Positions 1 through 64,000 of a DNA stretch of 64,000 nt are shown here, one piece after another. How positions within the stretch are numbered: position 1 is the stretch's first letter; each line of letters starts with the position of its first letter. The stretch lies in IMG/VR virus record IMGVR_UViG_3300044591_000896, positions 1 through 64,000 of that record; one strand, 5' to 3'. A program made the position numbers and the translations under genes. The notes beneath the pieces were generated by a model, which saw nothing but the letters and a program-made list of their open reading frames with translations, was not told where the DNA came from and searched no databases. The DNA is from a virus.

Positions 1-505
1 CTTCTGCTGCTGCTTGAGCGGCGTTAGCCTTTGAAGTAGCGTCTGCTGCTGCAGTGGCTTCTGCTGCTGCTTGAGCGGCGTTAGCCTTAGATGTTGCATC
101 AGATGCTGCGGTTGAAACTGAAGCTGCGTCGCCTGATACTCTAAGTGCTGCTTCTGCTGCTACCTTAGTTGTAGCATCTGTTGCTGCAGCAGTAATTGCT
201 GCAGACTGTGCTGCGTTAGCCTTAGATGTTGCATCAGATGCTGCGGTTGCTTCTGCTGCAGACTGTGCTGCTTCTGCAGAACCTGCAGGATCAAATACGC
301 CAGATTTTACGGAAAGCTTTCCTGCTCCATTTACTTCAAGCTGTGTAGCCTCTACGGACTTTACAAGAGTTGCTCCACCAACAAGATTCAGAATATAATT
401 ATCTGCACCTGTTTCTGTAAGTATGTTTTGGCCATTAATTGTACCCGTTGTACCTTCTACAATTAAGCCTTGTTTAATTCTAAAGTTCTTATTTACTGTT
501 GCCAT
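1..505 (-). CDS. Tail fibre/virion structural protein (3' end outside window), Ala-rich repeats
   Basis: ATG at 505 after GGGGG-like RBS; MATVNKNFRIKQGL... with DATSKANAAQAAAE repeats like those of the 3748-5691 protein. Confidence 0.7.
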   Translation of the reverse strand, partial: MATVNKNFRIKQGLIVEGTTGTINGQNILTETGADNYILNLVGGATLVKSVEATQLEVNGAGKLSVKSGVFDPAGSAEAAQSAAEATAASDATSKANAAQSAAITAAATDATTKVAAEAALRVSGDAASVSTAASDATSKANAAQAAAEATAAADATSKANAAQAAAE

Positions 506-519
506 TTGCAACCCCCTTG

Positions 520-1071
520 TTAAGCTTTAAGCGCAGTTCTGTAATATCTAGCAGTTACACTAGCGGCTACAGGAGTTACGCATAAACCAATTATACCTGA
601 ATTTTCTTCAAAAGTGACGGAAGCAAGCGTATTATTTGTATTAGAAATAATGTTTGATTCTGCCACATTTATGTTTGTACCATCATTCAAAATCACTAGA
701 GATGAAGAAACGTATTCATTACCTCTTGTAATCTGAAGTTCATATTTTACTGTTCTATATACTGTTTTTGAAAAAGTATCAATTGTTGTTTTGTTTTCTA
801 TGCCGTTTATAACAAGATCATTATTACCTTCAAGACCAAAAAGGATATCTCCAGAGTCTGTGGTATTTTGAAGTGTTGTAATAGCAGTAGAAAGCTCTGA
901 GACCTTATAGTCTAATGAGTCTGGATCTGCTGATCCATCTACACCGACCTTTGTCTGTATTGCTTCTAAAGCATCATTGATGTCTGTGTGAAGAGCTGCG
1001 TGACCAGATAAAGAGTCTGTTGCTGACGGATTATCTAGGTTGTCTAAAGTTGTTGGAAAATCTGTTGCCAT
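520..1071 (-). CDS. Virion structural/tail-associated protein
   Basis: GGAGG RBS; MATDFPTTLD N-terminus; located among tail genes. Confidence 0.55.
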   Translation of the reverse strand: MATDFPTTLDNLDNPSATDSLSGHAALHTDINDALEAIQTKVGVDGSADPDSLDYKVSELSTAITTLQNTTDSGDILFGLEGNNDLVINGIENKTTIDTFSKTVYRTVKYELQITRGNEYVSSSLVILNDGTNINVAESNIISNTNNTLASVTFEENSGIIGLCVTPVAASVTARYYRTALKA

Positions 1072-1124
1072 GTTGCCTCCATGCGGTGTAACCTTATCTA
1101 ATTATATCGTATATTTTATTAAGG

Positions 1125-1358
1125 CTACCACTTTTTTAGTGGACATTCCGCATATTTTATTTTTGTTTTAGCTTTCATTATGCATCCACATTCTTTACAT
1201 TGTGTTGTAAGACTTATGAATCTTGGACATTGTTTACATATGGATAGCTTTTCTGCCGCTTCATCATCAGATACATATTCAGTTCTAGGATTTAATAAAT
1301 CCCATGGCCTTGTATCTCCAAGCTTTTCTTTATAGTTTTCCCACGCAGAAAGTGTCAT
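1125..1358 (-). CDS. Small Cys-rich zinc-binding protein (DUF6171-like)
   Basis: CxxC...CxxCxC...CPxxKW pattern; start overlaps stop of upstream gene. Confidence 0.6.
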   Translation of the reverse strand: MTLSAWENYKEKLGDTRPWDLLNPRTEYVSDDEAAEKLSICKQCPRFISLTTQCKECGCIMKAKTKIKYAECPLKKW

Positions 1359-3736
1359 TAGTACCTAAATCCAAAACGTGGTGGTGAAACAGCAAAGTGA
1401 GGTGGGAAGAACGGTGGGAAGTGTGGTGGTGTGAATGCAAAGTATGGGTATCCGCTAAAGTACGGCGGGAAGAACGGTGGGAAGTGTGGTGGGAAGAACG
1501 GTGGGAAGTGTGGTGGGAAGAATGGTGGGAAGAACGGTGGGAAGTGAGGTGGGAAGAACGGTGGGAAGTGTGGTGGTGTGAATGCAAAGTATGGGTATCC
1601 GCTAAAGTACGGCGGGAAGAACGGTGGGAAGTGTGGTGGTGAAAACGCAACGGTTGCACAAGCTCCATTTGCGGCGGCGGCTAATGCTTCTGCTGCTGTT
1701 GCTGCATACACTGTATATGTTGAAAGCCTTCCTCCAGTTGTATAAACATTTGCAGGAATTGCAGCTGCTGTATATGGTCCGTCAACGGCAGGTGCAGAAA
1801 CATAAGTTCCATTTTGTACATCACAAGAAGAAGTTCCTCTATAGTATTCTACTGCAATTGGCTCAACATATCCGCAATCTGCAGAATTCCACGTCCAATA
1901 TACAGTTGCCTGATATGTCTTATCTCCATATGTTGGTGACCCAGTACAATCTCTATAAGTGCTTTGTGCGACTCCATTTAAATAATACTGCTCTCTGTAT
2001 CCATAAATTGGTCTAGACCAAGTCATTTTTGTTGTTCCAGAACAATCATATCCATAGTCGGTTCCATTGTTATATTGTGTACATGGTCCCCATGATGCAA
2101 CTGGGGCTGGTGCGGATGGGACTCTAGAATTTGATGTTGCAGTTGCTGATCCTGCGCTATTGCTTGCAGTAACTATACATTTAATTGAAAATCCATCTAG
2201 GTACGATGGTGTTGTTATTGAAGAATCATTGCCTATATTTATCCAAACTGATCCTTGATCATTATACTGCCATTGATACGAATATGATGTTGGATTGTTA
2301 TTCCAAGTACCAACACTTGATACTGACCAATCTCTATTTGATCCAGAAATAACTGGTGAGCCACCAGCCCATGTTGGTGCAATAACTGTAGGCGGCTTTG
2401 GAATGGATTGTGCTGAATTACTACTCATAGTTGCACTAGTTGTTCTTAAATCTGTTGTTAATACATAGACCGAACATGTTATTGATTTATTATCATATGC
2501 AGTCGTATCATAAAGATTCATTGTATCTGATTCATATATAGCAAAATCATTTATAGCAACGCCGTCTGCAAACCATTCATATAGGTACATTGAGATTGAA
2601 GATGTGTTTGACCAAGTTCCAGTTGTTGCCGAAAATATTCTTCCATTTGAAGTTGAAACAGTAGGGGCAACTTGATTTACTGGTAGTGGGTTAACTGGGT
2701 AAGATATTGTAAGTCCTGGAGATGAGCTCCAGGAGGTTTCATCAAATCTTGGTGCCGTTCCAGTTACTGTTACTGTAAAGGATCCAAAAGTAGTTCCGCC
2801 TTCTCCAAATTGCTGGATATCTAAAGATGTTGCAGATGCTCCTCCAGACATAAATGCAGAAGCATAGAATTGACCATTATTATATACAACCCAGTCTGTC
2901 TGCTGTATTAGATTAGTAGACCAGCTTATTCTACCTCCCCAAAAGAAAGATTCCATTGTTGCTGTGACTGTAGGCTTGTTTGGCTTTAAATCATTAACTA
3001 CTCCATTTTTACCATATCCAGTTATTGTCATTCCACTTACATTAGAAGTATTCTTAGGATTAACTAATAAGCCAATAGTGCCATCTGCATTTCCAGTATC
3101 AAATGTATATGTGTTAACATCTCCAAGAGAAGGTACCTCAGTAAATGTTACTTCAGGACCTTGATATTGTAGATAAAAATCATTTGCTCCAACTGGCTTT
3201 ACCCAGTCTAGCTTTACAACACCATTTTCTACAACTGTTACAGTTAAGTTTGTTAATTTTTGTGGGGCAACAATAGGAGTAGGCAATGTATATACTGGCT
3301 CTCTATTGTCTCCATATTGATTAGTTGCAGTAACCTTACATCTTAATACATATCCAACATATTTTAATGTTCTTGAAGAATCCCATTCATCTTCATTTAA
3401 AAATAATGAATTTTCTGTTTTACCAGTAATGTCAGACCAGTTTAAAGATGATCCAGAATAAGGTGCTTTTTGCCATTGGTATTTATAAGATGTTGGAGAA
3501 TTATCCCATGTTCCAGTTGACACAGATATAGTTTCTTGTGCCCCATATAAATAATTATCTGGCTGTAAAGATATGGTTGGCAATACTTTATTTATTGGAG
3601 TAACTTCTGTTACTGGCTTCCAAGTTGTGCCGTCGTAAATAAAAATGCGCTGAGCATCATTCCAGGTAACCCCGTTATGAATCTTGATTTTTTTGAAGGG
3701 ATTCCATGAAGAACCATTCCAAATATTTAGCGGCAT
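1358..3736 (-). CDS. Ig/FnIII-repeat virion protein with C-terminal PPxF repeat tail
   Basis: Repeated GTWxNxPTSYxYQW...C(K/I)VTAxN Ig-like units; 17 PPxF units at C-terminus. Confidence 0.7.
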   Translation of the reverse strand: MPLNIWNGSSWNPFKKIKIHNGVTWNDAQRIFIYDGTTWKPVTEVTPINKVLPTISLQPDNYLYGAQETISVSTGTWDNSPTSYKYQWQKAPYSGSSLNWSDITGKTENSLFLNEDEWDSSRTLKYVGYVLRCKVTATNQYGDNREPVYTLPTPIVAPQKLTNLTVTVVENGVVKLDWVKPVGANDFYLQYQGPEVTFTEVPSLGDVNTYTFDTGNADGTIGLLVNPKNTSNVSGMTITGYGKNGVVNDLKPNKPTVTATMESFFWGGRISWSTNLIQQTDWVVYNNGQFYASAFMSGGASATSLDIQQFGEGGTTFGSFTVTVTGTAPRFDETSWSSSPGLTISYPVNPLPVNQVAPTVSTSNGRIFSATTGTWSNTSSISMYLYEWFADGVAINDFAIYESDTMNLYDTTAYDNKSITCSVYVLTTDLRTTSATMSSNSAQSIPKPPTVIAPTWAGGSPVISGSNRDWSVSSVGTWNNNPTSYSYQWQYNDQGSVWINIGNDSSITTPSYLDGFSIKCIVTASNSAGSATATSNSRVPSAPAPVASWGPCTQYNNGTDYGYDCSGTTKMTWSRPIYGYREQYYLNGVAQSTYRDCTGSPTYGDKTYQATVYWTWNSADCGYVEPIAVEYYRGTSSCDVQNGTYVSAPAVDGPYTAAAIPANVYTTGGRLSTYTVYAATAAEALAAAANGACATVAFSPPHFPPFFPPYFSGYPYFAFTPPHFPPFFPPHFPPFFPPFFPPHFPPFFPPHFPPFFPPYFSGYPYFAFTPPHFPPFFPPHFAVSPPRFGFRY
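1397..1640. repeat. 12-bp-unit tandem repeat encoding PP(H/F/Y)F, containing a ~92-bp block duplicated at offset 147
   Basis: GGTGGGAAGAAC/GGTGGGAAGTGT units; 1401-1492 matches 1548-1639. Confidence 0.95.
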
Positions 3737-3747
3737 TTAATCTCCTA

Positions 3748-5691
3748 TCAGTATTGTATGTAAATATCTCCAGCTACGGGGCTCACTATAGAAGGTGTCT
3801 CTGATGTTCCGTATGCAATTTTGTTCTGTACATTTGGTGCAGATGGATTTGCGTATCCACCTAATGTTATTGATTCTCCCAAATTTATGGTATTCCCATT
3901 GACTTCAACATAAGCATTTTCTATTTTGCTATTTGGAATCGATCCAGTTAATGCTGAACTTGCTATTGATGAATCTGCAAAAGTAACATTGGCATTAGCA
4001 AATGAAACCGTTCCTGCAAAAACTGGGCTAATTAGAGTTGCATATAGAGAAAGGTCGACTGATGCCCATGATGCAGATGATCCGTTTGTTGTTAAAAATT
4101 TACCACTATTGTCTAATTGATTTGGTAGCGTATTGATTCCAGTAACTGTTGCATTTGTAAAGTCTACAGTTCCAGAAAATGATGGCGATGCAAGTGGTGC
4201 TTTGAGTTCTAAATCAGATTGAGATCCTTTTAAGTCTAAAGCAGCTTGTGTTGCTGTTGAAATAGGTTTATCTAAATCGCTAGTATCATTAGCATTTCCA
4301 AGACCAACCATTGATTTTGTTATTCCAGAAACAGTTCCTGTAAATGTAGGATTTGCAATTGGTGCTTTAAGAGCAACATTATCAATTGTTTCATATGTAG
4401 ATGCTGCTGTATGTATTGCTAGCTTTGTTCCTATTAGTGTTGTCAGTGCATCTATTGCGCTGTCATCATTTCCTAAAGCAGCAGAAAGCTCTGCAATTGT
4501 ATTTAATGCTTCTGGGGCATTTCCTACTAGTGCTGCAATTGCATTATCTGTATATGTTTTTGTTGCAATTGTATCTGGTATTACTGATTCTAATATTTTT
4601 GATGATGCATTTAATCCAGCATATCCGTTAGGCTGGTTTCTTAAAGATTCTAAAACATAGTTATCCAAAGAGTTTCCTATATTTGTAACATCTTGATTTG
4701 TATCAGCAATCATGTCCATTAAAAATGTTCTTAATTGGTCATCTGCATCTTGTAATGATGCTACTCTTGAATTAATTGTTGGAGTCAATGCTGCAATTGC
4801 TCTAGGGTTTGTAAAATAAAGATTGGTGCCTTCTGGGAGGTTAGTGGTAGAAGTTATTATGCTCCCGCCGCTTCCTACTGGTATTGCTGCAATGGCTGCT
4901 GTAATATCTGGGGCGACTGCATCTTTAGCTCTTTGTGCTGTAAAATATAGTCTACTTCCCTCTGCTACATCGGAGGTTGTAAGATCCATAATTTCAGCTT
5001 GTATTGCAATATTTCTATTTATAACTTCATTACCTATTGCTGTGCTTATTGCGGTATTTCTGTCACCGACTTCTTGTGTAATTGCTGTTGATACAGCAGT
5101 GTTAATTGCAGAAGTTGTATCAGTTAAAGCTTGATTAACTTTAGTTGTTGCATCGTTTGAAGCTGTGCTTATTGCTTCTGACTTGGCAGTTGCAATTTTA
5201 CCTTCAGCATTTGATATTGCTGTTGCCTGGGCTGTATTAGCTTTTGTTGTTGCATCTGTTGCAGCAGCAGCTATGGCTGCAGCTTGTGCTGCATTTGCTT
5301 TTGTTGTTGCGTCTGCTGCAGCAGTTGTTGATATACCTGAAACAATTGAAGCATTTGCTGCAATTGCTCTAGCGTCAGTAAAGTATTTATTTGTTCCTTC
5401 AGCTAGGCTTGTTGTAGTTAATGCGGCTATAGCGGCGGCAACTTCTCCAGAGACTGAGGTTTGGTTTGGCAGTTGTGATGTAGGAATTTTACCACTTGAA
5501 TCAAGTGTTGCTATACCATTTGCTTCTCCTGGCTTAAATGCATAAGATGCTATTGAGTTCCATCTTGATCCATTACCTATTTTAAACTTGTTTGTGTCTG
5601 ACTCTATTCCTATTTCTCCAGAAAGAAGAATTGGATTATTTAATACCCAGTTTGATGCGGTATCTCTTCTAAGTAATATTCTAACTGCCAT
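3748..5691 (-). CDS. Tail fibre protein with Mtd/hyaluronidase-type N-terminal domain
   Basis: LRRDTASNW...GEIGIESDTNKFKIGNG; EGTNLYFT repeats; APEALNTIAEL motif. Confidence 0.75.
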   Translation of the reverse strand: MAVRILLRRDTASNWVLNNPILLSGEIGIESDTNKFKIGNGSRWNSIASYAFKPGEANGIATLDSSGKIPTSQLPNQTSVSGEVAAAIAALTTTSLAEGTNKYFTDARAIAANASIVSGISTTAAADATTKANAAQAAAIAAAATDATTKANTAQATAISNAEGKIATAKSEAISTASNDATTKVNQALTDTTSAINTAVSTAITQEVGDRNTAISTAIGNEVINRNIAIQAEIMDLTTSDVAEGSRLYFTAQRAKDAVAPDITAAIAAIPVGSGGSIITSTTNLPEGTNLYFTNPRAIAALTPTINSRVASLQDADDQLRTFLMDMIADTNQDVTNIGNSLDNYVLESLRNQPNGYAGLNASSKILESVIPDTIATKTYTDNAIAALVGNAPEALNTIAELSAALGNDDSAIDALTTLIGTKLAIHTAASTYETIDNVALKAPIANPTFTGTVSGITKSMVGLGNANDTSDLDKPISTATQAALDLKGSQSDLELKAPLASPSFSGTVDFTNATVTGINTLPNQLDNSGKFLTTNGSSASWASVDLSLYATLISPVFAGTVSFANANVTFADSSIASSALTGSIPNSKIENAYVEVNGNTINLGESITLGGYANPSAPNVQNKIAYGTSETPSIVSPVAGDIYIQY

Positions 5692-6143
5692 TAGATTGAT
5701 GCTCCTCCGTCAAGGATATCTCCAACAAAATCTGTTGAATCTCCTCCTATAATTAATGTGTCTTCTGGTGTTTCTTCTGGTTCTCCACCATCAAATAATG
5801 TTAGATTGTCCCAGCTTGGGTTTTCATTTGATAAAGAAGGTGTTCCACCTTCTACTCCAATAACTTCTGGGAGGATAACTGCGGGAGATGCAATTTCATT
5901 ATACTCCAAGAAAGTAATTGGATTTTGAATATCAATTGTATGAACTTCTCCATCAAATGCGTGAGTATGTCTATAAAATGGAGTTGGGTCTGTACTTGGT
6001 GGTGTTAGCTCAATCCATGAATCACCATTGTGAATTCTTAAATTTTTGCTAATTACATTAAAATAGACATCGCCTTCTTTTCCAGATGACGGATCTACTT
6101 CCATTGTAAGTAAGTTTAACGCAACTTTCATTTGTCTAGACAT
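5691..6143 (-). CDS. Putative tail-associated protein
   Basis: GDVYFN...LRIHNGDSW fibre motif; coupled to neighbours. Confidence 0.5.
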   Translation of the reverse strand: MSRQMKVALNLLTMEVDPSSGKEGDVYFNVISKNLRIHNGDSWIELTPPSTDPTPFYRHTHAFDGEVHTIDIQNPITFLEYNEIASPAVILPEVIGVEGGTPSLSNENPSWDNLTLFDGGEPEETPEDTLIIGGDSTDFVGDILDGGASI

Positions 6144-6144
6144 A

Positions 6145-7113
6145 TTAACCTACTACTACTACTTTAAACTCTCCAGCTGAAGGTGCTACTGCAAAATCAA
6201 CTTTAACATTATTTTCATCATGCAACTTAATATCTGCTTCTACAAGTGAACCAGTTGCTGTATCAAATACCTGTACTGTAACCTCTAATGTTCCAAGTTT
6301 ATGCTCTACTGTATATGATGTTTGTGATGTCCCAAGTGTTGTTACTGACTTTCTAGCAATTGAGTGATAGTCTACTCCATTGTTTGTTAGTGACCACTTG
6401 TCTGTTGCTTCATTCCATAAAATTTCAACATCTGCATCTGAACCACGCTCTACCATTATTCCAGCATTTGTAGTTGCAGATCCAGTGGCATTGCTATTAA
6501 GCTTTACCTTGTTATCTTCAATGTTAATCTGTGTAGTGTTTACAGAGTTAACTGTTCCAATAACATTAAGGTTTCCGCCAACCTGCAAGTTGCCAGTAAT
6601 CTCTACGTTGTCTGGCAATCCAATTGTTACGGCTGCATCATGACCACTATTTGGTGAAACTGTAATTTCATTTGCTGTTCCAGCAATTGTAGCTACATAA
6701 TCTCCTGTGGTCTGTGTGCTTAAAGGAACAATTAAGTCTGCCTGACTTGCAGCAGTTAATCTACCTTGCTGATCTACTGAAAATGTTACTGTTTTTGATG
6801 TAGACCCATATGTTCCAGCAGTTACTGCTGTATTGTCTAGATCTATGGTTGTTACGCCAGTTGTGTCATTGTATGAACGAGTTAATCCAACTCCGCCTTC
6901 TACATACTGACCAATAGCATCTTGAATTACTTCTAATGAACCTGATGTGGAAATCCACTCTGTTCCATTCCAGAAGTACATGATGTTGTCGCCAGTATTG
7001 TAGTAAACTTGACCTGATACTGGATTTGAAGGGGCTGCCCCTAAGTTTTGAATTCTAGCATTGAGTAACTCATTCTTGTTGAGATCAATACTAACTAAAT
7101 ATTTTTTTGCCAT
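6145..7113 (-). CDS. Putative tail fibre/minor tail protein
   Basis: GQVYYNT...WNGTEW, VDQQGRLTAAS and H.LG...VTVQV motifs. Confidence 0.6.
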   Translation of the reverse strand: MAKKYLVSIDLNKNELLNARIQNLGAAPSNPVSGQVYYNTGDNIMYFWNGTEWISTSGSLEVIQDAIGQYVEGGVGLTRSYNDTTGVTTIDLDNTAVTAGTYGSTSKTVTFSVDQQGRLTAASQADLIVPLSTQTTGDYVATIAGTANEITVSPNSGHDAAVTIGLPDNVEITGNLQVGGNLNVIGTVNSVNTTQINIEDNKVKLNSNATGSATTNAGIMVERGSDADVEILWNEATDKWSLTNNGVDYHSIARKSVTTLGTSQTSYTVEHKLGTLEVTVQVFDTATGSLVEADIKLHDENNVKVDFAVAPSAGEFKVVVVG

Positions 7114-7127
7114 TTGCTATCTCCCTT

Positions 7128-7568
7128 TTAGGACAGGTGTGCTGTCCCTGAAAATGGCTGTGCCATTGTCAATGTTATTTTATTAAAGCTGTTGTAATCT
7201 ATGCCTGTTTCAAGAATATCCCCAGCACTTGACTTCACAGTTACATTTGGATTGTATCCAAGGTTGTGAATAATTTCTACTGAGTACACTCCATCTACTG
7301 GACCCTGAAGTTGAGCAAGTTCCCAGGATGTTGTTAGAGTTGAGTTTGTTAATATAATTACTTTTGCGTCTGCCCAAGAAGAATCACTAGTCTTTGGACC
7401 GATAAATTTATTTAATGTCGTTTCATAGTAAAAATCTCCAGTTAGCCCAAGGTTGTTTGCTGGGTTACCGACTCCATTGAGTATTGTTCTACCTCTTGGT
7501 CCTTGTGGACCAGGAGATGAAATAATTAGATTATTTTTTTGTTCTTTAACTATTACTTTGTCGACCAT
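7128..7568 (-). CDS. Minor tail protein with short collagen-like motif
   Basis: PGPQGPRG; HNLGYNPNVTV. Confidence 0.5.
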   Translation of the reverse strand: MVDKVIVKEQKNNLIISSPGPQGPRGRTILNGVGNPANNLGLTGDFYYETTLNKFIGPKTSDSSWADAKVIILTNSTLTTSWELAQLQGPVDGVYSVEIIHNLGYNPNVTVKSSAGDILETGIDYNSFNKITLTMAQPFSGTAHLS

Positions 7569-7918
7569 TATATAGTTACCGACCTACTGAGAGTAATGAA
7601 CCCCTCTAGGAGTTTAATCTTATTCCCATTAGTGTCAATAACCATAATGTCATATGCAGATTTTGGATAAAAGAGTTTGTTGGTTTGTGTTGGAGTCATC
7701 TTTACATCTAATGTTCCTGTTGGTCCATTGATTGTAATTCCACCCGCTGGTGAGGTTAGTGTGAAAGCAAGCTTGCTGCCACCCTGTGTATCACGAACTT
7801 GTAGCTTTGCTGATGCACCAGTAAGATCAATAGCTGTTACCTCGTCATCTTCAGTATATTGTATCTGAAAATTAAATGTAGCGTTTTGATCTACTTCGAA
7901 ATTCTTTTTTACTGCCAT
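7568..7918 (-). CDS. Ig-like baseplate/tail adaptor protein (BppU/LtfC-like)
   Basis: DQNATF...IDLTGASAKLQVR...YDI...LLEG pattern. Confidence 0.55.
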   Translation of the reverse strand: MAVKKNFEVDQNATFNFQIQYTEDDEVTAIDLTGASAKLQVRDTQGGSKLAFTLTSPAGGITINGPTGTLDVKMTPTQTNKLFYPKSAYDIMVIDTNGNKIKLLEGFITLSRSVTI

Positions 7919-7987
7919 TTGCCATAGTCTCCTAAATAGGAATACTCCTGTACCAATTTTAGCACAGGAGTATTTCTAATCGACTAA

Positions 7988-8227
7988 TTACTTAGCTGGA
8001 GCCTTAAAACCAAATTCTTGGTTGCTTGGGCTTAATGCCTTTAGAATAACTGGAGCAACTGCTGCAACTCCACCCATCAAAAGGTCTCTTGGATTTGTAT
8101 TTCCAGTCATGTACAAAGCAATTGCTGCTGAAAGGAATGCTCTCGCATATGTTCCAAGTGCTGCTAAAATTTGTTCTGTCATTGTTACCTTTCCGTCTTT
8201 GTTTAAATCGGCTTTATCGTGTGCCAT
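7988..8227 (-). CDS. Small membrane protein, holin-like
   Basis: Two hydrophobic segments; GGAG RBS. Confidence 0.45.
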   Translation of the reverse strand: MAHDKADLNKDGKVTMTEQILAALGTYARAFLSAAIALYMTGNTNPRDLLMGGVAAVAPVILKALSPSNQEFGFKAPAK

Positions 8228-8294
8228 TTAATCATCTCCATCTCAGGGCGGTGTGCCCAGGAATTTTGGTTTTACCCAATACTATATTCTACCA

Positions 8295-10226
8295 CTATGC
8301 TGATATATCTACAATTTCGCAATTTCCGTCAGAAGTACACGCTAGGGTCTGGGTTCCGCTTGTCCCATCCTCTGTCTCATAGAAAGATAGATCTTCCCAG
8401 CGAATGCTTTTTGGCATTCTTGCAACAAGGTCTTCATATTCTTCCTTGCTTACTTCTTGATATGGAGCTTGCTTGTATGAGTGTTCTGAGTGGGGCAGGA
8501 ATGAGATTCCAGATACTTCATCAAAGTGCTTGTATACCCATGCTCCAACTTCCATCCATTCATCTTCCTTTACAGAAACTGTAATAGAAGGCTTGTGCTC
8601 ACACCATGCACGTTGGTAAACTAACCAAATGTTTAAGTGTTCAATAGCTGTTAGATCATTTCTAACAATTGCACCTTCTGGTGCCTTTACTGGAAATGAG
8701 AAAACATATGTATCGTTTGGCTTCATTACATCATCTTCTACTGGAATCCCAACTTCTTTAAGAAATACAGAAATTGGATCTCCCTTTGAACCACGAACTG
8801 TTCTAATGTAATATGGAGAATGCCATGCATGCATTCCTGAAGATACCCCGACCAATTGGGAAACTGTTCCTGATGGCTTCACACATGTAATAGCTGCAGA
8901 CTCAGGAATACCAATTTTCCCAGCCTCTTCTTTATTCTTTGCTCTTGCTGATTCTCTAAGAGTCATTAAAAATGATTCTAGCGCAACTAGGTCTTGTTTG
9001 CCTGACATAAACTTATGTCCAAATTGCCCAGTCAATGAAACTCCCAGAAGTCTTTCCTCTTCTGTATTGTCTTTCCAAATCTTACGAAGGTACTTAAAGT
9101 CTGTAAGAGTAGACTGCCAAGTTCCAAGAATAGTTGCTAACTCTACCTTACGCTCAATATCTTTCTTTGTATCATTTTCACGTAGTACGACTTCTGAAAG
9201 GTTACAAAACTGATAAGGACGTAGAATAATTTCTGAGCACGGGTTAGTTCCGTAGTGAATATCTGGATCTCTTCTTCCAAACTTGGCTGCTTGGGCTTGA
9301 GCTGCGGCCACATTGTATATACCTCGTTCTCCTGATTTCGAGTCATATAAAGATTTCCATTCTGCAATAAATTGCTCCATCTCTGGTTTGCGAGAATAAG
9401 CAACAGAGTTATTTGATAAAGCACGTTGAGTATTATTTTCCCACCAGTTGCCAGACTTTGCAGCAGCCATTTCAATGTCATTGATGTTTGATAAAGAAAT
9501 CATTGCTGAGCGTCTTACTCCACCTACAACAACTACTTCTCCAATCTTACACATTATGTCATGTGCCTCAATTGGCTTTAGTTGACGTCCTGCTGCAGAT
9601 TTAAACTTTGCAATTGTAAAATCAAAAAGATTAATCAGTGGTTGTGGTCCAGAAGATCTTCCGCCCATGGTCTTAAGTCTTGCTCCTGCTGGACGAAGTT
9701 TACTGACATCAATTGCTGGAATTTGACCTGACCAAAGCAGTGCTAGTAGCTCACGATATGCTTTTGCCCATCCTTGTTTTGAATCTTCAACTGTAATAAC
9801 GGTTGTTGACTTATCAAATGAATCTGGGACGGCAGGAAGCTTATTAACATACTTATACTCAACAGAGAATCCAACACCAGTACCACACATTAAGATGTAC
9901 ATGGTTTCATCAAATGATCTTGGTGAATCTACTGGTACAAATGAACAGTTATATCCTGCTACATGGTCTCTATCTAATGCTGCTCCAGCTGTCATGACTG
10001 AACGCATGGATGGCATAACATTTCTGTTATATACTGCTTCTTTTATTTCAGCAACTACTTTTGAATCTGGAACATAGTCCATAGTTTTGAGATGTGATAG
10101 CATAAAGTCAAAATATCTATCTACTGTCTCACCCCATGTTTCACGACGATTATCTTCTTGTAACCATCTTGCATATCTTGACAATGCAATAAAGTTTTCA
10201 TATGGGTTTTCAATAGTTCTTGACAT
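8295..10226 (-). CDS. nrdJ: Class II (adenosylcobalamin-dependent) ribonucleotide reductase
   Basis: YNCSF, GGVRRSA, TNPCSEI, CVKPSGTVSQL and C-terminal cysteine pair. Confidence 0.92.
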   Translation of the reverse strand: MSRTIENPYENFIALSRYARWLQEDNRRETWGETVDRYFDFMLSHLKTMDYVPDSKVVAEIKEAVYNRNVMPSMRSVMTAGAALDRDHVAGYNCSFVPVDSPRSFDETMYILMCGTGVGFSVEYKYVNKLPAVPDSFDKSTTVITVEDSKQGWAKAYRELLALLWSGQIPAIDVSKLRPAGARLKTMGGRSSGPQPLINLFDFTIAKFKSAAGRQLKPIEAHDIMCKIGEVVVVGGVRRSAMISLSNINDIEMAAAKSGNWWENNTQRALSNNSVAYSRKPEMEQFIAEWKSLYDSKSGERGIYNVAAAQAQAAKFGRRDPDIHYGTNPCSEIILRPYQFCNLSEVVLRENDTKKDIERKVELATILGTWQSTLTDFKYLRKIWKDNTEEERLLGVSLTGQFGHKFMSGKQDLVALESFLMTLRESARAKNKEEAGKIGIPESAAITCVKPSGTVSQLVGVSSGMHAWHSPYYIRTVRGSKGDPISVFLKEVGIPVEDDVMKPNDTYVFSFPVKAPEGAIVRNDLTAIEHLNIWLVYQRAWCEHKPSITVSVKEDEWMEVGAWVYKHFDEVSGISFLPHSEHSYKQAPYQEVSKEEYEDLVARMPKSIRWEDLSFYETEDGTSGTQTLACTSDGNCEIVDISA

Positions 10227-10307
10227 ATACGACCTCTTCTCCGCCCTGCGGTGTAATTTTTTGTGTGAAGTCCTAGTGTATCAAACTTTTTTTTACAGGT
10301 CTAGTGT

Positions 10308-11297
10308 TTAAGAAAACTTTTTAAAAATATGATCGAATGAATTTTTAGTTAACTGAATCCAATTATATTTTTCATGTATCTTAGTTGACTGAGCATAATA
10401 GTATCCTGCATAGGCTGGGAAATCAATAGCAACTTCTCTCATAAGCTCAAGTAAGTGTTGATAGTTTGGTTCAAAAACTTTTCCTTCATGTGGATATGGC
10501 CATGGAGAATCTATTAACTTTGATTTTAACTTTAGTGGACCAAGAAAATTTTCATAATCTGCCCATCCACTTGTACAGATTGTAGGCATACCAGTTGCTA
10601 AAGCCTGAAGAGGGATGAAACCAAATCCTTCTCCATAACTTGGATAGATTAAAACATCGTGATCATAATAAAGTTCAAGTAGTTGACTTTCTGAAAGTTC
10701 TTCTGTTATAATATTTATATTATTATATATAGTATTAGGTAAACCTATAATTTGTTTATCTATATAATTATTATATATTCTAGTAGTATTATCTTTATAT
10801 GCTTTAATAGTTAAAGAATAAGATGGATTGTTTCCGTATAATTGTGTGAATGCGTCAACAACCATTTGTCCAGCTTTTCTTGGTGCTGGTTCTCCGATGT
10901 GTAAAAATTTTATTACATCGCTTGATCTTCTTTTTAGGGGCTTCCAGATTTCAGATATACCATGTGGATAAACTTTAACATCTTTAAATCCATTGTCTTC
11001 AAAAACATTTCCACACCATTCAGATGTTGTCCAAATTTCATCGCAGACAAGCATTTTTTCTCTCCAAGAATCTGGAATTTTTGTTGACTCCCAAGGTGTA
11101 TATGCAATTTGATATTGATTCCTATGCAGCTTAAAATTAAAAGGTTGTGCAAAATTTAGCTGTACTGGTGCTTTAGAATAAGAGTACGGAACAGAGTGCC
11201 CAAGTGATTTGAGGGACTCAACAATGTTTAATCCAGCATAACCATAGCCATTTGATGTTTTTAAGTTCATGGTTGGTGTGGAAAATGATATTTGCAT
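10308..11297 (-). CDS. Glycosyltransferase, GT4-like
   Basis: PSYGEGFGFIPLQALATGMP motif; likely start MQISF. Confidence 0.85.
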   Translation of the reverse strand: MQISFSTPTMNLKTSNGYGYAGLNIVESLKSLGHSVPYSYSKAPVQLNFAQPFNFKLHRNQYQIAYTPWESTKIPDSWREKMLVCDEIWTTSEWCGNVFEDNGFKDVKVYPHGISEIWKPLKRRSSDVIKFLHIGEPAPRKAGQMVVDAFTQLYGNNPSYSLTIKAYKDNTTRIYNNYIDKQIIGLPNTIYNNINIITEELSESQLLELYYDHDVLIYPSYGEGFGFIPLQALATGMPTICTSGWADYENFLGPLKLKSKLIDSPWPYPHEGKVFEPNYQHLLELMREVAIDFPAYAGYYYAQSTKIHEKYNWIQLTKNSFDHIFKKFS

Positions 11298-11320
11298 GGA
11301 TCCCTTTCTGGTCAACTGAC

Positions 11321-11350
11321 TTGACAGCTATTTGCAATCAATGTTATGAT
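11321..11350 (+). promoter_or_regulatory. SigA-type promoter
   Basis: TTGACA-N18-TATGAT with TGn extension, upstream of AAAGGAGG RBS. Confidence 0.65.
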
Positions 11351-11383
11351 TGTAGTTCGTTATCTCTAAAGGAGGAAATGCCA

Positions 11384-11947
11384 ATGGAGAATATAAAACA
11401 AAAGCTTAGTGATTTTGTTCATAGTACAACTGCTATAGTAATGATAACATTATTTCTATTCAGTAACAATACTGTGATTGCAATACAAAATTCACAAGCT
11501 CTAATAGTAAAACCAAAGACAGAAGTACAACTTAAGAAAGAAACCTTAGAAAAGTACAGCAATACTGTTTATAAGCCTTCTCAGGCTCTGTCAGATGAAG
11601 ATTTAAAAGATCTTCTTTGGGCAGTAGGTTTTGAAGGAAAAGCCCTTAAAACGGCTTGGGCCATTGCTAAGAGGGAGTCCAACGGACGACCAATGGCGTA
11701 TAATGGCAACAGGAATACTGGAGACAGTTCCTATGGAATTTTTCAGATTAATATGTTGGGTAACCTCGGAATTGATCGAAAAGAAAAGTTCGACCTGAAG
11801 TCAAATGTACTATTATTTGACCCAGTAATCAACGCAGAGATAACGTACTATATGACTAATGGCGGTGAGAATTGGTCAGCTTGGAAGGGTTTAACCCAAA
11901 GAGCACAGGAATTTTATTTAAAGTTCCCAACAGACACGAAGAAGTAG
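11384..11947 (+). CDS. Membrane-anchored lysozyme-like/lytic transglycosylase
   Basis: AIAKRES catalytic Glu, SYGIFQIN, WSAW; N-terminal TM segment; start reassigned from RBS. Confidence 0.75.
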   Translation: MENIKQKLSDFVHSTTAIVMITLFLFSNNTVIAIQNSQALIVKPKTEVQLKKETLEKYSNTVYKPSQALSDEDLKDLLWAVGFEGKALKTAWAIAKRESNGRPMAYNGNRNTGDSSYGIFQINMLGNLGIDRKEKFDLKSNVLLFDPVINAEITYYMTNGGENWSAWKGLTQRAQEFYLKFPTDTKK

Positions 11948-11953
11948 GAGACT

Positions 11954-12172
11954 ATGCAAAGGATACAGTATGTATCTAAATACATAGCAATGGCTGAAGA
12001 AGGCCTTGTTCCGCAATTGGAATGCCCAATGGATCAAGGTCTTCTTTATCCCAATCAAGATTTAGAAGACAACCTTTATCTTTACTGCTTGTCGTGCAAC
12101 TACAAAAAATTTATAGGCTTTGGCTTTTATGATGATATTGTAAAAGCAGTTCAAAGGGGCGGTTCCAAATGA
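11954..12172 (+). CDS. Small zinc-ribbon protein
   Basis: CPMD...CLSC; AGGAG RBS. Confidence 0.55.
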   Translation: MQRIQYVSKYIAMAEEGLVPQLECPMDQGLLYPNQDLEDNLYLYCLSCNYKKFIGFGFYDDIVKAVQRGGSK

Positions 12173-12274
12173 CATGTGGAAGTAATGACTGCAAGTGTCA
12201 AAATGAATCACAACCAATCCCCATAACAGACGCTATGGGCAGAGAAATATTTTGGGAAGATTTAGGTAGAAAGA

Positions 12275-12481
12275 ATGACTGAAGAACAGGCAACAACAAA
12301 TCTAGAAGATAATCTTCCTATGGTGACATATATTATGCTCCATAGGATTTATGATCTGCTTACACTAATTTCGAATAAAGTGGTAGGCGGAGAAGACACA
12401 CAAAAGATGATAAATTATCATGAACAGGGCTATCTATTAGGCCCTGCCCCAGCGTATACAACAGGAGAAGAAAATGGATAA
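12275..12481 (+). CDS. Hypothetical protein
   Basis: Coupled in plus-strand operon. Confidence 0.5.
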   Translation: MTEEQATTNLEDNLPMVTYIMLHRIYDLLTLISNKVVGGEDTQKMINYHEQGYLLGPAPAYTTGEENG

Positions 12482-12668
12482 AGATAGAGACTCAGTTGTC
12501 AACTTAATGACAAGAGTTTTCCAAAACGGCAACAAAATGATGTGCATTCAATCAGGAATGTCTGAAGAAGAAACTGAAGAAAAGATGGGCCAAAGCTTGC
12601 CATCAATTACATACCTAATGGGATTAGTTTTTGACAAGCTTGATGAAAACAATCTTATTGTAGAATAA
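12474..12668 (+). CDS. Hypothetical protein
   Basis: AGGAG RBS; overlapping start. Confidence 0.5.
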   Translation: MDKDRDSVVNLMTRVFQNGNKMMCIQSGMSEEETEEKMGQSLPSITYLMGLVFDKLDENNLIVE

Positions 12669-12671
12669 TCC

Positions 12672-12700
12672 TTGACTTAGGACAAAATCTATTTTACAAT
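12672..12700 (+). promoter_or_regulatory. SigA-type promoter
   Basis: TTGACT-N17-TACAAT. Confidence 0.7.
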
Positions 12701-12706
12701 AATATT

Positions 12707-12783
12707 GTAAGTTGAGCTTTTAGTTCCTTACATGTGCTTAGGCACAACAAAACCCAGTCGGATCCGCCTCTGACTGGGTTTTG
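12707..12783 (+). ncRNA. Candidate three-hairpin small RNA ending in a terminator
   Basis: Follows promoter; no substantial ORF; stems GTAAG/CTTAC, TGTGC/GCACA, AAAACCCAGTCGGA/TCTGACTGGGTTTT. Confidence 0.5.
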
Positions 12784-12788
12784 TATTA

Positions 12789-13355
12789 TCAACTGTAACT
12801 TTTTACCAGTGTTCCTTTTTTAAAAACAAATCCTGTTATAAAATACCTAGTTCCTGATATCACATGCTTAACCGCATGAGTGTATTCTTTGTAACCAGAG
12901 TGAACAAGCATTCTTCCAGCTTTTGGTTTAATTTCGATACCTTTATTAATGTAAACTGTTTCTCCACCTTCAAAATTGTCATTAAAATAAATTATATAAC
13001 CCTTGGTAACATTAACACTACGGCCATCGCCATACTCATGATTATCTGCATGTACTCCAAGAGCCCAGTCAGTACCGTTTCCAGTAGATACACGAAGTCT
13101 GTTTATAATGGTATTGCTGTTTGACTCTTCTTCATCATTGTTAATAATAGCTTCTAGACGAGTGTTTATTTCTTGACGAAGTTCTCTAGAATGCGTACAT
13201 TCTTTTAAATTATTTTCCCACGCTCCGCCTTCGCCATACCATCCATTTTCTTCAAGGCACTCAGACATCATTACATCTATTTCTTCTTTTGATAAGAAGT
13301 CATCTATGTAGTATATTCCGTCATCAACTTTAGTTATGATGTATTTATTATCCAT
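12789..13355 (-). CDS. 2OG-Fe(II) oxygenase, prolyl 4-hydroxylase-like
   Basis: HAD...IIYFNDNFEGGE...H.V..V.SG.RY. Confidence 0.85.
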   Translation of the reverse strand: MDNKYIITKVDDGIYYIDDFLSKEEIDVMMSECLEENGWYGEGGAWENNLKECTHSRELRQEINTRLEAIINNDEEESNSNTIINRLRVSTGNGTDWALGVHADNHEYGDGRSVNVTKGYIIYFNDNFEGGETVYINKGIEIKPKAGRMLVHSGYKEYTHAVKHVISGTRYFITGFVFKKGTLVKSYS

Positions 13356-13459
13356 ATCTATATTCTATCATTTTGCAGAACATAGTGCGAAAAATAGTGC
13401 AAAAAAAGTGCTTCGGCGGCAGAAGAACCCTTTTATAAATTTAGGTGTATAATAATAAT

Positions 13460-13621
13460 ATGAGTCCAAGACATTTTTCAAAGATGATGTATGGCCCATA
13501 TTTTTTAAGTGATAATCATCCCGATTCTCATCATACAAAGATAGAGGCCAAGATAGAAGAGAATGCCAAAAAGTTTTGGCATATACTCTTAAAGCCTTTC
13601 TCTAAGTTCACCAAATCCTAA
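13460..13621 (+). CDS. Small hypothetical protein, leaderless
   Basis: TATAAT 6 nt before ATG; MSPRHFSKMM... Confidence 0.4.
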   Translation: MSPRHFSKMMYGPYFLSDNHPDSHHTKIEAKIEENAKKFWHILLKPFSKFTKS

Positions 13622-14143
13622 AGATACTCCAAAGCGGGGGGAAGAAGCAATAACATTATGCATTCTACCATTAGGACAATATAGAACATCTCCTGGACCA
13701 ATTACCTTATCAAATTCAATTTCACTATTAGTCTTATCATAGATCTGCCATCTGGAATATCCCTGAAGCTGCCAGAATATAACATTTTCATAATCTACAT
13801 GTGGTCCACCATATGCTGATGGATCTGTAGTTAAGGACATATATATCTGATGATCACTACCTTCCTCTTCAGCCAATGGAGATTCATGGAGTACCTCTAA
13901 TAAATTCTCTAAGGCTTCTCTAACGGGTTTGATCCTATGTGCCTGTCTTATCTTATACCCGCCAAATTTAAATCGCTTCTGACCATGCTTTCTGCCGTTT
14001 TTTACATCATCATCTAGAAGCATAAATACTTCATCCCATGTGACTTCTGGCATATTTAGGTCAGTGCGATGGTCTATATGTCTGTTTTGTATGTTTTGTA
14101 GCAATTTGATATCATTTTTAAAATCATACATAATTCTAGTCAA
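13589..14143 (-). CDS. JmjC/cupin-4 family oxygenase
   Basis: PHVDYENVIFWQLQG.S.W...PGDVLYCP.G..H. Confidence 0.8.
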   Translation of the reverse strand: MTRIMYDFKNDIKLLQNIQNRHIDHRTDLNMPEVTWDEVFMLLDDDVKNGRKHGQKRFKFGGYKIRQAHRIKPVREALENLLEVLHESPLAEEEGSDHQIYMSLTTDPSAYGGPHVDYENVIFWQLQGYSRWQIYDKTNSEIEFDKVIGPGDVLYCPNGRMHNVIASSPRFGVSLGFGELRERL

Positions 14144-14155
14144 CTACTTTCATAG

Positions 14156-14230
14156 TAGGAGTAGTCAGATTTGAACTGACAGTCGATTGTATATAAGACA
14201 ATTGCTTTCACCAGATTAAGCTATACTCCC
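14156..14230 (-). tRNA. tRNA-Ile(UAU)
   Basis: GGGAGTA/TACTCCT acceptor stem; ATTGT-CT-TAT-AT-ACAAT anticodon arm; GTTCAA T-loop. Confidence 0.88.
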
Positions 14231-14300
14231 GTAAATACCTGCAGCGCTAAGCCACATATATGTACGAGTATAGTTACAATTCCAACCCACAGTATTAACT

Positions 14301-14807
14301 TCATGGAGTAAACTCCAGAGAATCATCTCCATATGCAAATCCAGTAATATAGTATCTACATCCTGAAGTAACTACTTGAACCTTATGTGGGATATCTCCT
14401 CTATGAATTAGCATTGATCCCACCTTTGGTTTAAATGCTAGATCAATATCTGGATACTCAATCTTCCCGCCTTCATATTCATCATTGAGATAAATTACAA
14501 TGCCCCATTTGATTCCAACTTGATCTGGACGCTCTCCATATGCATCATCACGATGTAGATCCATTCCGCTATTGGTTTCCCATCTTTGAACTCTATAAAA
14601 CCCCGCCATTCTTTCTAAGTTTTTAAACATAGGATCAACTCTACTACGTAATTTACGAAACAATGGAGCAAAATCATTATGCTCAAAATATAGCTGCATC
14701 TCACCATCATTTTTAAGATTTCTTTTTGAAATTTCCATAAATGCTGCTATCTCACTATCTGAGATATAATTTTCAAACTCATAGATACCATCTGCAATTA
14801 AATTCAT
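14301..14807 (-). CDS. 2OG-Fe(II) oxygenase, prolyl 4-hydroxylase-like
   Basis: HRD...VIYLNDEYEGG...H.V..V.SG.RY. Confidence 0.85.
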   Translation of the reverse strand: MNLIADGIYEFENYISDSEIAAFMEISKRNLKNDGEMQLYFEHNDFAPLFRKLRSRVDPMFKNLERMAGFYRVQRWETNSGMDLHRDDAYGERPDQVGIKWGIVIYLNDEYEGGKIEYPDIDLAFKPKVGSMLIHRGDIPHKVQVVTSGCRYYITGFAYGDDSLEFTP

Positions 14808-15376
14808 TTTAAATCCCCAAATCCTAGAGAAGCACCAAACCTTGGAGTAATAGCTTCTACCTTATGTGGTCTACCATATGGACAGTAAAGAATATCACCT
14901 GGTTCTAGTATAACATCTACATCTATCAAATCATCTGAGACATTTTCTAGATCTGGATATTCCCCCGCTTTATAAATTGTCCATCTTGACTTACCTTCAA
15001 TATTCCAGAAGATCACATTCTCAGTATCCTGATGCAGCTTCCAGTATGTTCCATCTTGTGTAGTAATATTCATGTATAGATGTGTAGATCTACCCTCAAC
15101 CTCAAGTTGATAGTTTGATTCTGTGAAAATTTCTAATAATTTTTTTTGTGCATCTGCAATTCCTGGAATACGCATTGCATTTAGGATTCTGAATCCACCA
15201 TTCTCATATCGCTTTTGTCCATACAGATTTCCTGCTTTCACATCCTCATCTAAGATTCTGAATGCGTCGTCCCATTTGATCTTTGGTAACCCCGCCACAT
15301 TTTTTGCAACATGAACAGTAGCGTTGTTGAAAGCTGATCTAAACTCAGCGTCATCAAAGATATCAAAAGTTGTCAT
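14804..15376 (-). CDS. JmjC/cupin-4 family oxygenase, paralog of 13589-14143
   Basis: HQDTENVIFW...PGDILYCP.G.PH; leaderless start after TGCTATACT. Confidence 0.8.
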   Translation of the reverse strand: MTTFDIFDDAEFRSAFNNATVHVAKNVAGLPKIKWDDAFRILDEDVKAGNLYGQKRYENGGFRILNAMRIPGIADAQKKLLEIFTESNYQLEVEGRSTHLYMNITTQDGTYWKLHQDTENVIFWNIEGKSRWTIYKAGEYPDLENVSDDLIDVDVILEPGDILYCPYGRPHKVEAITPRFGASLGFGDLK

Positions 15377-15395
15377 GCCTCTAGTATAGCATTTG

Positions 15396-15411
15396 TGTTT
15401 CACGTGAAACA
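15396..15411. promoter_or_regulatory. parS: Perfect parS palindrome (ParB-binding site)
   Basis: TGTTTCACGTGAAACA. Confidence 0.85.
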
Positions 15412-15662
15412 AGTTCTAGTCAACTACTATTTCAGATTTGAGAAAATGTTAATATTTATTTTTCTTGTATGATACACACCTAAAAAAAGAACGATAAATC
15501 TTGATAGTCCGCCCATATTGTCCTCAATGTCCGATTTATACACTAAAAAAGTCGTGTGATGTGCCTCACAATGTCCGAATTGCACCTTTTTTGAGTTGAT
15601 ATTTGTCAGACCCCCGTGTTATGATTTATATATAAAGAAAAACAAACGAAAGGAGTCAAAAA

Positions 15663-16680
15663 ATGACTCAACTTACAGAAACACTATTCTCAACAATAGT
15701 TCACGACTACCATAACGGCGGAGTAAAATCCTCATATGGATTAGATAACTACACACGCAAGGAAATCCTTGCCTACCTTATCCGCTCTAAGGGTTGCGAG
15801 TGCATAAACTGTCTGTGATAGACATCACACGCAATAGCCTTGCAAATGTCATACTTATTTGATACCTTTATCTTATTGAACTACTAAAGAAAGAAGAAAC
15901 AAATGTCATACTCATTCGATACTAATACAGCCTCTAAGTGGGATACCATTCAAGAAGATGTTGCCGATATGTACCTAGAAGATGTCGAAGAAACAGAAGA
16001 AGAAGATTTCTTCGGTTTCTCTAAGTCTATCGAAACAGACCACTTAACAGATGAACAGATTGACACACTACTAACTACTATCGATTGGAACTAATCTAAT
16101 GACTATCACTTACTCAATTTGGCAAGGCTCTCGCTTACTATCTATCGACAATGTAGCGCATGAGGTTAAGGCTATTGACCACCTAATAGATTCGCTTAAC
16201 GATAGCGACCTAGGCAAGAAAACAAAATTCACCGCTAACATTCAAAACATAAAGGTAGGGGCTAACTAATGACTATTGAACTAGATAACTATGGTTTCAT
16301 GCTAGATACAGAATGGTGCTATGTTGCACTATCATGGCAACTACTAATCACCACCGCCCTACTAGTAACCGCTTACAAGATTTACAAGAGAAAGAAGAAT
16401 AAGTAATGAGAAAATGCAAGATAGATGTATGCGATTCCACCGAATTAGTTTATAGCGGTGTAGATGCTTTCCTATTGGGTGTTCCTACAGAAACCTATTG
16501 CTATGAATGTTCTAACAATGGAGATGCACATAGAGAATTGCTAGAGGTTTCTAACTAATGAATAGACTATTAACTACTATCGTTCAACTATCTATTGCTA
16601 TCCCCGCCCTATACATGATGAGGATCGTGTATCATGATTTCAAGGCGGAGATGCGTGAGATGTGGCAAGAATCACACTAG
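15663..16680 (+). other. Run of short early ORFs (15663-15818, 15903-16094, 16099-16269, 16269-16406, 16406-16558, 16558-16680)
   Basis: TAATG-coupled ORFs with AAGGAG/AAAGAAG RBSs; functions unknown. Confidence 0.65.
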
Positions 16681-16934
16681 CCTAACGGCGTGTCGGCTTG
16701 ACATTGTCAAGCTGGCCCGCAAAGGCGCGGGGTCGGGCGTGTCGTTATGAACATGTTATAAAATCCCCTGAAATTTACGGCGTGTCGATTTGACAGACAA
16801 AACGGACATATTGGTGTGATGCTTATCACATGCGTTGAGCGTCTTACTATATGGACTTACTGGCTAGTAATGTCATAAATGTCAGTCCCATCTGGTACAA
16901 TACTCTTATAACAACAACGAAAGAAGGTCAATTC

Positions 16935-18006
16935 ATGAACCTAGATGAATTCCGTGCCCATGTAGAGGCAACCCGTCAAGCAAGCAAGGCAGAAGCCTTG
17001 TCAGTGCTATCTGCTACAATGTCCGTATCAACAACAACGAAAGAAGGTCGCTAATGTCAGCGAATGTCTATAATGTCGAAAGCCTCTTAGTAGGTAAAAT
17101 GTATTACTCTAATTCAGTAAAGGGCGAGATTATCTCAGCCGAAAAAAATGATGATGTATGGTACTCAGGTGCAGATACATACAAGGTGCAAATTCGCCCT
17201 GTAAATTCTTTTGATTTCAAGGACACATACCGCTATGTAGCGGTGAAGGTTGGTGAATAAATGATAGATGTAATTGACTCAACCGAATTTTATTCGGTAC
17301 TAGATGAATCACACTTCTGCTGTGATGAAATGCAATTCCGTTATGTATGCAAGGCGCATGATGAATACATGGGTTGCTACTTTTGCGAATTTGATTACAA
17401 CAAAGAATGTGAGTGTGAATAATGGGATACATTGAGATTTTTAGAATGGATCAAAATGGTGCAGGTTGGGTAGATTTATCTGACGCTACCCCTGATGAAC
17501 TATTTACTATTGAGGTAGGGCTACTTAATGAGGGAGCCTTATTCCATACCCCCGAATCTGACTAATTTGTCAGACCCCTCTGCTACAATACTCTAACAAC
17601 CACGAAAGGGAAAACCTATGTACCAAATCTCTGTTTCATACGATAGCAAGCCTATCCATTTCAATAAAAACTATGTAGACGCTTTAGAGGCTTTTACCGA
17701 ATTCAACAAATTTGTTGATTGGGGTTGGGCTAATGAATACTCAACTGTAAATCTACAAATGCCAACTGGCAAAATGTATACACGCACATTTTATCGTGAA
17801 GGACGAAAGGTCGTAACAAAATGATGACACGCAAAGACTATGTAGCAACCGCAGAAATTCTAAAGTATGCAAGCGATAAAGCGCACCCCGCTTTATTTTC
17901 TAAAATGGTAAATGATTTTGCGGAAATGTTTGCAAAAGATAATCCGCGTTTTGATGTTGTGAGATTTCACGAAGCAAGCAATTACAAAGTAAAGGTAGGC
18001 AAATAA
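16935..18006 (+). other. Run of short early ORFs (16935-17054, 17054-17260, 17261-17422, 17422-17565, 17618-17824, 17821-18006)
   Basis: Translationally coupled ORFs with GAAGG/GAAAGG RBSs. Confidence 0.65.
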
Positions 18007-18360
18007 ATGCAAATCGTTGAAATGTTTGTGTGTTCAGATTGTGAAGATTTCGGTGCAGTTTATATTGAAGGGAATGTGTTAAGTGTTAAAAGATGTGAAT
18101 GTATTGCAGAAGATTAAACGAATTCAAGAATTGCGAAGATCAAATGCAGCAACCGCAATTCCTTCAAAGAAAAAATATTCACGAAAGCGCAAGCATAAAA
18201 ATTCAGAGTATTGAATATTTATGCGGCCCGCAATCTTTTGTGGGGGGCAAGTGTGAATTACGACACATTTTAAAAATCGCCTGAATTTTGCGGCGTGTCG
18301 ATTATGATATGTCAGTGGCCCATGGTATTATTCTCTTAAATCTAACGAAAGGTCCAACTC

Positions 18361-18570
18361 ATGGAACTATTTACTGTTGCTTGCTTGAACTATGAAATTT
18401 GTGGCGATATGGCTACCTTTGATTCTGATTCAGAATATGAAATCTATGGCGATGATTATATCTGCGCTGAATGCTATGCGTCTGAGGAAATGGAATTCTT
18501 TGAAACTATAGGCTGGGCAGATTCAGACGCATTAGCGTCTGCAGGCCATGGAATGGATGAGGATTACTAA
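18361..18570 (+). CDS. Small acidic Cys-containing protein
   Basis: GAAAGG RBS downstream of promoter at 18310. Confidence 0.55.
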   Translation: MELFTVACLNYEICGDMATFDSDSEYEIYGDDYICAECYASEEMEFFETIGWADSDALASAGHGMDEDY

Positions 18571-18601
18571 TATGTCAGATCTAACCGCTATAATTACCCC
18601 T

Positions 18602-19321
18602 ATGAAACTTAAACGGTCCAACGATAGAAAGGTGGCTAACCTTGTCACAAAAAATGGAAAGCAAGCAGCAATTGCTAACACATTCGGATTACCTGCAGGA
18701 AAAGACTATTCATGTCCTGGCGCTACGTCTATCTGCGAAAGTGTTTGCTACGCTGGCAAATTGGAAAAGCTCTTCCCTGGTGTAAAAACTAATCTTCTCC
18801 ACAATTGGGAGCTCTTACGCAATGCAGACATGGACACAATGCTCATTCTATTAGATGAGATGATTGTTGAATTTATTGCTGATTGTGAAAAGAAAGACGC
18901 TCCTAAATTATTCCGTATCCACTGGGACGGTGATTTTTTCAATGATACATATACATATGCGTGGAAAGTAATTATTACTAATCATCCTGATATTCAATTT
19001 TGGGTTTATACTCGTGTAAAGTCTGCAGCGCTTATTCTTAAGGATGTTGCTAACCTATCTCTTTATTATTCCACCGACGATGATAATAAAGAAATTGGTC
19101 ATGAGTTAAAAGTAAATGAAGGTATTCGCCTTGCATATCTTGGGAAGACTTTTGCCGTAACTGAGGGCACCATGAAAGAATTGACTGGCAAGCCTGGCGC
19201 TAAATGTCCTGAGAATATGAAAAGCATTCCACTTATTAGCAATGCAGGCTCTGCATGCGTGTCATGCGGTCTCTGCGTATATGGTAAAGCGGATGTTAGA
19301 TTTTCTGCGAGTAAAAAATGA
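18602..19321 (+). CDS. Phage Gp88-like (radical-SAM-related) protein
   Basis: CPGATSICESVCYA, FRIHWDGDFF, FWVYTR, C-terminal CxxCxxC; leaderless start after promoter 18573. Confidence 0.75.
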   Translation: MKLKRSNDRKVANLVTKNGKQAAIANTFGLPAGKDYSCPGATSICESVCYAGKLEKLFPGVKTNLLHNWELLRNADMDTMLILLDEMIVEFIADCEKKDAPKLFRIHWDGDFFNDTYTYAWKVIITNHPDIQFWVYTRVKSAALILKDVANLSLYYSTDDDNKEIGHELKVNEGIRLAYLGKTFAVTEGTMKELTGKPGAKCPENMKSIPLISNAGSACVSCGLCVYGKADVRFSASKK

Positions 19322-19602
19322 CGGATATACTAGGGGCAATTATTGGAGTCGGGATCTTAATCGGATTACTGGTCCCGCTTCCAATAATTATTTATACAAT
19401 ATTTAAACAATAGCGGCGTGTCAGCTTGACAAGATCAAGCTGGCCCGCAATGTTGCGGGGTTATCCACAGGGTTACGGGAGTTATCCACAATCCCTTGAA
19501 ATTGTGATTAATCTCACAAAAGCTGCGACACGCCGTAAATGGATTAGGTAATGTCAGTGGCATAGTGTAAAATACTCTTATCAACCAAACGAAAGGCAAC
19601 AA

Positions 19603-19827
19603 ATGTCAAATGTAATCCGTGTTCCACACACAGTAGTATTCGAGGCTATTATTAACCTTGATACTATTCCTGCAAACCTACTACCTGCGCTAATTGCGCT
19701 TGATGAAGCAACAATGACTCAAATGTGCAAAGAAGCAACACTACACGCACTTGCTATGTCTAATGTATTACCACTTGCAAATGAAAATAATACTTGGGCT
19801 GAAGTAACTATCAAGGGAGATAACTAA
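19603..19827 (+). CDS. Hypothetical protein
   Basis: GAAAGG RBS after promoter 19552. Confidence 0.6.
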   Translation: MSNVIRVPHTVVFEAIINLDTIPANLLPALIALDEATMTQMCKEATLHALAMSNVLPLANENNTWAEVTIKGDN

Positions 19828-19829
19828 TA

Positions 19830-20096
19830 ATGGGATACACAACAGCATTAGCATTAGAAGAAGAATTGTCTTTAGAGGCAGGACTTGCTTATCACTTGCA
19901 GGGTAATCATTACCCACCCGTTCCCGTCTCAATGGTGCAACCTTGCATAGACGCTATTGATGCGTTCTATGATGAGGATTTTGATCGTGAGATTAATTTA
20001 CCTGAAGGTATCTCTTGGCGAGGTAAAACTTCAGCACCCGCATCTGCCATAATTGATGCTCACCACTTAGACCCGTGGCTACCTGAGTGTGATTAA
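19830..20096 (+). CDS. Hypothetical phage protein
   Basis: HLQGNHYPPVP motif; GGGAG RBS. Confidence 0.6.
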   Translation: MGYTTALALEEELSLEAGLAYHLQGNHYPPVPVSMVQPCIDAIDAFYDEDFDREINLPEGISWRGKTSAPASAIIDAHHLDPWLPECD

Positions 20097-20191
20097 CCTC
20101 ACACAATAATTTTCTCAAATACTGAGATAGGGCTAGACAAATGTCAGACCCCAATGTTATACTACCTACCTAACAAAGAAAAGAGGCAAAA

Positions 20192-20368
20192 ATGACAATC
20201 AACGACAAGTTGTATCAGGTTGGCGATTTATTCACCACCCTAAAGTCAAAGAAAACAGGTGTGATTAAGGAAATCCACCCACAGGCATCTGGCTCGGTGC
20301 GTGTGTTGCTAGAAATGCCAAACAAGGAAACTCGCTGGACTTCGGTATCAGCAAGCACTTTGGCATAA
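20192..20368 (+). CDS. Small SH3/KOW-like hypothetical protein
   Basis: AGAGG RBS; YQVGDL...TGVIKEI; not in ORF track. Confidence 0.55.
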   Translation: MTINDKLYQVGDLFTTLKSKKTGVIKEIHPQASGSVRVLLEMPNKETRWTSVSASTLA

Positions 20369-20509
20369 AACTAAATAATCGAAACAGGGGCAGTTTAAGA
20401 GAGTGTTCTCGCCCAATGTCGTAAGTAAGAACTCTCTCCCTTCGGGGAAATGTCAGACCCCCCTGCTATACTATCCACTAACAACAACCCACCAACGAAA
20501 GGTAACACA

Positions 20510-20926
20510 ATGTCAAGAGCAATCACAGTAAAGGTGGCAACACCTAAAGTAATCAAGGCTTTGGAAACAAAGTTAGCAACAATCAAGAAGGACTATGCAG
20601 AGCAAGGTGCAAACGAGGCTAAGTATGAAAAGGCTCGTAAGGCTTGGCAGAAAGAACTTCAGGATTATGCAATCGCAAACATCAAGAAGTCAGAGAACCT
20701 TCGCACAAACTATCGTTCTTGGAATAACACACTCAACATTGACTTTGATTTGACAGTATCCGAAAAGGATTTGCCAAAAGAGCCTGAGCGTGATTTTACA
20801 GTTATGCACCAACACTCATACAATGAAATTGTAGAGGACATTACAAATGCTCTCACAATTCTAAAGATGACAGATGAGGAAACAGTAAATGCTTCTACAA
20901 TGAAGCAAATTGCTCGTTATCTCTAA
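20510..20926 (+). CDS. Hypothetical coiled-coil protein
   Basis: GAAAGG RBS; start reassigned downstream of promoter 20451. Confidence 0.65.
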   Translation: MSRAITVKVATPKVIKALETKLATIKKDYAEQGANEAKYEKARKAWQKELQDYAIANIKKSENLRTNYRSWNNTLNIDFDLTVSEKDLPKEPERDFTVMHQHSYNEIVEDITNALTILKMTDEETVNASTMKQIARYL

Positions 20927-20963
20927 ATAATTTGGGGGGCAGAACTAAAGTCCTGAACCCAAA

Positions 20964-20990
20964 CGACCTGAGTAAGTCGCCAAACTGCTC
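20964..20990 (+). ncRNA. Mini H-type pseudoknot motif, copy 1
   Basis: CGAC-CTGAGTAA-GTCG-CC-AAAC-TGCTC. Confidence 0.5.
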
Positions 20991-21025
20991 TCCCTTATGG
21001 GACAACTACTAACAAAGGTAATACA

Positions 21026-21286
21026 ATGGCAAATCGTTTTAGAGTTGAAATCTATGACGCAAACAAAATGAATGACATCACAATCTATTCAGATCAAGGT
21101 GTTGATAAAGAATACTTAACTGAATTAGTATTCAGCAACATCAGAAACTTTAGCGGAAGAGTTAATGCTTATGTTTTTGATAATGTAAAAAAGAAAAAGA
21201 CAACTGCATTATTTTTTGATGAGAAGACAGTTGAAAAAGTTAATTCAATTACACGTGGCTTAAAGAAAATGGAGTTGGGGTTATAA
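21026..21286 (+). CDS. Hypothetical protein
   Basis: AAAGG RBS. Confidence 0.6.
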   Translation: MANRFRVEIYDANKMNDITIYSDQGVDKEYLTELVFSNIRNFSGRVNAYVFDNVKKKKTTALFFDEKTVEKVNSITRGLKKMELGL

Positions 21287-21467
21287 ACCCCAGCTTCGCC
21301 CGCAATATTGCGGGGTTATCCACAGGTTTACGACTGCTTGTGGAAAACGCCTGAATTTTTGTGAGATTACTCACATGGATCAAATCGGACAAATGACTAA
21401 CTAATCTAGACAATGTCAGTGCCACCTGTTATAATTGCTTAATCAACCAATCGAAAGGAATAAATCC

Positions 21468-22472
21468 ATGGCTCATAATCTAGAAATGGAAAATGGCGAA
21501 GTTGCATTTGCACTTCGTGGCGCACCTGCTTGGCATAATCTTGCCAATCGTATTTTCTCACAAGATGAGGAAGTAACTACACAATCTATGCTTGAAGAAG
21601 CAAAGTTATCAAATTGGAATGTTCGTCTATCTCCAATCACTGAGCACATTCCAGAATCTTGGAATGATGTATCTACTGCATCTCTTGTCATTCGTGATAA
21701 TCCATTCAATGGCGGAACTGATGTTCTTGCTACTGTTGGTAAGCGTTACAAGCCTGTGCAGAATGAAGAATTGTTTGCATTTGCTGATGCAATTCACGAT
21801 GCCAATGCTGATTGCCGTTGGGAATCTGCTGGCTCACTAAAGAAGGGCAAAGTTGTATTCGGTACTGTGGATATTCCTCGTACAATGGTTCTTGACCCAC
21901 AAGGTGCTAACGATGAAACTAAACTCTATCTAATTGTTTGGACATCACACGATGGTTCTGTTGCGGTGCAGGCTGCCGTTACTCCTGTTCGTGTTGTATG
22001 CCAAAACACTCTCAACCTTGCAATGAAAAGCGCAAAGCAATCTTTCAAGATTCGCCACACGCAATCTGTTGAAGGTCGCATTCAAGTTGCTCGTGAAACT
22101 CTTGGGCTTGCTCTTGGATACTTTGATGAATTCGAAAAAGAGGCTCAATCTCTTTACACTCAGGCAATTACTGATGCTGAATTCTCTAAGTTGATTCAGA
22201 CAATCTATCCAAAGCCTGAAAAGGATTCTAAGGGTGCGCTAAAGAAGTGGGAAAATAAGGTTGTTCTACTTGATGACCTTTATCATAACTCACCAACTAA
22301 CGCTACAATCAAGGGAACAAAGTGGGGCGCATTCAATGCACTTACTGAGCGACTTGATTACTATCGTTCAGGTCGTGGTAATTCTGAATCACTAATGGCT
22401 GGTGCATCAGGATTTGACCCTGTACTAACCGCAGAGAAAAATAAAATTCTCAAGTTAGTAAAATCATTTTAA
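21468..22472 (+). CDS. DUF932 family phage/plasmid protein
   Basis: AWH.L, PVQNEE.F.F, SHDGS, TPVRVVCQNTL, GT.WG..NA.TE..D. Confidence 0.85.
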   Translation: MAHNLEMENGEVAFALRGAPAWHNLANRIFSQDEEVTTQSMLEEAKLSNWNVRLSPITEHIPESWNDVSTASLVIRDNPFNGGTDVLATVGKRYKPVQNEELFAFADAIHDANADCRWESAGSLKKGKVVFGTVDIPRTMVLDPQGANDETKLYLIVWTSHDGSVAVQAAVTPVRVVCQNTLNLAMKSAKQSFKIRHTQSVEGRIQVARETLGLALGYFDEFEKEAQSLYTQAITDAEFSKLIQTIYPKPEKDSKGALKKWENKVVLLDDLYHNSPTNATIKGTKWGAFNALTERLDYYRSGRGNSESLMAGASGFDPVLTAEKNKILKLVKSF

Positions 22473-22480
22473 CTAAATGA

Positions 22481-22512
22481 TTAACGGGGGAGAGAAATCT
22501 CCCCCGTTTTAT
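22481..22512 (+). terminator. Intrinsic terminator
   Basis: AACGGGGGAGA-GAAA-TCTCCCCCGTTTT. Confidence 0.75.
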
Positions 22513-22514
22513 TT

Positions 22515-22588
22515 GGTTCGTTAGCTTAGTTGGATAAAGCGCTACCCTGTCACGGTAGAGATCACGGGTTCAAGTCCCGTACGAATCG
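22515..22588 (+). tRNA. tRNA-Asp(GUC)
   Basis: GGTTCGT/ACGAATC acceptor; CTACC-CT-GTC-AC-GGTAG; GGTTCAAGTCC. Confidence 0.92.
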
Positions 22589-22746
22589 CAATAAATATTT
22601 ATGCACATTCATGCATAATTATTCGCCCGCAATGTTAAGGGAAAATTTGTTGTGTTACGGATCACATAAAAAAAGCCCTGAAAACTATAGACAAATGTCA
22701 GTGGGGTCCTGTACAATACTCCTATATAACAACGAGAGAGGTAAAT

Positions 22747-23172
22747 ATGTCAAATAGAACTAAAGGATATACTGGAACAATTGTTGACGGCAAGAAGCTT
22801 GCTGAAATTGCAAACGGTATTTATAATCTACAGTATAGCTCAGACTTTTCTGAGTGCACAGTAGATAATCTATTGTTCATTGAACTAGAAGAGAAGAATG
22901 TTTTTGGTGATCCAAAATATGCTCTTGTATGCTCAGAAGGTGTTGGTTGGGAACAAGATACATATGGTTGCTTGGAAGTCCCTACTAATATTGGACAAAT
23001 GGGCCTATGGAATGGACGTGTATTTATCTCAGTAGATACTGTTAAGTCTTGCCTTACTGATAAGACTGAGGATATATCAGATTACATTAGAGTCTTTGGC
23101 TCCCGCCTTGATTCTAACTGTTCCCTATGGCAATCCAAAATGTCAGTGGCCTCTGGTACACTAGCGATATGA
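22747..23172 (+). CDS. Hypothetical protein
   Basis: GAGAGG RBS after promoter 22696. Confidence 0.6.
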   Translation: MSNRTKGYTGTIVDGKKLAEIANGIYNLQYSSDFSECTVDNLLFIELEEKNVFGDPKYALVCSEGVGWEQDTYGCLEVPTNIGQMGLWNGRVFISVDTVKSCLTDKTEDISDYIRVFGSRLDSNCSLWQSKMSVASGTLAI

Positions 23173-23831
23173 CCAACGAACTCATATCAAGTAAGTATAC
23201 ATTTGTCTGTGACCCAGATGAATGCGACTCATTAATTGAATTAACATCCTCAGACGGATTTGGATTCCCGTCTGGTGTGATGGAACTCACATGTCCATGT
23301 GGCCGTAAGACTACCTTATTGTCAGTGGAGCATGCTACAATTGCACCTTCAAACCAAACGAAAGAGGAAACCATGGAAACAACAATTGGCTCAGATGCAT
23401 TCCACTCACCTGCAGTAGAATACAATCCTGATTTACTAGTTACATATAAAGTAATCAAGGGTTACTCTGACCCTGAATTCACAACATCAAAGGTTACCAG
23501 TCTTGAGTGGGACCTACACAATGGACGACAATCACAAAAGCGTGTTGGTCTTCTTGAATCTAACATTAACACAGTTAAAGATATTATTACTGAAGTTTAT
23601 TCAGACTCAGATGACCAAGATACACTTCGTTCAATCGCTGAAGCGCTTGGCATTGAATTAACTCGAACAGTTGAATTCACTGCAACCATTGAGGTTAGTG
23701 GAACAATTGACCTTAACTTACTTGAAGACTATGACTTCGAAACAGAAATCACAGATAATCTTTATGTTGATTCACAGAGTGGCAACATTGAGATTGGCGA
23801 TACTGAAATCTGTTATGTGAGGGAAGCATAA
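23169..23831 (+). CDS. Hypothetical protein with N-terminal Zn-ribbon and probable internal start at 23373
   Basis: Leaderless start after promoter 23141; internal promoter 23320 plus AGAGGA RBS. Confidence 0.55.
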   Translation: MTNELISSKYTFVCDPDECDSLIELTSSDGFGFPSGVMELTCPCGRKTTLLSVEHATIAPSNQTKEETMETTIGSDAFHSPAVEYNPDLLVTYKVIKGYSDPEFTTSKVTSLEWDLHNGRQSQKRVGLLESNINTVKDIITEVYSDSDDQDTLRSIAEALGIELTRTVEFTATIEVSGTIDLNLLEDYDFETEITDNLYVDSQSGNIEIGDTEICYVREA

Positions 23832-24780
23832 TGTATTTTGAACTTACTGCTCCATCTCAGGTAGCCTTTGCACGGGCTACCTGGGAAGCGGAGTTGATTG
23901 GGTTGGACCCAATGACAATTGCACCATTGACTTTCAATATCGGAACTGGTAGTATTGAGAAGGTAAGTCGTATTCGTGATAAGTATAATCTAATAGAATC
24001 ATACACATCAGACTACGAGCCAACAGGATACACAGGGAGATAATATGTCAGACTACAGAGATGGCTTTGATGACGGTTACAAATTTGGTCGTGAAGAACT
24101 AATTGAAAAACTAAGAGAGATTGATATCTCAGATATCGATTCTTGGTTAGTTGATAAGTTAGCAGACATGATCGAAGGTAACGAGATATGAGTTGGATTG
24201 CATGCGATAAGTGTGGAGATTCAGCCCAAGCTAAATGGATAATTAAATTAGTTGAAGGCGAACTATACTTCTGTGGTCACCATAAAAATAAATATGAGGC
24301 GGGCCTTGCCAAGGTCTCATATGAAATGATAGAATTAGACAAGGTCGAAGAAGTACTACTACTAGAAGAGGCGGAAATATAATGGGAGATAGAGCAAACT
24401 TCGGATTTAGACAGAGCAATGGCGATGTTATTGTTTTGTACGGTCACTGGGCTGGACATGAGATGCTAGCACAATTAGCAAGCGCTGTTGATGCGGCACG
24501 TCCTCGCTGGACCGATGAGGGATATGCAACACGTATTGCTATTTCTCAACTCGTGGGCCAAGACTGGGAGTCGACAACTGGTTGGGGAATTTATATTAAT
24601 ACAATTCCTGACAATGAGCACAAGATTCCTGTAATCGATTGGCGCAGTGGGACCTTTAGTCTTCATGAGGAAGCATCCTATGATGAAAGCACAAAGGTCC
24701 ATGGCATGTCAGATGAACCAATGTTTTCACAAACACTGGATGCATTTGTAAATAAATATTCCTTGGTGCTTTCTAAGTAA
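23831..24780 (+). other. Coupled early ORFs (23831-24043, 24045-24191, 24188-24382, 24382-24780)
   Basis: Overlapping start/stop codons; 24188 ORF has CxxC...FCGHH zinc motif. Confidence 0.65.
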
Positions 24781-25078
24781 CACGGAACCATATGGTGCCT
24801 CTATCAGTCATTAAATGGCCAGGGGTTAAATAAAGCAGAGTTCTTTTACTTTCGTTGGTGATACTCTAGCAGCCTATATAATAGCTTGACAAATCATGAT
24901 CTGGCCCGCAAAAACATAAGGGTAACATATTTTGTTTACGAGGTCAATTTAAAATCGCCTGAAATTCTGTGATCTTGACCACATGCATACAAAATGTGGT
25001 GTGGAACACACCCAAATAGTATTCCATTTGTCAGTGGTCCAGTGTATAATTCTCATATATCAAACGAAAGGATATAAT

Positions 25079-25852
25079 ATGCCAAACTGGGTATATAACA
25101 CATTGACTATTCAAGGACCTAAATCTGAGGTAGATATGATTAAAGATAGATTGAATGCTCCATTTACATTAGCACAGGAGACATTTGGTATGGGTGATAT
25201 TTCTTCTATGGGTTTCCCCACCAAAATTAAATTAGTTGAATATAATAATCCTGTCTTTGCTTTCTATAATATCCACTCATATAAGGATGACGGCATTACT
25301 GATGAGGAATATGCCTGCCAGCCTACACGTTCAGGTGCAGATATCAAAGACCCTAATTGGTTTGCACAAGAAGTAGCACATGCCAAGACTCAAAAAGATT
25401 GGTACTCATGGAACAATACTAACTGGGGCACCAAATGGGATGTAGCCGTATCAGATGATGACAAATATCCAAACACAGAATTACTTGAATATAAATCAGA
25501 GGGTGATGACAACTGGGTTGTCTATAAGTATGAAACTGCTTGGTCACCTGCTGTAACCATTCTAACTAAACTAAGTAATCTTGTTCCTAACTGCCTACTT
25601 ACTTTGGAGTATGAAGAGGAGACAGGTTGGGGTGGAGAATATGAGATTGTCCGTGGTGATGTTAAAACTATTCTAGAATATGAGAATCGTTGCTATGCTT
25701 GCCAATCTTTTGATACATTATCTTATTGTGAAGATGACTGCGGTGAATTCTGCTCTGAATGTAACCAAGGTTCTTGGCAAGATGAAGAGGCTATGAAAGA
25801 ATGTCAGACCCACATGGTACTATTAGAAACTACAGAAAAGGTGAAAGCATAA
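25079..25852 (+). CDS. DUF1281/YubB ferredoxin-like domain protein
   Basis: MPNW..N.L.I.G, WY.W...NWGTKWD, ETAWSP. Confidence 0.8.
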   Translation: MPNWVYNTLTIQGPKSEVDMIKDRLNAPFTLAQETFGMGDISSMGFPTKIKLVEYNNPVFAFYNIHSYKDDGITDEEYACQPTRSGADIKDPNWFAQEVAHAKTQKDWYSWNNTNWGTKWDVAVSDDDKYPNTELLEYKSEGDDNWVVYKYETAWSPAVTILTKLSNLVPNCLLTLEYEEETGWGGEYEIVRGDVKTILEYENRCYACQSFDTLSYCEDDCGEFCSECNQGSWQDEEAMKECQTHMVLLETTEKVKA

Positions 25853-27098
25853 TGGAAGCATTTACAGATACAGTTGGAGAACATATCCTTGGAGCAATTC
25901 AAGTAGATATTGAGCAACATCTATTTGAGCAATGGAATAGCAAAAACTTAGATGAAGGTAGCGATTATGCTGAATATATGTTCATGCAATTTGCTCCTGA
26001 TAGCCTAAAGCAATCATACAATGAGTATTATGGCTATATTGAGGGAGATGAGTTTCTACTATGATGTTAGGATACACATTAAACGATTTAGATGAAATGA
26101 GGGCTGTTGTTACTAAGGCTCTATATGATTCTAAGGGACTGCCGACTGAAAAAGGATTAGAAAAAACAGCAGACTTTTTAGACGGGCTTTGGTCGGAGGG
26201 CTACTTTGACTAGATCATCACACTTCCTAGAATATATAAAGCTTCATTTAATTAGTCTTATCCAGGACTTAGATAACTTACATTCAACTGATGATAACTT
26301 TAAATTTGTTGAAGGACAAATTGAGGCAACCAGGCATTTATTGTCAGTGGCTACTGATATAATGAACTCTTCTAACGAAAGGTATAACAATGAATAATGA
26401 AGACATTGGGCTCCCGCCCCATTTACAGCGCATGGTCAACGCAGGTGTATCAGGCCTTGACATCATGCATGGAGAACTAAAAAACCTAATGCTTATTGCC
26501 GAGCAAGAACTTGCAGAGGCCCAAGCAATTGAGGATGAGTCAGAAGAAGCAATGGACTCTATGGACCGCACACGTTGTGAAGGTGCCCTTGATACATTAG
26601 TGTCTTTATATGATTTAACATATCAACTATCATTTGCGATTGGAGCACGTAATGAAGCCTGAAGATAAAGACAAACTAAATGAATGTTTAAAGATTCTAG
26701 ATAGCACTGACCTTGGTCTGTCCCTGGTTTGGCTATGGACCTGGTCCACAATCAACAACATCTTTGAGGATGAAAGTTACAAGCAGAAGGTTACTATCGA
26801 TCAAATGTGGGACAACCTCTGTGAGGCTGTGGAGGCTGGAATGGGCTTCTCACTGGAGTACGGGGCGGAACAGCACCAAGAAGATGTCCTTGAATGGATG
26901 TTAAATCGTGAATACATTGTAGACACAATGTTTGAAGAAGAGGAAGAAGACGAAGATGAAGATGACTGATGAATACATCAATGATCAATTAAATACAGCA
27001 CAAAAGCTTTTGTGGGGTGGGTCAGAAACAGAAAACATTGAGGCCCATAACATCATTGCTAGATTAATTAAAGATAGAGTTGAACAGACCAATTTAGT
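25852..27098 (+). other. Coupled acidic early ORFs (25852-26064, 26206-26397, 26390-26662, 26652-26969 and short neighbours)
   Basis: Tightly packed plus-strand ORFs; functions unknown. Confidence 0.6.
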
Positions 27099-27194
27099 AT
27101 AAGGGCAAGAAAAAAGGCTTACGGTGACTATTTACAAATCCGTGAAAAGTTGCTATAATTAATACAAATCAATTATCTCGAAAGGATAAATCAA

Positions 27195-27344
27195 ATGACA
27201 ACAAAGCGTGAATATCTAAAGCAGCAGGGCATTACAGTTGGAGCACGAGGACGTTTCTCAGGAGCAGCCAAGGTAGCTTTGCAAGAGGCAGTACAGAAGG
27301 GCATTACCTTCACTGCAGAAAAGCCTGTATCAAAGGCTAAGTAA
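27195..27344 (+). CDS. Lsr2-like DNA-binding mini-protein (49 aa)
   Basis: GAAAGGA RBS; KREYLKQQGITVGARGRFS resembles the Lsr2 C-terminal RGR AT-hook domain; not in ORF track. Confidence 0.65.
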   Translation: MTTKREYLKQQGITVGARGRFSGAAKVALQEAVQKGITFTAEKPVSKAK

Positions 27345-27436
27345 CTAACTGTGGGGCTGGCAATAGCGGTGGGATCCGTGGGCATTGCCAGCCTCGCTTC
27401 ATTTTGGTATAATGTAAGATTGACGAGAGGCGGACT

Positions 27437-27853
27437 ATGAGCAAGACACCAACAGACAAAGTAATGGAATCATTAGTTAATCTAATTGAGCAAGCATACT
27501 TCAATCCTGCACAGGTAGGTCGTTATCTATCTGAGCAACCATACTACACAACTGACCGCACAATGGAAATGATTACTGAAATCATTACACATATTGCAAG
27601 ACGGGCACAGCAAGAACAAGTTGCTGGTAAAACATCAGACGGTCTCTATCTAGCAACTGAGTTAGCCTATGCCTTAGAAGCAATTAAAGAAACATATCAA
27701 TTCAAGACTCTCAAACTACCTAGAACTCTATCTGAGATATCGGCGGGGCTACCAAAAGTAGAACTAAAAGATATAAATAGGAACTACAGATATTCCTGGT
27801 TAGATAATAACAATGAACCAGAATCAGTTAGAATTGAACACCCGTTCTTCTAG
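27437..27853 (+). CDS. Hypothetical protein
   Basis: TTGCCA-N17-TATAAT promoter and GAGAGG RBS. Confidence 0.6.
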   Translation: MSKTPTDKVMESLVNLIEQAYFNPAQVGRYLSEQPYYTTDRTMEMITEIITHIARRAQQEQVAGKTSDGLYLATELAYALEAIKETYQFKTLKLPRTLSEISAGLPKVELKDINRNYRYSWLDNNNEPESVRIEHPFF

Positions 27854-27872
27854 CCAATGTTCCACAAATTAG

Positions 27873-27902
27873 ATCCACATCCACAGGGTGTGGATTTTTT
27901 TT
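27873..27902 (+). terminator. Intrinsic terminator ending the plus-strand block
   Basis: ATCCACAT...GTGTGGAT followed by T run. Confidence 0.65.
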
Positions 27903-28341
27903 GTGATCAAAATGTGTGGGCTTGTGGGCAAAAATTCCCTTTTACGACGAGCTAAAAAATACGCCTGAAATTGTATATAAATGTCGACAAATCTATATAG
28001 AATCATATAACTATTTAAACAAATGTGTGCAGAATTAGCCAAAATCTGTCAAAATTTTTCCATGAAATCTATTGACAATGTGGGCAAAATATGCCTTTTA
28101 CGAGGGCATTGACAAAATCCCTGAAATTTGCATGCATATACAAATGTCGACAAAATGATTGACATTACGGCATCTATATGATAGGGCATGTCCCATTACA
28201 TGTATATCTAAATACATATATATCTGTAGTAATTGTCGACTTATCTATAACCATATTACTCCACAATACTCCACTTTACTCCACATATAAAGCCTCTAGG
28301 AGGCTGATAGAGAGGAGATAATTGGGAGGGGGATATAGGAG

Positions 28342-28830
28342 TTAAGGCGCATATTTGCCACGTATGTTGGCATTAAAGTATGTGCCAGATGTATTCCTAG
28401 ACCATCTGGATATGACATCGTATGTCATTTCATATGTTCTTTCAGTTGGAGCAGATGTTGATCCAGGAGGCCAATTAACATTTACTTGAAATACAGCTTC
28501 ATCTGATCCAGTATCTCCAATTGATTCATATATTAGAGTTGCATTTACTTCAGCTGGGTCTTCTTTCATATTTAGTGGATATTTAGCTTTAGATGGAGTT
28601 ATTGAAAAATTAAACTCATCTGTATCTATATCTTGTCTTACATTCTCTATCCACCATATATAAGCATCATCATCGTTTAAAGGCCATTCTAGTCCCTCTA
28701 GTAAGAATGCCATTGCTACTTCTTCTGAGACCCCGCCTTCTCTTGATATGGTCAAAGCCTCAAGATCAAGTTCATCCTTATATTCATCATATGAAGCCTT
28801 AATTAAATCAGAAACCAGGACCTTTTTCAT
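28342..28830 (-). CDS. Hypothetical protein
   Basis: 162-aa ORF coupled to upstream gene. Confidence 0.5.
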   Translation of the reverse strand: MKKVLVSDLIKASYDEYKDELDLEALTISREGGVSEEVAMAFLLEGLEWPLNDDDAYIWWIENVRQDIDTDEFNFSITPSKAKYPLNMKEDPAEVNATLIYESIGDTGSDEAVFQVNVNWPPGSTSAPTERTYEMTYDVISRWSRNTSGTYFNANIRGKYAP

Positions 28831-29054
28831 AGGTGAATCTCATTTACAGGCTCTTTAGACCAGTGTATATATGATCTAATATAGACTATTCCATAGGCTA
28901 CGGCTGCAAAGATAAATCCGTATTGCTTTGTTGTTACAGCATAAATGATCCATAGGAACTCATTAAATAATAACAGTAGCCATCCCCATATTGTCTTCCG
29001 CCCAACAAAGAATATGCCTGTTACACCAATTGCTGCTAATATATATGACCACAT
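28827..29054 (-). CDS. PnuC-like small membrane protein
   Basis: GRK.IWGW, W..Y....QYG pattern; three TM segments; leaderless. Confidence 0.55.
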   Translation of the reverse strand: MWSYILAAIGVTGIFFVGRKTIWGWLLLLFNEFLWIIYAVTTKQYGFIFAAVAYGIVYIRSYIHWSKEPVNEIHL

Positions 29055-29402
29055 TATTCTATTATAGCATTTATGTCAGGTACTGACAATACCCTCTCTA
29101 CCGCCGCCGATTTCACTAATTGGGGTCAAATTTTCATGATATTGTATATGATAGTCTCTTAATTGATAAGTTACTGCACAATAGCATATAGGACAATTTG
29201 TGATCCATTGGGACTTATCTTCCCAATGCTTAGGCAACTATGAACTCAATCCCTTAAATGAATGGCATGCACATACGCCTACCACCTTGTATGTTCTATC
29301 TACTTCAGCTAGGTCATTATATGTTGCTACAGCCTGACAGTAGTGGCATTTCTCTTTTGGTTCCGCCTCTAAATAGGCTTCAAGGTTATCCAGGATACCC
29401 AT

Positions 29403-29627
29403 TTACTTATTCCTTGGGATAAGTGTTTGAGGTCCTTCTGTACCAAATAAGGACTTCTTAATAGGTACGCAATTAGGGACTCTCTTACCGCCCTTGTCCT
29501 TCATGCCTACCTGCTTGTATCCCGCCCAGCAAGCTTTCTCCATGTTGTTCCAATTGTCTTCTTCTTCGTTGTCAGACTCATATCCTTTTGAAATCTCTTC
29601 ATCTGAAAGATCTTTTGTATTATCCAT
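29403..29627 (-). CDS. Small phage protein with CW.GY...G.K......VPNCV motif
   Basis: Motif visible; leaderless start. Confidence 0.55.
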   Translation of the reverse strand: MDNTKDLSDEEISKGYESDNEEEDNWNNMEKACWAGYKQVGMKDKGGKRVPNCVPIKKSLFGTEGPQTLIPRNK

Positions 29628-29904
29628 AGTTACATTCTACCATATCTTATATTTCATTATGACCTTGCTTGCATTTCCTTTACTACCATCTCTTCCGCCT
29701 GGCCTTGGCTATGGCAATATCCATATGTTAATATCTCTCCGTGCTTATATAGAGTCCATTTATATGGCATTGGATCAAGCCTAAATGCTGAACGCTTATC
29801 TTGAACTCCGTCATGCTCTTCAATTTCATGATATATCATATGATAAATATACTATATACGACAGGTACTGTCAATATGTCTCTACCGCCGCACTTTTTTT
29901 TGCA

Positions 29905-30510
29905 CTAATTGAGATCAATATACTCGTATAGTCTTTGTGATAGTAGTTCATAAGACCTAAAAGCTCTATCTATACCTTCATGTTTACTAACTTCATTGCG
30001 ACAATATTGATAATACTGGTTATCCTTAGATGTAGCTATAAATACTTCATCACTCTGTGGCATAGCAAAAGTTGTAAGTTCTTTATCGCTACCAAGGGTT
30101 TTAAATATATAGTTAAATGCCCACCAAGGGTTTGTTTCAAAAGTAGTAAAGTCTACAACCATTAAGTTTTTATATTCATTTAACTTATGATATGTATCTG
30201 AGTAAGAGTTGATGATTCTAGATAACTGCTGCTCTATCATCTCTTTGGCTTCAAAAGAGTCTGAGACATTTTTGTGCGATTCATTTCTCTCAAGACTAAG
30301 TACAAGTTTAGAGGCTATTGCATCTATTGGATTTCTTACAACAGTAAGGATAGGACTGTCTTCTAAAATTTCAGCATTATTATTATCAAAGCGGTGCTGG
30401 TATATTATGTCAAAATTATCTACCTCTTGAGTAAGGTTCTCTCTTAAAAAATGAGATCCATGTCTAGGATATGTTATACAAAACAATTGTTTACTGTCTA
30501 TTGTCGACAT
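29905..30510 (-). CDS. Sulfotransferase-like protein
   Basis: TYPRHGSHFL (PSB-loop-like) and VVRNPIDAIAS. Confidence 0.6.
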   Translation of the reverse strand: MSTIDSKQLFCITYPRHGSHFLRENLTQEVDNFDIIYQHRFDNNNAEILEDSPILTVVRNPIDAIASKLVLSLERNESHKNVSDSFEAKEMIEQQLSRIINSYSDTYHKLNEYKNLMVVDFTTFETNPWWAFNYIFKTLGSDKELTTFAMPQSDEVFIATSKDNQYYQYCRNEVSKHEGIDRAFRSYELLSQRLYEYIDLN

Positions 30511-30898
30511 CTTTAATCCTCCTCCATCTACCGTATTTTGTTGGTACATCTAAACCTATGTACTCTTGACCAGTTTCTAGATCAATAAGTAGCCATTTGC
30601 CTGGAGCTTTTGTATGTATAGTCAAATCAACTGCTTTTGGAAACTCTTCAACTGTTGCCCCTTGGTACATCTTAGGCAAGAAGTTATACACACCATCAAG
30701 TAGTTTTCTCAATACTATTTTTCCAATCAACATACATCTTGTAATTATCATCTGCAATTTTAAACCAAGCAAGGCATTCTTTGCACATATAAAATGATCT
30801 AAATTTAGAAGTATACAGATGTAATTGTGAAGAGTCTATATTTTTTGCACAATGTCCACAAACTGCCTGCATAATTCCTCCATTATAATACTATTATA

Positions 30899-31201
30899 CT
30901 ACTTATTCTTTTCTTCCATATCAGTTAATGCTGATATTGCAGCCATCATATTTTCTTCTGGGATATCATTAAAATAATATCTTCCAGCCTCTTTGTCATG
31001 ACTCCAGCTTCTCCAACCATCAATACCAGGAAAATAAAGTGATCCAGTTTCCATTGATTCTGGGTCATCCATTATAGATTTAATGTAATCGTACATATGT
31101 ACTTCTTGAATAATTGAATTTCTTAATGGTGTCCACCAAAATAATTTATTAACTAGCCAATCAATCATTGTCTGGATCCTTTTCCCATGTAAGCTTTCCA
31201 T
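30899..31201 (-). CDS. Hypothetical protein
   Basis: ORF track; start uncertain. Confidence 0.45.
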   Translation of the reverse strand: MESLHGKRIQTMIDWLVNKLFWWTPLRNSIIQEVHMYDYIKSIMDDPESMETGSLYFPGIDGWRSWSHDKEAGRYYFNDIPEENMMAAISALTDMEEKNK

Positions 31202-31446
31202 CTTTATATACTGGCCAGTATCCTAGTGGGCGCCAGTCCATCTTCATAATCTTAGGCTCTTTCATTAGAAAGAGTTTCTAATCTGCTCTGCAATAAGTGC
31301 TTGGCTTCGTTCAAATTTACTAATCTTTGGCTTAGCTGACAGCCTCTTTAAATTCTTTTTCTGTCTCTTCATTTTAGATTGTGAGCTTGATGCATTATTT
31401 TTTTTCATATGTTTATTATACTATAACTAATAAAGCCTGACAATGG

Positions 31447-31911
31447 CTATAGTATTTTAAACCCGCCGCATTCTTTTAGAAATAAAGAAAACTCTACTAA
31501 ATCGTCTATGCGTGGCAAATAGTTATAGGCGTATGGTCTAGCCTTACCCTTGCCTTTACACTGCCTGCAAACGCCCTTAGAAGGGTGGAAAACGCCACTT
31601 CTGGTGATCCCAAAGCCTAGGCAAGCATAGCAGTCTACATCTGGCAGTGACTCTAGAAACTTCTGGCACTCATCTACATATATTTGTATTTTACCTATTT
31701 TAAAATCACTATTTATTCTATCAGACAAAGACAAACAGTCTTTTTTATTTAATGATCCTCCATCATTTGTGTGAGGACTATCAACCTTACGGGCTATTTC
31801 TGGGTACTCGTGCTCTATATATTCCCATAATGAATGCCAGCCCCAGATATTTCTTCTAAATACCTTACCTATATCAGATGTAGGCTTAATTCCATAAACA
31901 TCCATACCCAT
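31447..31911 (-). CDS. Hypothetical protein with DnaJ-type CxxCxGxG motifs
   Basis: CYACLGFG, CRQCKGKG. Confidence 0.6.
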   Translation of the reverse strand: MGMDVYGIKPTSDIGKVFRRNIWGWHSLWEYIEHEYPEIARKVDSPHTNDGGSLNKKDCLSLSDRINSDFKIGKIQIYVDECQKFLESLPDVDCYACLGFGITRSGVFHPSKGVCRQCKGKGKARPYAYNYLPRIDDLVEFSLFLKECGGFKIL

Positions 31912-32627
31912 TATTTGTGCACCTTTAAACTAGAATAAGCTTTATTGCTTACCTTTATATCAAGAGATGATCCCATATCCCAGTAGAATGTTTCCATTGG
32001 TCTTCTTGTTATATAGTTGTCCGTCCATTTTGAGTTAGCCCCATAATGAAGCATTGGTGCTTCTATGTCATTTAGAACATAAAACCATTCTTCATCTACA
32101 AATTTATCTATTGCTACGTTCCATACTGGCCATCCTGTTTCTTGGTCAGAGGCTATGCTATATGAATCAAGAGACTTTAATTTAGAAATCATTAATTCTA
32201 TAACCTCTTTTAGTATTGGGTTTTCTGGACTGCAACCAAAAAACCACATTGCATATTCTGTTTTTCTATCTGCTATTGGATTTTTGATTGGAATAAAGAA
32301 TGCATCTTTATCTTGTGGTAAAAAAGAATCTATATTGCTAAATGATATTACATCTATATCTATGTACACTCCACCAAACTTATATATAGATAAGTATCTC
32401 CAAAAATCTGCTTTAATCTGTGGATGATCTATCTTAAGATATATGTCTGCCATGTCCTGATCATAGTTATCTAGTATCATCTTGTAGCAGTCTTCGTGGG
32501 TTAGATACCTATATTCCCAGCCCTCATTATTGTTTTTCCAACTGTCAGAACAAACCTTAACATACTCTGGTAAATCATTATAATCTGATAAGCATGTCTG
32601 CCAAATTATCTTTGGGATGTTACTCAT
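31911..32627 (-). CDS. Glycosyltransferase, GT32/DXD (mannosyltransferase OCH1-like)
   Basis: IPKIIWQT, ADFWRY..IY..GGVYIDID. Confidence 0.85.
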   Translation of the reverse strand: MSNIPKIIWQTCLSDYNDLPEYVKVCSDSWKNNNEGWEYRYLTHEDCYKMILDNYDQDMADIYLKIDHPQIKADFWRYLSIYKFGGVYIDIDVISFSNIDSFLPQDKDAFFIPIKNPIADRKTEYAMWFFGCSPENPILKEVIELMISKLKSLDSYSIASDQETGWPVWNVAIDKFVDEEWFYVLNDIEAPMLHYGANSKWTDNYITRRPMETFYWDMGSSLDIKVSNKAYSSLKVHK

Positions 32628-33198
32628 TAACAGCGTCTCTTGGCATTATGTCTATGATTAAGTGTATTCTTTCCCCGCCCCTATTTTCTACAGAGTGCAC
32701 TCTATTGTTATTAATCTCCCAGCACTCACCAGATCTTAGATGCTTTCTCTCTCCACCTACACTAAAATAGACTCTATCGTTTGTTACAATAGGAATGTGA
32801 TGTCTTCTAACTAAGCCAAGGTAGTCTCCGCTGTCTGAGTGTGGGTCTATGTCGCTTTCTTCTGAAAGCTTTACTAGCAAAGCCCTGGCCAGCACTCCGT
32901 CACAAGAATACTCTAGCCCCTTAATTATTGGGTCAATCTCTTTCCATAAATCTTCATTGGAACTTGATCTATATGTAGTGAAAGGCTCTCCATAATTCCA
33001 TTCAATTGAGCAGGAATTAATTAAATATGAATGAGTAAAAGAATGTGGGTTCTTTCTATCTGGGTATTTATTATTCTGTCTGGTGGTGTCTATCAGCCAC
33101 TCAGACTCAAATTTAGAAACTATATCAATTATAGAATCAATATTAAATTTTCCTTTAAACTTAAAATTAAAGTTTTCTTCTGCTTTATTTAATATCAT
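32620..33198 (-). CDS. Aspartyl/asparaginyl beta-hydroxylase-like 2OG oxygenase
   Basis: I.PHSD, R.HIPIVTN, GECWEINN...HSV.N, RIHLIID. Confidence 0.82.
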   Translation of the reverse strand: MILNKAEENFNFKFKGKFNIDSIIDIVSKFESEWLIDTTRQNNKYPDRKNPHSFTHSYLINSCSIEWNYGEPFTTYRSSSNEDLWKEIDPIIKGLEYSCDGVLARALLVKLSEESDIDPHSDSGDYLGLVRRHHIPIVTNDRVYFSVGGERKHLRSGECWEINNNRVHSVENRGGERIHLIIDIMPRDAVNE

Positions 33199-33994
33199 TT
33201 TCTATACTCCTTACATAGTTATATATTGCATAATCAATATCATTTTGATCTAGTATCATCTGCTTCTCTTCTTCCGTCAACATTTCTTTTAGCTTTGATG
33301 TAGTATATTCTACACCATTATATGTAACTTCAGAAGGATTAACTCTTTTTTCTTTATTCCAGTTTATTGTAACCCCATAGTTATCTTTAAACCATTTTTG
33401 TTTCTTTGACATAAATTCATCAATGTTGTCTACTGTACCAACAATACTAAAAGAATCTATTTGCTTCTTAGCAAATTCAAGAGATGTTTTATCGTTATTT
33501 ACAAACCAAGTAAAAACTTTTCCATCATTAAATTTTCCTTCTTGCTCTAGTATAGCCTCGTCTTCTCTTATAAATTTAGATGCATTAAACAATCTTGAGT
33601 CTGTTGGATTACATATAAATCTTGCCTGATAGTTCTTGTGAGAGGCAGCATTTGGATCAGTAAACAAATAATATCTTAGTTTATCTACATATGAATCAAT
33701 ACTGTCGTACTCTTTTTGTCCTGCAAACTGTGGTTCATATATAAAATTAAAATAGCTAATTCTTGCATCTACTGGATGTCTAACAATGCAGGCAACCTCT
33801 ATGTCCTTCACAACATCAATTGGGTATGTACCAAAATGACCAGCAATATATGCCTGGTCATTTAGGTTTACATTGTGTGGGTAGTGCGTGTTGGTGTAAC
33901 TATTTATATCATTAGCATACAATGTAGTTCTAATATTTTCTTTTACAAACCTGCCAGCAGTTTTAGGTATATGCAAAAAGTATAACTGTTTCAT
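33185..33994 (-). CDS. Sulfotransferase family protein
   Basis: FLHIPKTAG, GHF, VRHPVDARISYFN, N.ID..IY. Confidence 0.8.
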   Translation of the reverse strand: MKQLYFLHIPKTAGRFVKENIRTTLYANDINSYTNTHYPHNVNLNDQAYIAGHFGTYPIDVVKDIEVACIVRHPVDARISYFNFIYEPQFAGQKEYDSIDSYVDKLRYYLFTDPNAASHKNYQARFICNPTDSRLFNASKFIREDEAILEQEGKFNDGKVFTWFVNNDKTSLEFAKKQIDSFSIVGTVDNIDEFMSKKQKWFKDNYGVTINWNKEKRVNPSEVTYNGVEYTTSKLKEMLTEEEKQMILDQNDIDYAIYNYVRSIENDIK

Positions 33995-34118
33995 TATACT
34001 TCTCTCATTTTACCGCATCTAGCACAAGCTTCATATGTCTTGCCAGTAAATGGGCAAGAACCAGCTGCAACAATATCGTGCCCAAGGATTGAGCATTTGA
34101 TTTTGCTAAACATAAAAA

Positions 34119-34376
34119 CTACTTAGTTGGTAGATGTTTAATTGTTGACTCGTAGTAGTCTGGTGTTGGGTTGTCGAACCAATTCTGTAGGTCCTCAAGA
34201 GACATGTCTCTTTTTTCTGATACAGGCTCCTGACCTTCTTGTGCGAAGGTAGCAACTGTTTCAAATGTTCCATCAGAATTTGGAGAGTATTCTACTCTAC
34301 CTATTTCAATTGTGAATCCGTGGTCGTAAGCTTCTCCAGATTCATCTACACCTTTTGATCCCGCTTTTGTAATCAT
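34119..34376 (-). CDS. Hypothetical protein
   Basis: Coupled to upstream oxygenase. Confidence 0.5.
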   Translation of the reverse strand: MITKAGSKGVDESGEAYDHGFTIEIGRVEYSPNSDGTFETVATFAQEGQEPVSEKRDMSLEDLQNWFDNPTPDYYESTIKHLPTK

Positions 34377-35263
34377 TTTTCTTCCTCTTCCTTAATGATC
34401 ATGTCGTTAATTACGCCCTCTGGCACACGACCTTCTTTTACTGCATTTTCTTGGTTTCTACGTGCATTAGACTTAATGTCTGCTGTAGTCAAGCTCTCTT
34501 TAAATCCAGGTGGTAGCTTAGACTCATCGTCAACTCCAGCGTATGGATCTTCTAGTAAAGGGTGGGCAACGCCATCCTTCCATTGTGTTTTTAATTGATA
34601 TTGATGAATTCTTTCTTTTAGAATCATCCTTTCCATTTCTTGCAATTCTGCTTCTGAGTACCATGCATCTGCGTAATCCCAAAAAATAACAATAGTGTAT
34701 CTAGTACCACTTGTTATTTCTGTAACGCTATGAATGTTTTCTACTCCTCCTGGGAAGGATACAAATGAGCCAGCTTCTGGGACTACTTCTAATCCATGAT
34801 CTCTAAACTTTAAAACACCACCAGTGTAATCTGGTTGTGAGTTTAGATAAATGCCAGCGTATTGCTTATTGTCGCTCCAGCCCATGTCATTACCTTCTAG
34901 ATCTGAGCTGTCTGAGTGATCATTTGCGTATGCACCTAGCTCCCATTTCTGGGCATGCATACTGTTAATTTTCATTGGTCTTCCAGCAGCATCTGAAACA
35001 TACTGAATCATTCTTTCACGAAGATTAGCCATGTACTCTTCAGTTATTGTTGTTCCATGCTCCTTAGTAAATGGAGAAACAACATGCATTCCATATGATC
35101 CATAAAAGCAGATAAATCTCCACTCTTCTTCGTTAGCATTGAAGAATTTAATTAGCTCATCGCACTCTTCCTTAGAAAGAAAGTTTTCGTATGACCAAAT
35201 TCCTGTTCCTCCGCCACCTAAAAGCTTACCGCCTAGTTGACTAACTACCTTTGTATCTGACAT
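34373..35263 (-). CDS. 2OG-Fe(II) oxygenase, prolyl 4-hydroxylase-like, with C-terminal extension
   Basis: ENFLS.EEC, HSD, IYLN...GG.L.F, H.V.EI.SG.RY. Confidence 0.85.
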   Translation of the reverse strand: MSDTKVVSQLGGKLLGGGGTGIWSYENFLSKEECDELIKFFNANEEEWRFICFYGSYGMHVVSPFTKEHGTTITEEYMANLRERMIQYVSDAAGRPMKINSMHAQKWELGAYANDHSDSSDLEGNDMGWSDNKQYAGIYLNSQPDYTGGVLKFRDHGLEVVPEAGSFVSFPGGVENIHSVTEITSGTRYTIVIFWDYADAWYSEAELQEMERMILKERIHQYQLKTQWKDGVAHPLLEDPYAGVDDESKLPPGFKESLTTADIKSNARRNQENAVKEGRVPEGVINDMIIKEEEEK

Positions 35264-35373
35264 GTTGTTCTCCTTTTAATGTTATGCAATAGATGAATCT
35301 ATTATTAAATCTACGGCATCGTCTAAAGAATTTGAGTGTTCTTTAGAGCAATTACCACATTCTTTACACATTG

Positions 35374-36264
35374 TTAAACTTTTTTACGTCCTGTTTTCTT
35401 TGGTGGCTTTGGAACATTGCTGGTTTCTCTACGAATACCATGTCTGTTTACATCCACTTTCATTCCCTGTCTAGGGTGTTTTTTTGTAGCTTCTCTACTT
35501 GTAACAGCACCAGAAGCCCCAGTGTTTGGTGGTGGGGTATTTCCAGTACCATCATTTTTTTTAAAACTATCAGACATTAATCAATGTCCTCTCCGTTTGA
35601 TCCTTTTGACTCAGAATTTTCATGAGCCAAGCTTTCTTCTGATTCTGATCCAAACATTGATGGTACAGAAACTAATCCAGTAGCTCCCACATCATATACA
35701 TTTTGGTTTGGCATTGCTACGCCCATAAAATCTTGGCTACTGCATCCACATAAAGCGCACATTATTACTTACCGTTTGCGCCTAATCCTGCTCCATCTTG
35801 TGAAGACTTATCTGTTGATGCAAATGCTCCTGCTGGTGCTTCTGTGTAGTTCTCTGTTGGCCATGGTGATGCACCTGCTGGCTTTACTTCGTTGAATCCT
35901 GTTAAATTTAATCCGTCTGACATTTTATTTCTCCTATAGGTTATTTATTTAAGCGGGACTAGTATTCCGCTTATAAGACTATTATAGCATTTAGTTGATT
36001 AGGATCTGTAATACTCGTGCCAGCAGTCATCACAGATATCTATGATTCCGCCTTCTGGTTTAGCGGCTATTTTTTTTGCCTTTTTGCCACAGCCGTTCCA
36101 TTCACACAAATCACCAAGCATTATTTAGATCCTTTGGCCGTCTGGCCACGGTATCCCGTCTTCTTTTTATTCATAGACCCTGGCTTTTTATACCCAGCCC
36201 CATTAGGCGTAGCCGCAATTCTTTGCTCTAAAGCCTTTTTAATTTTATCGTGATGCTTTCCCAT
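35374..36264 (-). other. Small basic/low-complexity ORFs (35374-35577, 35577-35762, 35765-35923, 36121-36264)
   Basis: Coupled ORFs with AGGAG RBS; functions unknown. Confidence 0.5.
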
Positions 36265-36482
36265 TATTTAACCTTACTTCCAAACTTGTTCCATGCTCTT
36301 TCATGTAAGAAAAAGCCAACTATCTCGCAACCAGTGTATACGAGTGCAAATGCACCAGCATATTCCCAGTGAGCTTCCCCAGTAATAGCCTTTTCAAAAA
36401 AATAAACTAATGTTCCAACGAATCCAATATGAACTATTGGCCATGTGATTGATTTATATAAACTTCTTTTGTTTGATTCCAT
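36264..36482 (-). CDS. DUF2061 family membrane protein
   Basis: RSLYKSITW...FFLHERAW. Confidence 0.7.
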   Translation of the reverse strand: MESNKRSLYKSITWPIVHIGFVGTLVYFFEKAITGEAHWEYAGAFALVYTGCEIVGFFLHERAWNKFGSKVK

Positions 36483-36536
36483 TGTTTTATTATACTCTCT
36501 ATTGTATAAAAGTTCAATAGGTAGAACTTTTATTTA

Positions 36537-37148
36537 TTAAAGCCAACTTCTAAATTGCAAAGATGCTCTTGGTGCTGAAACTTCTATTTGATGATATATA
36601 CCTTCTGGGAAAAATAAAAAGTCCCCTGGATTCATCTCAAATGTTTTTTGATATTTAATTGGATCTTCCCCCATGAGACTTTTGTCTGAAATTGTCCAGT
36701 AAGTTTGCCCCTGACACTGTAAAGAAAATGCTGACCAATTATCTTTATGACTTAAGTTTTGATAAGGGCCTACACATACTTTTGGCCCAGCTAAGTTTAT
36801 TGATATTCCACATTCTTGTTCTAATGTTTCTGTCATTTTAAAAATTTCTGGGAAATATTTTTTAAATCTTTCTTTTACATATGCCCCATTATCAATTCCA
36901 TTGAGCGCATTAATATATAAATTTTTACCAACAATAACCGTTCCATTCAACTTTTCATTATTACCAGCGACTATAGTAGCAAGATCATTGTCTGTTGGTT
37001 CCTGCCATTCCTCATAAATGCAATTTAAAAAATCTTGCCATGAAGGAATGTGATCTTCGCCTATAAAATTCTTAAAATATGCTGGCTCAAATTTATCGGC
37101 TGCATCTTTAATTGTTTTTTTAAATTCTTCTAAGTTATAGTTGATCAT
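36537..37148 (-). CDS. JmjC/cupin-4 family oxygenase
   Basis: HKD...LQCQG...W...PGDFLFFPEG.YH. Confidence 0.8.
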   Translation of the reverse strand: MINYNLEEFKKTIKDAADKFEPAYFKNFIGEDHIPSWQDFLNCIYEEWQEPTDNDLATIVAGNNEKLNGTVIVGKNLYINALNGIDNGAYVKERFKKYFPEIFKMTETLEQECGISINLAGPKVCVGPYQNLSHKDNWSAFSLQCQGQTYWTISDKSLMGEDPIKYQKTFEMNPGDFLFFPEGIYHQIEVSAPRASLQFRSWL

Positions 37149-37163
37149 ATATTAATTTTACCA

Positions 37164-37196
37164 TAAGAGGCTGGGGATCAGGCCCCAGCCTCTTAA
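37164..37196. terminator. Hairpin terminator
   Basis: TAAGAGGCTGGGG-ATCAGG-CCCCAGCCTCTTA. Confidence 0.7.
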
Positions 37197-37204
37197 AGTG
37201 TTAT

Positions 37205-38305
37205 TTACTTCTTAAGTGCAACCTTTGCCTTTGGGTTCTTGGCGTTCCACTTTTTAGCAAGAGCATTGTACTCCGCCTTATACTTTGCTGCTGATGCTGC
37301 TGCTGCAACATCGTTTGCTGCCTTGGCTGTTGCTGCATCTGTTGCTGCCTTAGCAACTGCATCTGCAAGAGCCTTATCTGCTGCAACCTTATCTGCTGCA
37401 CGTCCAGCCTTCTCTGCTGCAAGAACATTTGCTGCTGCCTGTGCATCAAGTGCACGTCCAGCCTTCTCTGCTGCAAGCTGTGCTGTGAGTGTAGCGACTG
37501 TTCCATTTAGATCTGAAACAGAAAACGCTGCCTGTGCTGCCTTTGTTGGTGCTGCTAATCCAGCAACTGTTGCTGCTGATGTTGCACCTGTTACAACAAC
37601 TGTAACTGTTCCAGCAACGCCAACTGCAAGTGATGCAGTCTTTGAGCCAGCAACTAGAGTTGTGTCTGCTGTTGCTTCTGCTGTTGTAGAAGTAACGAGT
37701 GTCTTTGTGATTGTGCCATCTGAGAAAGTTGAGCCAAGAACTGTTGCAGTAATTGTCTCACCTGTCAAGATTGCGTTTCCAAACACGTCTGTAGCAGATA
37801 CGGTAATTGTTGGAATAGTTCCAACTGCTGATGCTGCTGGGACTGCAACTGCAACATTTGATGCTGCTCCTGCTGTGCCCTTAATGTAAACAATAGTTGA
37901 GTAAGCACCATTTGTGATGGTAACTGTTCCAACCTTTACGCTTGTTGTATAAGCGTAAACAGTTACTGCTGATCCAGCAGATGTTACTGACAGTGTTGAT
38001 ACACCAGACGCAATTGTCTTAGGTGCATCTGTTGTGTGTAGTGCAGTTACAAGCTTAACTGTATCTGAAGCTACAAATGATACTACAGTGCCTGTGTCAG
38101 CTGTTGCTGCTAATGCTACTGATGTTCCAGATGTAATCTGGTTTGCTGCTGGTACCGCAACTGTTGCGGGTGCTGCAGAAGTTGTTGCGTTAGTTACTGT
38201 TGCAACTGTAACGGCTAATGGTGCTGCCGAAGACGGTGCTACAGAAACAGTGATAATTGCTAGAGCTGCAGCAGTAGCAATTGATAGTTTCTTAAATGAC
38301 TTCAT
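37205..38305 (-). CDS. Secreted Ala/Thr-rich surface protein (Ig-like plus C-terminal coiled coil)
   Basis: Signal peptide MKSFKKLSIATAAALA...SSA; ATDVFGN Ig motif. Confidence 0.65.
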   Translation of the reverse strand: MKSFKKLSIATAAALAIITVSVAPSSAAPLAVTVATVTNATTSAAPATVAVPAANQITSGTSVALAATADTGTVVSFVASDTVKLVTALHTTDAPKTIASGVSTLSVTSAGSAVTVYAYTTSVKVGTVTITNGAYSTIVYIKGTAGAASNVAVAVPAASAVGTIPTITVSATDVFGNAILTGETITATVLGSTFSDGTITKTLVTSTTAEATADTTLVAGSKTASLAVGVAGTVTVVVTGATSAATVAGLAAPTKAAQAAFSVSDLNGTVATLTAQLAAEKAGRALDAQAAANVLAAEKAGRAADKVAADKALADAVAKAATDAATAKAANDVAAAASAAKYKAEYNALAKKWNAKNPKAKVALKK

Positions 38306-38352
38306 TTAATTTATTCTCCTTGTTTCCTCTGTCTCTAGGTGAGAACAGAATG

Positions 38353-38544
38353 TTAGTTTAAGTTGTTTATTCTTACTTGGAATGAGCACGGATCTCCGCC
38401 TTCATCCCATTCTTGCATTTCTTCTTCTGTCATAGGCGAACCATCATGAGTATTGCAAAATACATCAGAAATCCATCCACGATCAAAACCATTCTTTAAC
38501 CAAATTTCAAACTCCATGAAGTCATTGTCTGAGTTTATATCCAT
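38353..38544 (-). CDS. Hypothetical protein
   Basis: C.THDG...GGDPC motif; coupled. Confidence 0.5.
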   Translation of the reverse strand: MDINSDNDFMEFEIWLKNGFDRGWISDVFCNTHDGSPMTEEEMQEWDEGGDPCSFQVRINNLN

Positions 38545-38837
38545 TCAGACAACTCCTTTATTAGAATATGCTTTGGCTTGGCACCAGTAATAGTCTTGAC
38601 TGGCTTGCCATCTACAAATAGTACCATAGTTGGAATTGAATGTACAGCAAATTCTGCTGATTTGGTAGGATTCTCATCAACATTTAACTTTCCAACCCAT
38701 AATCCAGCCTCATTAGATATCTCATCTAATATTGGCGAGAGCATTTTGCATGGGCCACACCAAGGTGCCCAAAAATCAATAAGCACAACTTTATGGGATT
38801 GAATGACAGAGTCAAATGTATTATCTGTTACTATCAT
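38535..38837 (-). CDS. trxA: Thioredoxin
   Basis: DFWAPWCGPCK; SIPT. Confidence 0.93.
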   Translation of the reverse strand: MIVTDNTFDSVIQSHKVVLIDFWAPWCGPCKMLSPILDEISNEAGLWVGKLNVDENPTKSAEFAVHSIPTMVLFVDGKPVKTITGAKPKHILIKELSEWI

Positions 38838-39304
38838 AGCGAGTCCACGTGTGTAGGCCAATAGTAATTGCAATTTTCACAACAGGTATAACCAATCTCT
38901 TTATAATCTGCATACTCACTATAGAAGTAGTAGTGAATAGGATCCTTTTCAAACAATCTTCCCTTATGAGTATAATGAACCTGGTCTTCTCCTAGCCACC
39001 AAGGTCTATCTGACTCTAATCCCAGAAAGTTTTCTTTATATATCTCATCGAACAAGGCGTGAGTTGTATTCTTATACCCACGTAGGATTATATCTCGAAC
39101 AATGGCTTCATTGTAAAGGAACAACCAATCTTCATGTCCCCTCCACATTTTGACTGCTGGGTGGTTAGACCAAGCTCCAGTTTCATATAGTCCAGCAAGT
39201 GACTTTAGAATCTGTAAATTTTCAACGCTTTGTTTAATTAATCGCTTTCTATCAAGATGCTTTGCAGTTTCTTGAAAGTCCGCCTCTGGTAGAAATGTTT
39301 GCAT
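38834..39304 (-). CDS. Pyrimidine-dimer DNA glycosylase-like (MSMEG_6728 family)
   Basis: MQTFLP...LD.KRL.KQ.VE..QIL; W.NHPAVKMW.G. Confidence 0.8.
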   Translation of the reverse strand: MQTFLPEADFQETAKHLDRKRLIKQSVENLQILKSLAGLYETGAWSNHPAVKMWRGHEDWLFLYNEAIVRDIILRGYKNTTHALFDEIYKENFLGLESDRPWWLGEDQVHYTHKGRLFEKDPIHYYFYSEYADYKEIGYTCCENCNYYWPTHVDSL

Positions 39305-39344
39305 GATACCTATCTTACTAAATTAACAAGAACTGGTCAAGTAA

Positions 39345-39560
39345 CTAGTCTTGATCTTTTAATTCATCTGCTGCTGCATTAAATTTATTCATAAAGTTTT
39401 GAATAACAAATACAGTAGTCTCATGTGCATTCTTTGACATGGCACTAAATGCTTGCTGATTTCTTTCTTCTTCAGGAAGTGCTGCTGACCACTTATTGTA
39501 CAGGTCAGTAGCAACATCCTCGATGATTCCTTCTAGTACCGTTTGCTTATTTTCATCCAT
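39345..39560 (-). CDS. Hypothetical protein
   Basis: Overlaps stop of the S8 gene. Confidence 0.5.
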   Translation of the reverse strand: MDENKQTVLEGIIEDVATDLYNKWSAALPEEERNQQAFSAMSKNAHETTVFVIQNFMNKFNAAADELKDQD

Positions 39561-40668
39561 TAATTTTTGCCGCCCATGCTGCTTTTGTTGCTGCTAGCTT
39601 ATCTGCTGCAGCCTTAACTTCTGCTTGGTACTGTGACTCTGCTAATGCAATCGCTTTCAATGACTCAGCAATTAACAAAGCCTTTTGTTGTGCAGCCAAC
39701 TGTTCTGCTGTTACAGTAGGTGTTGATGTAACTACAGGCTTTCCTGTATAAGAAATTGCTGCTTGGAGATTAATAAGTTTATTAAATGTTCCTTGACGAC
39801 CAGTTGTGCTTGAAGCAGTTGATGTCATTGCATTTAATACCTGAGAGTATGTCCAAGAAGGATTCTTTTCTTTGATGAGCATCCAATATGCAGCAGCAAC
39901 TTGAACAGAAGCAGATGATCCAGCAATATACTTTTGAATATTTCCTGGTGACCAAGCAGCGTGATATCCTAGTGCAAATAAATCTAGGAGTGCGTTATCG
40001 TTGTTGCTGTTAGCTGCCATTTCGCCCTGTTGGTCTGTGTATCCAACTGAAATTGATTCTGGAATACAAGATGGCCAGTCAATTCTCTGATAGTCTCTGC
40101 CATTACCAGAAGGAAAGAATACTGGGATTCCGCTTGCCAATAAAGAGTTAATTGATGATCTTGTTGTTGGTGTTGCTGGGCAATAGTTTGTTCCAACAGC
40201 ACCAAGCATGTGATGACCTTGTGACATAGTTACAGCCTGAATGTTATACTTTTCCTTATTTGCATTTACCCAATTAAGTGCATTAAATACTGTCGACTCA
40301 CCAGCCGTTTGTCGTGAGCCTTTTGCTGTGTTACCAATAATTCTAACAAAAACAATCTTTGCATTTGGGTTATTAGCAATAAATACTGAGGCCATCTGTG
40401 TGCCATGATCAAATCCATTTTGAGACACATAAGGCATTTGAAGTGTAGCTGCTCCTGGGCCTTCCATAAATGTTTTTCCGTTTGGACATGATGCCCAGTC
40501 TAGAATACAAACTTCTGCGGCAATCTTATCTTTAAAGATTGGCAATGTAGAGTCTAGTGCTGTGTCTAGAATAGCAATTGTAGGTGCTGGTGCTGCCTGT
40601 GAGACAGTTGATGATAGCGGTAGGATTAGTGTTAGCGACAATAGCGCTGTTATTAGTTTTTTATTCAT
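39553..40668 (-). CDS. Secreted subtilisin-like (S8) serine protease
   Basis: Signal peptide; ILDTA (Asp), HGTQMAS (His), SGN, GSSAS (Ser). Confidence 0.82.
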   Translation of the reverse strand: MNKKLITALLSLTLILPLSSTVSQAAPAPTIAILDTALDSTLPIFKDKIAAEVCILDWASCPNGKTFMEGPGAATLQMPYVSQNGFDHGTQMASVFIANNPNAKIVFVRIIGNTAKGSRQTAGESTVFNALNWVNANKEKYNIQAVTMSQGHHMLGAVGTNYCPATPTTRSSINSLLASGIPVFFPSGNGRDYQRIDWPSCIPESISVGYTDQQGEMAANSNNDNALLDLFALGYHAAWSPGNIQKYIAGSSASVQVAAAYWMLIKEKNPSWTYSQVLNAMTSTASSTTGRQGTFNKLINLQAAISYTGKPVVTSTPTVTAEQLAAQQKALLIAESLKAIALAESQYQAEVKAAADKLAATKAAWAAKING

Positions 40669-40874
40669 ATGACAATTGTACTAAATATAATCAGGATGTC
40701 AATAGTCTTTTGAAGGTTTTTGGTACCATTTTCCAGAATCAAGCGAAGATGCATGATTGTTTAGTTTATCAGTTTCAGAATCTATTAGATTGCCTAGGGC
40801 AGTTGCCATTAATTCAAGATGCATTTCCATTCTTAAAACCTGCATTTCAAGCTGGCGAAGTCTCTCTGCTTTTC

Positions 40875-41210
40875 TCATTCAGTATTCTCTCTATCTAGTG
40901 GTGTTGGTGCTGTGGCAACGCTCCCGCATTGGGCGCATTCCATGTCTAAAAAATAAGTAGCAATTTCAAAGTTATCAAAGATTGCTTTAACATTAAATAT
41001 GTTACATCCGCATATGCATTCGTGAGTTGGATTGCCTCTTAGATCCATAGAGTTTCTGTAGTCTAGCCCAACACTATTTTCTTCTTGCTCATGTGGCTCA
41101 TCTCTATCCATATAGTATAGCCCTACTTTGTATTTTTCATTAAATTTTTTGACAAGCAAAACTAACTTAACTGTTATGGCTACTGACAAGACAAAGAATG
41201 CATATATCAT
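40875..41210 (-). CDS. Membrane-anchored zinc-ribbon protein
   Basis: N-terminal TM; CxCG...CxxCG. Confidence 0.55.
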   Translation of the reverse strand: MIYAFFVLSVAITVKLVLLVKKFNEKYKVGLYYMDRDEPHEQEENSVGLDYRNSMDLRGNPTHECICGCNIFNVKAIFDNFEIATYFLDMECAQCGSVATAPTPLDRENTE

Positions 41211-41224
41211 ATACCAATTATACT

Positions 41225-41782
41225 CTATACTTGTATGTATGTAAAGGGAGGCGCAACAGACATATTAAACTCTGCTGCCGCCTCAAGAGCAGCCTTTATT
41301 CTTACTCTTGGGTTCTTTTGATTCTTTGTTGCATATAAAGCACCAAGGGCAATCTGGCCACCGCTGCCTTCAGCCATGTAGTTAACAACATTCTCTCCAA
41401 CATGAAAGTCTTCATCTATAGTAAAGATTCTACCTTCTAGCCCGACTATAAAAATTCCACCTGTATCTTCTTCTGAGCTTGATCCTATGCTTCCGTATCC
41501 ATGATCTTTAAAAGCCTGCTTAACTGAATCAATAAACTTTGTTCTCATGAACTTATCTAGGCCTGAGTTTGTTTTGGTTGGAGTGTACTTTGGTGGAGTC
41601 CATGAGTATTGTAAAATTTGTCCCATACGAAATGAATCAGTAAAAGCAATTGCATACTGACCAGTCTTAAAACACTTAGGTTCTTTTCTTGACAGGATCC
41701 ATCCAGTTTTATCATCTGATGCGGCGTGGTCGGAACCCATATATACAGTTCCATTTTGGGCTATTGCTACTATACATGTCAT
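41225..41782 (-). CDS. Ntn-hydrolase, proteasome-beta/HslV-like protease
   Basis: N-terminal Thr (MTCIVA), MGSD, K, GSGG..ALGAL. Confidence 0.75.
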   Translation of the reverse strand: MTCIVAIAQNGTVYMGSDHAASDDKTGWILSRKEPKCFKTGQYAIAFTDSFRMGQILQYSWTPPKYTPTKTNSGLDKFMRTKFIDSVKQAFKDHGYGSIGSSSEEDTGGIFIVGLEGRIFTIDEDFHVGENVVNYMAEGSGGQIALGALYATKNQKNPRVRIKAALEAAAEFNMSVAPPFTYIQV

Positions 41783-41814
41783 AATACTAGTATACTATTT
41801 TTAAATTCGAAGTG

Positions 41815-42123
41815 CTAGCCCTCATTTATGTGAATATTAATATGGCTTAATTTAATTAAAGTGTCTTCCAGCTCAGCCTTTACTGCAATTAGCTCCTGAA
41901 TGGCCTCATAATATTTATCTTTCCATTCATCTAAATCCCGCTCAAGCTTATATAATTTAATTTGAAGATCTCTTAATTCTATCTTTAAATTATCTTGTGC
42001 TTTTTCTTCTTTTCTGAGCTTTTCTCTTCTTCTCTCCCTAAGCCCAGCAATGACTCCAGTACCCAATCCGCTGAGAAGTGCGGCTAGGATAGCTACTATG
42101 ATTTCTGCTATTGATATCTGCAT
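41815..42123 (-). CDS. Membrane-anchored coiled-coil protein
   Basis: TM helix followed by heptad repeats. Confidence 0.55.
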   Translation of the reverse strand: MQISIAEIIVAILAALLSGLGTGVIAGLRERRREKLRKEEKAQDNLKIELRDLQIKLYKLERDLDEWKDKYYEAIQELIAVKAELEDTLIKLSHINIHINEG

Positions 42124-42153
42124 TATACATCTATTATACCTTAATAATGTTTA

Positions 42154-43345
42154 TTAAACTAATAATTCAGATGCAGTAATATCATTTCCGCAGTATCTTT
42201 TTTTGATAACAAAATCTCTTACAGACTCTGATCCATACTGTCTTCCAGACAAAATGATTACCCATCTTGGCTCAAATTTTGATGTTATGCATGTCTCGCA
42301 CATTAGAAGATTGATTGGCAATAATGTGGACTTTCTAAGATTAAGTTGATTCTTTGTCTTATTACAGCTATAGCATAAAACTTTTTCCATTATTCATTTA
42401 CCTCTTCGCATTGTGTAGATTTAAAAAATCTAGAAACATCAAATCTGATGTTATCTCTTGAAAATAATCCTGCAAAATCTTTGATCAGTATAGCATATAT
42501 CTCTGGGTCTAGGTGTGGCCTTACTGATAAAAGTATCTCTTCTGCCTTTATGTAGTCTGCCTTTACAAATACACATTCGCCAGCCTTTGGTCTCTTTAAA
42601 ACCTTAGTGGTTATTTTTCCACCTGGCTCATGTAGGCTAACTGTCAAATAGTCTTTTGCAAATCCCCAGTCCTGATATCTATTGTACGCTTCTGCTGCAT
42701 CTATGGCATTATTTAAATGATAGATTGATCTTACTGGGCTTTCTCCATCACGAGCAATTGTAAGCATGTAAGAGGCATGATTGTTCTTTTGGCTTTCTAT
42801 AAAAGACGAAACAACATCTTCATGCTCTGGCTTTAATTCATTCATCTTCTTCCTCGATGTGCATAAGCACAATTTCATTCATGATAACAAAATCTTCGTT
42901 ATCTATAACTTCAACATGTTCTATTCCATCTTTTACATAAGATGCTTCTGATGCATATATTCCAATATTGCCAACTGTTCCGTAGCATTTTTCACTGTAT
43001 ATATATACAATGTTAATTATTTCAGGACTTTCTTTCACCTGGCACTCCCTCTAATTCGCATCTAACACCATAGGACTCTATGATATTTTTAACCATCTCA
43101 ACATATTCTATTACTCTTAATTTCATTGAACCGTCGTACTGACTAAAATTATCTTCGTATAACCTTATTGCTAAAAACTCTGGATACTTTACTATATCCA
43201 TTATTAAATTAGAGGCAGGCTTTTTTAATTCCCGCAATTTTGATGCCATCTCTTTTGAATAGAATACTGGCTTGTTTGGCTCACCAGTCCATTGGTTTAT
43301 GCCATACTTAAAGTGATCTTTACCATTGTTCTTATCAATAAACAT
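42154..43345 (-). other. Coupled hypothetical ORFs (42154-42390, 42390-42845, 42838-43038, 43022-43345)
   Basis: Overlapping ORFs downstream of whiB. Confidence 0.6.
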
Positions 43346-43646
43346 GTTTAGCCTTCAATCTTTTCCACACTTCTTTTGTTTTATGTGAGTTTCTGACCTT
43401 GTCAATAGAACCAGAATTTAAATAAACTCCACCCCATACTCCATAGTCATTATTATTAATTCCGTTTTCATAACATATAGCTATAACTGGGCAAGAAAGA
43501 CATGCCTCATCAATTGTCCTAGCTATATTTATATCTGACTCATACTTATCAAAAAATAGATTTGTGTCCATACCTAGGCATAAAGCAAGCTTATACCAAT
43601 TTGGATCTTCTTCTTCTATACCTAGATTACTTAAAATACTTGACAT
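43335..43646 (-). CDS. whiB: WhiB-family transcription factor
   Basis: Four Cys (ALC...CLSCPV..IC) and GVWGG. Confidence 0.9.
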   Translation of the reverse strand: MSSILSNLGIEEEDPNWYKLALCLGMDTNLFFDKYESDINIARTIDEACLSCPVIAICYENGINNNDYGVWGGVYLNSGSIDKVRNSHKTKEVWKRLKAKHVY

Positions 43647-43860
43647 ATTTTTTAGGCAGCTTCCAGATACCTTTACCGTTGACAGAAATTTTTTCTGCCT
43701 TACCCCATTGATTATCATGGAACATGCCACTTGTATCTGAGTAGCCGTTGTAATCTTTTTTCCAGATAACTAAATCATAATTATCCCAAAAAGATTTTTG
43801 AACTTTTGTTTGAGATCTGTTTATAAATATCTCAACGCCTTGCATTGTTAAATGAAGCAC
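43627..43860 (-). CDS. Hypothetical phage protein
   Basis: GTG start downstream of tRNA-Asn. Confidence 0.55.
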   Translation of the reverse strand: MLHLTMQGVEIFINRSQTKVQKSFWDNYDLVIWKKDYNGYSDTSGMFHDNQWGKAEKISVNGKGIWKLPKKYVKYFK

Positions 43861-43896
43861 TTCATTCCTATCAGTAAGTCCGCCTGATTTATTTCG

Positions 43897-43969
43897 CTGG
43901 CCCACCAGGTCTCGATCCTGGGACATCAGAGTTAACAGCTCTGCGCTCTACCAACTGAGCTATGGGCCA
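43897..43969 (-). tRNA. tRNA-Asn(GUU)
   Basis: TGGCCCA/TGGGCCA acceptor; CAGAG-CT-GTT-AA-CTCTG; T-loop ATCGAGA. Confidence 0.88.
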
Positions 43970-44195
43970 ATAGACAGAACCGCAGCATTACTATAATTAT
44001 ACAGTAACTACTGCGGTTGTGTCAAGAAATTTACTTTTTTTCTTTTATTGAAGATATGTTAACCTTTTTGATCTCATCATCAATATTAAATATATCTCCT
44101 ATATAATCAGTAGCGTCATCTAGGTTAAATGCTTCAACCTCGACCTCTACTAATAATTTTACAATATATTTATGCATAGTAATAGTATAGCATTT

Positions 44196-44507
44196 TTATG
44201 CTTTATTTGTAGCAGCTTTAGTTGAAATTCTACGATTTTCAACCTCTACGTCTGCCACTGTCTTTGCACTCTTATCTACTGTTGAGAATGCTGCATTAAT
44301 TTCATCTGCTGTAAGCTTGCCGTCGTCCATAAAAGCACGAGCTAATTTTTCAACTACAGCCGCTACAGCTGTTAATCCAGCTACGGTTATAGCTTTTGCA
44401 GTTGATATGCCTGCTATTGCTCCAGCGCCAATAACTGCTAGGCCATTTGCTGCGAAGACTGCTATTATACGCATTAATATATTTTTAATATTTTTTACGC
44501 TATTCAT
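44196..44507 (-). CDS. Membrane protein, holin-like
   Basis: Two TM segments; DDGKLT.DEI. Confidence 0.5.
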   Translation of the reverse strand: MNSVKNIKNILMRIIAVFAANGLAVIGAGAIAGISTAKAITVAGLTAVAAVVEKLARAFMDDGKLTADEINAAFSTVDKSAKTVADVEVENRRISTKAATNKA

Positions 44508-44508
44508 T

Positions 44509-44691
44509 TTAGTCCCCCTCTCTATTTCTTATTGGGCTGGTTAATATCCACAGTGCAGTTGTGGCAATAATTCCATAGCCAACAATTGTTTTTGCGCTAC
44601 CATCCAAAACAACCCAAGCAATAAACATACCAAGAAGGGTCCATGCTTGGTCAACCATATCCTTTAGGATATTCTTTATTATTCTTACCAT
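44509..44691 (-). CDS. Small membrane protein
   Basis: WTLLGMFIAWVVL; coupled to 44685 gene. Confidence 0.55.
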   Translation of the reverse strand: MVRIIKNILKDMVDQAWTLLGMFIAWVVLDGSAKTIVGYGIIATTALWILTSPIRNREGD

Positions 44692-47105
44692 CTTCGTCCT
44701 CCTCGTGAACCTGGTGAATTTGCTCCTGAGCCTCCACCAGAACTTCCTCCGCCTCCTGTGCCACCCCCTGTGGCTCCTCCTGTAGCAACTGCTGCTGCAT
44801 TAATTGCTGCACCTGCTGCAACTACTGTGGCAACAACCATGTCTGTTGCCTCTTCTCTTTCTTCATCAGTCATATCTGCGCCTATGCTGCCAAGAGCAGC
44901 TATTGCTGCTGCTGGGTTGGTCAGCGCTGCCTCTAGCAATGCTCCTGGATCTTGAACTAATTCTATATTTGCAGCAACTGCTGCAGTAATTACAAGCGCA
45001 TTACCATTTTCATCTGTTCTGACTTCAACAGGTGTGGATGCTGGTAGGTCAGAATATGAAACACCAGCAGCTTTAATATCTGCTGCTGAAACTGATTGAC
45101 CTGGTGCAAGATTTTCTATTAATTTTTCTACAACAATTTCTTTTTGTGCTTCAGTTAGTTTGCCTTCTTCTGCTGCTTTTTTTAATTCCTCCGCCTCTGC
45201 TTTTGCTGCTTCTGCAGCTTTTGCTTCAGCTTCCGCTTTTGCATCTGCCTCTTCTTGTGCTTTAGCTTCCGCCTCTGCTTTAGCGTCTGCTTCTTCTTGA
45301 GCCTTTGCTTCTGCTTCAGCCTTTGCATCCGCTTCTGCCTGCGCTGCAGCTAATGCCTCTGCTTCTAATCTATCTGCTTCTGCCTTTGCATCTGCTTCAG
45401 CTTGTTCTTTAGCTTCTTGCTCTGCTTTAGCAGCGGCTTCTTCTGCGGCTATACGGTCAGCCTCTGCTTTAGCAGCGGCTTCTTCTGCGGCTATACGGTC
45501 AGCCTCTGCTTTAGCAGCGGCTTCTTCTGCGGCTTTAGCTTCTGCTTCTGCCTTTGCTGCAGCTTCCGCTGCTGCTTTAGCTTCTGCTTCTGCAGCTTCC
45601 GCTGCTGCTTTAGCGGCTGCTTGGGCGGCTGCTTGGGCTGCTGCGGCTTGGGCTGCTGCGGCTTCTGCTGCTGCTGCTTGGGCTGCTGCTTGGGCAGCTG
45701 CGGCTTCTGCTGCTGCTTGGGCTGCTGCTTGGGCTGCTGCTTGCTGCTCTGCATAATAATTAACTGTAACCTGTGCTGCATTTGTCATTGCAGTTACTGC
45801 TTCATTTACTTTTGTTGTTGCTGTATTAGCAAGAGTATCTGCTGCTTGAACTGTTACTGTAGCAGTTTCTGTAAGCTGAGTAAGTGTAGCAACTTCTACT
45901 GCTTTTACCTCTGTTTTATCTACAACTACTGCTTCTGCAGCAGTCTTTTGTGCAGTAAGAGTATTAAGTACTGCGGTATCAGCGTTAAGAGTTGTTTGTG
46001 CAGTAGAAACTGCGGCAACTAACACAGGATCTTTTGTAACTACTGTGGTCGCAAATGCTGTTTGATTTGGAGTAGTAAAATATCCACTTCCATCCTGCCT
46101 CATTATTAACCAGCCAAGTATAACTTGTGAACCTCCACCATTTTCATAGTACCAAATAGTAAAGTCCTGTTGCTTATCTGTAGTGGTGTTATAGGTTGGA
46201 GAGTATTGGCTCCACCCTCCGCCCTTATCAATCCATTCATTAATTGCAAGCTGTCCATCAACATACATCTTTGCTCCATCGTCTGAATGTATTGCATATT
46301 TTACCGTTACTGCTTCTTCTGGAACGGTAATAGTTCCTTCAAATTTTACAATTACATTGTCCACTCTGCCAGAATTAAATACCTCACCGCTTCCAAATTG
46401 GTGAGCTATATAAGGAACTGTTGTGGTTGAAAGTGGTGTTGCATTTTCTGCTGGAAGTGGTGGCTGCTGTCCCCCAGGTGATGCGTATGTTGTTACCTCA
46501 ATCCCATTGGTTGTTGTTTCTACAGCTGAGGCATCTGCTGCTGCCTGTGCTGTAGCAAGATTTGTGGTGTCTGTAGCAACTACAGCAGTCTGAGATTCAA
46601 CCTGTTGAGTTACTGTATTTAAATTTGTTTGAGCATTATTTAGATTTGTTGTTGCTGTGGCAACTACTGCAGTTTGTGATTCAACTGCTGCTTGGGCGGT
46701 TGCTGCAACTGTGACTGCTGTTTCAGCAGACTGTATTGCATTATTGGCTTCTTGCACCTTGACAGTAGCTTCAGCAACAGCTGTGGCTATGGGCTCTTGT
46801 GTTGTAGCAATTGTTGTAGCAGATTGAGTATCTGTGTTTGGTACATTAGCCTGTATTGTTGCCACTATTGTTGATGCTTGAGTTTCTGCTGCTTGTGATA
46901 AAGTTGTTTGTGCCGCCTCTACTTTATCTGCGACTATCTCAACTGTAATAGGAGTGGTTGCTGTGGCGGTATCTGAAACTGAACTTGGATCTGCAGGCGT
47001 TACTTGAACTGTAACTTCCTCTGCATTTGCAATGCTTGGTCCAAAAAGGAAAAGCCAGCCCATTATAAAAAGGCTGGTTAAAGAATACTGTAACTTTCTA
47101 GTCAA
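44685..47105 (-). CDS. Large secreted PA14-domain protein with Ala/Glu/Lys coiled coil
   Basis: Signal peptide; HSDDGAKMYVDGQL...W.D.G...WYYENGG (PA14); hydrophobic C-terminus. Confidence 0.75.
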   Translation of the reverse strand: MTRKLQYSLTSLFIMGWLFLFGPSIANAEEVTVQVTPADPSSVSDTATATTPITVEIVADKVEAAQTTLSQAAETQASTIVATIQANVPNTDTQSATTIATTQEPIATAVAEATVKVQEANNAIQSAETAVTVAATAQAAVESQTAVVATATTNLNNAQTNLNTVTQQVESQTAVVATDTTNLATAQAAADASAVETTTNGIEVTTYASPGGQQPPLPAENATPLSTTTVPYIAHQFGSGEVFNSGRVDNVIVKFEGTITVPEEAVTVKYAIHSDDGAKMYVDGQLAINEWIDKGGGWSQYSPTYNTTTDKQQDFTIWYYENGGGSQVILGWLIMRQDGSGYFTTPNQTAFATTVVTKDPVLVAAVSTAQTTLNADTAVLNTLTAQKTAAEAVVVDKTEVKAVEVATLTQLTETATVTVQAADTLANTATTKVNEAVTAMTNAAQVTVNYYAEQQAAAQAAAQAAAEAAAAQAAAQAAAAEAAAAQAAAAQAAAQAAAKAAAEAAEAEAKAAAEAAAKAEAEAKAAEEAAAKAEADRIAAEEAAAKAEADRIAAEEAAAKAEQEAKEQAEADAKAEADRLEAEALAAAQAEADAKAEAEAKAQEEADAKAEAEAKAQEEADAKAEAEAKAAEAAKAEAEELKKAAEEGKLTEAQKEIVVEKLIENLAPGQSVSAADIKAAGVSYSDLPASTPVEVRTDENGNALVITAAVAANIELVQDPGALLEAALTNPAAAIAALGSIGADMTDEEREEATDMVVATVVAAGAAINAAAVATGGATGGGTGGGGSSGGGSGANSPGSRGGRRW
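45180..45745. repeat. Low-complexity coding repeats (AAQAAA, AEEAAAKAEADRI, AEAKAQEEADAK)
   Basis: Tandem GCT/GCA-rich units. Confidence 0.85.
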
Positions 47106-47172
47106 CTAGGTATCTCCTAAGTAATGCAATATTTTTGCTTACTTAGTAATTATACCAGAATGTTAATTTAAA

Positions 47173-47361
47173 CTACTTAGGATTGTCTGTCTTATAAAAG
47201 CCATTACCTTTAAACTGTATCCCAAATGGAGTAAAGTGTCTTATCATTGGTGACTCACATTCTACACATTCGTAGCCTGGGTCATCTTCCACAATTGATC
47301 TATGTACTGACATGGTTGCATGTGCATCATCTTCGCTGCACTTATACTCATAAACTGGCAT
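47173..47361 (-). CDS. FmdB-family zinc-ribbon protein
   Basis: MPVYEYKC...CxxC...FKGNGFYKTD. Confidence 0.85.
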   Translation of the reverse strand: MPVYEYKCSEDDAHATMSVHRSIVEDDPGYECVECESPMIRHFTPFGIQFKGNGFYKTDNPK

Positions 47362-48100
47362 TATCTTCTCCTAAAATCTCTAGCACAACTTGGTGTATAT
47401 CTGAATCATTCTTACCGAAAGATGTATTAGATATAAGTATATCAGTTACACCCTGATTTTCCAACTGTTTAATTTGATTCTTTATCTCTTCTTTATTACC
47501 AAATATAGTATTATTCTTTTCCTTGCCATTTGGCATGCCGTCATAAATAAACTTAGCGTGGTCATCTATAATAGCTGATAGTCTTACTATCGTTCTTCCG
47601 CCCTGTGATCCAAGCTCATCAAATTTTGATAGGGTGACTATCTGTCCATCTCCAAACTTGGCTACGCTTTCAGCAGTTTCCTTAGATGAACCGCTAAAGA
47701 ATATCTCTGGGCAATTTTTATTTACAGATCTAAGTCTTTCAACAAACAAAGCGCTTTGCTTCTTCCTGTCTTCTATTGAAGTGGGGATACAAAACAATGC
47801 TTGATCATCGTCATATGTGCCAGCTATTATATTCAAAGATATTCTGCCTGGCTCAATCTCATTAAATGCGTCTATCATCATAGAGCAATAGGCTGCTGTT
47901 ATAGCATATGGCCTAATAGCAATCATATACTTAACCTTGTCCTCAGTATTAATTGCATGGGCAGCCTTAATCCAATAGTCTGATTCGTCTGAGTGGAATG
48001 TCAGTAGCATAGAATCATACTTATAAAAGTCTATGACCTTAGATAAAGTTTTTAAATCTTTGGGATTAAGATTGTTCTTGACCATCCAATGAAATTTCAT
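47348..48100 (-). CDS. Luciferase-like flavin monooxygenase (LLM/SsuD-like, shortened)
   Basis: MIAIRP, GRISLNIIAG, FFSGSS, G..EEI..QI..L...GV. Confidence 0.7.
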   Translation of the reverse strand: MKFHWMVKNNLNPKDLKTLSKVIDFYKYDSMLLTFHSDESDYWIKAAHAINTEDKVKYMIAIRPYAITAAYCSMMIDAFNEIEPGRISLNIIAGTYDDDQALFCIPTSIEDRKKQSALFVERLRSVNKNCPEIFFSGSSKETAESVAKFGDGQIVTLSKFDELGSQGGRTIVRLSAIIDDHAKFIYDGMPNGKEKNNTIFGNKEEIKNQIKQLENQGVTDILISNTSFGKNDSDIHQVVLEILGEDNASL

Positions 48101-48300
48101 TTTCTACCCCACTGAATGTGGTTCCACCCACGCTCATGTGCGTAGTAAATAAAGACTTTAACTACTGTCTCCCAAAAAGCAATAGCACCTGATAGAGTTG
48201 CGTCTCCAGTAATCACATAAGCAACAACAAATGATGATAGTGTTCCCCATATGCGATAACTAAGTGCTTTAGTAAATGATCTCGCTCTAGTTACTGTCAT
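48097..48300 (-). CDS. DUF2061 family membrane protein
   Basis: RSFTKALSYR...YYAHERGW..I.WG. Confidence 0.8.
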   Translation of the reverse strand: MTVTRARSFTKALSYRIWGTLSSFVVAYVITGDATLSGAIAFWETVVKVFIYYAHERGWNHIQWGRK

Positions 48301-48500
48301 TCTTTACCCCAATTAAATGAGTTCCATACTCTTTCATGGTAGTAATAACAAATAAAATTAACAGCATTTGTTATAATAGTTGCCATTGTAGCCATGTTTA
48401 TGTCCTTGCTTAAAGCATAAAGAGTAATAAAGGTTGTCAGTAAAGCAATGGCTCTCCATGTCAAAGACTTGACAAATGATCTTTTTTTAGAGACGTTCAT
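48297..48500 (-). CDS. DUF2061 family membrane protein
   Basis: RSFVKSLTWR...YYYHERVW...WG. Confidence 0.8.
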   Translation of the reverse strand: MNVSKKRSFVKSLTWRAIALLTTFITLYALSKDINMATMATIITNAVNFICYYYHERVWNSFNWGKE

Positions 48501-48574
48501 CGTCTACCTCTTCTTTAAACCAATTAGAATACAGTCTTGCCTCTGCATCCGCAATCTTGTTGTCAAAGAAAATG

Positions 48575-49336
48575 TTATAGACCCATTTCAATCCGCTTTT
48601 GAGTAGCTGAAATAGCATGAATTGTTGCCCCCAAATCTACTTGCTCAATCTTATATCCTACATCACGACCATATACAATATTAGTAATGTTAGGTAATCT
48701 TAATACTAATGCACCATCCATAAATTCATCTTTGGCAATATATTCTTTTACCTGATCAAACTTAAGTGGATCCTTCTCGCTTGTTTTATATGTGTTACGC
48801 ACACCAAGCAGCACCTGCTTTGTTCTCTTTCCCGCCTCTTCATATAATGCGTGATGTCCTTCATGCCATGGCTGATACCTACCAAGCATTAATGTAGTTG
48901 GTGCTGACCAATCGTGAAGATTAAAATAACTAATAATTACTGAGGCTTTTTGCTCAGCATCTAGTTTGTGACTATCAAATTTTGCATCAGGATCTTCTGG
49001 CTTTTCAAACATCTTGTTTGTATCTTCAAATCTTCCCTCTTCTATTGTATCCATGAAGATAAGAATGTCTGGCTTACCGAATGCTGCACGAGTTAATTCT
49101 GTAGGACAAACAAAGTCAACTACTACTGGTGCTACTCCTTGCTTGGCAATTAATCTTGCCATCTCTCCCATGCGTCTTGCTTGCTCTATTCTATCTTCAG
49201 CACTAAATCCTAGGTCAGAATTTACTGTTGCACGGACTTCATCTGCATTAAGATGTATTGCGTTAATTCTTTCTTTTAAAGCTTTTGCAAGCTCTGTCTT
49301 TCCAGAACCTGGGAGACCAATTATTTGAATAATCAT
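48575..49336 (-). CDS. cysC: Adenylylsulfate kinase-like domain fused to HxGH nucleotidyltransferase domain
   Basis: GLPGSGKT, LNADEVR...DLGFS.EDR; GRYQPWHEGH...ISAT. Confidence 0.75.
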   Translation of the reverse strand: MIIQIIGLPGSGKTELAKALKERINAIHLNADEVRATVNSDLGFSAEDRIEQARRMGEMARLIAKQGVAPVVVDFVCPTELTRAAFGKPDILIFMDTIEEGRFEDTNKMFEKPEDPDAKFDSHKLDAEQKASVIISYFNLHDWSAPTTLMLGRYQPWHEGHHALYEEAGKRTKQVLLGVRNTYKTSEKDPLKFDQVKEYIAKDEFMDGALVLRLPNITNIVYGRDVGYKIEQVDLGATIHAISATQKRIEMGL

Positions 49337-49355
49337 TTTAATCTTTCTGTTAAGT

Positions 49356-49381
49356 GGGTAGTTTTAGGACATACCCAGGTC
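49356..49381 (-). ncRNA. Mini H-type pseudoknot motif, copy 2
   Basis: GAC-CTGGGTAT-GTC-CT-AAAAC-TACCC. Confidence 0.5.
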
Positions 49382-49387
49382 TCACGG

Positions 49388-49804
49388 TTATTTAATTTTT
49401 AGAATTTTTGGTTGTTTTTCTTTTGGTAGATTTCTAACTACACGGATATGCAACATGCCATCCTTTAGCTCTACACTAGAAACTTCCATGTATTCACTTA
49501 GTTCAAAGATTCTTGTGAACTTACGTGCAGCGATTCCCTTGTGGACAACTTCTGCATCTGTTACTTCTGTAATTTCACCTGTGATCCAAAGACTTCCGTC
49601 TTCAATTGACACAGTCAGATCTTCTCTTGTGAATCCAGCAACTGCCAGCGTTAACTGATAGTTATCTTCGTCTAGCTTTAGCAAATCATATGGCGGGAAT
49701 GCCGTATTGTTTACCTTACTAAGACTATTGAAGCGCTCCAACTCTCTGTTGAAGCCAATAAAAAATGGATCCTTAAATAGATCCATAGCAAATTGTGTTA
49801 CCAT
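49388..49804 (-). CDS. Small heat-shock protein Hsp20 (IbpA-like)
   Basis: FPPYD, LAVAGF, HKGIAARKFTR.F.L, LKDGML. Confidence 0.92.
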   Translation of the reverse strand: MVTQFAMDLFKDPFFIGFNRELERFNSLSKVNNTAFPPYDLLKLDEDNYQLTLAVAGFTREDLTVSIEDGSLWITGEITEVTDAEVVHKGIAARKFTRIFELSEYMEVSSVELKDGMLHIRVVRNLPKEKQPKILKIK

Positions 49805-49891
49805 TTTATTCTCCTTTTAAGCAAGTAATATGGTCACCCCCATTTGGCAGGTGACCATATTATTATACCATTTAGGTGACTAGGATTGCAA

Positions 49892-50299
49892 CTACTTTTT
49901 TGCTTTTGCCCTAGCTTTTGCTAATGCGTCAAAATCTTTTACTTTGGTATCTCCAAGATAACCCCAAGCGTATCCTTCAGATATCATTTGCTCATTAATT
50001 GAAACTTCTGAGCCATCAAGATATACCCACCCTAATATTCTTCCGTATTTTTCTGAGCTGTCCATCTTTTCAGTTTTAATTACAACGCTTTTAGCATCTT
50101 TAATCTTTGACTTAAGATATTCTTTTGACTCAAGACCAAGAACTTTTTCTGCTTTATCTGAAGTTCTGCTTTCTGGTGTATCAATTCCAGCAAGTCTTAC
50201 TCTTGAACTAAAAGATATACTAAATCCTAAATCGATGTCAACATCAATAGTGTCTCCATCAACAACGTTTGTTACTTTTTTTACATAGTATTCAAACAT
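49892..50299 (-). CDS. Thermonuclease (SNase)-like nuclease
   Basis: VVDGDT, RLAGIDTPE, KYGRIL, G.A..Y. Confidence 0.85.
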   Translation of the reverse strand: MFEYYVKKVTNVVDGDTIDVDIDLGFSISFSSRVRLAGIDTPESRTSDKAEKVLGLESKEYLKSKIKDAKSVVIKTEKMDSSEKYGRILGWVYLDGSEVSINEQMISEGYAWGYLGDTKVKDFDALAKARAKAKK

Positions 50300-50922
50300 T
50301 ACTTTGTTGTCTTTTTAGACGCCTTCTTAATGCCTTCTAATGTTGTTGTGTTTACTGTTTCAGTTTTTTTAGCTGCTGGCTTTTCTGCCTTTGGCTTTAC
50401 TGCTACACCAAATGCGGGTCTTCCAAATCCTACTACTGCTACTGGCTGTGACTTGCGTAGCTTTGATCCGTTCTTTTTCTTGTATGCACGAACCTTTAAG
50501 CATGCTTCTCCACCATTTCTTTGGTCTCCCTTTTTATCTGAGCTGGTGTTTCCTTCTACACATGTTACTGTTCCGTCTCCATTGTCTTTTACAACAATTC
50601 CAACGTGAGAAATTCTATCGACACCGTCTCCTGGGAAATCAAAATACAGGATATCTCCTGGCTGTGGTGTTGCTTCTTCTGCTTTCTGCCATGTGCCAGC
50701 TTTAATAAATGCTTGTGCTCCTGCTGGTGTGTAAACTGTGTTAGGAATTTTTACGCCAGCCTCATTTCCGCACCACATAACAAAGCTTCCGCACCATGGT
50801 TGAAAGTTTGCTTTAGCAAACTTGCCATACTTTGTTTCGTTATCTTTTGGTCCTTCAATATATCCAACTTCTGCAAGAGCTACTTCTACTAGTCTTGCCG
50901 CTGATCCTTGTACTGCTGCCAT
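50299..50922 (-). CDS. Endolysin, CHAP domain
   Basis: PWCGSFV.W, PGDI.YF, HVGIV, EGNT. Confidence 0.85.
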   Translation of the reverse strand: MAAVQGSAARLVEVALAEVGYIEGPKDNETKYGKFAKANFQPWCGSFVMWCGNEAGVKIPNTVYTPAGAQAFIKAGTWQKAEEATPQPGDILYFDFPGDGVDRISHVGIVVKDNGDGTVTCVEGNTSSDKKGDQRNGGEACLKVRAYKKKNGSKLRKSQPVAVVGFGRPAFGVAVKPKAEKPAAKKTETVNTTTLEGIKKASKKTTK

Positions 50923-50974
50923 TTTATTTCCTCCTAGAAAATTGATTACTTTAATTATACCATTTTTATATTTG

Positions 50975-51047
50975 TGTCCCCAGATGGGCTCGAACCATCG
51001 ACCCGCAGATTAAAAGTCTGCTGCTCTACCGACTGAGCTATAGGAAC
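50975..51047 (-). tRNA. tRNA-Lys(UUU)
   Basis: GCAGA-CT-TTT-AA-TCTGC; GGTTCGAGCC. Confidence 0.92.
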
Positions 51048-51051
51048 TTAT

Positions 51052-51076
51052 GGCAGTTTTAAGTCTTGCCTAGGAC
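51052..51076 (-). ncRNA. Mini H-type pseudoknot motif, copy 3
   Basis: GTC-CTAGGCAA-GAC-TT-AAAAC-TGCC. Confidence 0.5.
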
Positions 51077-51081
51077 ATATA

Positions 51082-51594
51082 TTAAGCTGAGAGTATCTTT
51101 GCTAATGCGTTTACTGTTGCTGCAATTCTTCCGATATCACGCAACTGCTCGACTGAGTAGCCTTCCTCTTTCAATGTTTCATAGTGTGCTTTAACACAGA
51201 AATGGCATTTCCCTACAATAGATGAAGCTAACGAGTAAGCCTCAAATCTTGCTTTTGTAGTGCCTCCATGAGATGCTATTGCATTCATTCTAAGCTGCGC
51301 TGGTAACCCCTTTAAGTTAGGATCATCTGCCATCTCAATGTATGGATACCAAACATTATTTTGTGCCATGATAGCACCAGCTGTAAGTGCCGCATTTCTT
51401 TCTACTTCGTCTGTTGCACTTGCTGTAATAAAAGCAACAAGCTTTCCGTTTCCAGTAGCAAAGGCTGCAGCTAATGCGAGATAGGTTGCCTGTTCTGAAT
51501 CAATAGTTGATCTATTAATTACTGAATCTAGATTTAACCTAATGTCCTTAGCGTACTCTGGAAGATTTTCATTAATCTGGCCAACCCAAGACAT
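51082..51594 (-). CDS. ahpD: Alkyl hydroperoxide reductase AhpD
   Basis: LPEYAKDI.LNL, MAQNNVWY, KCHFCV.AH. Confidence 0.9.
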   Translation of the reverse strand: MSWVGQINENLPEYAKDIRLNLDSVINRSTIDSEQATYLALAAAFATGNGKLVAFITASATDEVERNAALTAGAIMAQNNVWYPYIEMADDPNLKGLPAQLRMNAIASHGGTTKARFEAYSLASSIVGKCHFCVKAHYETLKEEGYSVEQLRDIGRIAATVNALAKILSA

Positions 51595-52130
51595 TACAGC
51601 GTCTCCCCGCCAAGTGATCTATTGCATGCACATAGCTCACCAGTTTGAAGAGCATCTAGAACACGAAGAGTTTCATCTGGATTTCTTCCTACATCTAAAT
51701 TGTTTACTGTTACATGCTGGATAATATTATCTGGGTCTACAATAAATGTTGCACGATATGCTACTCCAGAAGAGTGTTGAATTCCAAGGTCACCAGATAA
51801 TTGATGTGCTGTATCTGCAAAGGACCAAGAATTAGTTTTCTTTAAATCTTCATGAGCATTGCGCCATGCAATTTTGCAAAACTCGTTATCCACTGATCCA
51901 GTCATAAGGACTGCGTCACGGTCATTAAAATCATTTACAAGAGCATCATATGCAACAATTTCTGTTGGGCATACAAAGGTAAAATCTTTTGGATAGAATG
52001 CAATAATTTTCCATTTGCCTGGAAAAGAATCTTGGTTTATTACTTCAAAAGATGAGTCGTCATAAGATAACGCTCCAGGTTTAACTCCGATAACGGCAAA
52101 GTTACCAAGTTTATCTCCTATTGTTTTCAT
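51594..52130 (-). CDS. ahpC: Peroxiredoxin AhpC
   Basis: FYPKDFTFVCPTE; ELCACN; AAGGAG RBS before MKTIG. Confidence 0.92.
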   Translation of the reverse strand: MKTIGDKLGNFAVIGVKPGALSYDDSSFEVINQDSFPGKWKIIAFYPKDFTFVCPTEIVAYDALVNDFNDRDAVLMTGSVDNEFCKIAWRNAHEDLKKTNSWSFADTAHQLSGDLGIQHSSGVAYRATFIVDPDNIIQHVTVNNLDVGRNPDETLRVLDALQTGELCACNRSLGGETL

Positions 52131-52165
52131 GTTTCTCCTTATATATAAGTGATACAAACGTATCG

Positions 52166-52237
52166 CACCCCTGGCTGGAATCGAACCAGCGACCAACAGA
52201 TTAGAAGTCTGTTGCTCTTCCGCTGAGCTACAGAGGT
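52166..52237 (-). tRNA. tRNA-Arg(UCU)
   Basis: ACAGA-CT-TCT-AA-TCTGT; GGTTCGATTCC. Confidence 0.92.
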
Positions 52238-52240
52238 ATT

Positions 52241-52546
52241 TTATTGATCTTCTTCGTCTTGATTCATTTCTACTAATCCCAGGGTCTTTGCCATCTCTTC
52301 TCCTTCTGGACTTAGCGAAAAAGTTGCTTCTAAATTTTCATCATATGAAACATTTAAAAATCCACTTTCAAATAACTTTAGCATTGCATCATCAATATAC
52401 TCTGTGTGCGCTTTCCATAACTCAGGCGCAATATCTTTGGCCTTTTCTGTTATCAGAAAAATAAACTCTCCGTCTTCGTCAATGCCTTCAACTGAAACAG
52501 CACCGATTTCTATGTAGTACTCTATATCTTTCACATATTCTCCCAT
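52241..52546 (-). CDS. Hypothetical phage protein
   Basis: Acidic ORF between tRNAs. Confidence 0.55.
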   Translation of the reverse strand: MGEYVKDIEYYIEIGAVSVEGIDEDGEFIFLITEKAKDIAPELWKAHTEYIDDAMLKLFESGFLNVSYDENLEATFSLSPEGEEMAKTLGLVEMNQDEEDQ

Positions 52547-52547
52547 G

Positions 52548-52621
52548 TGCAACAGGTAGGACTCGAACCTACGATTACCGAATTATGAGTTCGGGGCTTT
52601 AACCAACTAAGCTACTGTTGC
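52548..52621 (-). tRNA. tRNA with CAU anticodon (elongator Met or Ile2)
   Basis: GCAACAG/CTGTTGC paired 1:72; CCGAA-CT-CAT-AA-TTCGG. Confidence 0.88.
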
Positions 52622-52631
52622 CTAGTTGCAA

Positions 52632-52880
52632 TTATAGTATAACCTTATCGTTATTGTCAATGGTTTTTTCAACTATCTGCTGCACGTATTCTGAAAAATG
52701 TTTTCTTATTTTTCCAGGTGGCCTTGATCCAATAGAGTTCCAAACTCTAGTGTATTCCATTATATTGGCAAATGTAGTTGGGCATACAACTATGCCATTA
52801 AACTCTCTCAATACAGTTGGAAGTGGAACATGCTTGCCACAGCACTTACACTCTTTAGCTTTATCTTGATATTCACTCAT
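52632..52880 (-). CDS. Hypothetical Cys-containing protein
   Basis: Coupled to terminase stop. Confidence 0.5.
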   Translation of the reverse strand: MSEYQDKAKECKCCGKHVPLPTVLREFNGIVVCPTTFANIMEYTRVWNSIGSRPPGKIRKHFSEYVQQIVEKTIDNNDKVIL

Positions 52881-54676
52881 ATTATTTGCATCCTGTCCAT
52901 TGCTTCTCTTAAATCTTGTGGCATTCTTGGTGCCCTAATCATATTAGTTGATGTTACATCTGGGTTATCTCTACTAAAATCATCATGTATTGACATTGAC
53001 TCATATGTATGAATGTTTATTTCATTATTCATGTCTGGCCTTGTTCTACTAATTGAATTAAATATAGATCCACAGACTGCATCCGCCAAGTCTTTAGAAC
53101 CTTTTCGTGGGTGATCAACCTTATCACGCATAATTTTTAACTGCAACAATTCATCAATTAGAAGTGGTATATATGGACCATTGAGTCTTTCTTCTAATAC
53201 AACCATAGCCATATCGTCATAATGCTTTTTAGCCACCGACAAAATTTCAGTATTAATTCCATATTGCTTTAGCTGCTGCATCATATCATGCGAGTTCCAT
53301 CGGTCAAATGTACACACTCCTATATTAAACCCACGTGTTTTAAGTGCAAGTATATAGTCTTTAACCTCAGTAAAATCAACAGACTTATCAGGCGTAGGTG
53401 TCCAGTATCTAACTGCATCTACACTAACAATTGGTGCTGGCTGAGAGTACTCGTTTGTAACTCTAACATTAACCCATCTTTCAACATGTGCTAGCGAGAC
53501 TGCACAGTGGTCGTGCTTTTGTGCAAGGTCAACGTGTATAAAGTATCTTGTATCTTCTTTTGGTTTAAACCATTCTTCTAATCTACCAAAGCTATCTACA
53601 GAAAGAGCAGTATTATTAAATGCCTTCTCTACCTTTTCACGTGACTTAAAGAAAGCATCTACCATCTCTGGTGGCATGCAAGCAAATCTACCAAGAGCGT
53701 CTAACGAATTCTTGTAGAAGTCTACCTTAAAATCTTCAATCTTTTTAGTTGGGTTGACTTCCCATGTTGGCCTCTTTAAAGCATATGTCTTAGGATACAG
53801 ATAAGATATGATGTGGTCTTCTTCCCAATCAATAGTTATCTCATTACCATCAGTTCCGTCTGGGAGATCATCGTCCATCTTAAGAGTCTTTGTTCTAATA
53901 ATAGTTTCTTTTTCTCCAATAACAGACTCATAGAATTTTTGTATTGGATCATTTTTGAAACGGGGGAATGAAAGTAAAATTACTTTTCCATAGTCTGGGA
54001 AACGGGACATCACAGATGCACGGTACATGTCATATATAGCATCAGCTGTCTTAGCCTGGTCATGTCCTGTTGTATTTTCCATGGCAAAACCAGAGATCTC
54101 ATCAAGGATAACAGTTATAACGTTGTATCCTTCCCATGCTTCTCTTTGAGAGTGGCCTGAGTATACATTTACATTCTTATCAAATTTAATTTCAGATGCT
54201 TTAGGCTCATATTTTCCAGCAAACCATGGGGACAATTCAATTCTTGTCTTAAATCCTTTAAAGAAAACATTGTTTGCCTGCTGTGCGTTAATAGCAATAT
54301 TTAGGATATCAATTGTGTCACCTGGTGGCTTACCATAGTATGTTGCTGGATCTTTTAGACATAGCAATAAATAAACTTGATAGGCAACTGAAATCGTAGC
54401 AGTGTAGTCTTTACCAGAACCTTTACCTAGCTGTGCAATTACTTCATTGCATGTCTGCTTAAATCTTAGCTTTCCATCCTCTTCGCCAAAAAGCTTTATT
54501 AGAGTGGACTCTTTATATATCTGGGAAGACTTTTCAATAAGCGTATACTGTAGTTCAGATAATTGTGGCAGCCCTAAATAATTTGGATCAGTAACAAATG
54601 TTTGTAGGTCTACTGGACGCTCTTCAAATTCTTCTCCGTCAAGTATGTCAATTAAATCTGAAAAATCAAACGACAT
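52877..54676 (-). CDS. terL: Terminase large subunit
   Basis: Walker A GKGSGKD, Walker B VILDE, nuclease HVDLA...FDRWNS...KDLADA. Confidence 0.88.
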   Translation of the reverse strand: MSFDFSDLIDILDGEEFEERPVDLQTFVTDPNYLGLPQLSELQYTLIEKSSQIYKESTLIKLFGEEDGKLRFKQTCNEVIAQLGKGSGKDYTATISVAYQVYLLLCLKDPATYYGKPPGDTIDILNIAINAQQANNVFFKGFKTRIELSPWFAGKYEPKASEIKFDKNVNVYSGHSQREAWEGYNVITVILDEISGFAMENTTGHDQAKTADAIYDMYRASVMSRFPDYGKVILLSFPRFKNDPIQKFYESVIGEKETIIRTKTLKMDDDLPDGTDGNEITIDWEEDHIISYLYPKTYALKRPTWEVNPTKKIEDFKVDFYKNSLDALGRFACMPPEMVDAFFKSREKVEKAFNNTALSVDSFGRLEEWFKPKEDTRYFIHVDLAQKHDHCAVSLAHVERWVNVRVTNEYSQPAPIVSVDAVRYWTPTPDKSVDFTEVKDYILALKTRGFNIGVCTFDRWNSHDMMQQLKQYGINTEILSVAKKHYDDMAMVVLEERLNGPYIPLLIDELLQLKIMRDKVDHPRKGSKDLADAVCGSIFNSISRTRPDMNNEINIHTYESMSIHDDFSRDNPDVTSTNMIRAPRMPQDLREAMDRMQII

Positions 54677-55202
54677 CTGCGTCCTGAATTACTATTGCCT
54701 CCACTACGCCAGTAATCTGGGATAGCCTTTTTGCAACATCCATTTTACACTTAGGACAAGATGCAGTTACTTCTTTTAATATACCTACTAGTATTTCTTG
54801 CTTACGTTCTGTCTCTGCAATTTGTGATGCTATCTGTGTATTCTCTAGAACTCCAACAGATTGAAGCATGGCTATTCTTTTAGTCTCTATATCTGCAATT
54901 AGTTTTAGTGCTCCCGCCTTAACACTAAGCTGCCCGCTTTGATCTGCGTCTTCTACGGTCTTCCAGGCCTCTTTAATAAGCATTGCATAGTGTTGGTCAG
55001 CACCAGAGATTGCTTCTCTTGCTCTATCTCTTATATTAGAATCATTGTGTACGACTGTCTTCCACTCATCAATAAACTCTAGGACTTCTTTTCTAGAAAA
55101 TCCTGTAGCTGCTGCTATCTGCGTGGCTGAATTTCCCTTGAGTAATTCCTCAACGACTTTATTCATTCGGTCAAAATGTACTGCTGGCTCTATATCGCTC
55201 AT
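54666..55202 (-). CDS. HTH protein, probable terminase small subunit
   Basis: N-terminal HTH, helical body; directly upstream of terL. Confidence 0.55.
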   Translation of the reverse strand: MSDIEPAVHFDRMNKVVEELLKGNSATQIAAATGFSRKEVLEFIDEWKTVVHNDSNIRDRAREAISGADQHYAMLIKEAWKTVEDADQSGQLSVKAGALKLIADIETKRIAMLQSVGVLENTQIASQIAETERKQEILVGILKEVTASCPKCKMDVAKRLSQITGVVEAIVIQDADVV

Positions 55203-55217
55203 GATACTATTATACTT

Positions 55218-55562
55218 CTAGTCGACTGAAATGGCAACCTGAGACATGGCTATTCTTAATAACACCAGGTATCCAATTAAATCATCAACATCATTATCTC
55301 CAGCATACCCCTGTGAGTTCTTAATCCTATTTAATTTATCATCAATGCGAACCTTTAATTGCTCTACTGAATCTGACTGTGCAAATAATCTCATTGGATT
55401 TAAAGCAGAATCTCCGTATGATACATTTTTTTTAATTAACATCTCAGCAATATCAAGACATTCATTCATAATTTTATTTCCTGATGGTGCATCTGTAGCT
55501 AACAACTGCAGGTCTGTAACCCACATTTGAAAACCCTTTTCTCTTTCTGGATAACCCGCCAT
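55218..55562 (-). CDS. Nucleotide-modification-associated (DUF1599/Nmad1-like) protein
   Basis: KKN..YGDS...RIDDKLNR...DLIGY. Confidence 0.65.
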   Translation of the reverse strand: MAGYPEREKGFQMWVTDLQLLATDAPSGNKIMNECLDIAEMLIKKNVSYGDSALNPMRLFAQSDSVEQLKVRIDDKLNRIKNSQGYAGDNDVDDLIGYLVLLRIAMSQVAISVD

Positions 55563-56221
55563 TATTCCATCTCCTTATATAGTCTCTTTAGTCCCTTTAG
55601 TGTTCCAATATCCATATATTGTCCACCTGGCTTTACTGCACGAACATCTAAATTCATATCGATCCATTCCTGTATTTGTTTTCCTGGGTGGTCCAACGAT
55701 GAATCAACATATCTTATCAAATTTTTTCTAAATAGCATAGTGCCCCACATGTAAGAATAATCGCAATCATCTACTTTATCTTTAGAGTAAACTACTTTAT
55801 CTCCAGATAAATGTATCTGGCCTACCCTGCCCTTAAGATCTTCAGTGCATTCCCATGCACCTAGCACTAGGTCTCCGCTAGACTTAACCATTTCTTTATA
55901 TATATTATTTGGTGATCCTAATATAAATGTATCTGGCATGCCTATAAGTACGGTGTCATTGCTTTCGCCAACCATAAAGTTTACAGCATCAGACATTGTT
56001 GATGGCTCACGAACTATAAGTTTAATATTCATATCCATATTTTGAATGATTGGAACCCATTCTGCTCTTGTAGATATTCTTACTTCATCACAAACTTCAA
56101 GCATTTGCTCTACATGCCATTGTATTAATGATCTCTCATCTGATATAGGCAGGCAAAACTTTGGTATGCCCCCAACTCTAGAAGCCTTTCCAGATGCTGG
56201 CAGTAGCCCTATCGTAGCCAT
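55562..56221 (-). CDS. Sugar nucleotidyltransferase (RmlA-like)
   Basis: LPASGKASR...PK..LP; GMPD; DIGT. Confidence 0.78.
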   Translation of the reverse strand: MATIGLLPASGKASRVGGIPKFCLPISDERSLIQWHVEQMLEVCDEVRISTRAEWVPIIQNMDMNIKLIVREPSTMSDAVNFMVGESNDTVLIGMPDTFILGSPNNIYKEMVKSSGDLVLGAWECTEDLKGRVGQIHLSGDKVVYSKDKVDDCDYSYMWGTMLFRKNLIRYVDSSLDHPGKQIQEWIDMNLDVRAVKPGGQYMDIGTLKGLKRLYKEME

Positions 56222-56850
56222 TCTTGTGACCTTCTTCTATTTAAAGACCAATCATTTGTTAATTGAAAATTGTTTTCAGCTTTAAAATCATAGTACTCTT
56301 TATTCTTTAAAAATGTTTCATCATTTCTATTTCTTAAACTTGAGTCACTATTAATAGTTTGGCTTCCTGAAGATGGCTTTGTTTTTATTGATGTTGTTAC
56401 AATGGTTCCTTCTGGACAAAACCTTGAAACTCTTTCATGAAAATCATTATCCTCAAAATATATTGGATAAAAGTATTCATCAAAAAGCCCCACCTCTTCA
56501 ATAACATTTTCACCAACAGAAAAACACCCATAGGCATCATCTGTTAAAACAACTTTATCTGGCCCACTTGTCTCATCTATTTCTTTTAAAGAGTTCTCTC
56601 CCCAAATTGTGTCAGCTGATGCAAATAGCCAATACTTTGAATGTGGGTAAAGTTTTATACCTAAATTCCATGATGCAGACATTCCTAAATTAGCTGGCAT
56701 ATTTAGAACAGTTACCTTCTTGTCTGTCTTGTATCCGTTACCATTATCTATAACCAATATATTATCTACTGGGTAGTTTATATTATCTAGCATGCTATCT
56801 AGAAGATCATACCTATTTAATGTAGGTATGATTATTACTGGTATGCTCAT
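56209..56850 (-). CDS. Glycosyltransferase, GT2-like
   Basis: IIIPTLNR, VIDNG, NLG...SWN.G, GLFDE.F...YFEDND. Confidence 0.82.
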   Translation of the reverse strand: MSIPVIIIPTLNRYDLLDSMLDNINYPVDNILVIDNGNGYKTDKKVTVLNMPANLGMSASWNLGIKLYPHSKYWLFASADTIWGENSLKEIDETSGPDKVVLTDDAYGCFSVGENVIEEVGLFDEYFYPIYFEDNDFHERVSRFCPEGTIVTTSIKTKPSSGSQTINSDSSLRNRNDETFLKNKEYYDFKAENNFQLTNDWSLNRRRSQEWLR

Positions 56851-56993
56851 CTTTTTTTAATTAATCCAAACTGCTCTAGGTATCTTTGTATGGTCATAGC
56901 AGATACTTGACACTCTTTTCCAATTTCAGTGACTGTCTTTCTTTGAACTACATATCTTCTATACAGCCACTCTTTACTTTGGTAAAGCTTCAC
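56847..56993 (-). CDS. Small HTH protein
   Basis: GTG start; WL.RRY....TV.EI..EC.VS..TI.RYL. Confidence 0.6.
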   Translation of the reverse strand: MKLYQSKEWLYRRYVVQRKTVTEIGKECQVSAMTIQRYLEQFGLIKKR

Positions 56994-57583
56994 ATCGTGT
57001 TCCATTTAAAATGCTGTCTGTAATCTGTGTAACCAATAGCGCTTCTATCAACCCACCAGTCTTCATGGAAATCTCTAACCACAAGAGCATATCCAAGTGA
57101 ATCAAGTATCTGTCTTTGTGCATCACGCATAGCTATATTATTTAAAACTAAATTAGCATCATGCTCAAATGTTATTACTGTAAATCTATACTGGTTTAAT
57201 GGTACTGCTAATAAGCCATGTAAAGATAGGTATGGGTTGCCAACGGCATAGCCCTTTGGATCATACCCGCCATCAATATCTACCTGTAGGTAGTCTATCT
57301 GCTTTGGGAAATTGTTCTCTTCAAAATAATTAATATAATTAAACTGAGTAGCATCTCCAAGGATACATGGGTTCTTTCTATTTTCTGATACCTCTTTGTG
57401 AAATTCTGGAACTATCTCAAAAGAAACGCCCTTCCAGTCAAACTCATTTTCTAGTCTATAGGTATTGCTTCCATTCTTAGAATGAAATGCTCCTAGCTCT
57501 ACATAATATCCTTCTTTTTTATTGTCAAGTAAGCTTAAAACAAATTCTTCTTGAGCACTCTTCTCTTGCCAGTCTGGACTCAT
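56990..57583 (-). CDS. FkbM-like methyltransferase
   Basis: YYVELGA...SNT..LE...W.G; IDYLQVDID; ITFEHD. Confidence 0.7.
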   Translation of the reverse strand: MSPDWQEKSAQEEFVLSLLDNKKEGYYVELGAFHSKNGSNTYRLENEFDWKGVSFEIVPEFHKEVSENRKNPCILGDATQFNYINYFEENNFPKQIDYLQVDIDGGYDPKGYAVGNPYLSLHGLLAVPLNQYRFTVITFEHDANLVLNNIAMRDAQRQILDSLGYALVVRDFHEDWWVDRSAIGYTDYRQHFKWNTM

Positions 57584-58146
57584 CGTTTAGTTAACACCTC
57601 ATTGGAATAATGTGCAATGCCGAATGCATCTGCAACATCAAAATCATTTAAATTTAAACCATACATCTTATTAAAATAATCAACAGTCCTTTGCTTACGC
57701 ATATTTCTTAATTGATTTTTGTACCAAGAGTCAGCATAACCTGGATTCTTAGTACGGATTGCTTCCTTCTCAGCTTTTGTTGGGTTCTTATTCCCAATAT
57801 GCGCCTGCCATGAGCTGGGTGGTATTGTTATAACTTTTGCCCCCGTGGACATAAGCTCTGCAATTACAACTCCATACACATAAGACAATTTTATCACAGC
57901 ATCTGGTGATCTGACAAGTATGGCGCCCTCAACAACTATATAATCTGATTTAAGTTCCTCTAACATAACAGACATTTTCTTTTTAGCATCATATATTTTT
58001 TCATATATATCCATGCCAGCAAGATCAATCTTTCCCCACTTTAATGGCTTGTTGCCTTCCATTAGGCAAAAAGCAATAGAGTTTGTTGACGCATCTATCC
58101 CAAGGACACGGTGCGCTTTTGTCTTTACAAGGCTACTTAATTTCAT
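57580..58146 (-). CDS. RuvC-like Holliday junction resolvase
   Basis: LGIDAS, VVE, DVADA.GI. Confidence 0.75.
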   Translation of the reverse strand: MKLSSLVKTKAHRVLGIDASTNSIAFCLMEGNKPLKWGKIDLAGMDIYEKIYDAKKKMSVMLEELKSDYIVVEGAILVRSPDAVIKLSYVYGVVIAELMSTGAKVITIPPSSWQAHIGNKNPTKAEKEAIRTKNPGYADSWYKNQLRNMRKQRTVDYFNKMYGLNLNDFDVADAFGIAHYSNEVLTKR

Positions 58147-58408
58147 CTATAATTTCCTGAAGCAGGCTCTTGGTTCTGCTTCTTTTCTTTTCGCAATGGG
58201 CGCATATAGTATCAGTGTTGTACCTGCTTAGCTTAGCCTTACATTTAGAACACTGCCTAACAGATCCATTTTTAATTGCTTTTCTTTCATAATATTTTTC
58301 CATTATCCTTCTGTTTGTTGCAACTCTGCAACACTCATCAGTACAATATTTTTGATTATGAGTCTTGGGATCAAAATCTTTTGCACACTCTTTATTTGAA
58401 CATATCAT
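58133..58408 (-). CDS. Zinc-finger protein
   Basis: C...C...QKYC..EC; CxxC...CxxC. Confidence 0.6.
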   Translation of the reverse strand: MICSNKECAKDFDPKTHNQKYCTDECCRVATNRRIMEKYYERKAIKNGSVRQCSKCKAKLSRYNTDTICAHCEKKRSRTKSLLQEIIDEIK

Positions 58409-59196
58409 AATTTTGGTACGCTATACATTTCTATCTGAACAGTTCCTACTGGACCAGACTTATCGTAGCATGCTTTCTTGACAGGGCAATATGTACATGG
58501 CATTTTAGATTTAGTAGCACCAGCAGGTCTCATTGGCAAATCTCCATTTTGGAAATTATCCCAAACTTCTTGCATCCACAAGAATGTATCTTCAATTATC
58601 TTCTTGTTCTTATCATTCATTGATACTGGAATAATCAAAACTTCTTGTGTATTTTTATTCTCGTATAGGAAGAAGCCTTCTTTGGCATTCTTTAATTTCA
58701 TGTATGTAAGTAACTGTAGCATGTGGTTTGGTGAAGACTTCATCTCTGACTGCCTTGTATCCCATACCTCCTGCTTAGCCGTCTTGATTTCACCAATAAC
58801 GGTTTCACCATCGTACTCCATGATCAAGTCAATAAAGCCACGGATAGGTGGGTACTCATTGGTAATCTCTTCTTCTTCTGCAACAAACTGAGGCATTGTG
58901 GAAATAAGCTTTTGTAGTCTTTCGTGGGCCTGTGTTCCCTGGGCCATGTTTGCAACAGCAACAGCATCATTATCATCAATGAACATTGCTCCGCTAAATG
59001 CCATATACCAATATCTTGGGCATGTTCCATGTCCGTACCCTAAAGAGCTTGGGCTAAATGACTTCTTTGTCATGTCTCCGTCAGCACGTTTAGTATTACG
59101 ATATGACTCATCAAGCAGTTGGGCAAATAGCTCTGGATCAAAATGCTTACCCGTATGCTTCTTAAACTTTAAATTTTTTACAATGTCTCTTGCCAT
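58405..59196 (-). CDS. Cas4-like PD-(D/E)xK exonuclease
   Basis: CPR, G...HE.LQ, G.ID...EIKT, Q...Y, CxxC..K..C. Confidence 0.85.
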   Translation of the reverse strand: MARDIVKNLKFKKHTGKHFDPELFAQLLDESYRNTKRADGDMTKKSFSPSSLGYGHGTCPRYWYMAFSGAMFIDDNDAVAVANMAQGTQAHERLQKLISTMPQFVAEEEEITNEYPPIRGFIDLIMEYDGETVIGEIKTAKQEVWDTRQSEMKSSPNHMLQLLTYMKLKNAKEGFFLYENKNTQEVLIIPVSMNDKNKKIIEDTFLWMQEVWDNFQNGDLPMRPAGATKSKMPCTYCPVKKACYDKSGPVGTVQIEMYSVPKL

Positions 59197-59535
59197 TTAT
59201 GAATTATACCTAACGACATACTTAAGTGCATCTACAAGTTTGTCTATGGACTCCTTTACTGAATAGTAAATGTTCTTCTTATTGTTATTGGCTGTTCCAG
59301 CCTTGTCTTTTGCAATTGTTGAATATACAGATGCAAGAACAGCAAACTTAGTTGACATTGCCTGTAGCTCCATAATTAAATGTGGTGCCTTTGCTGAAGG
59401 AACATCTGGGTTCATTAACAATTTTACCACAATAGCAAGAGCTTTATCCAAGTGTTCATCCTGCATGAACTCATGGAGATCATTAAACTCTGTTATATCG
59501 CTTATAAGCTCTAATGTATTCTTATCCTCTGCCAT
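59197..59535 (-). CDS. Hypothetical phage protein
   Basis: GAGGG RBS; within replication operon. Confidence 0.6.
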   Translation of the reverse strand: MAEDKNTLELISDITEFNDLHEFMQDEHLDKALAIVVKLLMNPDVPSAKAPHLIMELQAMSTKFAVLASVYSTIAKDKAGTANNNKKNIYYSVKESIDKLVDALKYVVRYNS

Positions 59536-59625
59536 CTTTTTCCCTCTTATCTAATTTGTCAATAAATAAACCAAGGCCGTAACCAATAATAAATCCAATT
59601 GCCGCCCCACAAATAAAAGAAATCA

Positions 59626-60012
59626 CTAGAAAGGAACCTCTGCGTTCATGTCCCAGCTTGCGCCAGATGAAATCTTCTCACGTGAAACAGACCATGGAGT
59701 CAAGCCAATGCTAGTGGCTTTAATTTCGTAGCTATTTTTAGCTTGCCCTGTCTCTTTATCTTTCCATGTTTCTTCATAGATCACACCAGAAATAGTAACC
59801 TCTTGTCCCTTCTTAAGGACGTCTTTAGCTTGCTCTGCAAGTCTATTCCAAACCTTAACTGTCCACCAAGAAGTTGGTCCATCTTTCCATTCTCCTGTAG
59901 AGTCATCTCTAATGCGGTCATTGGTTGCAACTCTTAATCTTAATCCGCCATTGCCAAGAACAACTGGATCTTGTCCAATCTTACCTACCAAATTAATATC
60001 TGGATTACTCAT
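59626..60012 (-). CDS. ssb: Single-stranded DNA-binding protein
   Basis: LRVATN, WWTVKVW..LAE, L.KG..V...G, C-terminal EVPF. Confidence 0.88.
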   Translation of the reverse strand: MSNPDINLVGKIGQDPVVLGNGGLRLRVATNDRIRDDSTGEWKDGPTSWWTVKVWNRLAEQAKDVLKKGQEVTISGVIYEETWKDKETGQAKNSYEIKATSIGLTPWSVSREKISSGASWDMNAEVPF

Positions 60013-60310
60013 GATTTTCCTCCCAAAACGATATCAGTTCTTCTAATACCGTCCATTCAATGATTCCAAGACGAACCTTAGAATCAGTTCCTATAATTAT
60101 TTTTAACGCTGGGTGCATATCTCTACTTACTTTAAATGTATCAGTGCATATCTTAGACCACACTGGTTTGTTTAAAGTAAAAGAAGAAGATGCTTCTTTG
60201 TAATCAACAAGGAACTGATTCCATTTGGCATCACCCTTTTGATAATCTCCACGTCCACTATTCTTCTGTGCTCTTGCACCATCTCTTTTGACTTCTGATC
60301 TTTCTGACAC
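60005..60310 (-). CDS. PD-(D/E)xK nuclease, Holliday-resolvase-like
   Basis: SE..E, NSGRG..KGD...VDYK. Confidence 0.6.
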   Translation of the reverse strand: MSERSEVKRDGARAQKNSGRGDYQKGDAKWNQFLVDYKEASSSFTLNKPVWSKICTDTFKVSRDMHPALKIIIGTDSKVRLGIIEWTVLEELISFWEENHE

Positions 60311-60504
60311 TAGCCCACCTGATGCTTTGTCTCATGTCCATTGGAACATGTCCATTGCATAGTTAAACTTTCTGGATCCCACAACCCACCATCCACATCA
60401 AGCTCACATTTAGAACAGGGTCTTATACCTTCAAGGCTTTCCAATGTGGAACGCAAAGCCTCTTTCTGCTCTTTGTTATTTAAGAATTCATTAAGATCTG
60501 GCAT
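60310..60504 (-). CDS. Small zinc-binding protein
   Basis: CSKC...C.NGH. Confidence 0.55.
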   Translation of the reverse strand: MPDLNEFLNNKEQKEALRSTLESLEGIRPCSKCELDVDGGLWDPESLTMQWTCSNGHETKHQVG

Positions 60505-61495
60505 TTATTTCATCAGCCAATTCTGTAACTACTTCTGGATTTTCTTTTAAGTAAGCAACTGCTTTTGCACGTCCCTGAAGTCTTTCTCCATTGACAGTAT
60601 ACCAAGCACCACCTTTTTCTACTACGCCAACCATTTCTGCAACATCTAATGTTTCTCCTACTGCATCTACTCCTAAGATTTCTCCTTGATAGTAGAAGTC
60701 GTATTGTCCTGAAAGATTAGGGGGGCCGAGTTTGTTGTAATCAATAATCCAATTGACTGGTCTGCCAACTCTTTGCTCAATGATTTTGTCACCAACTTTA
60801 ATGCCCGCTTTAATCGCATTAGCCTCAGCTTCTGAAGACCATAGCTTAATGACCGTGGAAGAGAAGAATTTAACTGCCATTCCTCCTGTCGGAATATGGG
60901 AGGCATGCATAGATCCAAATTGATTTCTTTGCTGTGAGATGAGTACCAATAGTGTATTTTTGTTTGCATAATTTAACATCTTGACTGCATGAGTCATATC
61001 CTTTGCTTCTGCTCCGATTTGCTTAGTGTCTTGCAAATCTTTCATTTCATTTCCATCTTTTTCAAAATAAATTGCTGGCAATAGTGCTGAGATTGAGTCT
61101 ACAACAATGATATCAACACCAGCATCCATTAGCTTTGTAGCAACATCAACCATATCATTTACAGTTTTTGCTGGTGAATAGATAAGAGAAGAGGAATCTA
61201 CTCCAAGCATTTCTGCCCAAGACTGGTCGTATGAAGCTTCAGCATCAATCCAAGCACATGTCTTTCCCTCTTTTTGTGCCATGCCAATCATCTGCAGACA
61301 GAAAGAAGACTTACCAGCAGACTTGTTTCCCCAAACTAAAACCTGTCTTCCATATCCAAGCCCACCTTTTAATGCCATGTTTAAACCAATGCTAGGTGTC
61401 AACTGCTTTTCAACTTTTACGTCTTGTGCAGACTGAACTCTTGCTCTAGTTTTTGGATCTAACTTTGCTAATATATCATTTATTTGTATAGTCAT
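60491..61495 (-). CDS. recA: RecA-like recombinase
   Basis: GNKSAGKS, WIDAE, VVDSISAL, ISQ.R, TGG.A.KF, GAWY. Confidence 0.92.
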   Translation of the reverse strand: MTIQINDILAKLDPKTRARVQSAQDVKVEKQLTPSIGLNMALKGGLGYGRQVLVWGNKSAGKSSFCLQMIGMAQKEGKTCAWIDAEASYDQSWAEMLGVDSSSLIYSPAKTVNDMVDVATKLMDAGVDIIVVDSISALLPAIYFEKDGNEMKDLQDTKQIGAEAKDMTHAVKMLNYANKNTLLVLISQQRNQFGSMHASHIPTGGMAVKFFSSTVIKLWSSEAEANAIKAGIKVGDKIIEQRVGRPVNWIIDYNKLGPPNLSGQYDFYYQGEILGVDAVGETLDVAEMVGVVEKGGAWYTVNGERLQGRAKAVAYLKENPEVVTELADEINARS

Positions 61496-61524
61496 ATAAA
61501 CCTTTTCTTTGTATTAGTATAGCA

Positions 61525-61866
61525 TTAAAACAAATTCCCGTGAAGCCTTTGTCTCTCTTTATTTTTATTTATTTTATTGTCCATTACTTCATCCAAAGAA
61601 TGTTCAACAAATCCTTCATTCATCATTGCAGCATAAAGGTCAAGTAGTCTAATAATTACATCAGCCATCTCTTCTACAATTTCTTCTGATCCTTTATCTT
61701 TACGAATAGCTTCTAGTACTTCAGTTACTTCTGAATGAACCAAGGCAAGCTTGTTGCCAATCTTGTCATATGTAATCTCGCCATCCCAAAAACCTTTTTC
61801 TAAAGCTAACTCATGTAGGACTGCTGCAAATGCATCAAGTCCATAATCAGTGCTTAGAGCTGTCAT
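61525..61866 (-). CDS. MazG-like NTP pyrophosphohydrolase
   Basis: LVHSEVTEVLEA.RK...EEMADV.IR..D. Confidence 0.82.
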   Translation of the reverse strand: MTALSTDYGLDAFAAVLHELALEKGFWDGEITYDKIGNKLALVHSEVTEVLEAIRKDKGSEEIVEEMADVIIRLLDLYAAMMNEGFVEHSLDEVMDNKINKNKERQRLHGNLF

Positions 61867-62059
61867 CTTTTACCTTTAACTTAAATACAAATGTCTGATT
61901 ATCTGCATCATAATCAACCTGTAGTTCCTTGTCCTCATTTAAAGCATCAATTAAAACACTGGTAGGAACCATTAGCTCCTTGTGTGATTCTAATATTGCT
62001 ACTAATATCTTTGTAACATTTAGCTGTGCAAAGATATCCTCTGGTGCTTCTTCTGTCAT
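61847..62059 (-). CDS. Hypothetical protein
   Basis: Coupled between dnaE and MazG-like gene. Confidence 0.55.
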   Translation of the reverse strand: MTEEAPEDIFAQLNVTKILVAILESHKELMVPTSVLIDALNEDKELQVDYDADNQTFVFKLKVKDDSSKH

Positions 62060-64000
62060 AGTATTTCCTTTATATTCAATGTGCCGTCATCTAATTTAGA
62101 TAGCACAACCTTACACTTCATTCCCTCTCGCATTTTAGCAAGAGACATCTTATACATTGTTGGGAAAGCAATAACTCTAGTTAATTCTTTATCCTTGTTA
62201 GACAATACAATATGGCTCATTTGTTTTCCAGCCTTTGTTGTATATGGAGTAAAGTTAACTACAATATACTCATCTTCCTCTAGGTCATATTCTTTTCTAT
62301 ATAGGTAGTCGACAAACAAATCATCTGACTTAGGATCAATATCGCTTACCTTAATATATCTGGCAATACGATTATCTCCAACTAAAATAAAGTACATCTG
62401 ATTGGTTTCAATTTGTGTTTGCTCTGTATGGAATAGACCAATAGAACCAGTTTCATCTACCAGTTCAACTCTTGCCCAGCCACTTCCACGCTTAATTGAT
62501 TTAACCATTCCAAACATTACAAATGAACCTAGGTCATCGAAGTCTTGAATTGGTCTTGCCTGCGCTTTAATACGTGGCGGAATTCCAGCTAAATTAAATG
62601 TTGGTATTCCTAGGTATTCGTAGTAGTTGTCTTTCTCGTTACCTTGTCTTGGATTATCGTCAAAAGCCGCACCACCGATGGAATTAAGAGCAGTGATAGC
62701 CCTGCTATTAATGCCGCTACCTTTTTTCGACGCCTTATCAATGAAATCAGCATAGTCTTTGTATGGTCTCTTTTCTATGATCTTGTTTGCAATACTGTCT
62801 GAGATAAACTTTACCTCAGCTAAACCAAATCTAATAGACTCTCCTTGTAAAGAGAAGTAAATATCAGACTCGTTAATGTGTGGAAGCTTGATACTCAAGC
62901 CAAGTCTTTTTGCTTCAATTAAATATTCTGTTCTTGCGTCCTTGTCATTTTCGTTTTTAAGAATCGAGAACATGAATTCCAAAGGATAATAAGTTTTGAG
63001 CCAAGCAGTATAGTAAGATAGCATAGAGTAAGCAACAGCATGGGAACGGTTAAAAGAATAACCTGCGTGAGCCTCAAAGTCATGCCATAGTTCTTCTGCT
63101 TTTTTCTTAGTAATGTGCTTTGAAGCCCCAGTAACAAACTGATCTTTGAATTGGTCGAACTCTTTTGCATCTTTCTTTTTACCAATAATCTTGCGTACCT
63201 TGTCGGCTTCAGACCAAGACATCCCTCCTAGGTGTACGCATGCCTGCATAACCTGCTCTTGATATATAATAACACCATATGTGTTTTCTGTAAAAGGCTT
63301 AAGAATGGTGTGCGTATATTCTACCGCTTCACGACCATGCTTACGATTAATATAAGATGCACCAACTGTATTCATCGCACCAGGGCGAACTAGGGCATTT
63401 GATGCAGCAAGATCTTCAAATTTGTCTACACCCATTTTCATTAAAAGGTTTGTGTATGGGGTTGCTTCTGCCTGAAACACTCCCTTTGTATAACCTTCTG
63501 AAAGCATTTGATAAACCTTTGGGTCATCCATAGATAGCCCAGAAAGATTAATATCCTTCTTGTGTCTTTTTTTAATTGAGCCAAGAGTGTCTGATATTAC
63601 AGATAAAGTTTTAAGACCTAGCGCATCTAGCTTAATAAGACCAATGTCTGCAACGGTATCCATATCATATGCTACAACAGGAATTCTTCCTGAAACTTTG
63701 TCCTGTGAGTCTTCACGAGATTCAACTGGGGCAAACTTTCGCAAGTCATCTTTTGCTACCACAACTCCAGCAGCATGTACTCCAACTGACCTGATTCTTC
63801 CACGAAGTCTGTCTGCAAGCCAAACTACTTCTGGGTACCGCAATCTAAATTCTTTTGTGTTTGGTGAGTCAATAAAATCTTCAAATGTATCTACAGACTT
63901 AAGTGCACGATTAACCTCTTGAAGTGGAACCATAAATACACGAGCAGCATCTCTAACAACTCCCTTATCCTTAAAGTAGGTATAGGTTGAAATAGAAGCA
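62056..64000 (-). CDS. dnaE: DNA polymerase III alpha subunit (5' part outside window)
   Basis: GVHAAGVV, GLIKLDALGLKTL, YQEQVM, GYSFNRSHA.AY; frame open to window edge. Confidence 0.93.
   Translation of the reverse strand, partial: ASISTYTYFKDKGVVRDAARVFMVPLQEVNRALKSVDTFEDFIDSPNTKEFRLRYPEVVWLADRLRGRIRSVGVHAAGVVVAKDDLRKFAPVESREDSQDKVSGRIPVVAYDMDTVADIGLIKLDALGLKTLSVISDTLGSIKKRHKKDINLSGLSMDDPKVYQMLSEGYTKGVFQAEATPYTNLLMKMGVDKFEDLAASNALVRPGAMNTVGASYINRKHGREAVEYTHTILKPFTENTYGVIIYQEQVMQACVHLGGMSWSEADKVRKIIGKKKDAKEFDQFKDQFVTGASKHITKKKAEELWHDFEAHAGYSFNRSHAVAYSMLSYYTAWLKTYYPLEFMFSILKNENDKDARTEYLIEAKRLGLSIKLPHINESDIYFSLQGESIRFGLAEVKFISDSIANKIIEKRPYKDYADFIDKASKKGSGINSRAITALNSIGGAAFDDNPRQGNEKDNYYEYLGIPTFNLAGIPPRIKAQARPIQDFDDLGSFVMFGMVKSIKRGSGWARVELVDETGSIGLFHTEQTQIETNQMYFILVGDNRIARYIKVSDIDPKSDDLFVDYLYRKEYDLEEDEYIVVNFTPYTTKAGKQMSHIVLSNKDKELTRVIAFPTMYKMSLAKMREGMKCKVVLSKLDDGTLNIKEIL

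Follow-up and report, generated by a model that had tools for sequence, protein, structure and literature searches.

PafBC-type promoters and ordered host-type regulatory words in a probable early gene block of an uncultured lake actinophage

PafBC-dependent (RecA-NDp) promoters of mycobacteria and other Actinobacteria are read by sigma adaptation (PMC8635444, PMC11804915), and their motif, tGTCgg(N10)tA(N3)T, combines a -26 element with a -10 element without a -35 element (PMC8635444). In the T4 middle promoters (MotA box plus AsiA, sigma appropriation), as cited in the same paper, an upstream box substitutes for the -35 contact (PMC8635444). Two further site types with described counterparts concern us here: the CRP palindrome, whose consensus is conserved across phyla (PMC10187061), and the WhiA/WhiB2 motif of Mtb, given by ChIP/IDAP as GACACGCC / CGACACGCCGn, with WhiA also occupying the recA promoter in that species (PMC13473873). 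Among phages, the BE1 members of Streptomyces cluster BE (Stanwilliamsviridae) carry a terminal repeat of ~11 kb (PMC5764925). No report of a phage using the PafBC promoter class was found in open-licence PubMed Central papers and bioRxiv preprints.

We analysed a window of 64,000 nucleotides from an uncultured lake phage of actinobacterial hosts with a genome of 115,479 bp (IMGVR_UViG_3300044591_000896). Its own WhiB gene, together with a terminase and a polymerase that share 56–64% identity with those of Streptomyces cluster BE phages, marks it as an actinophage. The sole cellular lead to a host, a WhiB match in an Aquiluna MAG, turned out to lie on the contig of a related phage. The ~13-kb block at 15.4–28.3 kb is the sole sizeable plus-strand region in the genome and holds ~45 tiny genes, the majority of them orphans without a family match; it would be the early small-gene region of the phage, probably pre-early. 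An earlier note on this DNA had described the block as packed with binding sites for host proteins, and whole-genome counts and shuffle controls bear this out: the sites in 15396–28340 lie far above chance, the candidate words are essentially confined to the block across the 115,479-bp record, and both the words and their order are kept in 80 relatives. These enrichments, the sequences and geometry behind them and their conservation are direct observations, and the features are listed in Table 1.

Table 1. Features of the block and of the phage WhiB gene, with positions counted from the first base of the window.
Feature	Position	Strand	Details
parS	15396-15411		perfect 16-bp palindrome (16/16); divergent junction
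First cassette	15555-15625	+	CRP palindrome 15555-15570; PafBC-type promoter 15604-15625
Leader downstream of 15604 promoter		+	shared leader AACGAAAGG, then ATG at 15663
Cassette A	16686-16901	+	WhiA words 16686, 16735, 16778; hairpin; GCCCGCAA 16715; frame TTATGA-N16-CCTGAAA 16745-16773; CRP box 16815-16830; promoter 16880-16901
Promoters 16999 and 17568	16999-17589	+	TGTCAG site 17055 doubtful
Cassette B	18226-18331	+	GCCCGCAA 18226; frame 18258-18286, its centre a 9/10 CRP-like palindrome (18252); WhiA word 18291-18300, 8-mer core GGCGTGTC (18292) 18 nt before promoter; promoter 18310-18331
GP88-family gene	18548-19321	+	PF17338, phrog_1392
Cassette C	19414-19573	+	WhiA-like word 19414; hairpin; GCCCGCAA 19443; DnaA boxes 19461, 19482; TTACGG 19473; CTTGAAA 19495; CRP box 19503-19518; reversed WhiA word CGACACGCCG 19526-19535; promoter 19552-19573
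CRP box	20088-20103	+	with promoter 20142-20163
Further promoter	20451-20472	+	
Cassette D	21298-21435	+	GCCCGCAA 21298; DnaA box 21316; TTACGA 21328; inverted DnaA-like box TGTGGAAAA 21339; CCTGAAT; CRP box 21360-21375; promoter 21414-21435
DUF932 gene	21468-22472	+	phrog_1221
tRNA-Asp	22515-22589	+	behind strong terminator 22483-22508
Cassette E	22625-22717	+	GCCCGCAA 22625; frame 22655-22683, centred on a 9/10 CRP-like palindrome (22651); promoter 22696-22717
Intragenic sites	23141-23341	+	promoters 23141, 23320; CRP box 23276-23291
Cassette F	24904-25050	+	GCCCGCAA 24904; frame 24936-24964; 9/10 CRP box 24968-24983; promoter 25029-25050
Promoters 25802 and 26342	25802-26363	+	
Canonical -35/-10 promoters	27131-27159, 27385-27413	+	
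Lsr2-type single-module gene	27195-27344	+	49 aa; driven by canonical promoter
Orphan gene	27437-27853	+	138 aa; driven by canonical promoter; 15 homologs only; poor fold model
Non-coding block end	27871-28341	+	terminator hairpin 27871-27897; three TACTCCAC repeats
Block-end frame copies	27942-27970, 28098-28126	+	TGTCGAC after each
WhiB gene	43335-43730		

The motif TGTCAG-N10-TAnnnT occurs 18 times in the window against 1.0 expected in the shuffle control, always on the plus strand, and 17 of these sites fall in the block (15604-26363), which carries ~16 promoters (16–17 sites) per copy, each site with a leader and then a gene downstream. In the 80 relatives, 1096 such sites follow the gene strand and 2 run the other way. 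TGTCAG is invariant in the promoter logo and the -35 zone contains only 0–0.4 bit, with a fair -35 (e.g. TAGACA, TTGATA) at four promoters, by chance or design. Of 27 Actinomycetia, 24 have this geometry in front of recA, and TGTC[AG]G promoters precede recA, radA, rmuC and an exonuclease gene in low-GC or small actinobacteria. The proposal that these are PafBC-type promoters agrees with the sequence: in the block promoters the core, the spacing and the four bases that follow all fit the PafBC consensus, from the TGTC(R)G element at -26 through N10 to the TAnnnT -10 without a -35, and positions 7–10 read W-S-S-C both in the phage and in 24 host recA promoters. They differ at position 5, which is A in 16/16 phage sites whereas it is G in 19/24 host recA sites, in the TGn extended -10 (12/16 phage sites versus 0/24 host sites), in number, and in having no LexA box. 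Because of the position 5 and TGn differences, the phage promoters may fire without PafBC. WYL genes were present in 7/7 small or low-GC actinobacterial genomes tested, as an adjacent, pafBC-like pair ~1 kb apart in 5/7. Among the phage proteins searched, no WYL, Crp-HTH or sigma region 2 protein was found, and a sigma region 4-like match was sub-threshold only.

All seven perfect TGTGA-N6-TCACA palindromes of the genome lie inside 15396-28340, against 0.8 expected there by length and 0.13 in the shuffled window, and 472 perfect sites were counted in the 80 relatives. In the relatives, the distance from CRP box to promoter follows a 10-bp ladder of 34/44/54/64 bp (counts 3/33/29/29 across 118 downstream-gene groups), with a minority of boxes at 49 bp, half a turn off the main ladder. 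Assuming a start 7 nt after the -10, the site centres would fall at about -54.5, -64.5, -74.5 and -84.5. Perfect palindromes stepping upstream in helical phase with the promoter are what class I CRP promoters (E. coli paradigm) display, which is consistent with the earlier designation as CRP boxes, although here the partner promoter is of PafBC type, the series is offset by ~3 bp from that of E. coli, and the half-turn minority is an addition. Genomes of the candidate host type carry a Crp-family gene. We rejected a reading of these palindromes as Rex operators because their spacers lack A....T ends.

The GGCGTGTC/GACACGCC word is likewise restricted to 15396-28340 (6/6 whole-genome copies). 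The 8-mer GGCGTGTC was found six times in the window against 0.31 expected by shuffling, always at 16.7–19.5 kb, and four of the six are full 10-mers. What had been called a GACAC box is real but is a short form of a 10-11-nt word, ACGGCGTGTCG, with CGACACGCCG as the full WhiA/WhiB2 ChIP word; the phage word is identical to the Mtb ChIP/IDAP motif. In 22 of 24 actinobacterial recA regions the same word stands 14–18 nt upstream of the SOS box, and in the relatives of the phage it precedes TGTCAG at a fixed 25–26 or 17–18 nt. WhiA/WhiB-activated promoters (Streptomyces sepX, PMC10243135; Mtb regulon, PMC13473873) share with the phage both the extended WhiA motif, CGACACGCCG(T), and its place just upstream of the promoter, and the phage has a WhiB; in the phage, however, the candidate word is found in both orientations next to a PafBC-type promoter that has no -35, and again ~100–145 bp upstream.

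The "novel spaced repeat" of the earlier note proved to be real and to be a rigid three-word DNA frame of which GCCCGCAA is the first word. The frame runs from GCCCGCAA/GGG to TTACGR to CCTGRAA, and DnaA-type boxes often fill its two slots. All six genomic copies of GCCCGCAA are inside 15396-28340; TTACGR-N15/16-CYTGRAA was found five times in the window versus 0.00 expected by shuffling, or eight times with the last base relaxed, and a further count gave 349 copies on the gene strand versus one on the opposite strand, with spacings of 15/16 and 30 nt. GCCCGCAA is frequently the left arm of a hairpin (z-scores of the hairpins: -2.2 in cassette A, -3.5 in cassette C); an RNA reading of the repeat was rejected in favour of the rigid DNA frame. 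The DnaA boxes reported earlier are also present, three perfect and one variant, but in this genome the perfect boxes are confined to cassettes C and D. Three of the four genomic copies of TTATCCACA are inside 15396-28340, and TTATCCACA clusters (4+2 boxes) at oriC of a 1.49-Mb low-GC actinobacterium and in none of three high-GC genomes tested. In 10 of 24 genomes, T[AG]TCCACA boxes were also found at -31 and -59 relative to the -26 element of recA, so a similar word is part of recA promoters as well and the binder of the phage boxes is ambiguous.

The order reported for these elements, GCCCGCAA followed by a CRP box and a TGTCAG promoter, holds at all three loci quoted for it (cassettes C, D and F) and is the median order in 828 distinct promoter contexts from the 80 relatives. 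Cassette D is kept in 60 distinct relatives, even with a different upstream gene, though the orientation of its second DnaA box flips among them. Judged by its words, the cassette is built like an elaborated recA control region of the host, minus the LexA operator. The parS at the head of the block is a real site and the only match in the genome with up to two mismatches, but it marks a subclade only: 5 of the 80 relatives have it (each time upstream of the first promoter), and no ParB gene was found in the phage. The suggestion that the cassettes integrate cAMP, replication, division and damage signals is supported insofar as the words match experimental actinobacterial sites and are conserved; parS/ParB input is not supported as a general feature.

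By sequence, the block has its homologue in the terminal-repeat region of the cluster BE phages of Streptomyces. Counterparts of three block genes stand at the end of BE genomes, and two of these fall within the 11-kb repeat: the GP88-family and DUF932 genes, which lie in the same order inside that repeat in Peebs and Karimac (two copies per record). Peebs, Karimac and BillNye (the last with a repeat of only ~2.3 kb) have the GP88-family homolog (49–51% identity) in their terminal region; in BE1/BE2 phages of Streptomyces, the DUF932 homolog is the second or third gene of the terminal repeat; and the Lsr2-type module, also terminal, completes the shared order. Further likenesses are the strand switch, the array of tiny genes with a promoter and a terminator for every gene, and TTACGA-N15/16-CCWGGA frames in terminal non-coding DNA; in Peebs and Karimac, frames similar to those of the block end (TTACGA-N15/16-CCAGGA) occur within the terminal 700 bp. 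BE phages differ in that the cultured ones have normal -35/-10 promoters, with TGTC in some only, and in that the repeat, examined in Peebs only, has no perfect CRP or TTATCCACA boxes. Contigs of five to seven relatives tend to stop at the equivalent of 28.1–28.5 kb, clustering near 28.3 kb, and the genome probably ends physically in the non-coding block end. A 55-bp overlap closes the assembly, and the assemblies of five relatives hold one block copy each. Homology supports the idea that the block is a terminal repeat, which in the phage itself is putative. The first-step-transfer terminal repeat of T5 likewise carries pre-early genes, repeats and DnaA boxes; no homology of this phage to T5 was found.

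We hold it somewhat better than an even chance that these are early promoters read by host PafBC and tuned by host CRP, WhiA/WhiB and a DnaA-box binder. Host RNA polymerase with the housekeeping sigma would read the block promoters through the activator PafBC, itself switched on by single-stranded DNA, with TGTCAG taking the place of the -26 element ten bases upstream of the TAnnnT -10 and TGn present in most. The cassettes would offer, in fixed order, the WhiA/WhiB word, the three-word frame and the CRP palindrome on one helix face relative to the promoter, where cAMP-CRP (class-I-like), WhiA with its WhiB partner and the DnaA-box binder would most likely tune each promoter; every protein–DNA contact and the timing of expression we infer from these arrangements. 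An early programme awaiting a single-stranded DNA signal is unusual, which counts against this reading, as do the promoter differences at position 5 and in TGn, the CRP boxes at 49 bp and the ordinary promoters of the cultured BE phages. TGTCAG could instead be the box of a phage-encoded or virion-delivered activator replacing the -35 contact, like MotA/AsiA, making the block a middle class, or an early class needing an injected protein, and the PafBC likeness a matter of convergence or competition. Since the majority of block genes are orphans, an unrecognised regulator could hide among them, the two canonical promoters near the putative genome end could express it first, and the constant A at position 5 departs from most host sites. 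We nevertheless consider this unlikely: the domain searches of the phage yielded only the sub-threshold sigma region 4-like match, the geometry and four flanking bases are those of host PafBC promoters, and one phage factor cannot explain three more cassette words that match other host regulators. T4, moreover, relies on phage proteins, whereas the box in this phage copies the site of a host activator.

The block might also be mainly a decoy array, as the earlier note offered, titrating PafBC, CRP, WhiA and DnaA with promoter control secondary. Its seven perfect CRP palindromes in 13 kb compare with 0–3 per whole actinobacterial genome of 1.4–2.2 Mb, and the many PafBC-type sites, the consensus grade of all sites and the missing LexA box would suit a sink whose effect would be strongest after genome replication and if every genome carries the block twice; the host damage response, cAMP control, division and replication initiation would then be blunted. 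Yet the 10-bp CRP ladder and the fixed WhiA distances would be superfluous for a pure sink and favour promoter-coupled control, the word order is fixed, and a leader and gene follow every PafBC-type site, so that a pure decoy is improbable and titration is possible as a side effect. Most doubtful is that sigmaA alone reads constitutive extended -10 promoters, TGTCAG and the upstream words serving as operators at which a phage repressor or negative-acting host proteins would later shut them off. The frequent TGn and the four fair -35 elements fit this, and the phage WhiB could interfere at sigma region 4, but a repressor site would hardly account for an invariant 6-mer that stands exactly at the PafBC position and has flanks like those of PafBC sites, and a search for a repressor candidate found none.

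With host-type words ordered and phased before the promoters, the first genes of this phage are probably tied to the state of the host through these regulator-like sites. Since single-stranded DNA would activate PafBC, events that generate it, for example damage or a nuclease acting on the incoming DNA, would fire the first genes of the phage.

The plus-strand small-gene region at 15.4-28.3 kb (the block) had been described in an earlier note as packed with host binding sites, and whole-genome counts place these words there, in numbers above those of shuffle controls. All seven perfect CRP palindromes (TGTGA-N6-TCACA) in the genome, all six copies of GCCCGCAA, all six of GGCGTGTC and three of the four TTATCCACA boxes fall inside the block. 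Measured against dinucleotide shuffles of the window, the PafBC-type promoter pattern TGTCAG-N10-TAnnnT was found 18 times where 1.0 was expected, every site on the plus strand, the CRP palindrome seven times (0.13 expected), GGCGTGTC six times (0.31 expected), and a rigid spaced frame, TTACGR-N15/16-CYTGRAA, five times (0.00 expected), or eight times with one base relaxed. The word order that the note quoted before the promoters is true at all three of its loci.

The cassettes formed by these words are conserved in related phages. A DUF932 protein query returned 288 loci in IMG/VR, of which we fetched 80 (1.33 Mb); loci of unpublished genomes (G030, G032, G036) were excluded from every count. 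The 80 loci hold 1096 gene-strand versus 2 opposite-strand copies of the promoter pattern, 472 CRP palindromes and 409 TTATCCACA boxes, and k-mer enrichment over 828 distinct promoter contexts revealed a single median order (see table). Before the DUF932 gene, the cassette alignment persists among relatives even where the upstream gene is unrelated, and the second DnaA box is found in both orientations. The proposed parS site held up in part: it is perfect in this phage, but it is present in only 5 of the 80 relatives, and no ParB was found in the phage. Karimac, a Streptomyces phage of cluster BE2, encodes a protein with a ParB N-terminal domain inside its terminal repeat (6790-7143), and this gene may relate to the sporadic parS of the lake phages.

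Median positions of cassette words in 828 promoter contexts of relatives, and positions of features in the phage genome
Feature	Position	Reference or remark
ACGGCGTGTCG	~-144	median vs TGTCAG
GCCCGCAA	-125	median vs TGTCAG
GGGGTTATCCACAGG	-100	median vs TGTCAG
CCCTGAAA	-65	median vs TGTCAG
CRP box	-56	median vs TGTCAG
CGACACGCC	-26	median vs TGTCAG
TGTCAG	0	reference point
Second plus-strand gene group	11954-12668	window
ORF resembling Peebs gp24	12275-12481	
Hairpin-motif stretch	20369-20450	z = -0.2
Hairpin-motif stretch	20927-21025	z = -1.0
Strongest terminator, tRNA-Asp	22483-22589	window
-35/-10 promoter	27131-27159	near-consensus
Lsr2-type ORF	27195-27344	49 aa
TGTCGAC	27982, 28143, 28235	
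TACTCCAC	28255-28290	three copies
Phage WhiB gene	43335-43730	
CCTTTCG	89467	minus strand

Alignment of 16 block promoters showed an invariant TGTCAG, a TGn extension and TAyAAT, with no information in the -35 zone and a common downstream leader, AACGAAAGG, followed by ATG. The PafBC motif from ChIP-seq is tGTCgg(N10)tA(N3)T, in which a -26 element stands in for the -35 by "sigma adaptation" (PMC8635444), and PafBC is activated by ssDNA (PMC11804915). Of 27 Actinomycetia genomes sampled (unpublished genomes excluded), 24 have this geometry 5' of recA, and the four bases past the core are W-S-S-C in the phage and host recA sets alike. In a complete 1.49-Mb actinobacterium of ~46% GC, promoters of this kind stand before recA, radA and an imuA-like gene, and a LexA box often accompanies them; in a second actinobacterial genome, of 1.9 Mb, they stand before an RNase T-type exonuclease gene, rmuC and a clgR-like gene. 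Each of the seven small or low-GC genomes tested has WYL-domain genes, and five have them as adjacent pafBC-like pairs; the phage yielded no WYL protein, Crp-type HTH or sigma region 2. Unlike in host sites, position 5 of the phage core is always A, and the extended -10 occurs at 12 of 16 phage sites versus 0 of 24 host sites, so it is possible that the block promoters could fire partly without PafBC.

The -26 TGTC was rejected as an ancestral trait of BE phages, since Peebs has six copies, Karimac one and BillNye none. An anti-leader small RNA was rejected, since the plus strand lacks any exact complement to the leader (CCTTTCG); the minus strand has one copy, in the tape-measure region. Near the block end, TGTCGAC occurs three times, the first copy with PafBC-like geometry, directed toward the block end and with no gene after it; a triplet of TACTCCAC also lies there. 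Two intergenic stretches share the hairpin motif ...CTCTCCCTT(C/A)(G/T)GGG... before a promoter or gene start, and neither is better folded than its shuffles.

Taken as a whole, the phage cassette resembles a recA control region that has been elaborated and lacks LexA. The "GACAC box" of the earlier note is the repeated word ACGGCGTGTCG, whose complement, CGACACGCCGT, is the published Mycobacterium tuberculosis WhiA/WhiB2 motif, given as GACACGCC from ChIP-seq and IDAP-seq and as CGACACGCCGn in an earlier data set (PMC13473873). WhiA binds the recA promoter in M. tuberculosis (PMC13473873), and GACAC 5' of the -35 is read by WhiA while WhiB bridges to sigma region 4 (PMC10243135). In 22 of 24 recA regions (Actinomycetia, unpublished genomes excluded), the WhiA word, CGGCGTGTCG, is found 14-18 nt 5' of the LexA SOS box; as a testable side result for host biology, the word would thus accompany this recA box almost universally. 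In phage relatives the WhiA word precedes TGTCAG by 25-26 nt in reverse orientation and by 17-18 nt in forward orientation, or it stands farther upstream; no LexA boxes were found in the phage. T[AG]TCCACA is placed at ~-31 and ~-59 from the recA PafBC -26 element in 10 of 24 genomes, over a background of 0.16 per kb, and a further testable side result is that TCCACAG boxes are part of recA P1 regions. Together, the WhiA word and these boxes look like conserved recA promoter architecture. The binder at the phage DnaA-type boxes is ambiguous because a related word belongs to recA regions. At the origin of the low-GC 1.49-Mb genome, TTATCCACA forms four boxes in 140 bp plus two across the start. 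The three high-GC genomes tested have none and presumably use another DnaA-box variant.

The spaced frame is directional in relatives, where TTAYGR-N15/16-CYTGRAA has 349 gene-strand copies versus one on the opposite strand; GCCCSC stands 30 (±2) nt 5' of it in half of the copies, and a DnaA box occupies each frame slot in ~29%. We rejected a conserved RNA (RNAalifold gave 0 pairs over 60 diverse copies) and a hairpin (29 palindromes around TTACG versus 23.2 with permuted arms). A similar element with the frame geometry, TTACGA-N15/16-CCWGGA, is found in both Peebs and Karimac, within 700 bp of terminal non-coding DNA.

The earlier note left two uses for these sites: a cassette through which host regulators control the promoters, or a decoy array that serves as a sink for them. 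Distances from the CRP box start to TGTCAG form a ladder in the relatives. Counting every one of 118 downstream-gene groups a single time gives 3, 33, 29 and 29 cases at 34, 44, 54 and 64 bp, and minor classes at 49 bp (12) and 53 bp (14). Spacing shifts between orthologous cassettes are 10 or 22 bp, and the window has spacings of 44, 49, 49, 54, 54 and 65. Helical phasing is needed by a promoter-coupled regulator and not by a pure sink, so promoter control is better supported than the decoy array. Perfect CRP palindromes number 0-3 per whole actinobacterial genome of 1.4-2.2 Mb, and the genomes tested encode a Crp-family protein. A Rex operator reading of the boxes was rejected because the spacers lack A....T ends. 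The PafBC, WhiA and CRP assignments are predictions from exact matches to published motifs and from genome comparisons.

The IMG/VR record, of which the window is the first 64 kb, is 115,479 bp (GC ~38%) and closes on a 55-bp overlap of its ends, indicating a circular assembly. Its large terminase (60-64% identity) and DnaE-like polymerase (56-58%) resemble those of Streptomyces cluster BE phages (Stanwilliamsviridae). The WhiB family is confined to Actinobacteria, so the phage WhiB gene identifies this as an actinophage of a low-GC host. A near-identity search among cultured phages gave no match, most proteins of the block fall into no Pfam or PHROG family, and a 138-aa protein behind a canonical promoter gave a fold model with pLDDT 56. 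An Rfam search matched only tRNA; a tRNA-Asp lies mid-block, directly after the region's strongest terminator. A lookup of RNR in a protein atlas returned viral clusters only and no host lead. A host search through WhiB had a single match, in an Aquiluna MAG, on a contig that turned out to be part of a related phage. This contig (G001:C2; 57 kb, GC 40%), binned in the 'Aquiluna' MAG, is syntenic with the phage at 25-61% amino-acid identity and encodes WhiB and a RecA-like gene; its place in the bin may hint weakly at the host or else be an artefact of binning.

On a simple gene map the block is the sole sizeable plus-strand region, the remainder being minus strand save a few short ORFs. A second, small plus-strand group includes an ORF with weak resemblance to Peebs gp24, the first gene past the Peebs terminal repeat. 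BE1 phage repeats are ~11 kb (PMC5764925), and we calculated 11,072 bp for Peebs. Two genes of the block, the GP88-family gene and the DUF932 gene, have ~50% identical homologs inside the Peebs and Karimac repeats, which share their order and, with respect to the remaining genome, their orientation; BillNye differs in having a repeat of only ~2.3 kb, with the GP88 homolog just outside. A 49-aa ORF is a single Lsr2-type RGR module, predicted to bind DNA, like the Lsr2-like genes of BE termini; those genes carry homologous modules in repeated form, and the ORF here follows a near-consensus promoter. In 5-7 relatives, contigs stop at positions equivalent to 28.14-28.46 kb, and one 16.6-kb relative contig corresponds to 11,692-28,338. 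These homologies and contig ends place a physical genome end probably near 28.3 kb. A long repeat was not borne out in assembled relatives, as five near-complete genomes carry the block once each, although a single copy is expected if assemblers collapse the repeat. In almost every intergenic gap of the Peebs repeat, a terminator hairpin is followed by the near-palindrome TGTCGGGCCCGGACA with CGGACAT words and then a TTGnnn-N17/18-TAGACT promoter, a cassette analogous to that of the lake phage, yet different.

We tentatively propose a fuller scheme, which we regard as rather unlikely as a whole: the block would be the first-entering terminal repeat, its promoters strictly PafBC-dependent. Phage DNA entry or nuclease processing would raise the host ssDNA alarm, which through PafBC would act as the ignition key for the pre-early programme. 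A putative architectural protein would dock on the three-word frame and gather CRP, WhiA/WhiB and a DnaA-box binder there, and the resulting enhancer-like complex would be a copy of the one at the recA control region of the host.

PafBC sigma adaptation was described only in 2021, and if the scheme is true, this would be its first demonstrated use by a phage. It would also clearly exemplify a virus whose first promoters are assembled from the sites of several host master regulators at once. The cassettes are small, naturally occurring parts with which the joint action of PafBC, CRP and WhiA/WhiB at a single promoter can be studied. With 288 related loci in IMG/VR, phages of this group abound in lakes, and the scheme, if true, would tie DNA damage, cAMP and cell-cycle state into early phage decisions, coupling them to host state in globally important freshwater actinobacteria.

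Follow-up and report, generated by a model that had tools for sequence, protein, structure and literature searches.

In the genome of a lake phage, some 35 small genes, most of them orphans, form a block with 16 sites that are real promoters of one special class, in which a sigma-A -10 element is combined with a TGTC(A/G)G box lying 10 nt upstream and replacing the -35 element. On balance we think it probable, judging from the DNA, that these promoters are read by the host activator PafBC, by which the phage would plug into the DNA-damage switch of its host.

RESULTS

A plus-strand gene block at the start of the phage genome

The source genome is a 115,479-bp IMG/VR record (38% GC) of an uncultured freshwater phage infecting actinobacteria, and the stretch of DNA analyzed here, referred to as the window, comprises its first 64 kb (64,000 nucleotides). 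Most genes of the phage belong to no known family. The region from 15.6 to 27.9 kb is the sole long plus-strand block in the 115-kb genome, and the promoter motif is confined there. Families recognizable among its genes are GP88 (PF17338), DUF932, DUF1281_C/Api92-like, and DUF7455; the genes probably form an early set. RNA-library contigs span the block, a type of evidence that can neither show transcript starts nor exclude DNA. The block and its landmarks are as follows.

15396..15411, no strand: perfect parS-type palindrome TGTTTCACGTGAAACA, read directly, at the point of strand divergence
15604..27897, plus strand: block of ~35 small, mostly orphan genes (ORF and strand map, whole-genome motif positions)
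22483..22508, plus strand: strong terminator-like hairpin downstream of the DUF932 gene and immediately ahead of tRNA-Asp
22515-22589: tRNA-Asp
27131..27159, plus strand: ordinary sigma-70-type promoter, TTTACA-17-TATAAT
27385-27413, plus strand: second ordinary sigma-70-type promoter, TTGCCA-17-TATAAT
27871..27897, plus strand: strong terminator-like hairpin closing the plus-strand block

The last two genes of the block are served by the sigma-70-type promoters at 27131 and 27385 and lack the TGTCAG box, while the phage genome outside the block uses ordinary TTGACA/TATAAT (-35/-10) promoters. As ordinary sigma-A promoters are present elsewhere, the block need not be transcribed first, an observation that speaks against the PafBC reading.

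Sixteen promoters of one class

A sequence-only reading of the window had listed 14 plus-strand TGTCAG-N10-TANNNT sites. In an exact search all 14 proved to be exact and on the plus strand, within a total of 18 plus-strand and 0 minus-strand matches (expected, 1.0 ± 0.9), a number reached by 0 of 100 shuffles. The list was nevertheless incomplete, the genuine-looking sites at 16999 and 25802 having been missed. The whole 115-kb genome contained the same 18 matches and none further, and a spacing of 10 was alone enriched, with 18 cases versus 0 to 3 at every other spacing from 4 to 19. Two matches, 17055 and 29074, look like chance, leaving 16 that are probably genuine promoters; the TGTCAT and TGTCGA variants reported earlier are both present.

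15604..15625, plus: promoter 1, TGTCAG-N10-TATGAT with TGn; ATG 15663
16880..16901, plus: promoter 2, TGTCAG-N10-TACAAT with TGn; ATG 16935
16999..17020, plus: promoter 3, absent from the first list, TGTCAGTG...TACAAT, conserved leader; ATG 17054
17568..17589, plus: promoter 4; ATG 17618
18310..18331, plus: promoter 5; ATG 18361; GGCGTGTCG box 14 nt upstream
18573..18594, plus: promoter 6; leaderless ATG 18602 of the GP88-family gene, 7 nt past TATAAT
19552..19573, plus: promoter 7; ATG 19603
20142..20163, plus: promoter 8; ATG 20192
20451..20472, plus: promoter 9; ATG 20510
21414..21435, plus: promoter 10, DUF932 gene; ATG 21468
22696..22717, plus: promoter 11; ATG 22747
23141..23162, plus: promoter 12; leaderless ATG 23169, 6 nt past TACACT
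23320..23341, plus: promoter 13, within the frame opened at 23169; in-frame ATG 23373
25029..25050, plus: promoter 14; ATG 25079, DUF1281_C/Api92-like protein
25802..25823, plus: promoter 15, absent from the first list; ATG 25852
26342..26363, plus: promoter 16; ATG 26390
15847..15868, plus: weak variant TGTCAT-N10-TACCTT, GTC kept; ATG 15903
27982..28003, plus: doubtful variant TGTCGA-N10-TAGAAT, past the terminator of the block
17055..17076, plus: probable chance match, TGTCAG inside ATG-TCA-G of the gene starting at 17054 (served by 16999)
29074..29095, plus: probable chance match in a minus-strand gene region, no start codon after it

An RBS plus ATG or a leaderless ATG had been described behind each of the 14 sites, and this holds for all 16. 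In 14 of them an A-rich leader ends in a ACGAAAGG-type Shine-Dalgarno sequence with an ATG 26 to 37 nt after the -10, and the other two are leaderless, with the ATG 6 to 7 nt past the -10 (18602 and 23169); the positions of these two ATGs lend indirect support to transcription starting 6 to 8 nt past the -10, as expected of PafBC-class promoters. The Pfam match of the GP88-family protein starts at the residue encoded by the leaderless ATG at 18602. Promoter 13 may give rise to a shorter product from its in-frame ATG. Eight of the 14 sites continue as TGTCAGTG, just as had been noted; among the 16 real sites nine do so.

There is no -35 element: across 804 distinct instances, the information content upstream of the box stays below 0.3 bit, except for an A/T preference (0.26 to 0.57 bit) at three adjoining bases, and TAGACA-like hexamers are present by chance at a few sites. 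The -10 is near consensus in this phage (TAyAAT), usually preceded by TGn. A near-consensus -10 with TGn can work without an upstream element, which is a point against the PafBC reading in its own right. The box was also recovered from an anchor that does not depend on it (TGnTAnnnT plus Shine-Dalgarno plus start codon), TGTCAG standing at the expected offset in 338 of the 549 distinct sites, TGTCGG in 17, and every other hexamer in at most 14. The known PafBC box shows the same A/G alternative.

The box matches the published PafBC motif and the recA promoters of candidate hosts

The published PafBC motif, tGTCgg(N10)tA(N3)T, is a -26 element whose GTC triplet is read by PafB residues R46 and R50 at promoters devoid of a -35 (PMC8635444). 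The proposed likeness of the phage sites to this class stands, since sequence, exact spacing, and missing -35 all agree (PMC8635444). The earlier reading knew of no description of a PafBC-driven phage regulon; none was found in a literature search either, nor any paper describing the phage motif.

The following feature bears on the host.

43335..43730, minus strand: WhiB-like gene with C-x2-C-x5-C and GVWGG motifs (PF02467, 41.9 bits, above cut-off)

Among 14 control genomes, the PF02467 model (E ≤ 0.001) hits Corynebacterium only. Phage records with GP88 homologues at ~50% identity number 283 for Mycobacterium and 101 for Streptomyces, with a few others at far lower identity. The DnaE-like polymerase shares 57% identity with its Streptomyces phage counterparts, and the polymerase-UvsX order is the same in those phages. 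The WhiB-like gene and the actinophage-type genes together indicate that the host is an actinobacterium. Mycobacterium and Corynebacterium, the hosts first suggested, are unlikely for a freshwater phage of 38% GC. The candidate hosts are streamlined actinobacterial genomes of 1.2 to 2.2 Mb with pafB-pafC, which we infer from genome size and GC to belong to a Nanopelagicales-like order; the tandem WYL pair is present in those of 1.2 to 1.5 Mb. Candidate-host PafB aligns to M. smegmatis PafB (PDB 7P5X) with an E value of 4e-39, both R46 and R50 being kept. The earlier proposal to check candidate hosts for pafBC and for the motif before recA gave a positive answer on both counts, recA being preceded by TTGTCAGTGGCGCCTGCTACCTT and then an SOS box in 25 of 30 genomes of the Nanopelagicales-like order. 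Roughly 10 to 15 box sites are present per candidate-host genome, others of which lie, often with leaderless starts, before genes for an OGG-like glycosylase, DNA methylases, LysM, and DUF6504 proteins.

It is unlikely, in our estimation, that the TGTCAG box is recognized by an activator that the phage encodes or delivers with the virion and that redirects the host RNA polymerase, the likeness of the box to the PafBC box being mimicry or coincidence. A -10 with an upstream box replacing the -35 is the architecture of T4 middle promoters, with which PMC8635444 also compares it, and such a factor could be expressed first from ordinary sigma-A promoters elsewhere in the genome and, if novel, could hide among the genes without a known family. 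However, no WYL, Sigma70_r2, or PafB/C-like gene was found in the phage genome: the absence of a WYL gene from the window, noted previously, extends to the rest of the genome, a phmmer comparison of host PafB and PafC with its six frames gave no match at E ≤ 10, and no WYL was found in 15 related phage records. The box also equals the host recA promoter base for base, including the spacing and the A/G at position 5, and nothing would have driven an independent factor toward the same sequence. That an earlier-made or virion-borne phage protein could read the box is nonetheless a consideration against the PafBC reading.

The box is conserved in relatives

In 80 close relatives the motif gave 1,096 forward versus 2 reverse matches. 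Five complete related genomes have 14 to 24 sites on the strand of the block, nearly all of these in one stretch of ~10 to 13 kb, and 0 to 4 on the other. Among 58 distinct orthologous copies of the DUF932-gene promoter (21414), ATGTCAG is invariant and the next 3 to 4 bases vary. The motif was not found in the two cultured relatives tested, Streptomyces phages BillNye and Paradiddles, which weighs against the PafBC reading. Divergent lineages, with TerL 56 to 57% identical and ≤3% of nucleotides alignable, keep TGTCRG-N10-TAnnnT in 8 to 19 copies per block, with either A or G at box position 5, just as the published PafBC motif allows. In these lineages the TGn extension is rare (0 of 19 sites in L274, 1 of 12 in L280, and 2 of 14 in L211) and TGTGA-N6-TCACA palindromes are absent. 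With many divergent promoters lacking both TGn and palindromes, the box itself emerges as the constant, needed part.

These data bear on a second possibility, namely that the promoters fire constitutively with sigma-A through an extended -10 and that the box is the operator of a shut-off repressor or serves as a high-affinity decoy, soaking up PafBC and blunting the host damage and defense response. In its favor, the TGnTAyAAT of this lineage approaches consensus, 16 strong sites, multiplied as the genome replicates, would be far more numerous than the host sites, and the latter precede methylases and other possible defense genes. Yet the divergent lineages keep box and spacing mostly without TGn, so that the box must contribute to initiation there, and a nonpalindromic box kept at a base-exact distance from the -10 fits a polymerase contact better than an operator; a decoy role, for its part, could coexist with activation. 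We give this explanation little chance of being correct.

CRP-type palindromes upstream of the boxes

The block also contains TGTGA-N6-TCACA palindromes (CRP/GlxR consensus), which, like the ordinary promoters outside the block, did not figure in the sequence-only reading.

15555..15570, no strand: first of seven perfect palindromes, which start at 15555, 15814, 16815, 19503, 20088, 21360, and 23276
Starts at 16661, 18252, 22651, and 24968: four one-mismatch palindromes

The 11 palindromes, all within the block, compare with 3.06 expected (0 of 100 shuffles reach 11), and 10 of them, the exception being the one-mismatch copy at 16661, sit 33 to 65 nt upstream of a TGTCAG (or TGTCAT) box. In relatives, a perfect palindrome lies upstream in 325 of 841 distinct promoters and downstream in 1, although these promoters are not independent samples; palindrome-box distances peak at 34, 44, 54, and 64 and, to a lesser degree, at 49. 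In this lineage the box is thus not the sole conserved upstream signal, a further point against the PafBC reading. A second regulator is probably involved at the palindrome-bearing promoters, and the single Crp of the host, which matches M. tuberculosis CRP over its whole length (E value of 6e-77) with the stretch GASRETVNKALADFA identical, suggests itself as the obvious candidate.

That a CRP-family protein, probably this host Crp, would be the main activator in this lineage and the TGTCAG box secondary is, we believe, very improbable. The palindromes are confined to the block, the distances in relatives lie about one helical turn apart, and the host protein resembles its M. tuberculosis counterpart, all of which would suit such a role. 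Against it, a perfect palindrome is found at only ~40% of promoters, the divergent lineages have the same box and no palindromes, the distances are phased rather than fixed with the peak at 49 out of phase, candidate host genomes contain hardly any perfect palindromes (0 to 1 per genome), and the binder could be a phage protein. Finally, the idea that the repeats arose by duplication of a single cassette and have no regulatory meaning, or that they reflect an accident of composition, is barely credible and was judged already refuted by the conservation pattern: leaders (ACGAAAGG) and boxes are alike, as expected of copies, but spacer and flanks vary between sites with box, spacing, and -10 fixed, the strand bias is 1,096 to 2, and the same architecture recurs in lineages without alignable DNA.

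DISCUSSION

Under the PafBC reading, for which we infer the binding, trigger, and timing, the TGTC(A/G)G box would be bound by the host PafBC heterodimer, a WYL-domain activator that binds single-stranded DNA, which would insert itself between region 4 of sigma-A and the DNA ("sigma adaptation"). Unmodified host RNA polymerase would then transcribe the ~35-gene block whenever PafBC is active. The activating single-stranded DNA could come from phage DNA entry or processing, nuclease attack, or DNA damage. The block genes would probably represent an early host-takeover or counter-defense set, with the CRP-type palindrome 33 to 65 nt upstream of many boxes acting as a second input. The requirement of PafBC for single-stranded DNA means that early infection must supply some, which counts as a point against this reading.

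More tentatively, and with rather less confidence than in the PafBC reading itself, the sequences raise the prospect of an abundant lake-phage group that dispenses with an early transcription factor and directly reads the single-stranded-DNA alarm of its host. Activated PafBC would steer the host polymerase to 16 or more phage promoters, which would express a hypervariable counter-defense and takeover set and compete for the activator with a small host PafBC regulon (recA, glycosylase, methylases). The block, with its PafBC boxes, the host-type CRP sites of this lineage, and the host-type parS at its edge, would in this way integrate several host state signals.

The phage promoters share with the PafBC-dependent (RecA-NDp, recA P1-type) promoters of Mycobacterium and other Actinobacteria the tGTC(g/a)G box, the exact 10-nt gap to TAnnnT, the missing -35, frequent leaderless starts, and a GTG/GG-rich continuation past the box. 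Unlike these host promoters, they are viral, number 16 in 11 kb on one strand, and precede small orphan rather than repair genes; their -10 is AT-rich and near consensus, to which this lineage adds TGn and the upstream CRP-type palindrome. No LexA box accompanies them.

Several WYL regulators, DriD, BrxR, CapW, and SiwR, adjust gene expression in response to DNA damage or phage attack, the shared signal being single-stranded DNA sensed by the WYL domain (PMC11804915, PMC9186387, PMC11662680). They control host repair or defense genes, whereas the regulator in this case would act on genes of the invader itself.

T4 middle promoters (MotA box at -30 plus a sigma-70 -10; MotA/AsiA "sigma appropriation") likewise combine a host -10 with a box that takes the place of the -35 and is read by an adaptor between sigma region 4 and the DNA, the same architecture that we propose for the phage block. 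However, T4 brings its own adaptor and anti-sigma factor, while no phage factor of the WYL, Sigma70_r2, or PafB/C type was found here and the box matches the site of a host activator.

The SPO1 terminal-repeat module and the T5 first-step-transfer region are host-takeover or pre-early modules of large lytic phages. Like the block described here, they are compact one-strand sets of many tiny orphan genes, set apart from the remaining genome, in which all or nearly all genes have a strong promoter to themselves; in Streptomyces BE-cluster phages the GP88 homologue similarly lies in a long terminal repeat (two places per record). The SPO1 and T5 modules, in contrast, rely on plain housekeeping-sigma promoters, where the phage block would use a conditional, activator-dependent class.

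A plus-strand block of TGTCAG promoters

The phage record (115,479 bp, 38% GC, rated complete in IMG/VR; the window is its first 64 kb) carries nearly all its genes on the minus strand, including those for a DnaE-like polymerase, a UvsX-like recombinase, the large terminase, ribonucleotide reductase and tail proteins, together with six tRNAs. The sole long exception is a plus-strand block, shown here with its surroundings.

12789-15412, minus strand: run of JmjC/cupin and 2OG-Fe(II) oxygenase genes, directly upstream of the block
15396-15411: parS-type perfect palindrome TGTTTCACGTGAAACA, between the minus-strand JmjC-like genes and the block
~15.6-27.9 kb, plus strand: the block, ~35 small genes, mostly orphans
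22483-22508, plus strand: strong terminator-like hairpin before tRNA-Asp
27871-27897, plus strand: strong terminator-like hairpin closing the block

The recognizable families in the block are GP88 (PF17338), DUF932, a DUF1281_C/Api92-like protein and DUF7455. No DNA near-identical to the block was found among 50,697 phage records, and no tyrosine integrase was found. As to the parS-type palindrome, neither parA nor parB was noticed among the scanned proteins.

An exact search of the window for TGTCAG-N10-TANNNT returned 18 matches on the plus strand and none on the minus strand (~1 expected). The rest of the 115-kb genome added no copy, and across the whole genome 10 nt was the only enriched spacing between the box and the -10 hexamer. 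All 14 sites listed by the sequence-only reading were recovered at their exact positions and on the plus strand, each followed by a start codon as it had claimed; two sites that it overlooked, 16999 and 25802, appear genuine. The other two matches look like chance, i.e., 29074 and 17055, in the latter of which TGTCAG falls within the ATG-TCA-G codons of the gene that 16999 serves.

A start codon lies downstream of all 16 real sites. In 14 of them it is reached through an A-rich leader ending in a ACGAAAGG-type ribosome site, and in the other two the ATG is leaderless, at 23169 (6 nt past the -10) and 18602 (7 nt past the -10), the GP88 Pfam match starting exactly at the 18602 methionine. One open frame (23141-23831) has two promoters, the first serving the leaderless ATG at 23169 and the second, 23320, lying inside the frame and leading to an in-frame ATG at 23373, so that the frame may yield proteins of two lengths.

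Ordinary TTGACA-16/18-TATAAT promoters, including one with a 12/12 match, lie in the gaps before the minus-strand genes, and others, at 27131 and 27385, likewise serve the last two genes of the block. TGTCAG promoters thus form a distinct, deliberate regulatory set rather than simply reflecting what promoters of this host look like. No LexA (SOS) box was found in the window. In four freshwater metatranscriptome runs, assembled contigs covered 26 to 29 of 30 block bins, several spanning promoters, with DNA carry-over possible.

Shape of the element

The consensus of 804 distinct instances, selected by the pattern from the phage genome and 80 IMG/VR relatives, was WWA-TGTCAG-(T/A)SSc-n-n-(a/c)TGn-TAyAAT. 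No information was present further upstream, hence there is no -35 element. Because this set had been chosen with the pattern itself, the analysis was repeated blind to the box, using TGnTAnnnT followed by a ribosome site and a start codon as the anchor (549 distinct sites). At the right offset, TGTCAG was found in 338 of the 549 and TGTCGG in 17, every other hexamer occurring 14 times at most. In orthologues of the DUF932-gene promoter, ATGTCAG was unchanged in 58 distinct copies while the bases right after it drifted among TGC, TGG, ACC, TCC and CCT. Two apparent promoter subtypes, TGTCAGTGG and TGTCAGACC, were rejected as classes, since orthologous promoters switch among these same triplets.

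Correspondence with PafBC promoters

ChIP-seq in M. smegmatis defined the PafBC motif as tGTCgg(N10)tA(N3)T; by cryo-EM, PafB touches positions -23 to -28 (the "-26 element"), its residues R46 and R50 reading the GTC triplet, with PafBC placed between SigA region 4 and the DNA of a promoter that has no -35 (PMC8635444). PafBC is turned on by single-stranded DNA (PMC11804915). The likeness of the block promoters to this mycobacterial type, proposed by the sequence-only reading, was borne out in sequence, spacing, A/G freedom and the missing -35.

SigA host RNA polymerase would be unable to use the block promoters through a -35, PafBC activated by single-stranded DNA would give the missing upstream contact at the box, and up to 16 promoters would fire together to express the block. 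The promoter architecture, its conservation and the host match are established; that host PafBC probably binds the promoters and switches on the block is inferred, as are the trigger, the timing and the host.

A candidate host and its PafBC

Several features point to an actinobacterial host. The phage encodes a WhiB-like protein that scores over the Pfam cut-off and has the cysteine and GVWGG motifs; among 14 control genomes, only Corynebacterium matched the WhiB model at E≤0.001, and WhiB serves as an actinophage marker (PMC10202952). GP88 homologues with ~50% identity were found in records of Mycobacterium phages (283) and Streptomyces phages (101), the others being only a few cyanophage and unclassified records of much lower identity where listed. 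The phage polymerase is 57% identical to those of Streptomyces phages, with the same gene order. A search for the host via the phage ribonucleotide reductase failed, all 13 matches in species genomes being phage contigs mis-binned into unrelated MAGs (Saccharibacteria, Bacteroidia, Brevundimonas and a cyanobacterium). In the species genome collection, binning contamination has placed contigs of the phage group (loci L093-L105) in MAGs with the labels Saccharibacteria, Bacteroidia, Brevundimonas, cyanobacterium, Maricaulis and others.

The motif was well above the reversed control in most of 151 genomes of the candidate host class, a tally that takes in seven unpublished genomes (G007, G015, G024, G030, G032, G036 and G043) on which no claim depends. 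Streamlined genomes of 1.2 to 1.5 Mb carry a tandem WYL gene pair, the first gene of which aligns to M. smegmatis PafB (7P5X; E 4e-39) with both arginines kept. The order around them (41 sampled genomes of 1.2 to 2.2 Mb, 44 to 52% GC at recA) fits Nanopelagicales. The check that the sequence-only reading had asked for, i.e., pafBC and the same motif before recA in candidate hosts, gave the tandem WYL pair just described and, in 25 of 30 genomes of the order, a recA preceded by TTGTCAGTGGCGCCTGCTACCTT and then the SOS box TCGAACAGATGTTCGG; three of the remaining five have GTC at the same place. Further host sites precede genes, often leaderless, for an OGG-like glycosylase, C5 and N6 DNA methylases, a LysM protein, DUF6504 and DUF3263.

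In one candidate host, 11 of 15 PafBC-type sites lie within 50 kb (G140:C1:439654-489204, L120-L138), preceding genes for a C5 DNA methylase, an OGG-like glycosylase, two TPR proteins, a trypsin-like peptidase and orphans. The cluster is possibly an island of defence or repair genes induced by damage.

Phage-encoded factors

Alternatively, the box could be read by an adaptor made by the phage or carried in its virion, as in T4. With ordinary promoters elsewhere, other units may be transcribed before the block, which leaves room for a phage-made activator. The absence of a WYL gene claimed for the window holds and extends to the whole genome, where no sigma-70 region 2 was found either. Host PafB and PafC gave no phmmer match (E≤10) to the six frames of the phage, no WYL domain turned up in 15 related records, of which five are complete, and 40 proteins of the window, encoded in and around the block, showed no DNA-binding regulator in Pfam and PHROG scans. 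We regard such an adaptor as unlikely.

Conservation across phage lineages

All 80 relatives carry 6 to 17 copies on the gene strand, totalling 1096 forward versus 2 reverse. Five complete relatives have 14 to 24 copies on the block strand, nearly all within one ~10- to 13-kb stretch, and 0 to 4 on the opposite strand. A pattern scan of IMG/VR recovered divergent blocks with 8 to 19 copies on one strand and ≤3% of nucleotides alignable to the phage genome; the terminases of two of these contigs are 56 to 57% identical to that of the phage, and four of ten encode WhiB. Constant across lineages are TGTC(A/G)G, the 10-nt gap and TAnnnT; position 5 of the box is A or G, with G in the majority in three lineages.

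The TGn in the consensus could indicate constitutive extended -10 promoters in which the box serves as an operator or as a decoy for PafBC. This explanation, to which we give little credence, is weakened by the divergent lineages, where TGn is mostly missing (0/19, 1/12 and 2/14). In the nearest cultured relatives, the Streptomyces phages BillNye and Paradiddles, the pattern occurs 0 and 3 times, as often as chance would give, so that Stanwilliamsviridae-like phages do not share the motif as a family.

In contigs of lake RNA libraries, a promoter's -10 is found fused to the leader of another gene (e.g., 17594 to 20516), which suggests cassette reshuffling among relatives by recombination at shared promoters. 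In one related genome (G192, the record of locus L013; positions 501-2446 and 109243-111188), a ~3.3-kb terminal repeat lies within the promoter block, with four promoters at both ends, 108,742 bases apart; either genome ends located in the block or a circular assembly that wraps around would account for this.

Upstream palindromes

The block also contains seven perfect and four one-mismatch copies of the CRP/GlxR consensus TGTGA-N6-TCACA, all between 15555 and 24983 (11 found versus 3.06 expected; none of 100 shuffles reached 11). All but the one-mismatch copy at 16661 sit 33 to 65 nt upstream of a TGTCAG (or TGTCAT) box. In the relatives, a perfect palindrome lies upstream of 325 of 841 distinct promoters and downstream of one. 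The distances peak at 34, 44, 54 and 64 and, to a lesser extent, at 49, a pattern only suggestive of helical phasing as the promoters of relatives are not independent. Each candidate host has one Crp that matches M. tuberculosis CRP over its whole length (E 6e-77), the stretch GASRETVNKALADFA being identical, and no Crp was found in the phage. That the promoter set is mainly CRP-driven nevertheless appears improbable: perfect palindromes are absent from the divergent phage lineages with the same box and nearly absent from candidate host genomes. The palindrome is an add-on specific to this lineage. Meaningless duplication of the promoters is scarcely credible, given a box kept across lineages that hardly align.

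A further sequence, GGCGTGTC, has five plus-strand copies in the block. At 16688 and 19416 (regions 16688-16790 and 19416-19470) it heads a ~45-nt element with two hairpins, AGCTTGACA..TGTCAAGCT and then GGCCCGCAA..TTGCGGGG. Across lineages, ~8% of promoters have a GCGTGTC box 12 to 16 nt upstream of TGTCRG, and in some host genomes GGCGTGTC occupies the -26 place of recA.

Significance and comparison with known systems

The sequence-only reading knew of no PafBC-driven phage regulon, and full-text searches on PafBC, RecA-NDp, and sigma adaptation with phage likewise retrieved none; the nearest item is a 2025 ACS Infect Dis paper, cited in PMC12848934 and reportedly on pafBC and mycobacteriophage resistance. 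Nanopelagicales-like bacteria rank among the most abundant freshwater microbes, and to our knowledge almost nothing is known of phage regulation in them. Control by PafBC would offer a simple and testable way into how their phages regulate genes, and because the box is conserved across Actinobacteria, M. smegmatis reporters are usable straight away. The promoter signature would also be a practical marker, locating early blocks and predicting an actinobacterial host in orphan-rich metagenomic phage contigs.

With its tiny orphans, DUF932, Api92-like protein and GP88 homologue, the block resembles a set of genes for takeover or counter-defence; in Streptomyces BE-cluster phages, the long terminal repeat contains the GP88 homologue. 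In Actinobacteria the response to DNA damage has PafBC as its master switch, and WYL regulators are generally viewed as sensors arming repair or defence; we know of PafBC solely as a host-protective system. A virus with its first genes under PafBC would turn the host alarm into the invader's ignition key and, if true, be the first case of a phage exploiting "sigma adaptation." After the box, PafBC-type host promoters continue with TGG, TGC, TCC or ACC, as do those of the phage.

Follow-up and report, generated by a model that had tools for sequence, protein, structure and literature searches.

Nine co-oriented copies of a fixed-geometry element between the early transcription units of a phage genome

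Introduction

Which function can be ascribed to a short, polar sequence that recurs in a single orientation between the early genes of a phage? The question is raised by the window analyzed here, the 64,000 nucleotides at positions 1 to 64,000 of IMG/VR virus record IMGVR_UViG_3300044591_000896, in which an initial annotation made from the sequence had noted nine copies of the tripartite element GGG-N13-TTACG-N17-CCTGAA. The source is a freshwater phage of actinobacteria that has not been cultured. Hundreds of related phage contigs share the signal, which corresponds to no known class of promoter, operator or RNA; its spacers carry DnaA sites and sites resembling those of CRP. A polar signal of fixed geometry at every early-unit boundary is a concrete handle on how the phage organizes the take-over of its host, and the hosts are probably freshwater Actinobacteria with small genomes, which are difficult to culture.

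Results

Distribution and conservation of the element

A search of the window for GGG-N13-TTAYG-N17-CNTGAA returned exactly nine matches, all on the + strand, with starts at 16729, 18242, 19457, 21312, 22639, 24920, 27103, 27926 and 28082, where dinucleotide shuffles gave a mean chance expectation of 0.01. The same nine matches were the only ones in the whole 115,479-bp genome, with none on the reverse strand and none for a reversed-pattern control, and the copies are confined to an early block of 11.4 kb (16.7-28.1 kb) of this 115-kb phage. The nine co-oriented copies of the initial annotation were therefore all recovered, and they do not belong to a genome-wide background. Its observation that copies 1-6 are preceded by GCCCGCAA also held, as all six occurrences of this sequence in the genome lie immediately upstream of those copies, and its description of the copies as intergenic agrees with the finding that none of the nine lies within an ORF family that is conserved in relatives.

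The element is present in more than 100 IMG/VR contigs, where it points in the same direction as the genes and stays within the early block. In each of five complete relatives all copies were on one strand, and there were no control matches. The phage family is an abundant one: a close relative of one early protein is encoded on more than 546 JGI/ENA metagenome contigs. Eighty of these were kept (at least 91% identity), having been retrieved via the DUF932 protein, independently of the motif, and 71 of the 80 carry the element, with 246 copies on the gene strand and none on the opposite strand. The motif search in related genomes that had been suggested at the outset thus showed an element that is conserved, and only on the gene strand and in the early block.

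Anatomy of the element

The full cassette is ~62 bp long, with a core of 48 bp. The GGG block was correctly positioned in the initial annotation; it is not free-standing, however, since it forms the 3' arm of a GC stem-loop (CCCGCA-loop-TGCGGG, with the 5' arm GCCCGCA). At least two of its three Gs were paired as the 3' arm in 194 of 221 instances, among which compensatory variants were present. The fold was stabler as + strand RNA in 115 cases and as - strand RNA in 31 (p = 2e-11), and G-U pairs were commoner in the + strand fold. No U-tract follows the stem-loop (positions 5-16 are not T-rich across paralogous copies), so it is not a canonical intrinsic (Rho-independent) terminator.

The third block lies where it was first placed, but CCTGAA is only part of a longer motif, CCC-YK-GRAAWTT(T), at element positions 37-48. 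When left out of the search pattern, this block still emerged at a fixed offset in 140 unique instances, and position weights over the instances gave TTACG and CC-YK-GRAAWTT; the stretch 3' of block 3 is consistently A/T-rich. The claim that spacer lengths never change is true of this genome and not of its relatives, in which the offset from TTACG to block 3 took two values, 18 nt (47 instances) and 19 nt (70), a tolerance of ±1 bp between blocks 2 and 3 like that of promoter spacers, and in which GGG was shifted by 1 nt in a few copies. The blocks are conserved and the spacer sequences differ between paralogous copies, such that only blocks of 3-12 bp are common to them. In addition, position 43 in block 3 (G or A) is the same throughout a genome: homogeneity was seen at 19 of 53 loci, as opposed to 7.3 in shuffles, none of which reached 19. 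This concerted variation points to a lineage-specific reader. Restriction avoidance was considered as an explanation for this concerted choice of G or A and rejected, since CCWGG occurs at its expected frequency.

A reading of the element as a structured RNA was likewise rejected. No fixed-register helix of at least four pairs was found across -30 to +70 in 127 unique instances, the rate of GGG/CCC pairing equals the composition-based prediction, and Rfam covariance models run over 15000-29000 (E <= 1) returned only the tRNA-Asp and, below its gathering score, DapZ, neither being a match for the element. Conserved blocks, differing spacers, the lack of such a helix and the concerted base in block 3 together support the polar recognition site of fixed geometry that had been proposed initially.

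The individual copies and their neighboring signals

All copies are on the + strand. Copy 1 (16715..16776) has the stem-loop (GCCCGCAA ... GCGGGG), TTATG at 16745, a GGCGTGTCG box in its first spacer and CCCCTGAAATT as block 3. Copy 2 (18226..18289) has the stem-loop, TTACG at 18258 and block 3, and a CRP-like TGTGA-N6-ACACA is centered on its TTACG. In copy 3 (19443..19504; stem-loop CCCGCA-ATGT-TGCGGG, TTACG at 19473, block 3 variant CTTGAA) both spacers are filled by direct DnaA boxes, at 19461 and 19482, and a perfect CRP box comes next at 19503-19518. A similar arrangement is seen at copy 4 (21298..21359; stem-loop CCCGCA-ATAT-TGCGGG, TTACG at 21328, block 3), the orthologous region of which was aligned in 64 unique relatives: there is a DnaA box at 21316, an inverted DnaA box ending at 21347 and a CRP box at 21360-21375. 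Copy 5 (22625..22686) is preceded by a terminator (22483-22508) and the tRNA-Asp (22515-22589); its TTACG at 22655 lies under a CRP-like TGTGT-N6-TCACA, and a TGTCAG promoter begins 14 nt past its block 3. The freely varying spacers and the host DnaA and CRP boxes within them, as first described, were thus borne out, with DnaA boxes in copies 3 and 4 and CRP-like half-sites on either side of TTACG in copies 2 and 5.

Copy 6 (24904..24967) has a weaker stem (CCC/GGG plus CAA/TTG), TTACG at 24936 and block 3. Copy 7 (27103..27150), which is without GCCCGCAA, begins right after the stop codon of the ORF at 26932-27102, with TTACG at 27119 and the block 3 variant CGTGAA, and overlaps a consensus-like TTTACA-N17-TATAAT promoter at 27131-27159. 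Copy 8 (27926..27973; TTACG at 27942) is 3' of the strong terminator (27871-27897) that ends the last coding unit, and is followed by TGTCGA-N10-TAGAAT at 27982. The last, copy 9 (28082..28129; TTACG at 28098), heads a conserved non-coding stretch that reaches a convergent terminator at 28291-28305.

Across four complete genomes, each large gap separating early units contains the element and no copy stands ahead of the first unit, and every unit but the last, non-coding one carries a copy at its tail. Ordinary promoters were found 0-108 nt downstream of every copy in this phage and 30-200 nt downstream in relatives, with no helical phasing between the element and the next promoter. Canonical terminators separate from the element precede 46 of 185 copies. 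A promoter consensus scan did not call the blocks themselves, apart from the promoter overlapping copy 7. Contig ends were uninformative as a proxy for transcript ends.

Discussion

A possible boundary cassette

We tentatively favor the view that the tripartite element makes up most of a composite cassette of ~62 bp that marks each boundary of consecutive early transcription units, in the manner of the promoter-early stem-loops (PeSLs) of T4-type phages. The stem-loop, formed in the + strand transcript, would close the upstream unit as an attenuator or 3'-end stabilizer. At a fixed 13 bp past the stem, TTACG and, 17 (±1) bp further on, CC-YK-GRAAWTT, which are short, asymmetric and on the gene strand with -35/-10-like spacing, would constitute a phage-family-specific RNA polymerase docking site, a non-consensus promoter heading the next unit, with the TGTCAG-N10-TAnnnT promoters following it in tandem. 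We infer that the site is read by RNA polymerase, with transcripts that would begin a few bases past block 3. The DnaA, CRP-like and GACAC-type boxes, copy-specific in the spacers, may occlude or modulate this promoter-like part, and specificity would come from a factor beyond the reach of sequence searches, probably phage-encoded.

PeSLs are small, repeated intergenic cassettes in the early or plastic part of the genome, consisting of a stem-loop, a -35, N17 and a -10 in that order, with near-consensus sigma-70 hexamers (TTGACA-N17-TATAAT or close variants) (PMC2839356, PMC4122927). In both, a G/C stem-loop is immediately followed by two hexamer-like blocks at a distance of 17 bp from each other (here ±1), the orientation is that of the flanked genes, and the stem-loop closes the upstream unit, which for the element is a proposal. 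The element differs in that TTACG and CC-YK-GRAAWTT fail the host primary-sigma consensus (TTGACA; TATAAT/TAnnnT), in having ordinary promoters further downstream and host regulator boxes in its spacers, and in that the gene content between its copies seems mostly syntenic, not shuffled, with one extra cassette between two copies of the same type (relative G155).

Besides its geometry, the cassette reading is supported by the single polarity of the copies, their place at unit boundaries, the emergence of block 3 without its having been searched for, the stem-loop and its + strand bias, the spacing tolerance between blocks 2 and 3, the A/T-rich stretch 3' of block 3 and the concerted base at position 43; host regulator boxes, too, lie in and across the blocks, as they do at regulated promoters. 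Counting against it, the blocks match no known promoter class, and the A(-11) and T(-7) that mark TAnnnT are missing from the -10-like block; the stem-loop has no U-tract, searches of the phage gave no sigma factor or polymerase motif, and the motif is at background in 151 and 101 genomes of the candidate host order; moreover, with ordinary promoters downstream of every copy, a further promoter is not obviously needed.

The host and the phage were both searched for a reader. The candidate host order, which we infer to be that of a small Actinomycetota MAG holding a short contig with the element, gave 40 matches to TTACG-N17-CCTGRAA in 151 genomes, against ~42 for the control, and a host regulon was therefore rejected. 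A looser pattern reached about twice the control in this order (101 genomes), its recurrent matches being conserved, apparently coding sequence, and among 185,579 species genomes scanned the matches were single and scattered, apart from two tiny MAG contigs that are probably phage. In the phage, six-frame searches (E <= 1) gave no match to PF04542 (Sigma70_r2) or PF08281 (r4_2), and neither the RNA polymerase motif DxDGD nor a homologue of phiC31 gp12 (phmmer best E 0.28) was found. A 3787-aa protein considered as an N4-like virion polymerase was rejected as being of the tape-measure type (PhageMin_Tail). Searches of ~45 early ORFs against Pfam and PHROGs identified no DNA-binding domain except a 49-aa Lsr2-like domain. 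Across 33 early protein families, only a 138-aa protein (27437-27853) has alleles that separate G-type from A-type genomes, with 22 discriminating columns; the G-type genomes form one tight clade, so that the split may mark that clade and not the reader.

We speculate further, while regarding this as unlikely in its full form, that the blocks represent a class of promoter, or of RNA polymerase docking site, that is new and exclusive to this abundant freshwater actinophage family. The host polymerase might then be re-specified by a small, non-sigma-like phage protein that acts, as MotA/AsiA or PafBC do, as an appropriator or sigma adaptor, with host DnaA and CRP gating each copy so that early-gene dosage tracks the streamlined host's state of replication and energy. 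A promoter read via a novel specificity factor would be a new way of redirecting actinobacterial RNA polymerase.

Operator array

It is possible, though we think it doubtful, that the blocks are instead contacted by a phage-encoded, sequence-specific DNA-binding protein that switches the early block on or off or insulates its units; such an array would point to an unrecognized DNA-binding protein among the tiny early ORFs. It would need no sigma factor, and it fits an asymmetric element that follows the direction of transcription, is specific to the phage family and is missing from candidate host genomes. Its closest precedent is the stoperators of Cluster A mycobacteriophages, which are asymmetric, transcription-oriented and mostly intergenic, and whose motif co-varies with the cognate protein, much as position 43 varies in concert within genomes here (PMC6550527). 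Stoperators are, however, single 13-bp sites bound by the immunity repressor, present in 20-30 copies throughout the genomes of temperate phages, where they block elongation (PMC6550527), whereas the element is a composite of 48-62 bp with nine copies in 11.4 kb, upstream of unit promoters. At copy 7, binding would repress the overlapping promoter. Elsewhere the distance to the promoter downstream is variable and unphased, which means that simple occlusion or a roadblock cannot silence the units; the early proteins yielded no DNA-binding domain other than the Lsr2-like one, and the protein at 27437-27853 tracks the G/A type through a clade effect.

Antisense promoter

The initial annotation had suggested that the - strand sequence, TTCAGG-N17-CGTAA, is like an alternative or ECF-sigma promoter firing antisense to early genes; in the general form TTCMRG-N17-CGTAA, and firing back into the 3' end of the preceding unit, it would give antisense RNAs that shut off early genes. 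ECF promoters have a -35 with an AAC core, a 16-17 bp spacer and a CGT-type -10. The 17-bp spacing and CGTAA resemble these features, the copies at the unit tails are suitably placed and, at copy 4, a terminator-like hairpin with a T-run lies on the - strand ~50 nt downstream. We nevertheless consider this reading improbable. The phage has no ECF sigma, the motif is not enriched in the candidate host order, the -35 (TTCAGG / TTCCAG) lacks the AAC core and the region to be melted is GC-rich in the copy-1 group; in addition, the antisense RNA would begin with the stem-loop, which is stabler in + strand RNA, and - strand terminators were found upstream in only 26 of 185 instances.

Recombination linkers and polar DNA signals

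PeSLs have been proposed as recombination linkers for the swapping of early-gene cassettes (PMC2839356), and the element could by analogy be conserved mainly as a short homology patch or recombinase target. Consistent with this are relative G155, in which an extra small ORF lies between two copies of the same paralogue type, and the tandem abutting copies at the end of the early block. The early block is, however, largely syntenic across ~50 relatives, the shared 3-12-bp blocks are too short for homologous recombination, and strict spacing with free spacer sequence implies recognition, not homology, all of which makes a linker role very improbable. We give equally little credence to a DNA-level polar signal (ejection, packaging, nicking or fork arrest, the first three of which had been suggested initially) or a + strand RNA processing signal, for which polarity, restriction to one block, the possibility that related Streptomyces phages have that block as their long terminal repeat, and a stem-loop that could protect a processed 3' end are outweighed by the strict link to transcription-unit boundaries and regulator boxes, by the absence of both a conserved RNA helix across the spacers and an Rfam match, and by canonical terminators before some copies, across which little RNA may pass; no evidence supporting ejection, packaging or nicking was obtained.

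Repeated early motifs in other actinophages

Phage phiC31 has a repeated early intergenic motif, CCGGGTTGCCGACTCCCTTAC, in ~9 copies on the gene strand, often behind a hairpin, and its gp12 carries Sigma70_r2. These 20-mers are reportedly early promoters, from work by Ingham, Wilson and Smith. Like the element, they are phage-specific, non-consensus repeats of an actinophage in early intergenic regions on the gene strand, and GGG-N12-TTAC is a substring common to both; they differ in being contiguous, each a single 20-mer ending ~12 nt upstream of the ribosome-binding site, and the phage studied here is without a gp12 homologue or sigma domain.

Judged by the DUF932 protein (51% identity), the nearest relatives in culture are the group of Streptomyces phage Angela (Stanwilliamsviridae). 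In the 16 kb of Angela examined, GCCCGCAA, GGG-N13-TTACG and TTACG with block 3 were absent; its conserved motif is a GTCCGG...CCGGAC palindrome, and its hairpins have a TTCG loop. The organization of the Angela terminal repeat is nonetheless alike, in that nearly every gap between its small early genes has, in this order, a GC hairpin, a conserved motif, CGGACAT boxes and a promoter.

The early block of the genome

The source genome is that of an actinophage, with genes for WhiB, GP88-family and DUF932 proteins, DnaE, RecA and a class II ribonucleotide reductase. Judged by DUF932, its nearest cultured relatives are Stanwilliamsviridae phages of Streptomyces (51% identity). Genes lie on the - strand throughout, the sole exception being a + strand block at ~15.4–28.3 kb that consists of small ORFs under ~18 TGTCAG-N10-TAnnnT promoters. 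These early promoters (15604–26363, + strand), in full TGTCAG(TGG or ACCCC)-N-TG-n-TAnnnT and often with TAGACA upstream, are similar to the actinobacterial PafBC/RDRM promoter type and have CRP boxes 53–86 nt upstream of their inferred starts. A perfect, parS-like 16-bp palindrome, TGTTTCACGTGAAACA, which is single-copy in the genome, sits where the block and the - strand genes diverge (15396–15411). The products of the last coding unit (27195–27853) include a 49-aa Lsr2-like DNA-binding domain and a 138-aa protein whose alleles are very divergent between relatives; the promoters of this unit are consensus-like rather than of the TGTCAG type (TTTACA-N17-TATAAT at 27131 and TTGCCA-N17-TATAAT at 27385).

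At the end of the block is a non-coding stretch (28130–28305), conserved in three related genomes (G153, G155 and G157), that may be a small RNA. It holds promoter-like sites of the TGTCGA and TTGACA types and an ACTCCAC repeat, present three times at 10-nt intervals (28258, 28268 and 28278), and terminates in a hairpin (28291–28305) that is also readable as a terminator of the convergent - strand genes.

Occurrence and conservation of the element

The element, GGG-N13-TTACG-N17-block 3 (GGG and TTACG being blocks 1 and 2), is real, strongly conserved and polar. A gapped pattern search of the window recovered nine copies between 16715 and 28125, all on the + strand and exactly where the initial annotation had placed them, against an expectation of 0.01 from shuffled sequence. 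The same nine were found in the full 115,479-bp record, of which the window covers the first 64 kb, and all are confined to the + strand block; neither the reverse strand nor the reversed-pattern control gave any match. Also borne out were features reported for individual copies: GCCCGCAA lies upstream of copies 1–6 and occurs six times in the genome, once per copy, copies 3 and 4 have spacers filled with DnaA boxes, and in copies 2 and 5 TTACG lies between CRP-like half-sites.

Five complete relatives (112–117 kb) carry two to seven copies each at ≤3 mismatches, all on one strand and within a 10–12 kb stretch, and gave no control matches. In an independent sample of 80 metagenome contigs, retrieved via the DUF932 protein, 246 copies lay on the gene strand versus 0 on the opposite strand, spread over 71 of the contigs. 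The copies are positional orthologues, with spacers that are kept within an orthologous group and are wholly different between paralogous copies. All nine copies here have A at block-3 position 43, and this base, either G or A, is near-uniform within each genome; homogeneity was found at 19 of 53 loci versus 7.3 in shuffles, with 0 of 5000 shuffles reaching 19, a count that is descriptive only because related genomes are not independent. Restriction avoidance was ruled out as the cause of this concerted G/A change since CCWGG is not avoided.

Anatomy of the element

A search of IMG/VR with GCCCGCAA-N6–8-GGG-N13-TTACG, from which block 3 was omitted, returned >119 loci, and despite its absence from the pattern block 3 was present at a fixed offset in 140 unique instances, with the consensus CCC, two variable bases and GRAAWTT(T) at element positions 37–48. 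Conversely, when only blocks 2 and 3 were searched for, GGG lay exactly 16 nt 5' of TTACG in 195 of 221 unique instances. The spacing, which had been described as invariant, is so within this genome (TTACG to block 3, 19 nt in 9/9 copies) but not among relatives, where offsets of 18 nt (n = 47) and 19 nt (n = 70) both occur.

GCCCGCA and the GGG block form the 5' and 3' arms, respectively, of a stem-loop. With this stem-loop the cassette is ~62 bp long, against 48 bp for the core from GGG to block 3. The minimum-energy fold has two or more of the three block-1 G residues as 3' partners in 194/221 instances, and compensatory stem variants were seen (CCCCC with GGGGG, CCCCCAT with GTGGGGG). Among 154 unique segments the + strand RNA formed the more stable stem in 115 and the - strand RNA in 31 (Wilcoxon p = 2e-11), a bias unpredicted from base composition, and G-U pairs made up 113 of 890 pairs in the + strand fold versus 59 of 762 in the - strand fold. 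No fixed-register helix was found across the spacers, and the element matches no Rfam family.

Location between early units

In this genome and three complete relatives the element is present in each of the large gaps that separate successive early units, and it is never upstream of the first early unit (15663–16680 here), at the divergence point. Short gaps with internal promoters lack it, and one or two copies, at times abutting, lie 5' of the ~300-nt conserved non-coding stretch at the block end. Directly 5' of the stem-loop are canonical terminators (46/185 instances), other hairpins or the 3' end of a tRNA. A CRP box directly follows block 3 in 86/221 instances, and further 3' are GGCGTGTCG and CGGACA boxes and then a TGTCAG promoter, at 30–200 nt from TTACG and with no helical phasing between the two. 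CGGACA(T) boxes, often with A-rich sequence 5', are found in early intergenic regions both of this phage family (16803 here) and of Streptomyces phage Angela (1–10553), which suggests a regulator site common to distant relatives. One relative, G155, carries at 3603–4400 an additional ORF of 65 aa that has promoters of its own and lies between two copies of the same paralogue type (GTCGGGCGTGTCG spacer), apparently the footprint of cassette gain at the element.

Proposed function

The layout of stem-loop, fixed short gap, 5-bp block, 17–18 bp and A/T-rich block is shared with the promoter-early stem-loop (PeSL) cassettes of T4-type phages, as are gene-strand orientation and inter-unit location; in those cassettes the stem-loop ends upstream transcription and a -35-N17-10 promoter begins the next unit. 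The element would be a composite boundary cassette of stem-loop/promoter type, new in its details. Given this likeness and the fit of the + strand preference of the stem-loop, the N-minus-one boundary rule, the ±1 bp tolerance found only between blocks 2 and 3, the regulator boxes within spacers and the A/T-rich region 3' of block 3, we propose that its second half might dock RNA polymerase. The docking role is tentative and falls short of an even chance because the blocks fit no promoter class, the search found no specificity factor and ordinary promoters already lie 3' of each copy. The phage genome was searched without finding a sigma domain, a multisubunit-polymerase motif or an N4-like virion polymerase.

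Phage phiC31 shows that an actinophage can have its own promoter class; it has a 20-mer recurrent in early intergenic regions and a protein, gp12, with a Sigma70_r2 domain, a homologue of which was not found in this phage. The 20-mer, CCGGGTTGCCGAC(T)CCCTTAC, stands in ~9 copies in the early intergenic regions of phiC31 (21570–36290), where the palindrome CTACTCACGTGAGTAG also occurs several times.

A candidate operator for a phage-encoded protein is a somewhat less probable reading, one that accounts for the concerted base change and for the restriction of the element to this lineage, yet leaves unexplained the variable distance to the promoters it would control. Cluster A stoperators are asymmetric, transcription-oriented sites able to co-vary with a phage protein; unlike the element, they are single 13-bp sites dispersed over whole genomes. 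The antisense alternative or ECF-sigma promoter favored in the initial annotation is unlikely: the spacing is right and the -10 is of the CGT type, but the -35 core is unsuitable, the sigma factor is missing, the strand preference of the stem-loop is contrary and host genomes speak against it. The motif is not in excess among genomes from the candidate host order and gave only scattered single matches across 185,579 species genomes. Readings other than those named here have a slightly smaller share, and both a pure recombination linker and a DNA-end, nicking or RNA-processing signal are improbable.

In Angela, nearly all terminal-repeat gaps run from hairpin to palindrome to promoter, which suggests an old architectural theme whose motifs would be lineage-specific.

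Genome ends and restriction sites

The Angela DUF932 gene is within the long terminal repeat and so stands at two places per record, and in the present genome the + strand early block might represent a terminal repeat in collapsed form. The first 30 bases of the present record recur every 57 bp at either end (1–120 and 114905–115479), so that a tandem repeat inside a gene may be the basis of the 'direct terminal repeat' call. Within the 115-kb genome CCGG is absent (77–150 expected), CGCG occurs twice (49–150 expected) and ACGT is below both expectations, while TCGA is low relative to base composition only and equals the Markov expectation (89 versus 89.6). The depletion resembles avoidance of restriction sites, a hint of the defence systems of the host.

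Follow-up and report, generated by a model that had tools for sequence, protein, structure and literature searches.

Three copies of a short repeat, each 27 nt long, lie in the window (the whole 64,000-nt stretch analysed here, from a 115-kb uncultured phage), at the coordinates given for them in the initial annotation (Table 1). Copy 1 starts 37 nt past the stop codon of a 158-aa ORF, a distance of about 9 nt in relatives; copy 2 starts 5 nt past the Hsp20 stop codon, with 19 nt between its end and the ATG of a kinase gene; and copy 3 starts 4 nt past the stop of a CMD-family gene and ends 3 nt before tRNA-Lys. The annotated placement of the copies just after a stop codon is thus right for copies 2 and 3, where this codon is TAA, but not for copy 1, and the proximity of copy 3 to the tRNA (a gap of 3–4 nt) was borne out. 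The hairpin 3' of copy 1 is kept in relatives with compensating stem changes (tccc/ggga, acacc/ggtgt, tcc/gga), and there it has a UUCG loop.

Table 1. Repeat copies and neighbouring features in the window.
Feature	Position	Strand	Details
158-aa ORF, family not assigned	20450..20926	+	cistron upstream of copy 1
Predicted pseudoknot, copy 1	20964..20990	+	stem 1 CGAC/GUCG (20964–20967 with 20976–20979), loop 1 CU
Copy 1, stem 2	20970–20974 with 20986–20990	+	GAGUA with UGCUC, junction A, loop 3 CCAAAC
Small hairpin directly 3' of copy 1	20991..21002	+	UCCC-UUAU-GGGA; position is that of coremin hp2
GC-rich hairpin and U run adjoining tRNA-Asp	22485..22514	+	occupant, in this genome, of the knot site after the DUF932 gene
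Predicted pseudoknot, copy 2	49356..49382	-	stem 1 (A)GAC/GUC(C), loop 1 CU, stem 2 GGGUA with UACCC, junction U, loop 3 UAAAAC
Hsp20 gene	49388..49804	-	cistron accompanied by copy 2
tRNA-Lys(UUU)	50974..51047	-	downstream neighbour of copy 3
Predicted pseudoknot, copy 3	51051..51077	-	stem 1 (U)GUC/GAC(U), loop 1 CU, stem 2 (A)GGCA with UGCC(A), junction A, loop 3 UAAAAC
CMD (AhpD-like) family gene	51082..51594	-	cistron upstream of copy 3

On the evidence of its alignment, the element is a compact H-type RNA pseudoknot of 26–29 nt with the consensus NNNC-CU-NRGYA-W-GNNN-(N1-4)AAAC-URCYN. Its architecture comprises a stem 1 of 3–4 bp closed by C-G, loop 1 CU, a stem 2 of 5 bp, a junction of 1 nt and a loop 3 that is rich in A and ends in AAAC; stem 1 has 4 bp in copy 1, and 3 bp in copies 2 and 3. 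Among 44 distinct copies both stems covary, as had been proposed, with six of the nine pairs changing on both sides. The paired cells amount to 96.2%, compared with 77.5% in shuffled alignments, none of 500 shuffles being as high, and about 30% of cells pair in slid registers. Moreover, a scan anchored on sequence and demanding no pairing returned 193 matches, 161 of them with all four stem 1 and all five stem 2 pairs. The loop-closing pair C4-G13 is present in 44/44 copies, while the outer three pairs of stem 1 covary; in stem 2, G-Y-A of the loop is paired with U-R-C and covaries at Y-R, and one stem 2 pair is a U·G wobble in 16 of the 44. The frequency of such wobbles locates the pairing on the sense strand and thereby points to RNA. 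Twelve columns are invariant in all, including A19–A21, C22, U23 and C25, position 24 being A or G, and the annotated constancy of loop CU and of AAACU held across the aligned copies. The whole loop is the 8-nt CUNRGYAW (Y first, A-D last, G at loop position 5), and U6-N7-N8 reads UGA or UAG in about three quarters of the copies.

A degenerate pattern matched exactly these three sites in the window against 0.51 expected, and three or more matches arose in 2 of 100 shuffles; taken alone, this excess is weak support, and the support comes from relatives. The sole other match in the 115-kb genome, at 78498, lies inside a coding sequence without the remaining motif. We found the motif at syntenic sites in hundreds of related contigs, with 2–4 copies per genome, and the reversed pattern in none. 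At the site of copy 1, most DUF932-anchored relatives possess the knot with other stem 1 arms, CGAC/GUCG being replaced by CAAC/GUUG, AGAC/GUCU, UGUC/GACA or AUAC/GUAU; the gene end before the knot is kept and the downstream gene is variable. A wide pattern that left stem 1 unconstrained, applied to IMG/VR contigs, cultured phages and bacteria, located the knot in more than 120 IMG/VR contigs, in cultured phages and in many bacterial phyla. In this set, which holds 41 combinations of stem 1 arms, the arms are fully paired in 133 of 208 distinct sequences versus 6 and 21 in controls. The cultured phages carry one copy each and infect hosts that include Mycobacterium smegmatis, Lentibacter and Paracoccus; among them are Mycobacterium phage Labelle, Lentibacter phage ICBM1 and Paracoccus phage ParKuw1, and one copy was also found in a phage of the T7-like family Autographiviridae. 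Other carriers are an Erwinia phage and MAGs labelled Polynucleobacter, Coxiellaceae and Gammaproteobacteria; to our knowledge, RNase J is absent from the groups of the Erwinia phage host and of these three.

We determined that the knot moves with the upstream gene and not with the downstream one. Hsp20 is followed by the knot in 68 of 79 related loci, with at least five different downstream genes, and by a variant knot in the other 11. In turn, the kinase gene has the knot upstream in 8/62 contexts, exactly those in which Hsp20 is the neighbour. The knot likewise follows DUF932 whether tRNA-Asp, tRNA-Met or no tRNA comes next; this site holds a pseudoknot in 51 related loci, and in five, this genome included, the syntenic DUF932-tRNA-Asp junction carries instead a GC hairpin with a U run, a classical barrier to 3' exonucleases. 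Because most tRNAs in these loci are without a knot (72/267) and the flanking gene families are diverse, with no downstream family in common, the knot is not a leader of tRNAs, nor is it a switch specific to one pathway. The upstream linkage could also come from the way in which gene cassettes move.

The knot often lies 3–6 nt before a cut site, namely the 5' end of a tRNA or a hammerhead ribozyme. In unrelated phages it ends 3–5 nt before tRNA-Lys, Asn, Asp, Met, Trp and Ala, and also before a tRNA with the anticodon CUA (Pyl according to ARAGORN). Three knot-hammerhead modules were found, two in L344, where the cleavage site is 6 nt past the knot (a spacing that refers to these two only), and one in L338. 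A promoter would not fit into a gap of 3–4 nt, so transcription must pass the knot to reach the tRNA. An intrinsic terminator, in which a U run directly succeeds a GC-rich hairpin, is not indicated: none of the three window copies is followed by a U run, and where a tRNA adjoins the knot, it lies 3–4 nt downstream. In some relatives, however, a U run lies 4 nt past the knot, and in some bacterial loci an intrinsic terminator is found 5–30 nt after it.

That the motif would be a signal at the DNA level, i.e., a promoter with NAAACT as the -10 element or a single-stranded DNA structure, is hardly credible. It precedes genes and tRNAs in the sense orientation, a start 7 nt past the T of AAACT would hit the tRNA 5' end, tRNA-Met and tRNA-Asn in the window have classical promoters at the equivalent place, and TTGACA directly precedes the motif in two related contigs. 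Yet, neither a -35 element nor any other upstream position is conserved, as a sigma-70-type or phage RNA polymerase promoter would have it, a T7-like RNA polymerase was not found in this genome and two other complete carriers, and the Autographiviridae phage has one copy. Furthermore, covariation with free choice of base is unlike what proteins recognise in DNA, the template strand would have an A·C mismatch wherever the sense strand has a U·G wobble, and the linkage of the knot is with the upstream gene.

No family in Rfam 15 matched the element in gathering scans, the copies being scanned with relaxed E as well. The preQ1-I riboswitch (RF00522), whose loop 2 carries a ligand-pairing C, gave no match at E up to 10, and loop 2 of the phage knot is a single A or U without such a C. 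The only Rfam model scoring at all is GP20-b (RF03003), a phage motif upstream of GP20 genes (PMC10690425), and we rejected it, given a score of 14.6 bits versus the gathering threshold of 36.2 (E = 0.32) for copy 2 only and no match for copy 1. In its 5' half, GP20-b allows the same knot to be drawn (GUC/GGC stem 1, CCGCA/UGCGG stem 2, UAAAA loop), with the same inner G-C, C-G and A-U pairs in stem 2, but its loop 1 is AG and not CU, its loop 3 ends in G, the model extends 30 nt more and the gene context is other.

Another proposal is that a conserved protein or small ligand binds the knot, which would then, through attenuation, antitermination or translational coupling, regulate how the gene boundary is transcribed or translated. 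Such a role would suit the strict conservation of loops and junction (the 12 invariant columns) across hosts of many phyla, the size and shape near those of preQ1-I and luteoviral knots, the U run after some copies and the single copy in each cultured phage. We nevertheless regard it as quite improbable: no downstream gene family is shared, neither a terminator nor a Shine-Dalgarno sequence was seen to offer an alternative pairing, the single-nucleotide loop 2 leaves no preQ1-like pocket, no Rfam riboswitch matched, and tRNAs 3–4 nt downstream must be read through.

The luteoviral frameshifting knots (BWYV, PLRV) resemble the phage element in size, in the 2-nt loop 1 starting with C, in the 1-nt junction and in an A-rich loop 3 able to line the minor groove of stem 1. 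In contrast to them, the phage knot lacks a slippery site, lies outside the ORF and has a stem 2 of 5 bp instead of 3. An effect on the ribosome of the upstream ORF (termination efficiency, readthrough, frameshifting or blocked re-initiation) is very unlikely, even though a stop codon lies 5–9 nt before the knot in 43 of 81 non-lineage cases, which is the spacing of recoding stimulators, and a conserved ORF of 20 codons ends on the UGA at U6-N7-N8, inside the knot. Stop-to-knot spacing spans 4 to more than 35 nt, copy 1 standing at 37 nt, and when the three window copies were read directly, no X XXY YYZ heptamer preceded any of them and the ORFs ended before the knot, with in-frame stops at once. 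Luteoviral knots have been compared with coremin, an RNA that stimulates -1 frameshifting and stalls scanning ribosomes, which would favour a ribosomal role, and the BWYV knot itself does not stall Xrn1 (PMC10321173, for coremin also PMC10520033).

As for the statement that the element belongs to no known family, it stands for Rfam but is to be qualified, since the invariant core matches that of coremin (xrRNA-C; GUCCGAAGACGUUAAACUAC), which, with its Watson-Crick variant xrRNA-WCC, occurs in beny-, cucumo- and many other eukaryotic RNA viruses (PMC6546385, PMC10520033, PMC10321173). Mutagenesis showed that stalling of Xrn1 depends on the C-G pair that closes the loop, on the pyrimidine at the first loop position, on a G and an A within the loop, on AAA in the spacer and on CUAC (PMC6546385, PMC10321173). 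The loop consensus is YGAD (4 nt) or YGNNAD (6 nt), hp1 closed by G-C stalls Xrn1 poorly, and the spacer is immediately succeeded by another hairpin, hp2, of 4 bp or more, the stall being one nucleotide before hp1 (PMC6546385, PMC10520033, PMC10321173). Loops of 7–8 nt are functional, and a variant with the 7-nt loop CGAGUAA resists Xrn1 (PMC10520033). Judged from sequence, the invariant core of the knot coincides with this mutation-sensitive core: both have a short stem 1 (3–4 bp) closed by C-G, a loop that begins with a pyrimidine and whose G and A form pairs with C and U, respectively, in a URC further downstream, a spacer UUAAAC with the essential AAA, followed by C-U-R-C, and the overall dimensions of an H-type knot, in which the loop may be 6–8 nt; copy 1 is also directly followed by a hairpin, as by hp2. 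Unlike coremin, the phage knot possesses a full 5-bp Watson-Crick stem 2, an extra loop 1 U and a 1-nt junction, and its loop falls outside YGAD/YGNNAD as written, with G in fifth rather than second place. An hp2 is not a general feature, the knot is carried by dsDNA phages and bacteria, and the context favours protection of the upstream RNA, on the 3' side, rather than of downstream RNA against a 5' exonuclease.

Taken in the coremin sense, the knot would be a prokaryotic exoribonuclease-resistant RNA that halts RNase J, a ribosome or Rho on its way from the 5' side and thereby preserves the RNA beyond it, be it a tRNA, the following cistron or a 3'-UTR fragment that ends in a terminator. We consider this unlikely, although the Xrn1-stalling nucleotides are invariant here (C4-G13, C5, G9, A11, A19–21, C22-U23-R24-C25), copy 1 has CUGAGUAA, to be compared with the Xrn1-resistant loop CGAGUAA (PMC10520033), and an hp2-like hairpin comes at once after it. 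In bacteria, a knot followed by a terminator would likewise give a stable 3' fragment comparable to flaviviral sfRNA. However, the knot travels with the upstream gene, a cut at the tRNA or hammerhead would part it from the downstream RNA, the hp2-like hairpin is not enriched after the motif (38/270 versus 36 and 43 in controls), and the carriers include the Erwinia phage and MAGs of the groups that, as far as we know, lack RNase J.

The reading that we tentatively favour is that the knot may be a 3' boundary cap, which would block exonucleases and guard the end of the upstream message. Of the functions offered by the initial annotation, nuclease blocking linked to processing fits the context best, because the knot accompanies the upstream gene and adjoins RNase P and hammerhead cut sites; ligand- or protein-dependent regulation of the downstream gene suits it poorly, because downstream genes are diverse and unlinked to the knot. 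From what is directly seen, i.e., the fold, the sense-strand polarity, the spread, the link to the upstream gene and the closeness to cut sites, we infer a triplex, cuts and protection in the following way. The knot would be transcribed as the 3' end of the preceding cistron, and the polycistronic phage transcript would be cut a few bases downstream of it. RNase P cleaves at tRNA 5' ends and would be the cutter where a tRNA follows, so that at copy 3 a cut at the 5' end of tRNA-Lys would leave an upstream message ending 3 nt past the knot; in other phages it would be a hammerhead ribozyme, and for copies 1 and 2 possibly an ordinary endonuclease acting in the AU-rich spacer. The small knot, stabilised by a putative triplex, could then not be passed, or not be engaged, by 3'-to-5' exonucleases, and the upstream message, ending in the knot, would outlast its neighbours. 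The early mRNAs of T7 are processed by RNase III and end in cut hairpins, and the 3' end of MALAT1 and MEN-beta is formed by an RNase P cut at a tRNA-like structure and protected by a triple helix. In both, the processing cut falls just past a compact structure that caps the upstream RNA; their sequence and fold are unrelated to those of the phage knot, and the principle is proposed by analogy. Several observations stand against a 3' cap: coremin, the nearest known motif, blocks a 5'-to-3' nuclease, i.e., has the opposite polarity; copy 1 carries the hp2-like hairpin that coremin needs to block Xrn1; and a terminator following the knot, as in some bacterial loci, would make the cap redundant. 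Nor does a cap explain the stop codon inside the knot of the 20-codon ORF.

If the knot is an exonuclease barrier, it would represent a class of exoribonuclease-resistant RNA for which we found no report in phages or bacteria, and would connect structurally with coremin, whose fold is still unsolved. Stem 2, for which the plant-virus work had mutants only, is fixed by hundreds of natural covariations among the phage copies, and the 27-nt knot could serve as a small portable stabiliser for synthetic operons. It is possible, and we put this forward with yet more reserve than the cap itself, that a coremin-type knot exists beyond eukaryotic RNA viruses as an ancient or convergent, near-universal nuclease-proof module in bacteria and in phages of many phyla, and that phages pair it with RNase P, through tRNA genes, or with hammerheads to cut transcripts and leave capped, long-lived messages. 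If true, prokaryotes would have their own equivalent of xrRNAs as well as of the MALAT1 3' end. The single tRNA genes and hammerheads scattered in phage operons would then, if the knot is a cap, additionally serve as the cut sites by which mRNA ends are set.

The source record (115,479 bp, ~38% G+C) carries direct terminal repeats, and the window comprises its first 64 kb, which code for DNA polymerase III alpha, RecA, class II ribonucleotide reductase, a DUF932 protein and six tRNAs. IMG/VR holds hundreds of contigs related to this phage. On re-reading the window, we found the three repeat sequences of the initial annotation where it had placed them (see the table). Within the window, a degenerate pattern recovers these three copies only, with 0.51 expected and three or more matches in 2 of 100 shuffles; by itself, this count is not compelling evidence. 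In the whole genome the pattern has one extra match, which lies inside a coding sequence and lacks the remainder of the motif, and a relaxed structural scan added no further copies, its reversed control giving 8 matches. We also note an auxiliary gene run (47348-52196, minus strand) encoding an AhpC/TSA peroxiredoxin, a CMD (AhpD-like) protein, tRNA-Lys, a CHAP endolysin, an SNase-like nuclease, Hsp20, a P-loop kinase fused to a cytidylyltransferase-like domain and a luciferase-like monooxygenase.

Coordinates of the pseudoknot copies and associated features (window positions unless a locus is named)
Feature	Position	Strand	Remark
Pseudoknot copy 1	20964-20990	+	27-nt unit
Pseudoknot copy 2	49382-49356	-	27-nt unit
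Pseudoknot copy 3	51077-51051	-	27-nt unit
GC-rich hairpin (CGGGGGAG...CUCCCCCG) + UUUUAUUU	22485-22514	+	adjoins tRNA-Asp first base
20-codon ORF	L301:1220-1282	+	stop inside knot
20-codon ORF	L311:109-171	+	stop inside knot
20-codon ORF	L303, L317, L336, L353, L356, L363, L367, L374, L381, L390, L393, L408, L409

In loci of related phages anchored on neighbouring genes, the motif was found again at the same sites, and five near-complete relatives have 2–4 copies apiece, with 0 matches to the reversed pattern; it is because of this recurrence, not the window count, that we accept the motif as real. Its consensus is NNNC-CU-NRGYA-W-GNNN-(N1-4)AAAC-URCYN. A scan on the conserved letters, in which pairing was not required, gave 193 matches, 161 of which form all four stem-1 and all five stem-2 pairs. 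In an alignment of 44 distinct copies, 96.2% of cells hold standard pairs vs. 77.5% after shuffling (0/500 shuffles reach 96.2%), while slid registers pair 27–45% of cells. The two covarying stems of the initial annotation are thus borne out, with both-sided change at 6/9 pairs; the pairs that never vary (C4-G13, G9-C25 and A11-U23) are situated at or near the helical junction. Twelve columns are invariant (C4, C5, U6, G9, A11, G13, A19-A21, C22, U23 and C25), and these include the CT loop and the AAACT stretch previously described as fixed. One stem-2 pair occurs as C-G (n=25), U·G (n=16) or U-A (n=3). As a U·G wobble corresponds to A·C, a mismatch, on the opposite strand, the pairing is a sense-strand property, which points to RNA (or non-template DNA). 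The knot fold is well supported.

The element is real and widespread. A pattern with stem 2 fixed and the three outer stem-1 pairs left free (CCTGAGYANG-N6-AAACTGCTC) matched at least 120 IMG/VR contigs of 4 to 194 kb and varied base composition. A flexible-loop version was run on a species-representative genome collection, and the matches listed include Saccharibacteria and other CPR groups, Aminicenantes, Anaerolineae, Firmicutes, cyanobacteria, Bacteroidota, some Proteobacteria and one Methanobrevibacter MAG; some of these matches probably come from prophages or from phage contigs binned wrongly. Among the 208 distinct sequences in the matches listed, which hold 41 distinct stem-1 arm combinations, all three free positions are paired in 133 (shifted controls, 6 and 21), where chance predicts ~5% (binomial p ~1e-114). 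BLAST located single knots in Lentibacter phage vB_LenP_ICBM1 (between the ribonucleotide reductase and glutaredoxin genes), Paracoccus phage ParKuw1 (5' of a P-loop ATPase gene), Mycobacterium phage Labelle (3' of gene 85) and Erwinia phage Berlingot (3/4 stem-1 pairs). Four knots are crowded into 1.5 kb of ORF-poor sequence (L228, minus strand, ~2750-4260) of a 47-kb contig coding for a T7-like RNA polymerase.

In agreement with the earlier statement that the element could not be assigned to a known family, Rfam 15 at gathering thresholds has no match to the knot: across the window and 15 loci of bacterial or phage origin, the scan reported nothing but tRNAs and, elsewhere, a single cobalamin riboswitch. 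When copies 1 and 2 were scanned with permissive E-values, GP20-b alone scored on the knot, in copy 2 only (14.6 bits vs. a gathering threshold of 36.2), and a spurious mir-27 match adjoined copy 1. A variant knot found 3' of the Hsp20 stop (L467, L499, L500, L010) has a loop 3 ending in AAAAG and a stem 2' of either GCCC or GCUC, which replaces the junction A-U pair; both features resemble the GP20-b consensus. Several functional candidates were rejected. A T7-like polymerase promoter is contradicted by the absence of PF00940 from the window genome and two further complete carriers, and by there being just one knot copy in a T7-like phage. For a host promoter, upstream conservation is missing, the linkage runs the wrong way, to the upstream gene, and free covariation is ill-suited to protein-DNA recognition. 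The downstream genes (for scaffold proteins, SSB, ArdC, helicases, PhoH and others) are too diverse for a pathway-specific riboswitch. Nor does the knot look like a frameshift signal: the window copies lack a slippery heptamer on their 5' side, and each lies beyond the end of the ORF before it.

We found that in unrelated phages the knot ends 3–5 nt 5' of tRNA-Lys, Asn, Asp, Met, Trp, Ala or a CUA-anticodon tRNA. This gap is too small for a promoter, so the tRNA must be transcribed through the knot, and an RNase P cut would leave the upstream RNA ending 3–5 nt 3' of it. A hammerhead ribozyme (CUGAUGAG...CGAAA) directly follows three knots, one in L338 and two in L344, where the type III modules lie ~270 nt apart on the minus strand and cleavage is predicted 6 nt 3' of the knot; like RNase P, it would yield an upstream product with the knot at its 3' end. 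Yet most tRNAs in knot-bearing loci are without a knot (72/267 have one), so a tRNA leader does not require it. Exact TTGACA and TATAAT boxes ~18 nt apart occur in the window at 52631-52660 and 43996-44025 (both minus strand), one pair 9 nt 5' of tRNA-Met and the other 26 nt 5' of tRNA-Asn, within a CCGCAG...CUGCGG inverted repeat. Terminator counts upstream vs. downstream of the knot are uninformative, the 10 "upstream" cases being one family.

We infer the function of the knot from its context only. It would be a compact structure, probably triplex-stabilised, in which, by analogy with the BWYV knot, the loop-1 C could occupy the major groove of stem 2, with a C5+·G9-C25 triple predicted, and the adenines of loop 3 could make A-minor contacts in the minor groove of stem 1. 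If the transcript is cut just 3' of it, a tail of 3–6 nt remains, too short to be engaged by PNPase, RNase II or RNase R, and the knot would act as a cap that keeps 3'-to-5' exonucleases off the upstream message. We advance this cap tentatively, at somewhat less than even likelihood.

A set of 15 bacterial loci spread over several phyla (Aminicenantes, Anaerolineae, Thermodesulfobacteriota, Spirochaetota, Actinomycetes and other MAGs) does not fit easily. They share a conserved 20-codon ORF, MKRFMVPRV[AS]HCxxGCxxxS, whose UGA stop is formed by U6-G7-A8 of the knot, followed in many of the loci by an intrinsic terminator. A 3' cap would be redundant there, and the ribosome has to unfold the knot before it can terminate. 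Variation at third codon positions argues that the ORF is coding; Pfam and NCBIfam gave no match, and the surrounding genes differ between loci. More than half of the copies outside the window lineage begin 5–9 nt 3' of a stop codon, a spacing at which a terminating ribosome would just touch the knot and which may be mere compaction or functional.

The closest known structure is coremin (GUCCGAAGACGUUAAACUAC), the xrRNA-C motif of eukaryotic RNA viruses, which starts with a short, C-G-closed hairpin carrying a YGAD loop, continues with a spacer and ends in a second hairpin (hp2); its AAA and CUAC spacer elements are intolerant of mutation, and it stalls Xrn1 (PMC6546385). Loops of 6–8 nt are functional, CGAGUAA included, and scanning ribosomes cannot pass the motif (PMC10520033). 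It also stimulates -1 frameshifting, and in a Watson-Crick variant the loop and spacer pair as an H-type knot comparable to that of BWYV (PMC10321173). Eleven of the 12 invariant phage columns map one-to-one onto coremin positions essential in mutagenesis, U6 being extra. However, stem 2 of the phage knot is a full 5-bp helix, its loop falls outside YGAD/YGNNAD as written, an hp2-like hairpin does not generally follow (a hairpin directly 3' is not enriched, 38/270 vs. 36 and 43 in controls) and it is DNA phages and bacteria that carry the knot. Because of these differences, we call it a structural relative of coremin rather than a member. In the literature searched we found no description of such a knot in phages or bacteria; two large candidate-RNA catalogues (PMC10690425, PMC8040213) may list it unnamed.

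Coremin blocks with 5'-to-3' polarity, opposite to that of a cap, and copy 1 reproduces the coremin layout in full, with loop CUGAGUAA and an hp2-like hairpin directly 3'. A 5'-to-3' block, against RNase J, the ribosome or Rho, is accordingly a serious rival, which we rate as less likely than the cap. Three natural-swap tests tie the knot to the upstream cistron. The kinase gene 3' of copy 2 has 62 distinct upstream contexts in relatives, and the knot is present in only 8, all with the Hsp20 neighbour. Conversely, at 68 of 79 Hsp20-anchored loci the knot directly follows the stop, with at least five different following genes; the remaining 11 have the variant ...UUAAAAG-GCCC. In 51 loci the knot comes after DUF932, and what lies next is tRNA-Asp (45), tRNA-Met (1) or no tRNA (5). 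The DUF932-knot-tRNA-Asp module is common to several phage groups (L183, L190, L196, L220, L232, L250, L257, L259, L285 and the window lineage), and among 81 non-lineage cases DUF932 lies upstream of the knot in 13; other flanking genes, of leading-region or anti-restriction type, encode ArdA, ArdC, SSB, DUF3768 and DUF2958. In five loci, including the window genome, a GC hairpin with a U run abutting tRNA-Asp occupies the DUF932 knot site. Taken together, these swaps indicate that the knot belongs to the upstream cistron as a 3' appendage, for which a classical 3' hairpin can substitute. If that hairpin terminates efficiently in the window phage, its tRNA-Asp would be without a promoter of its own.
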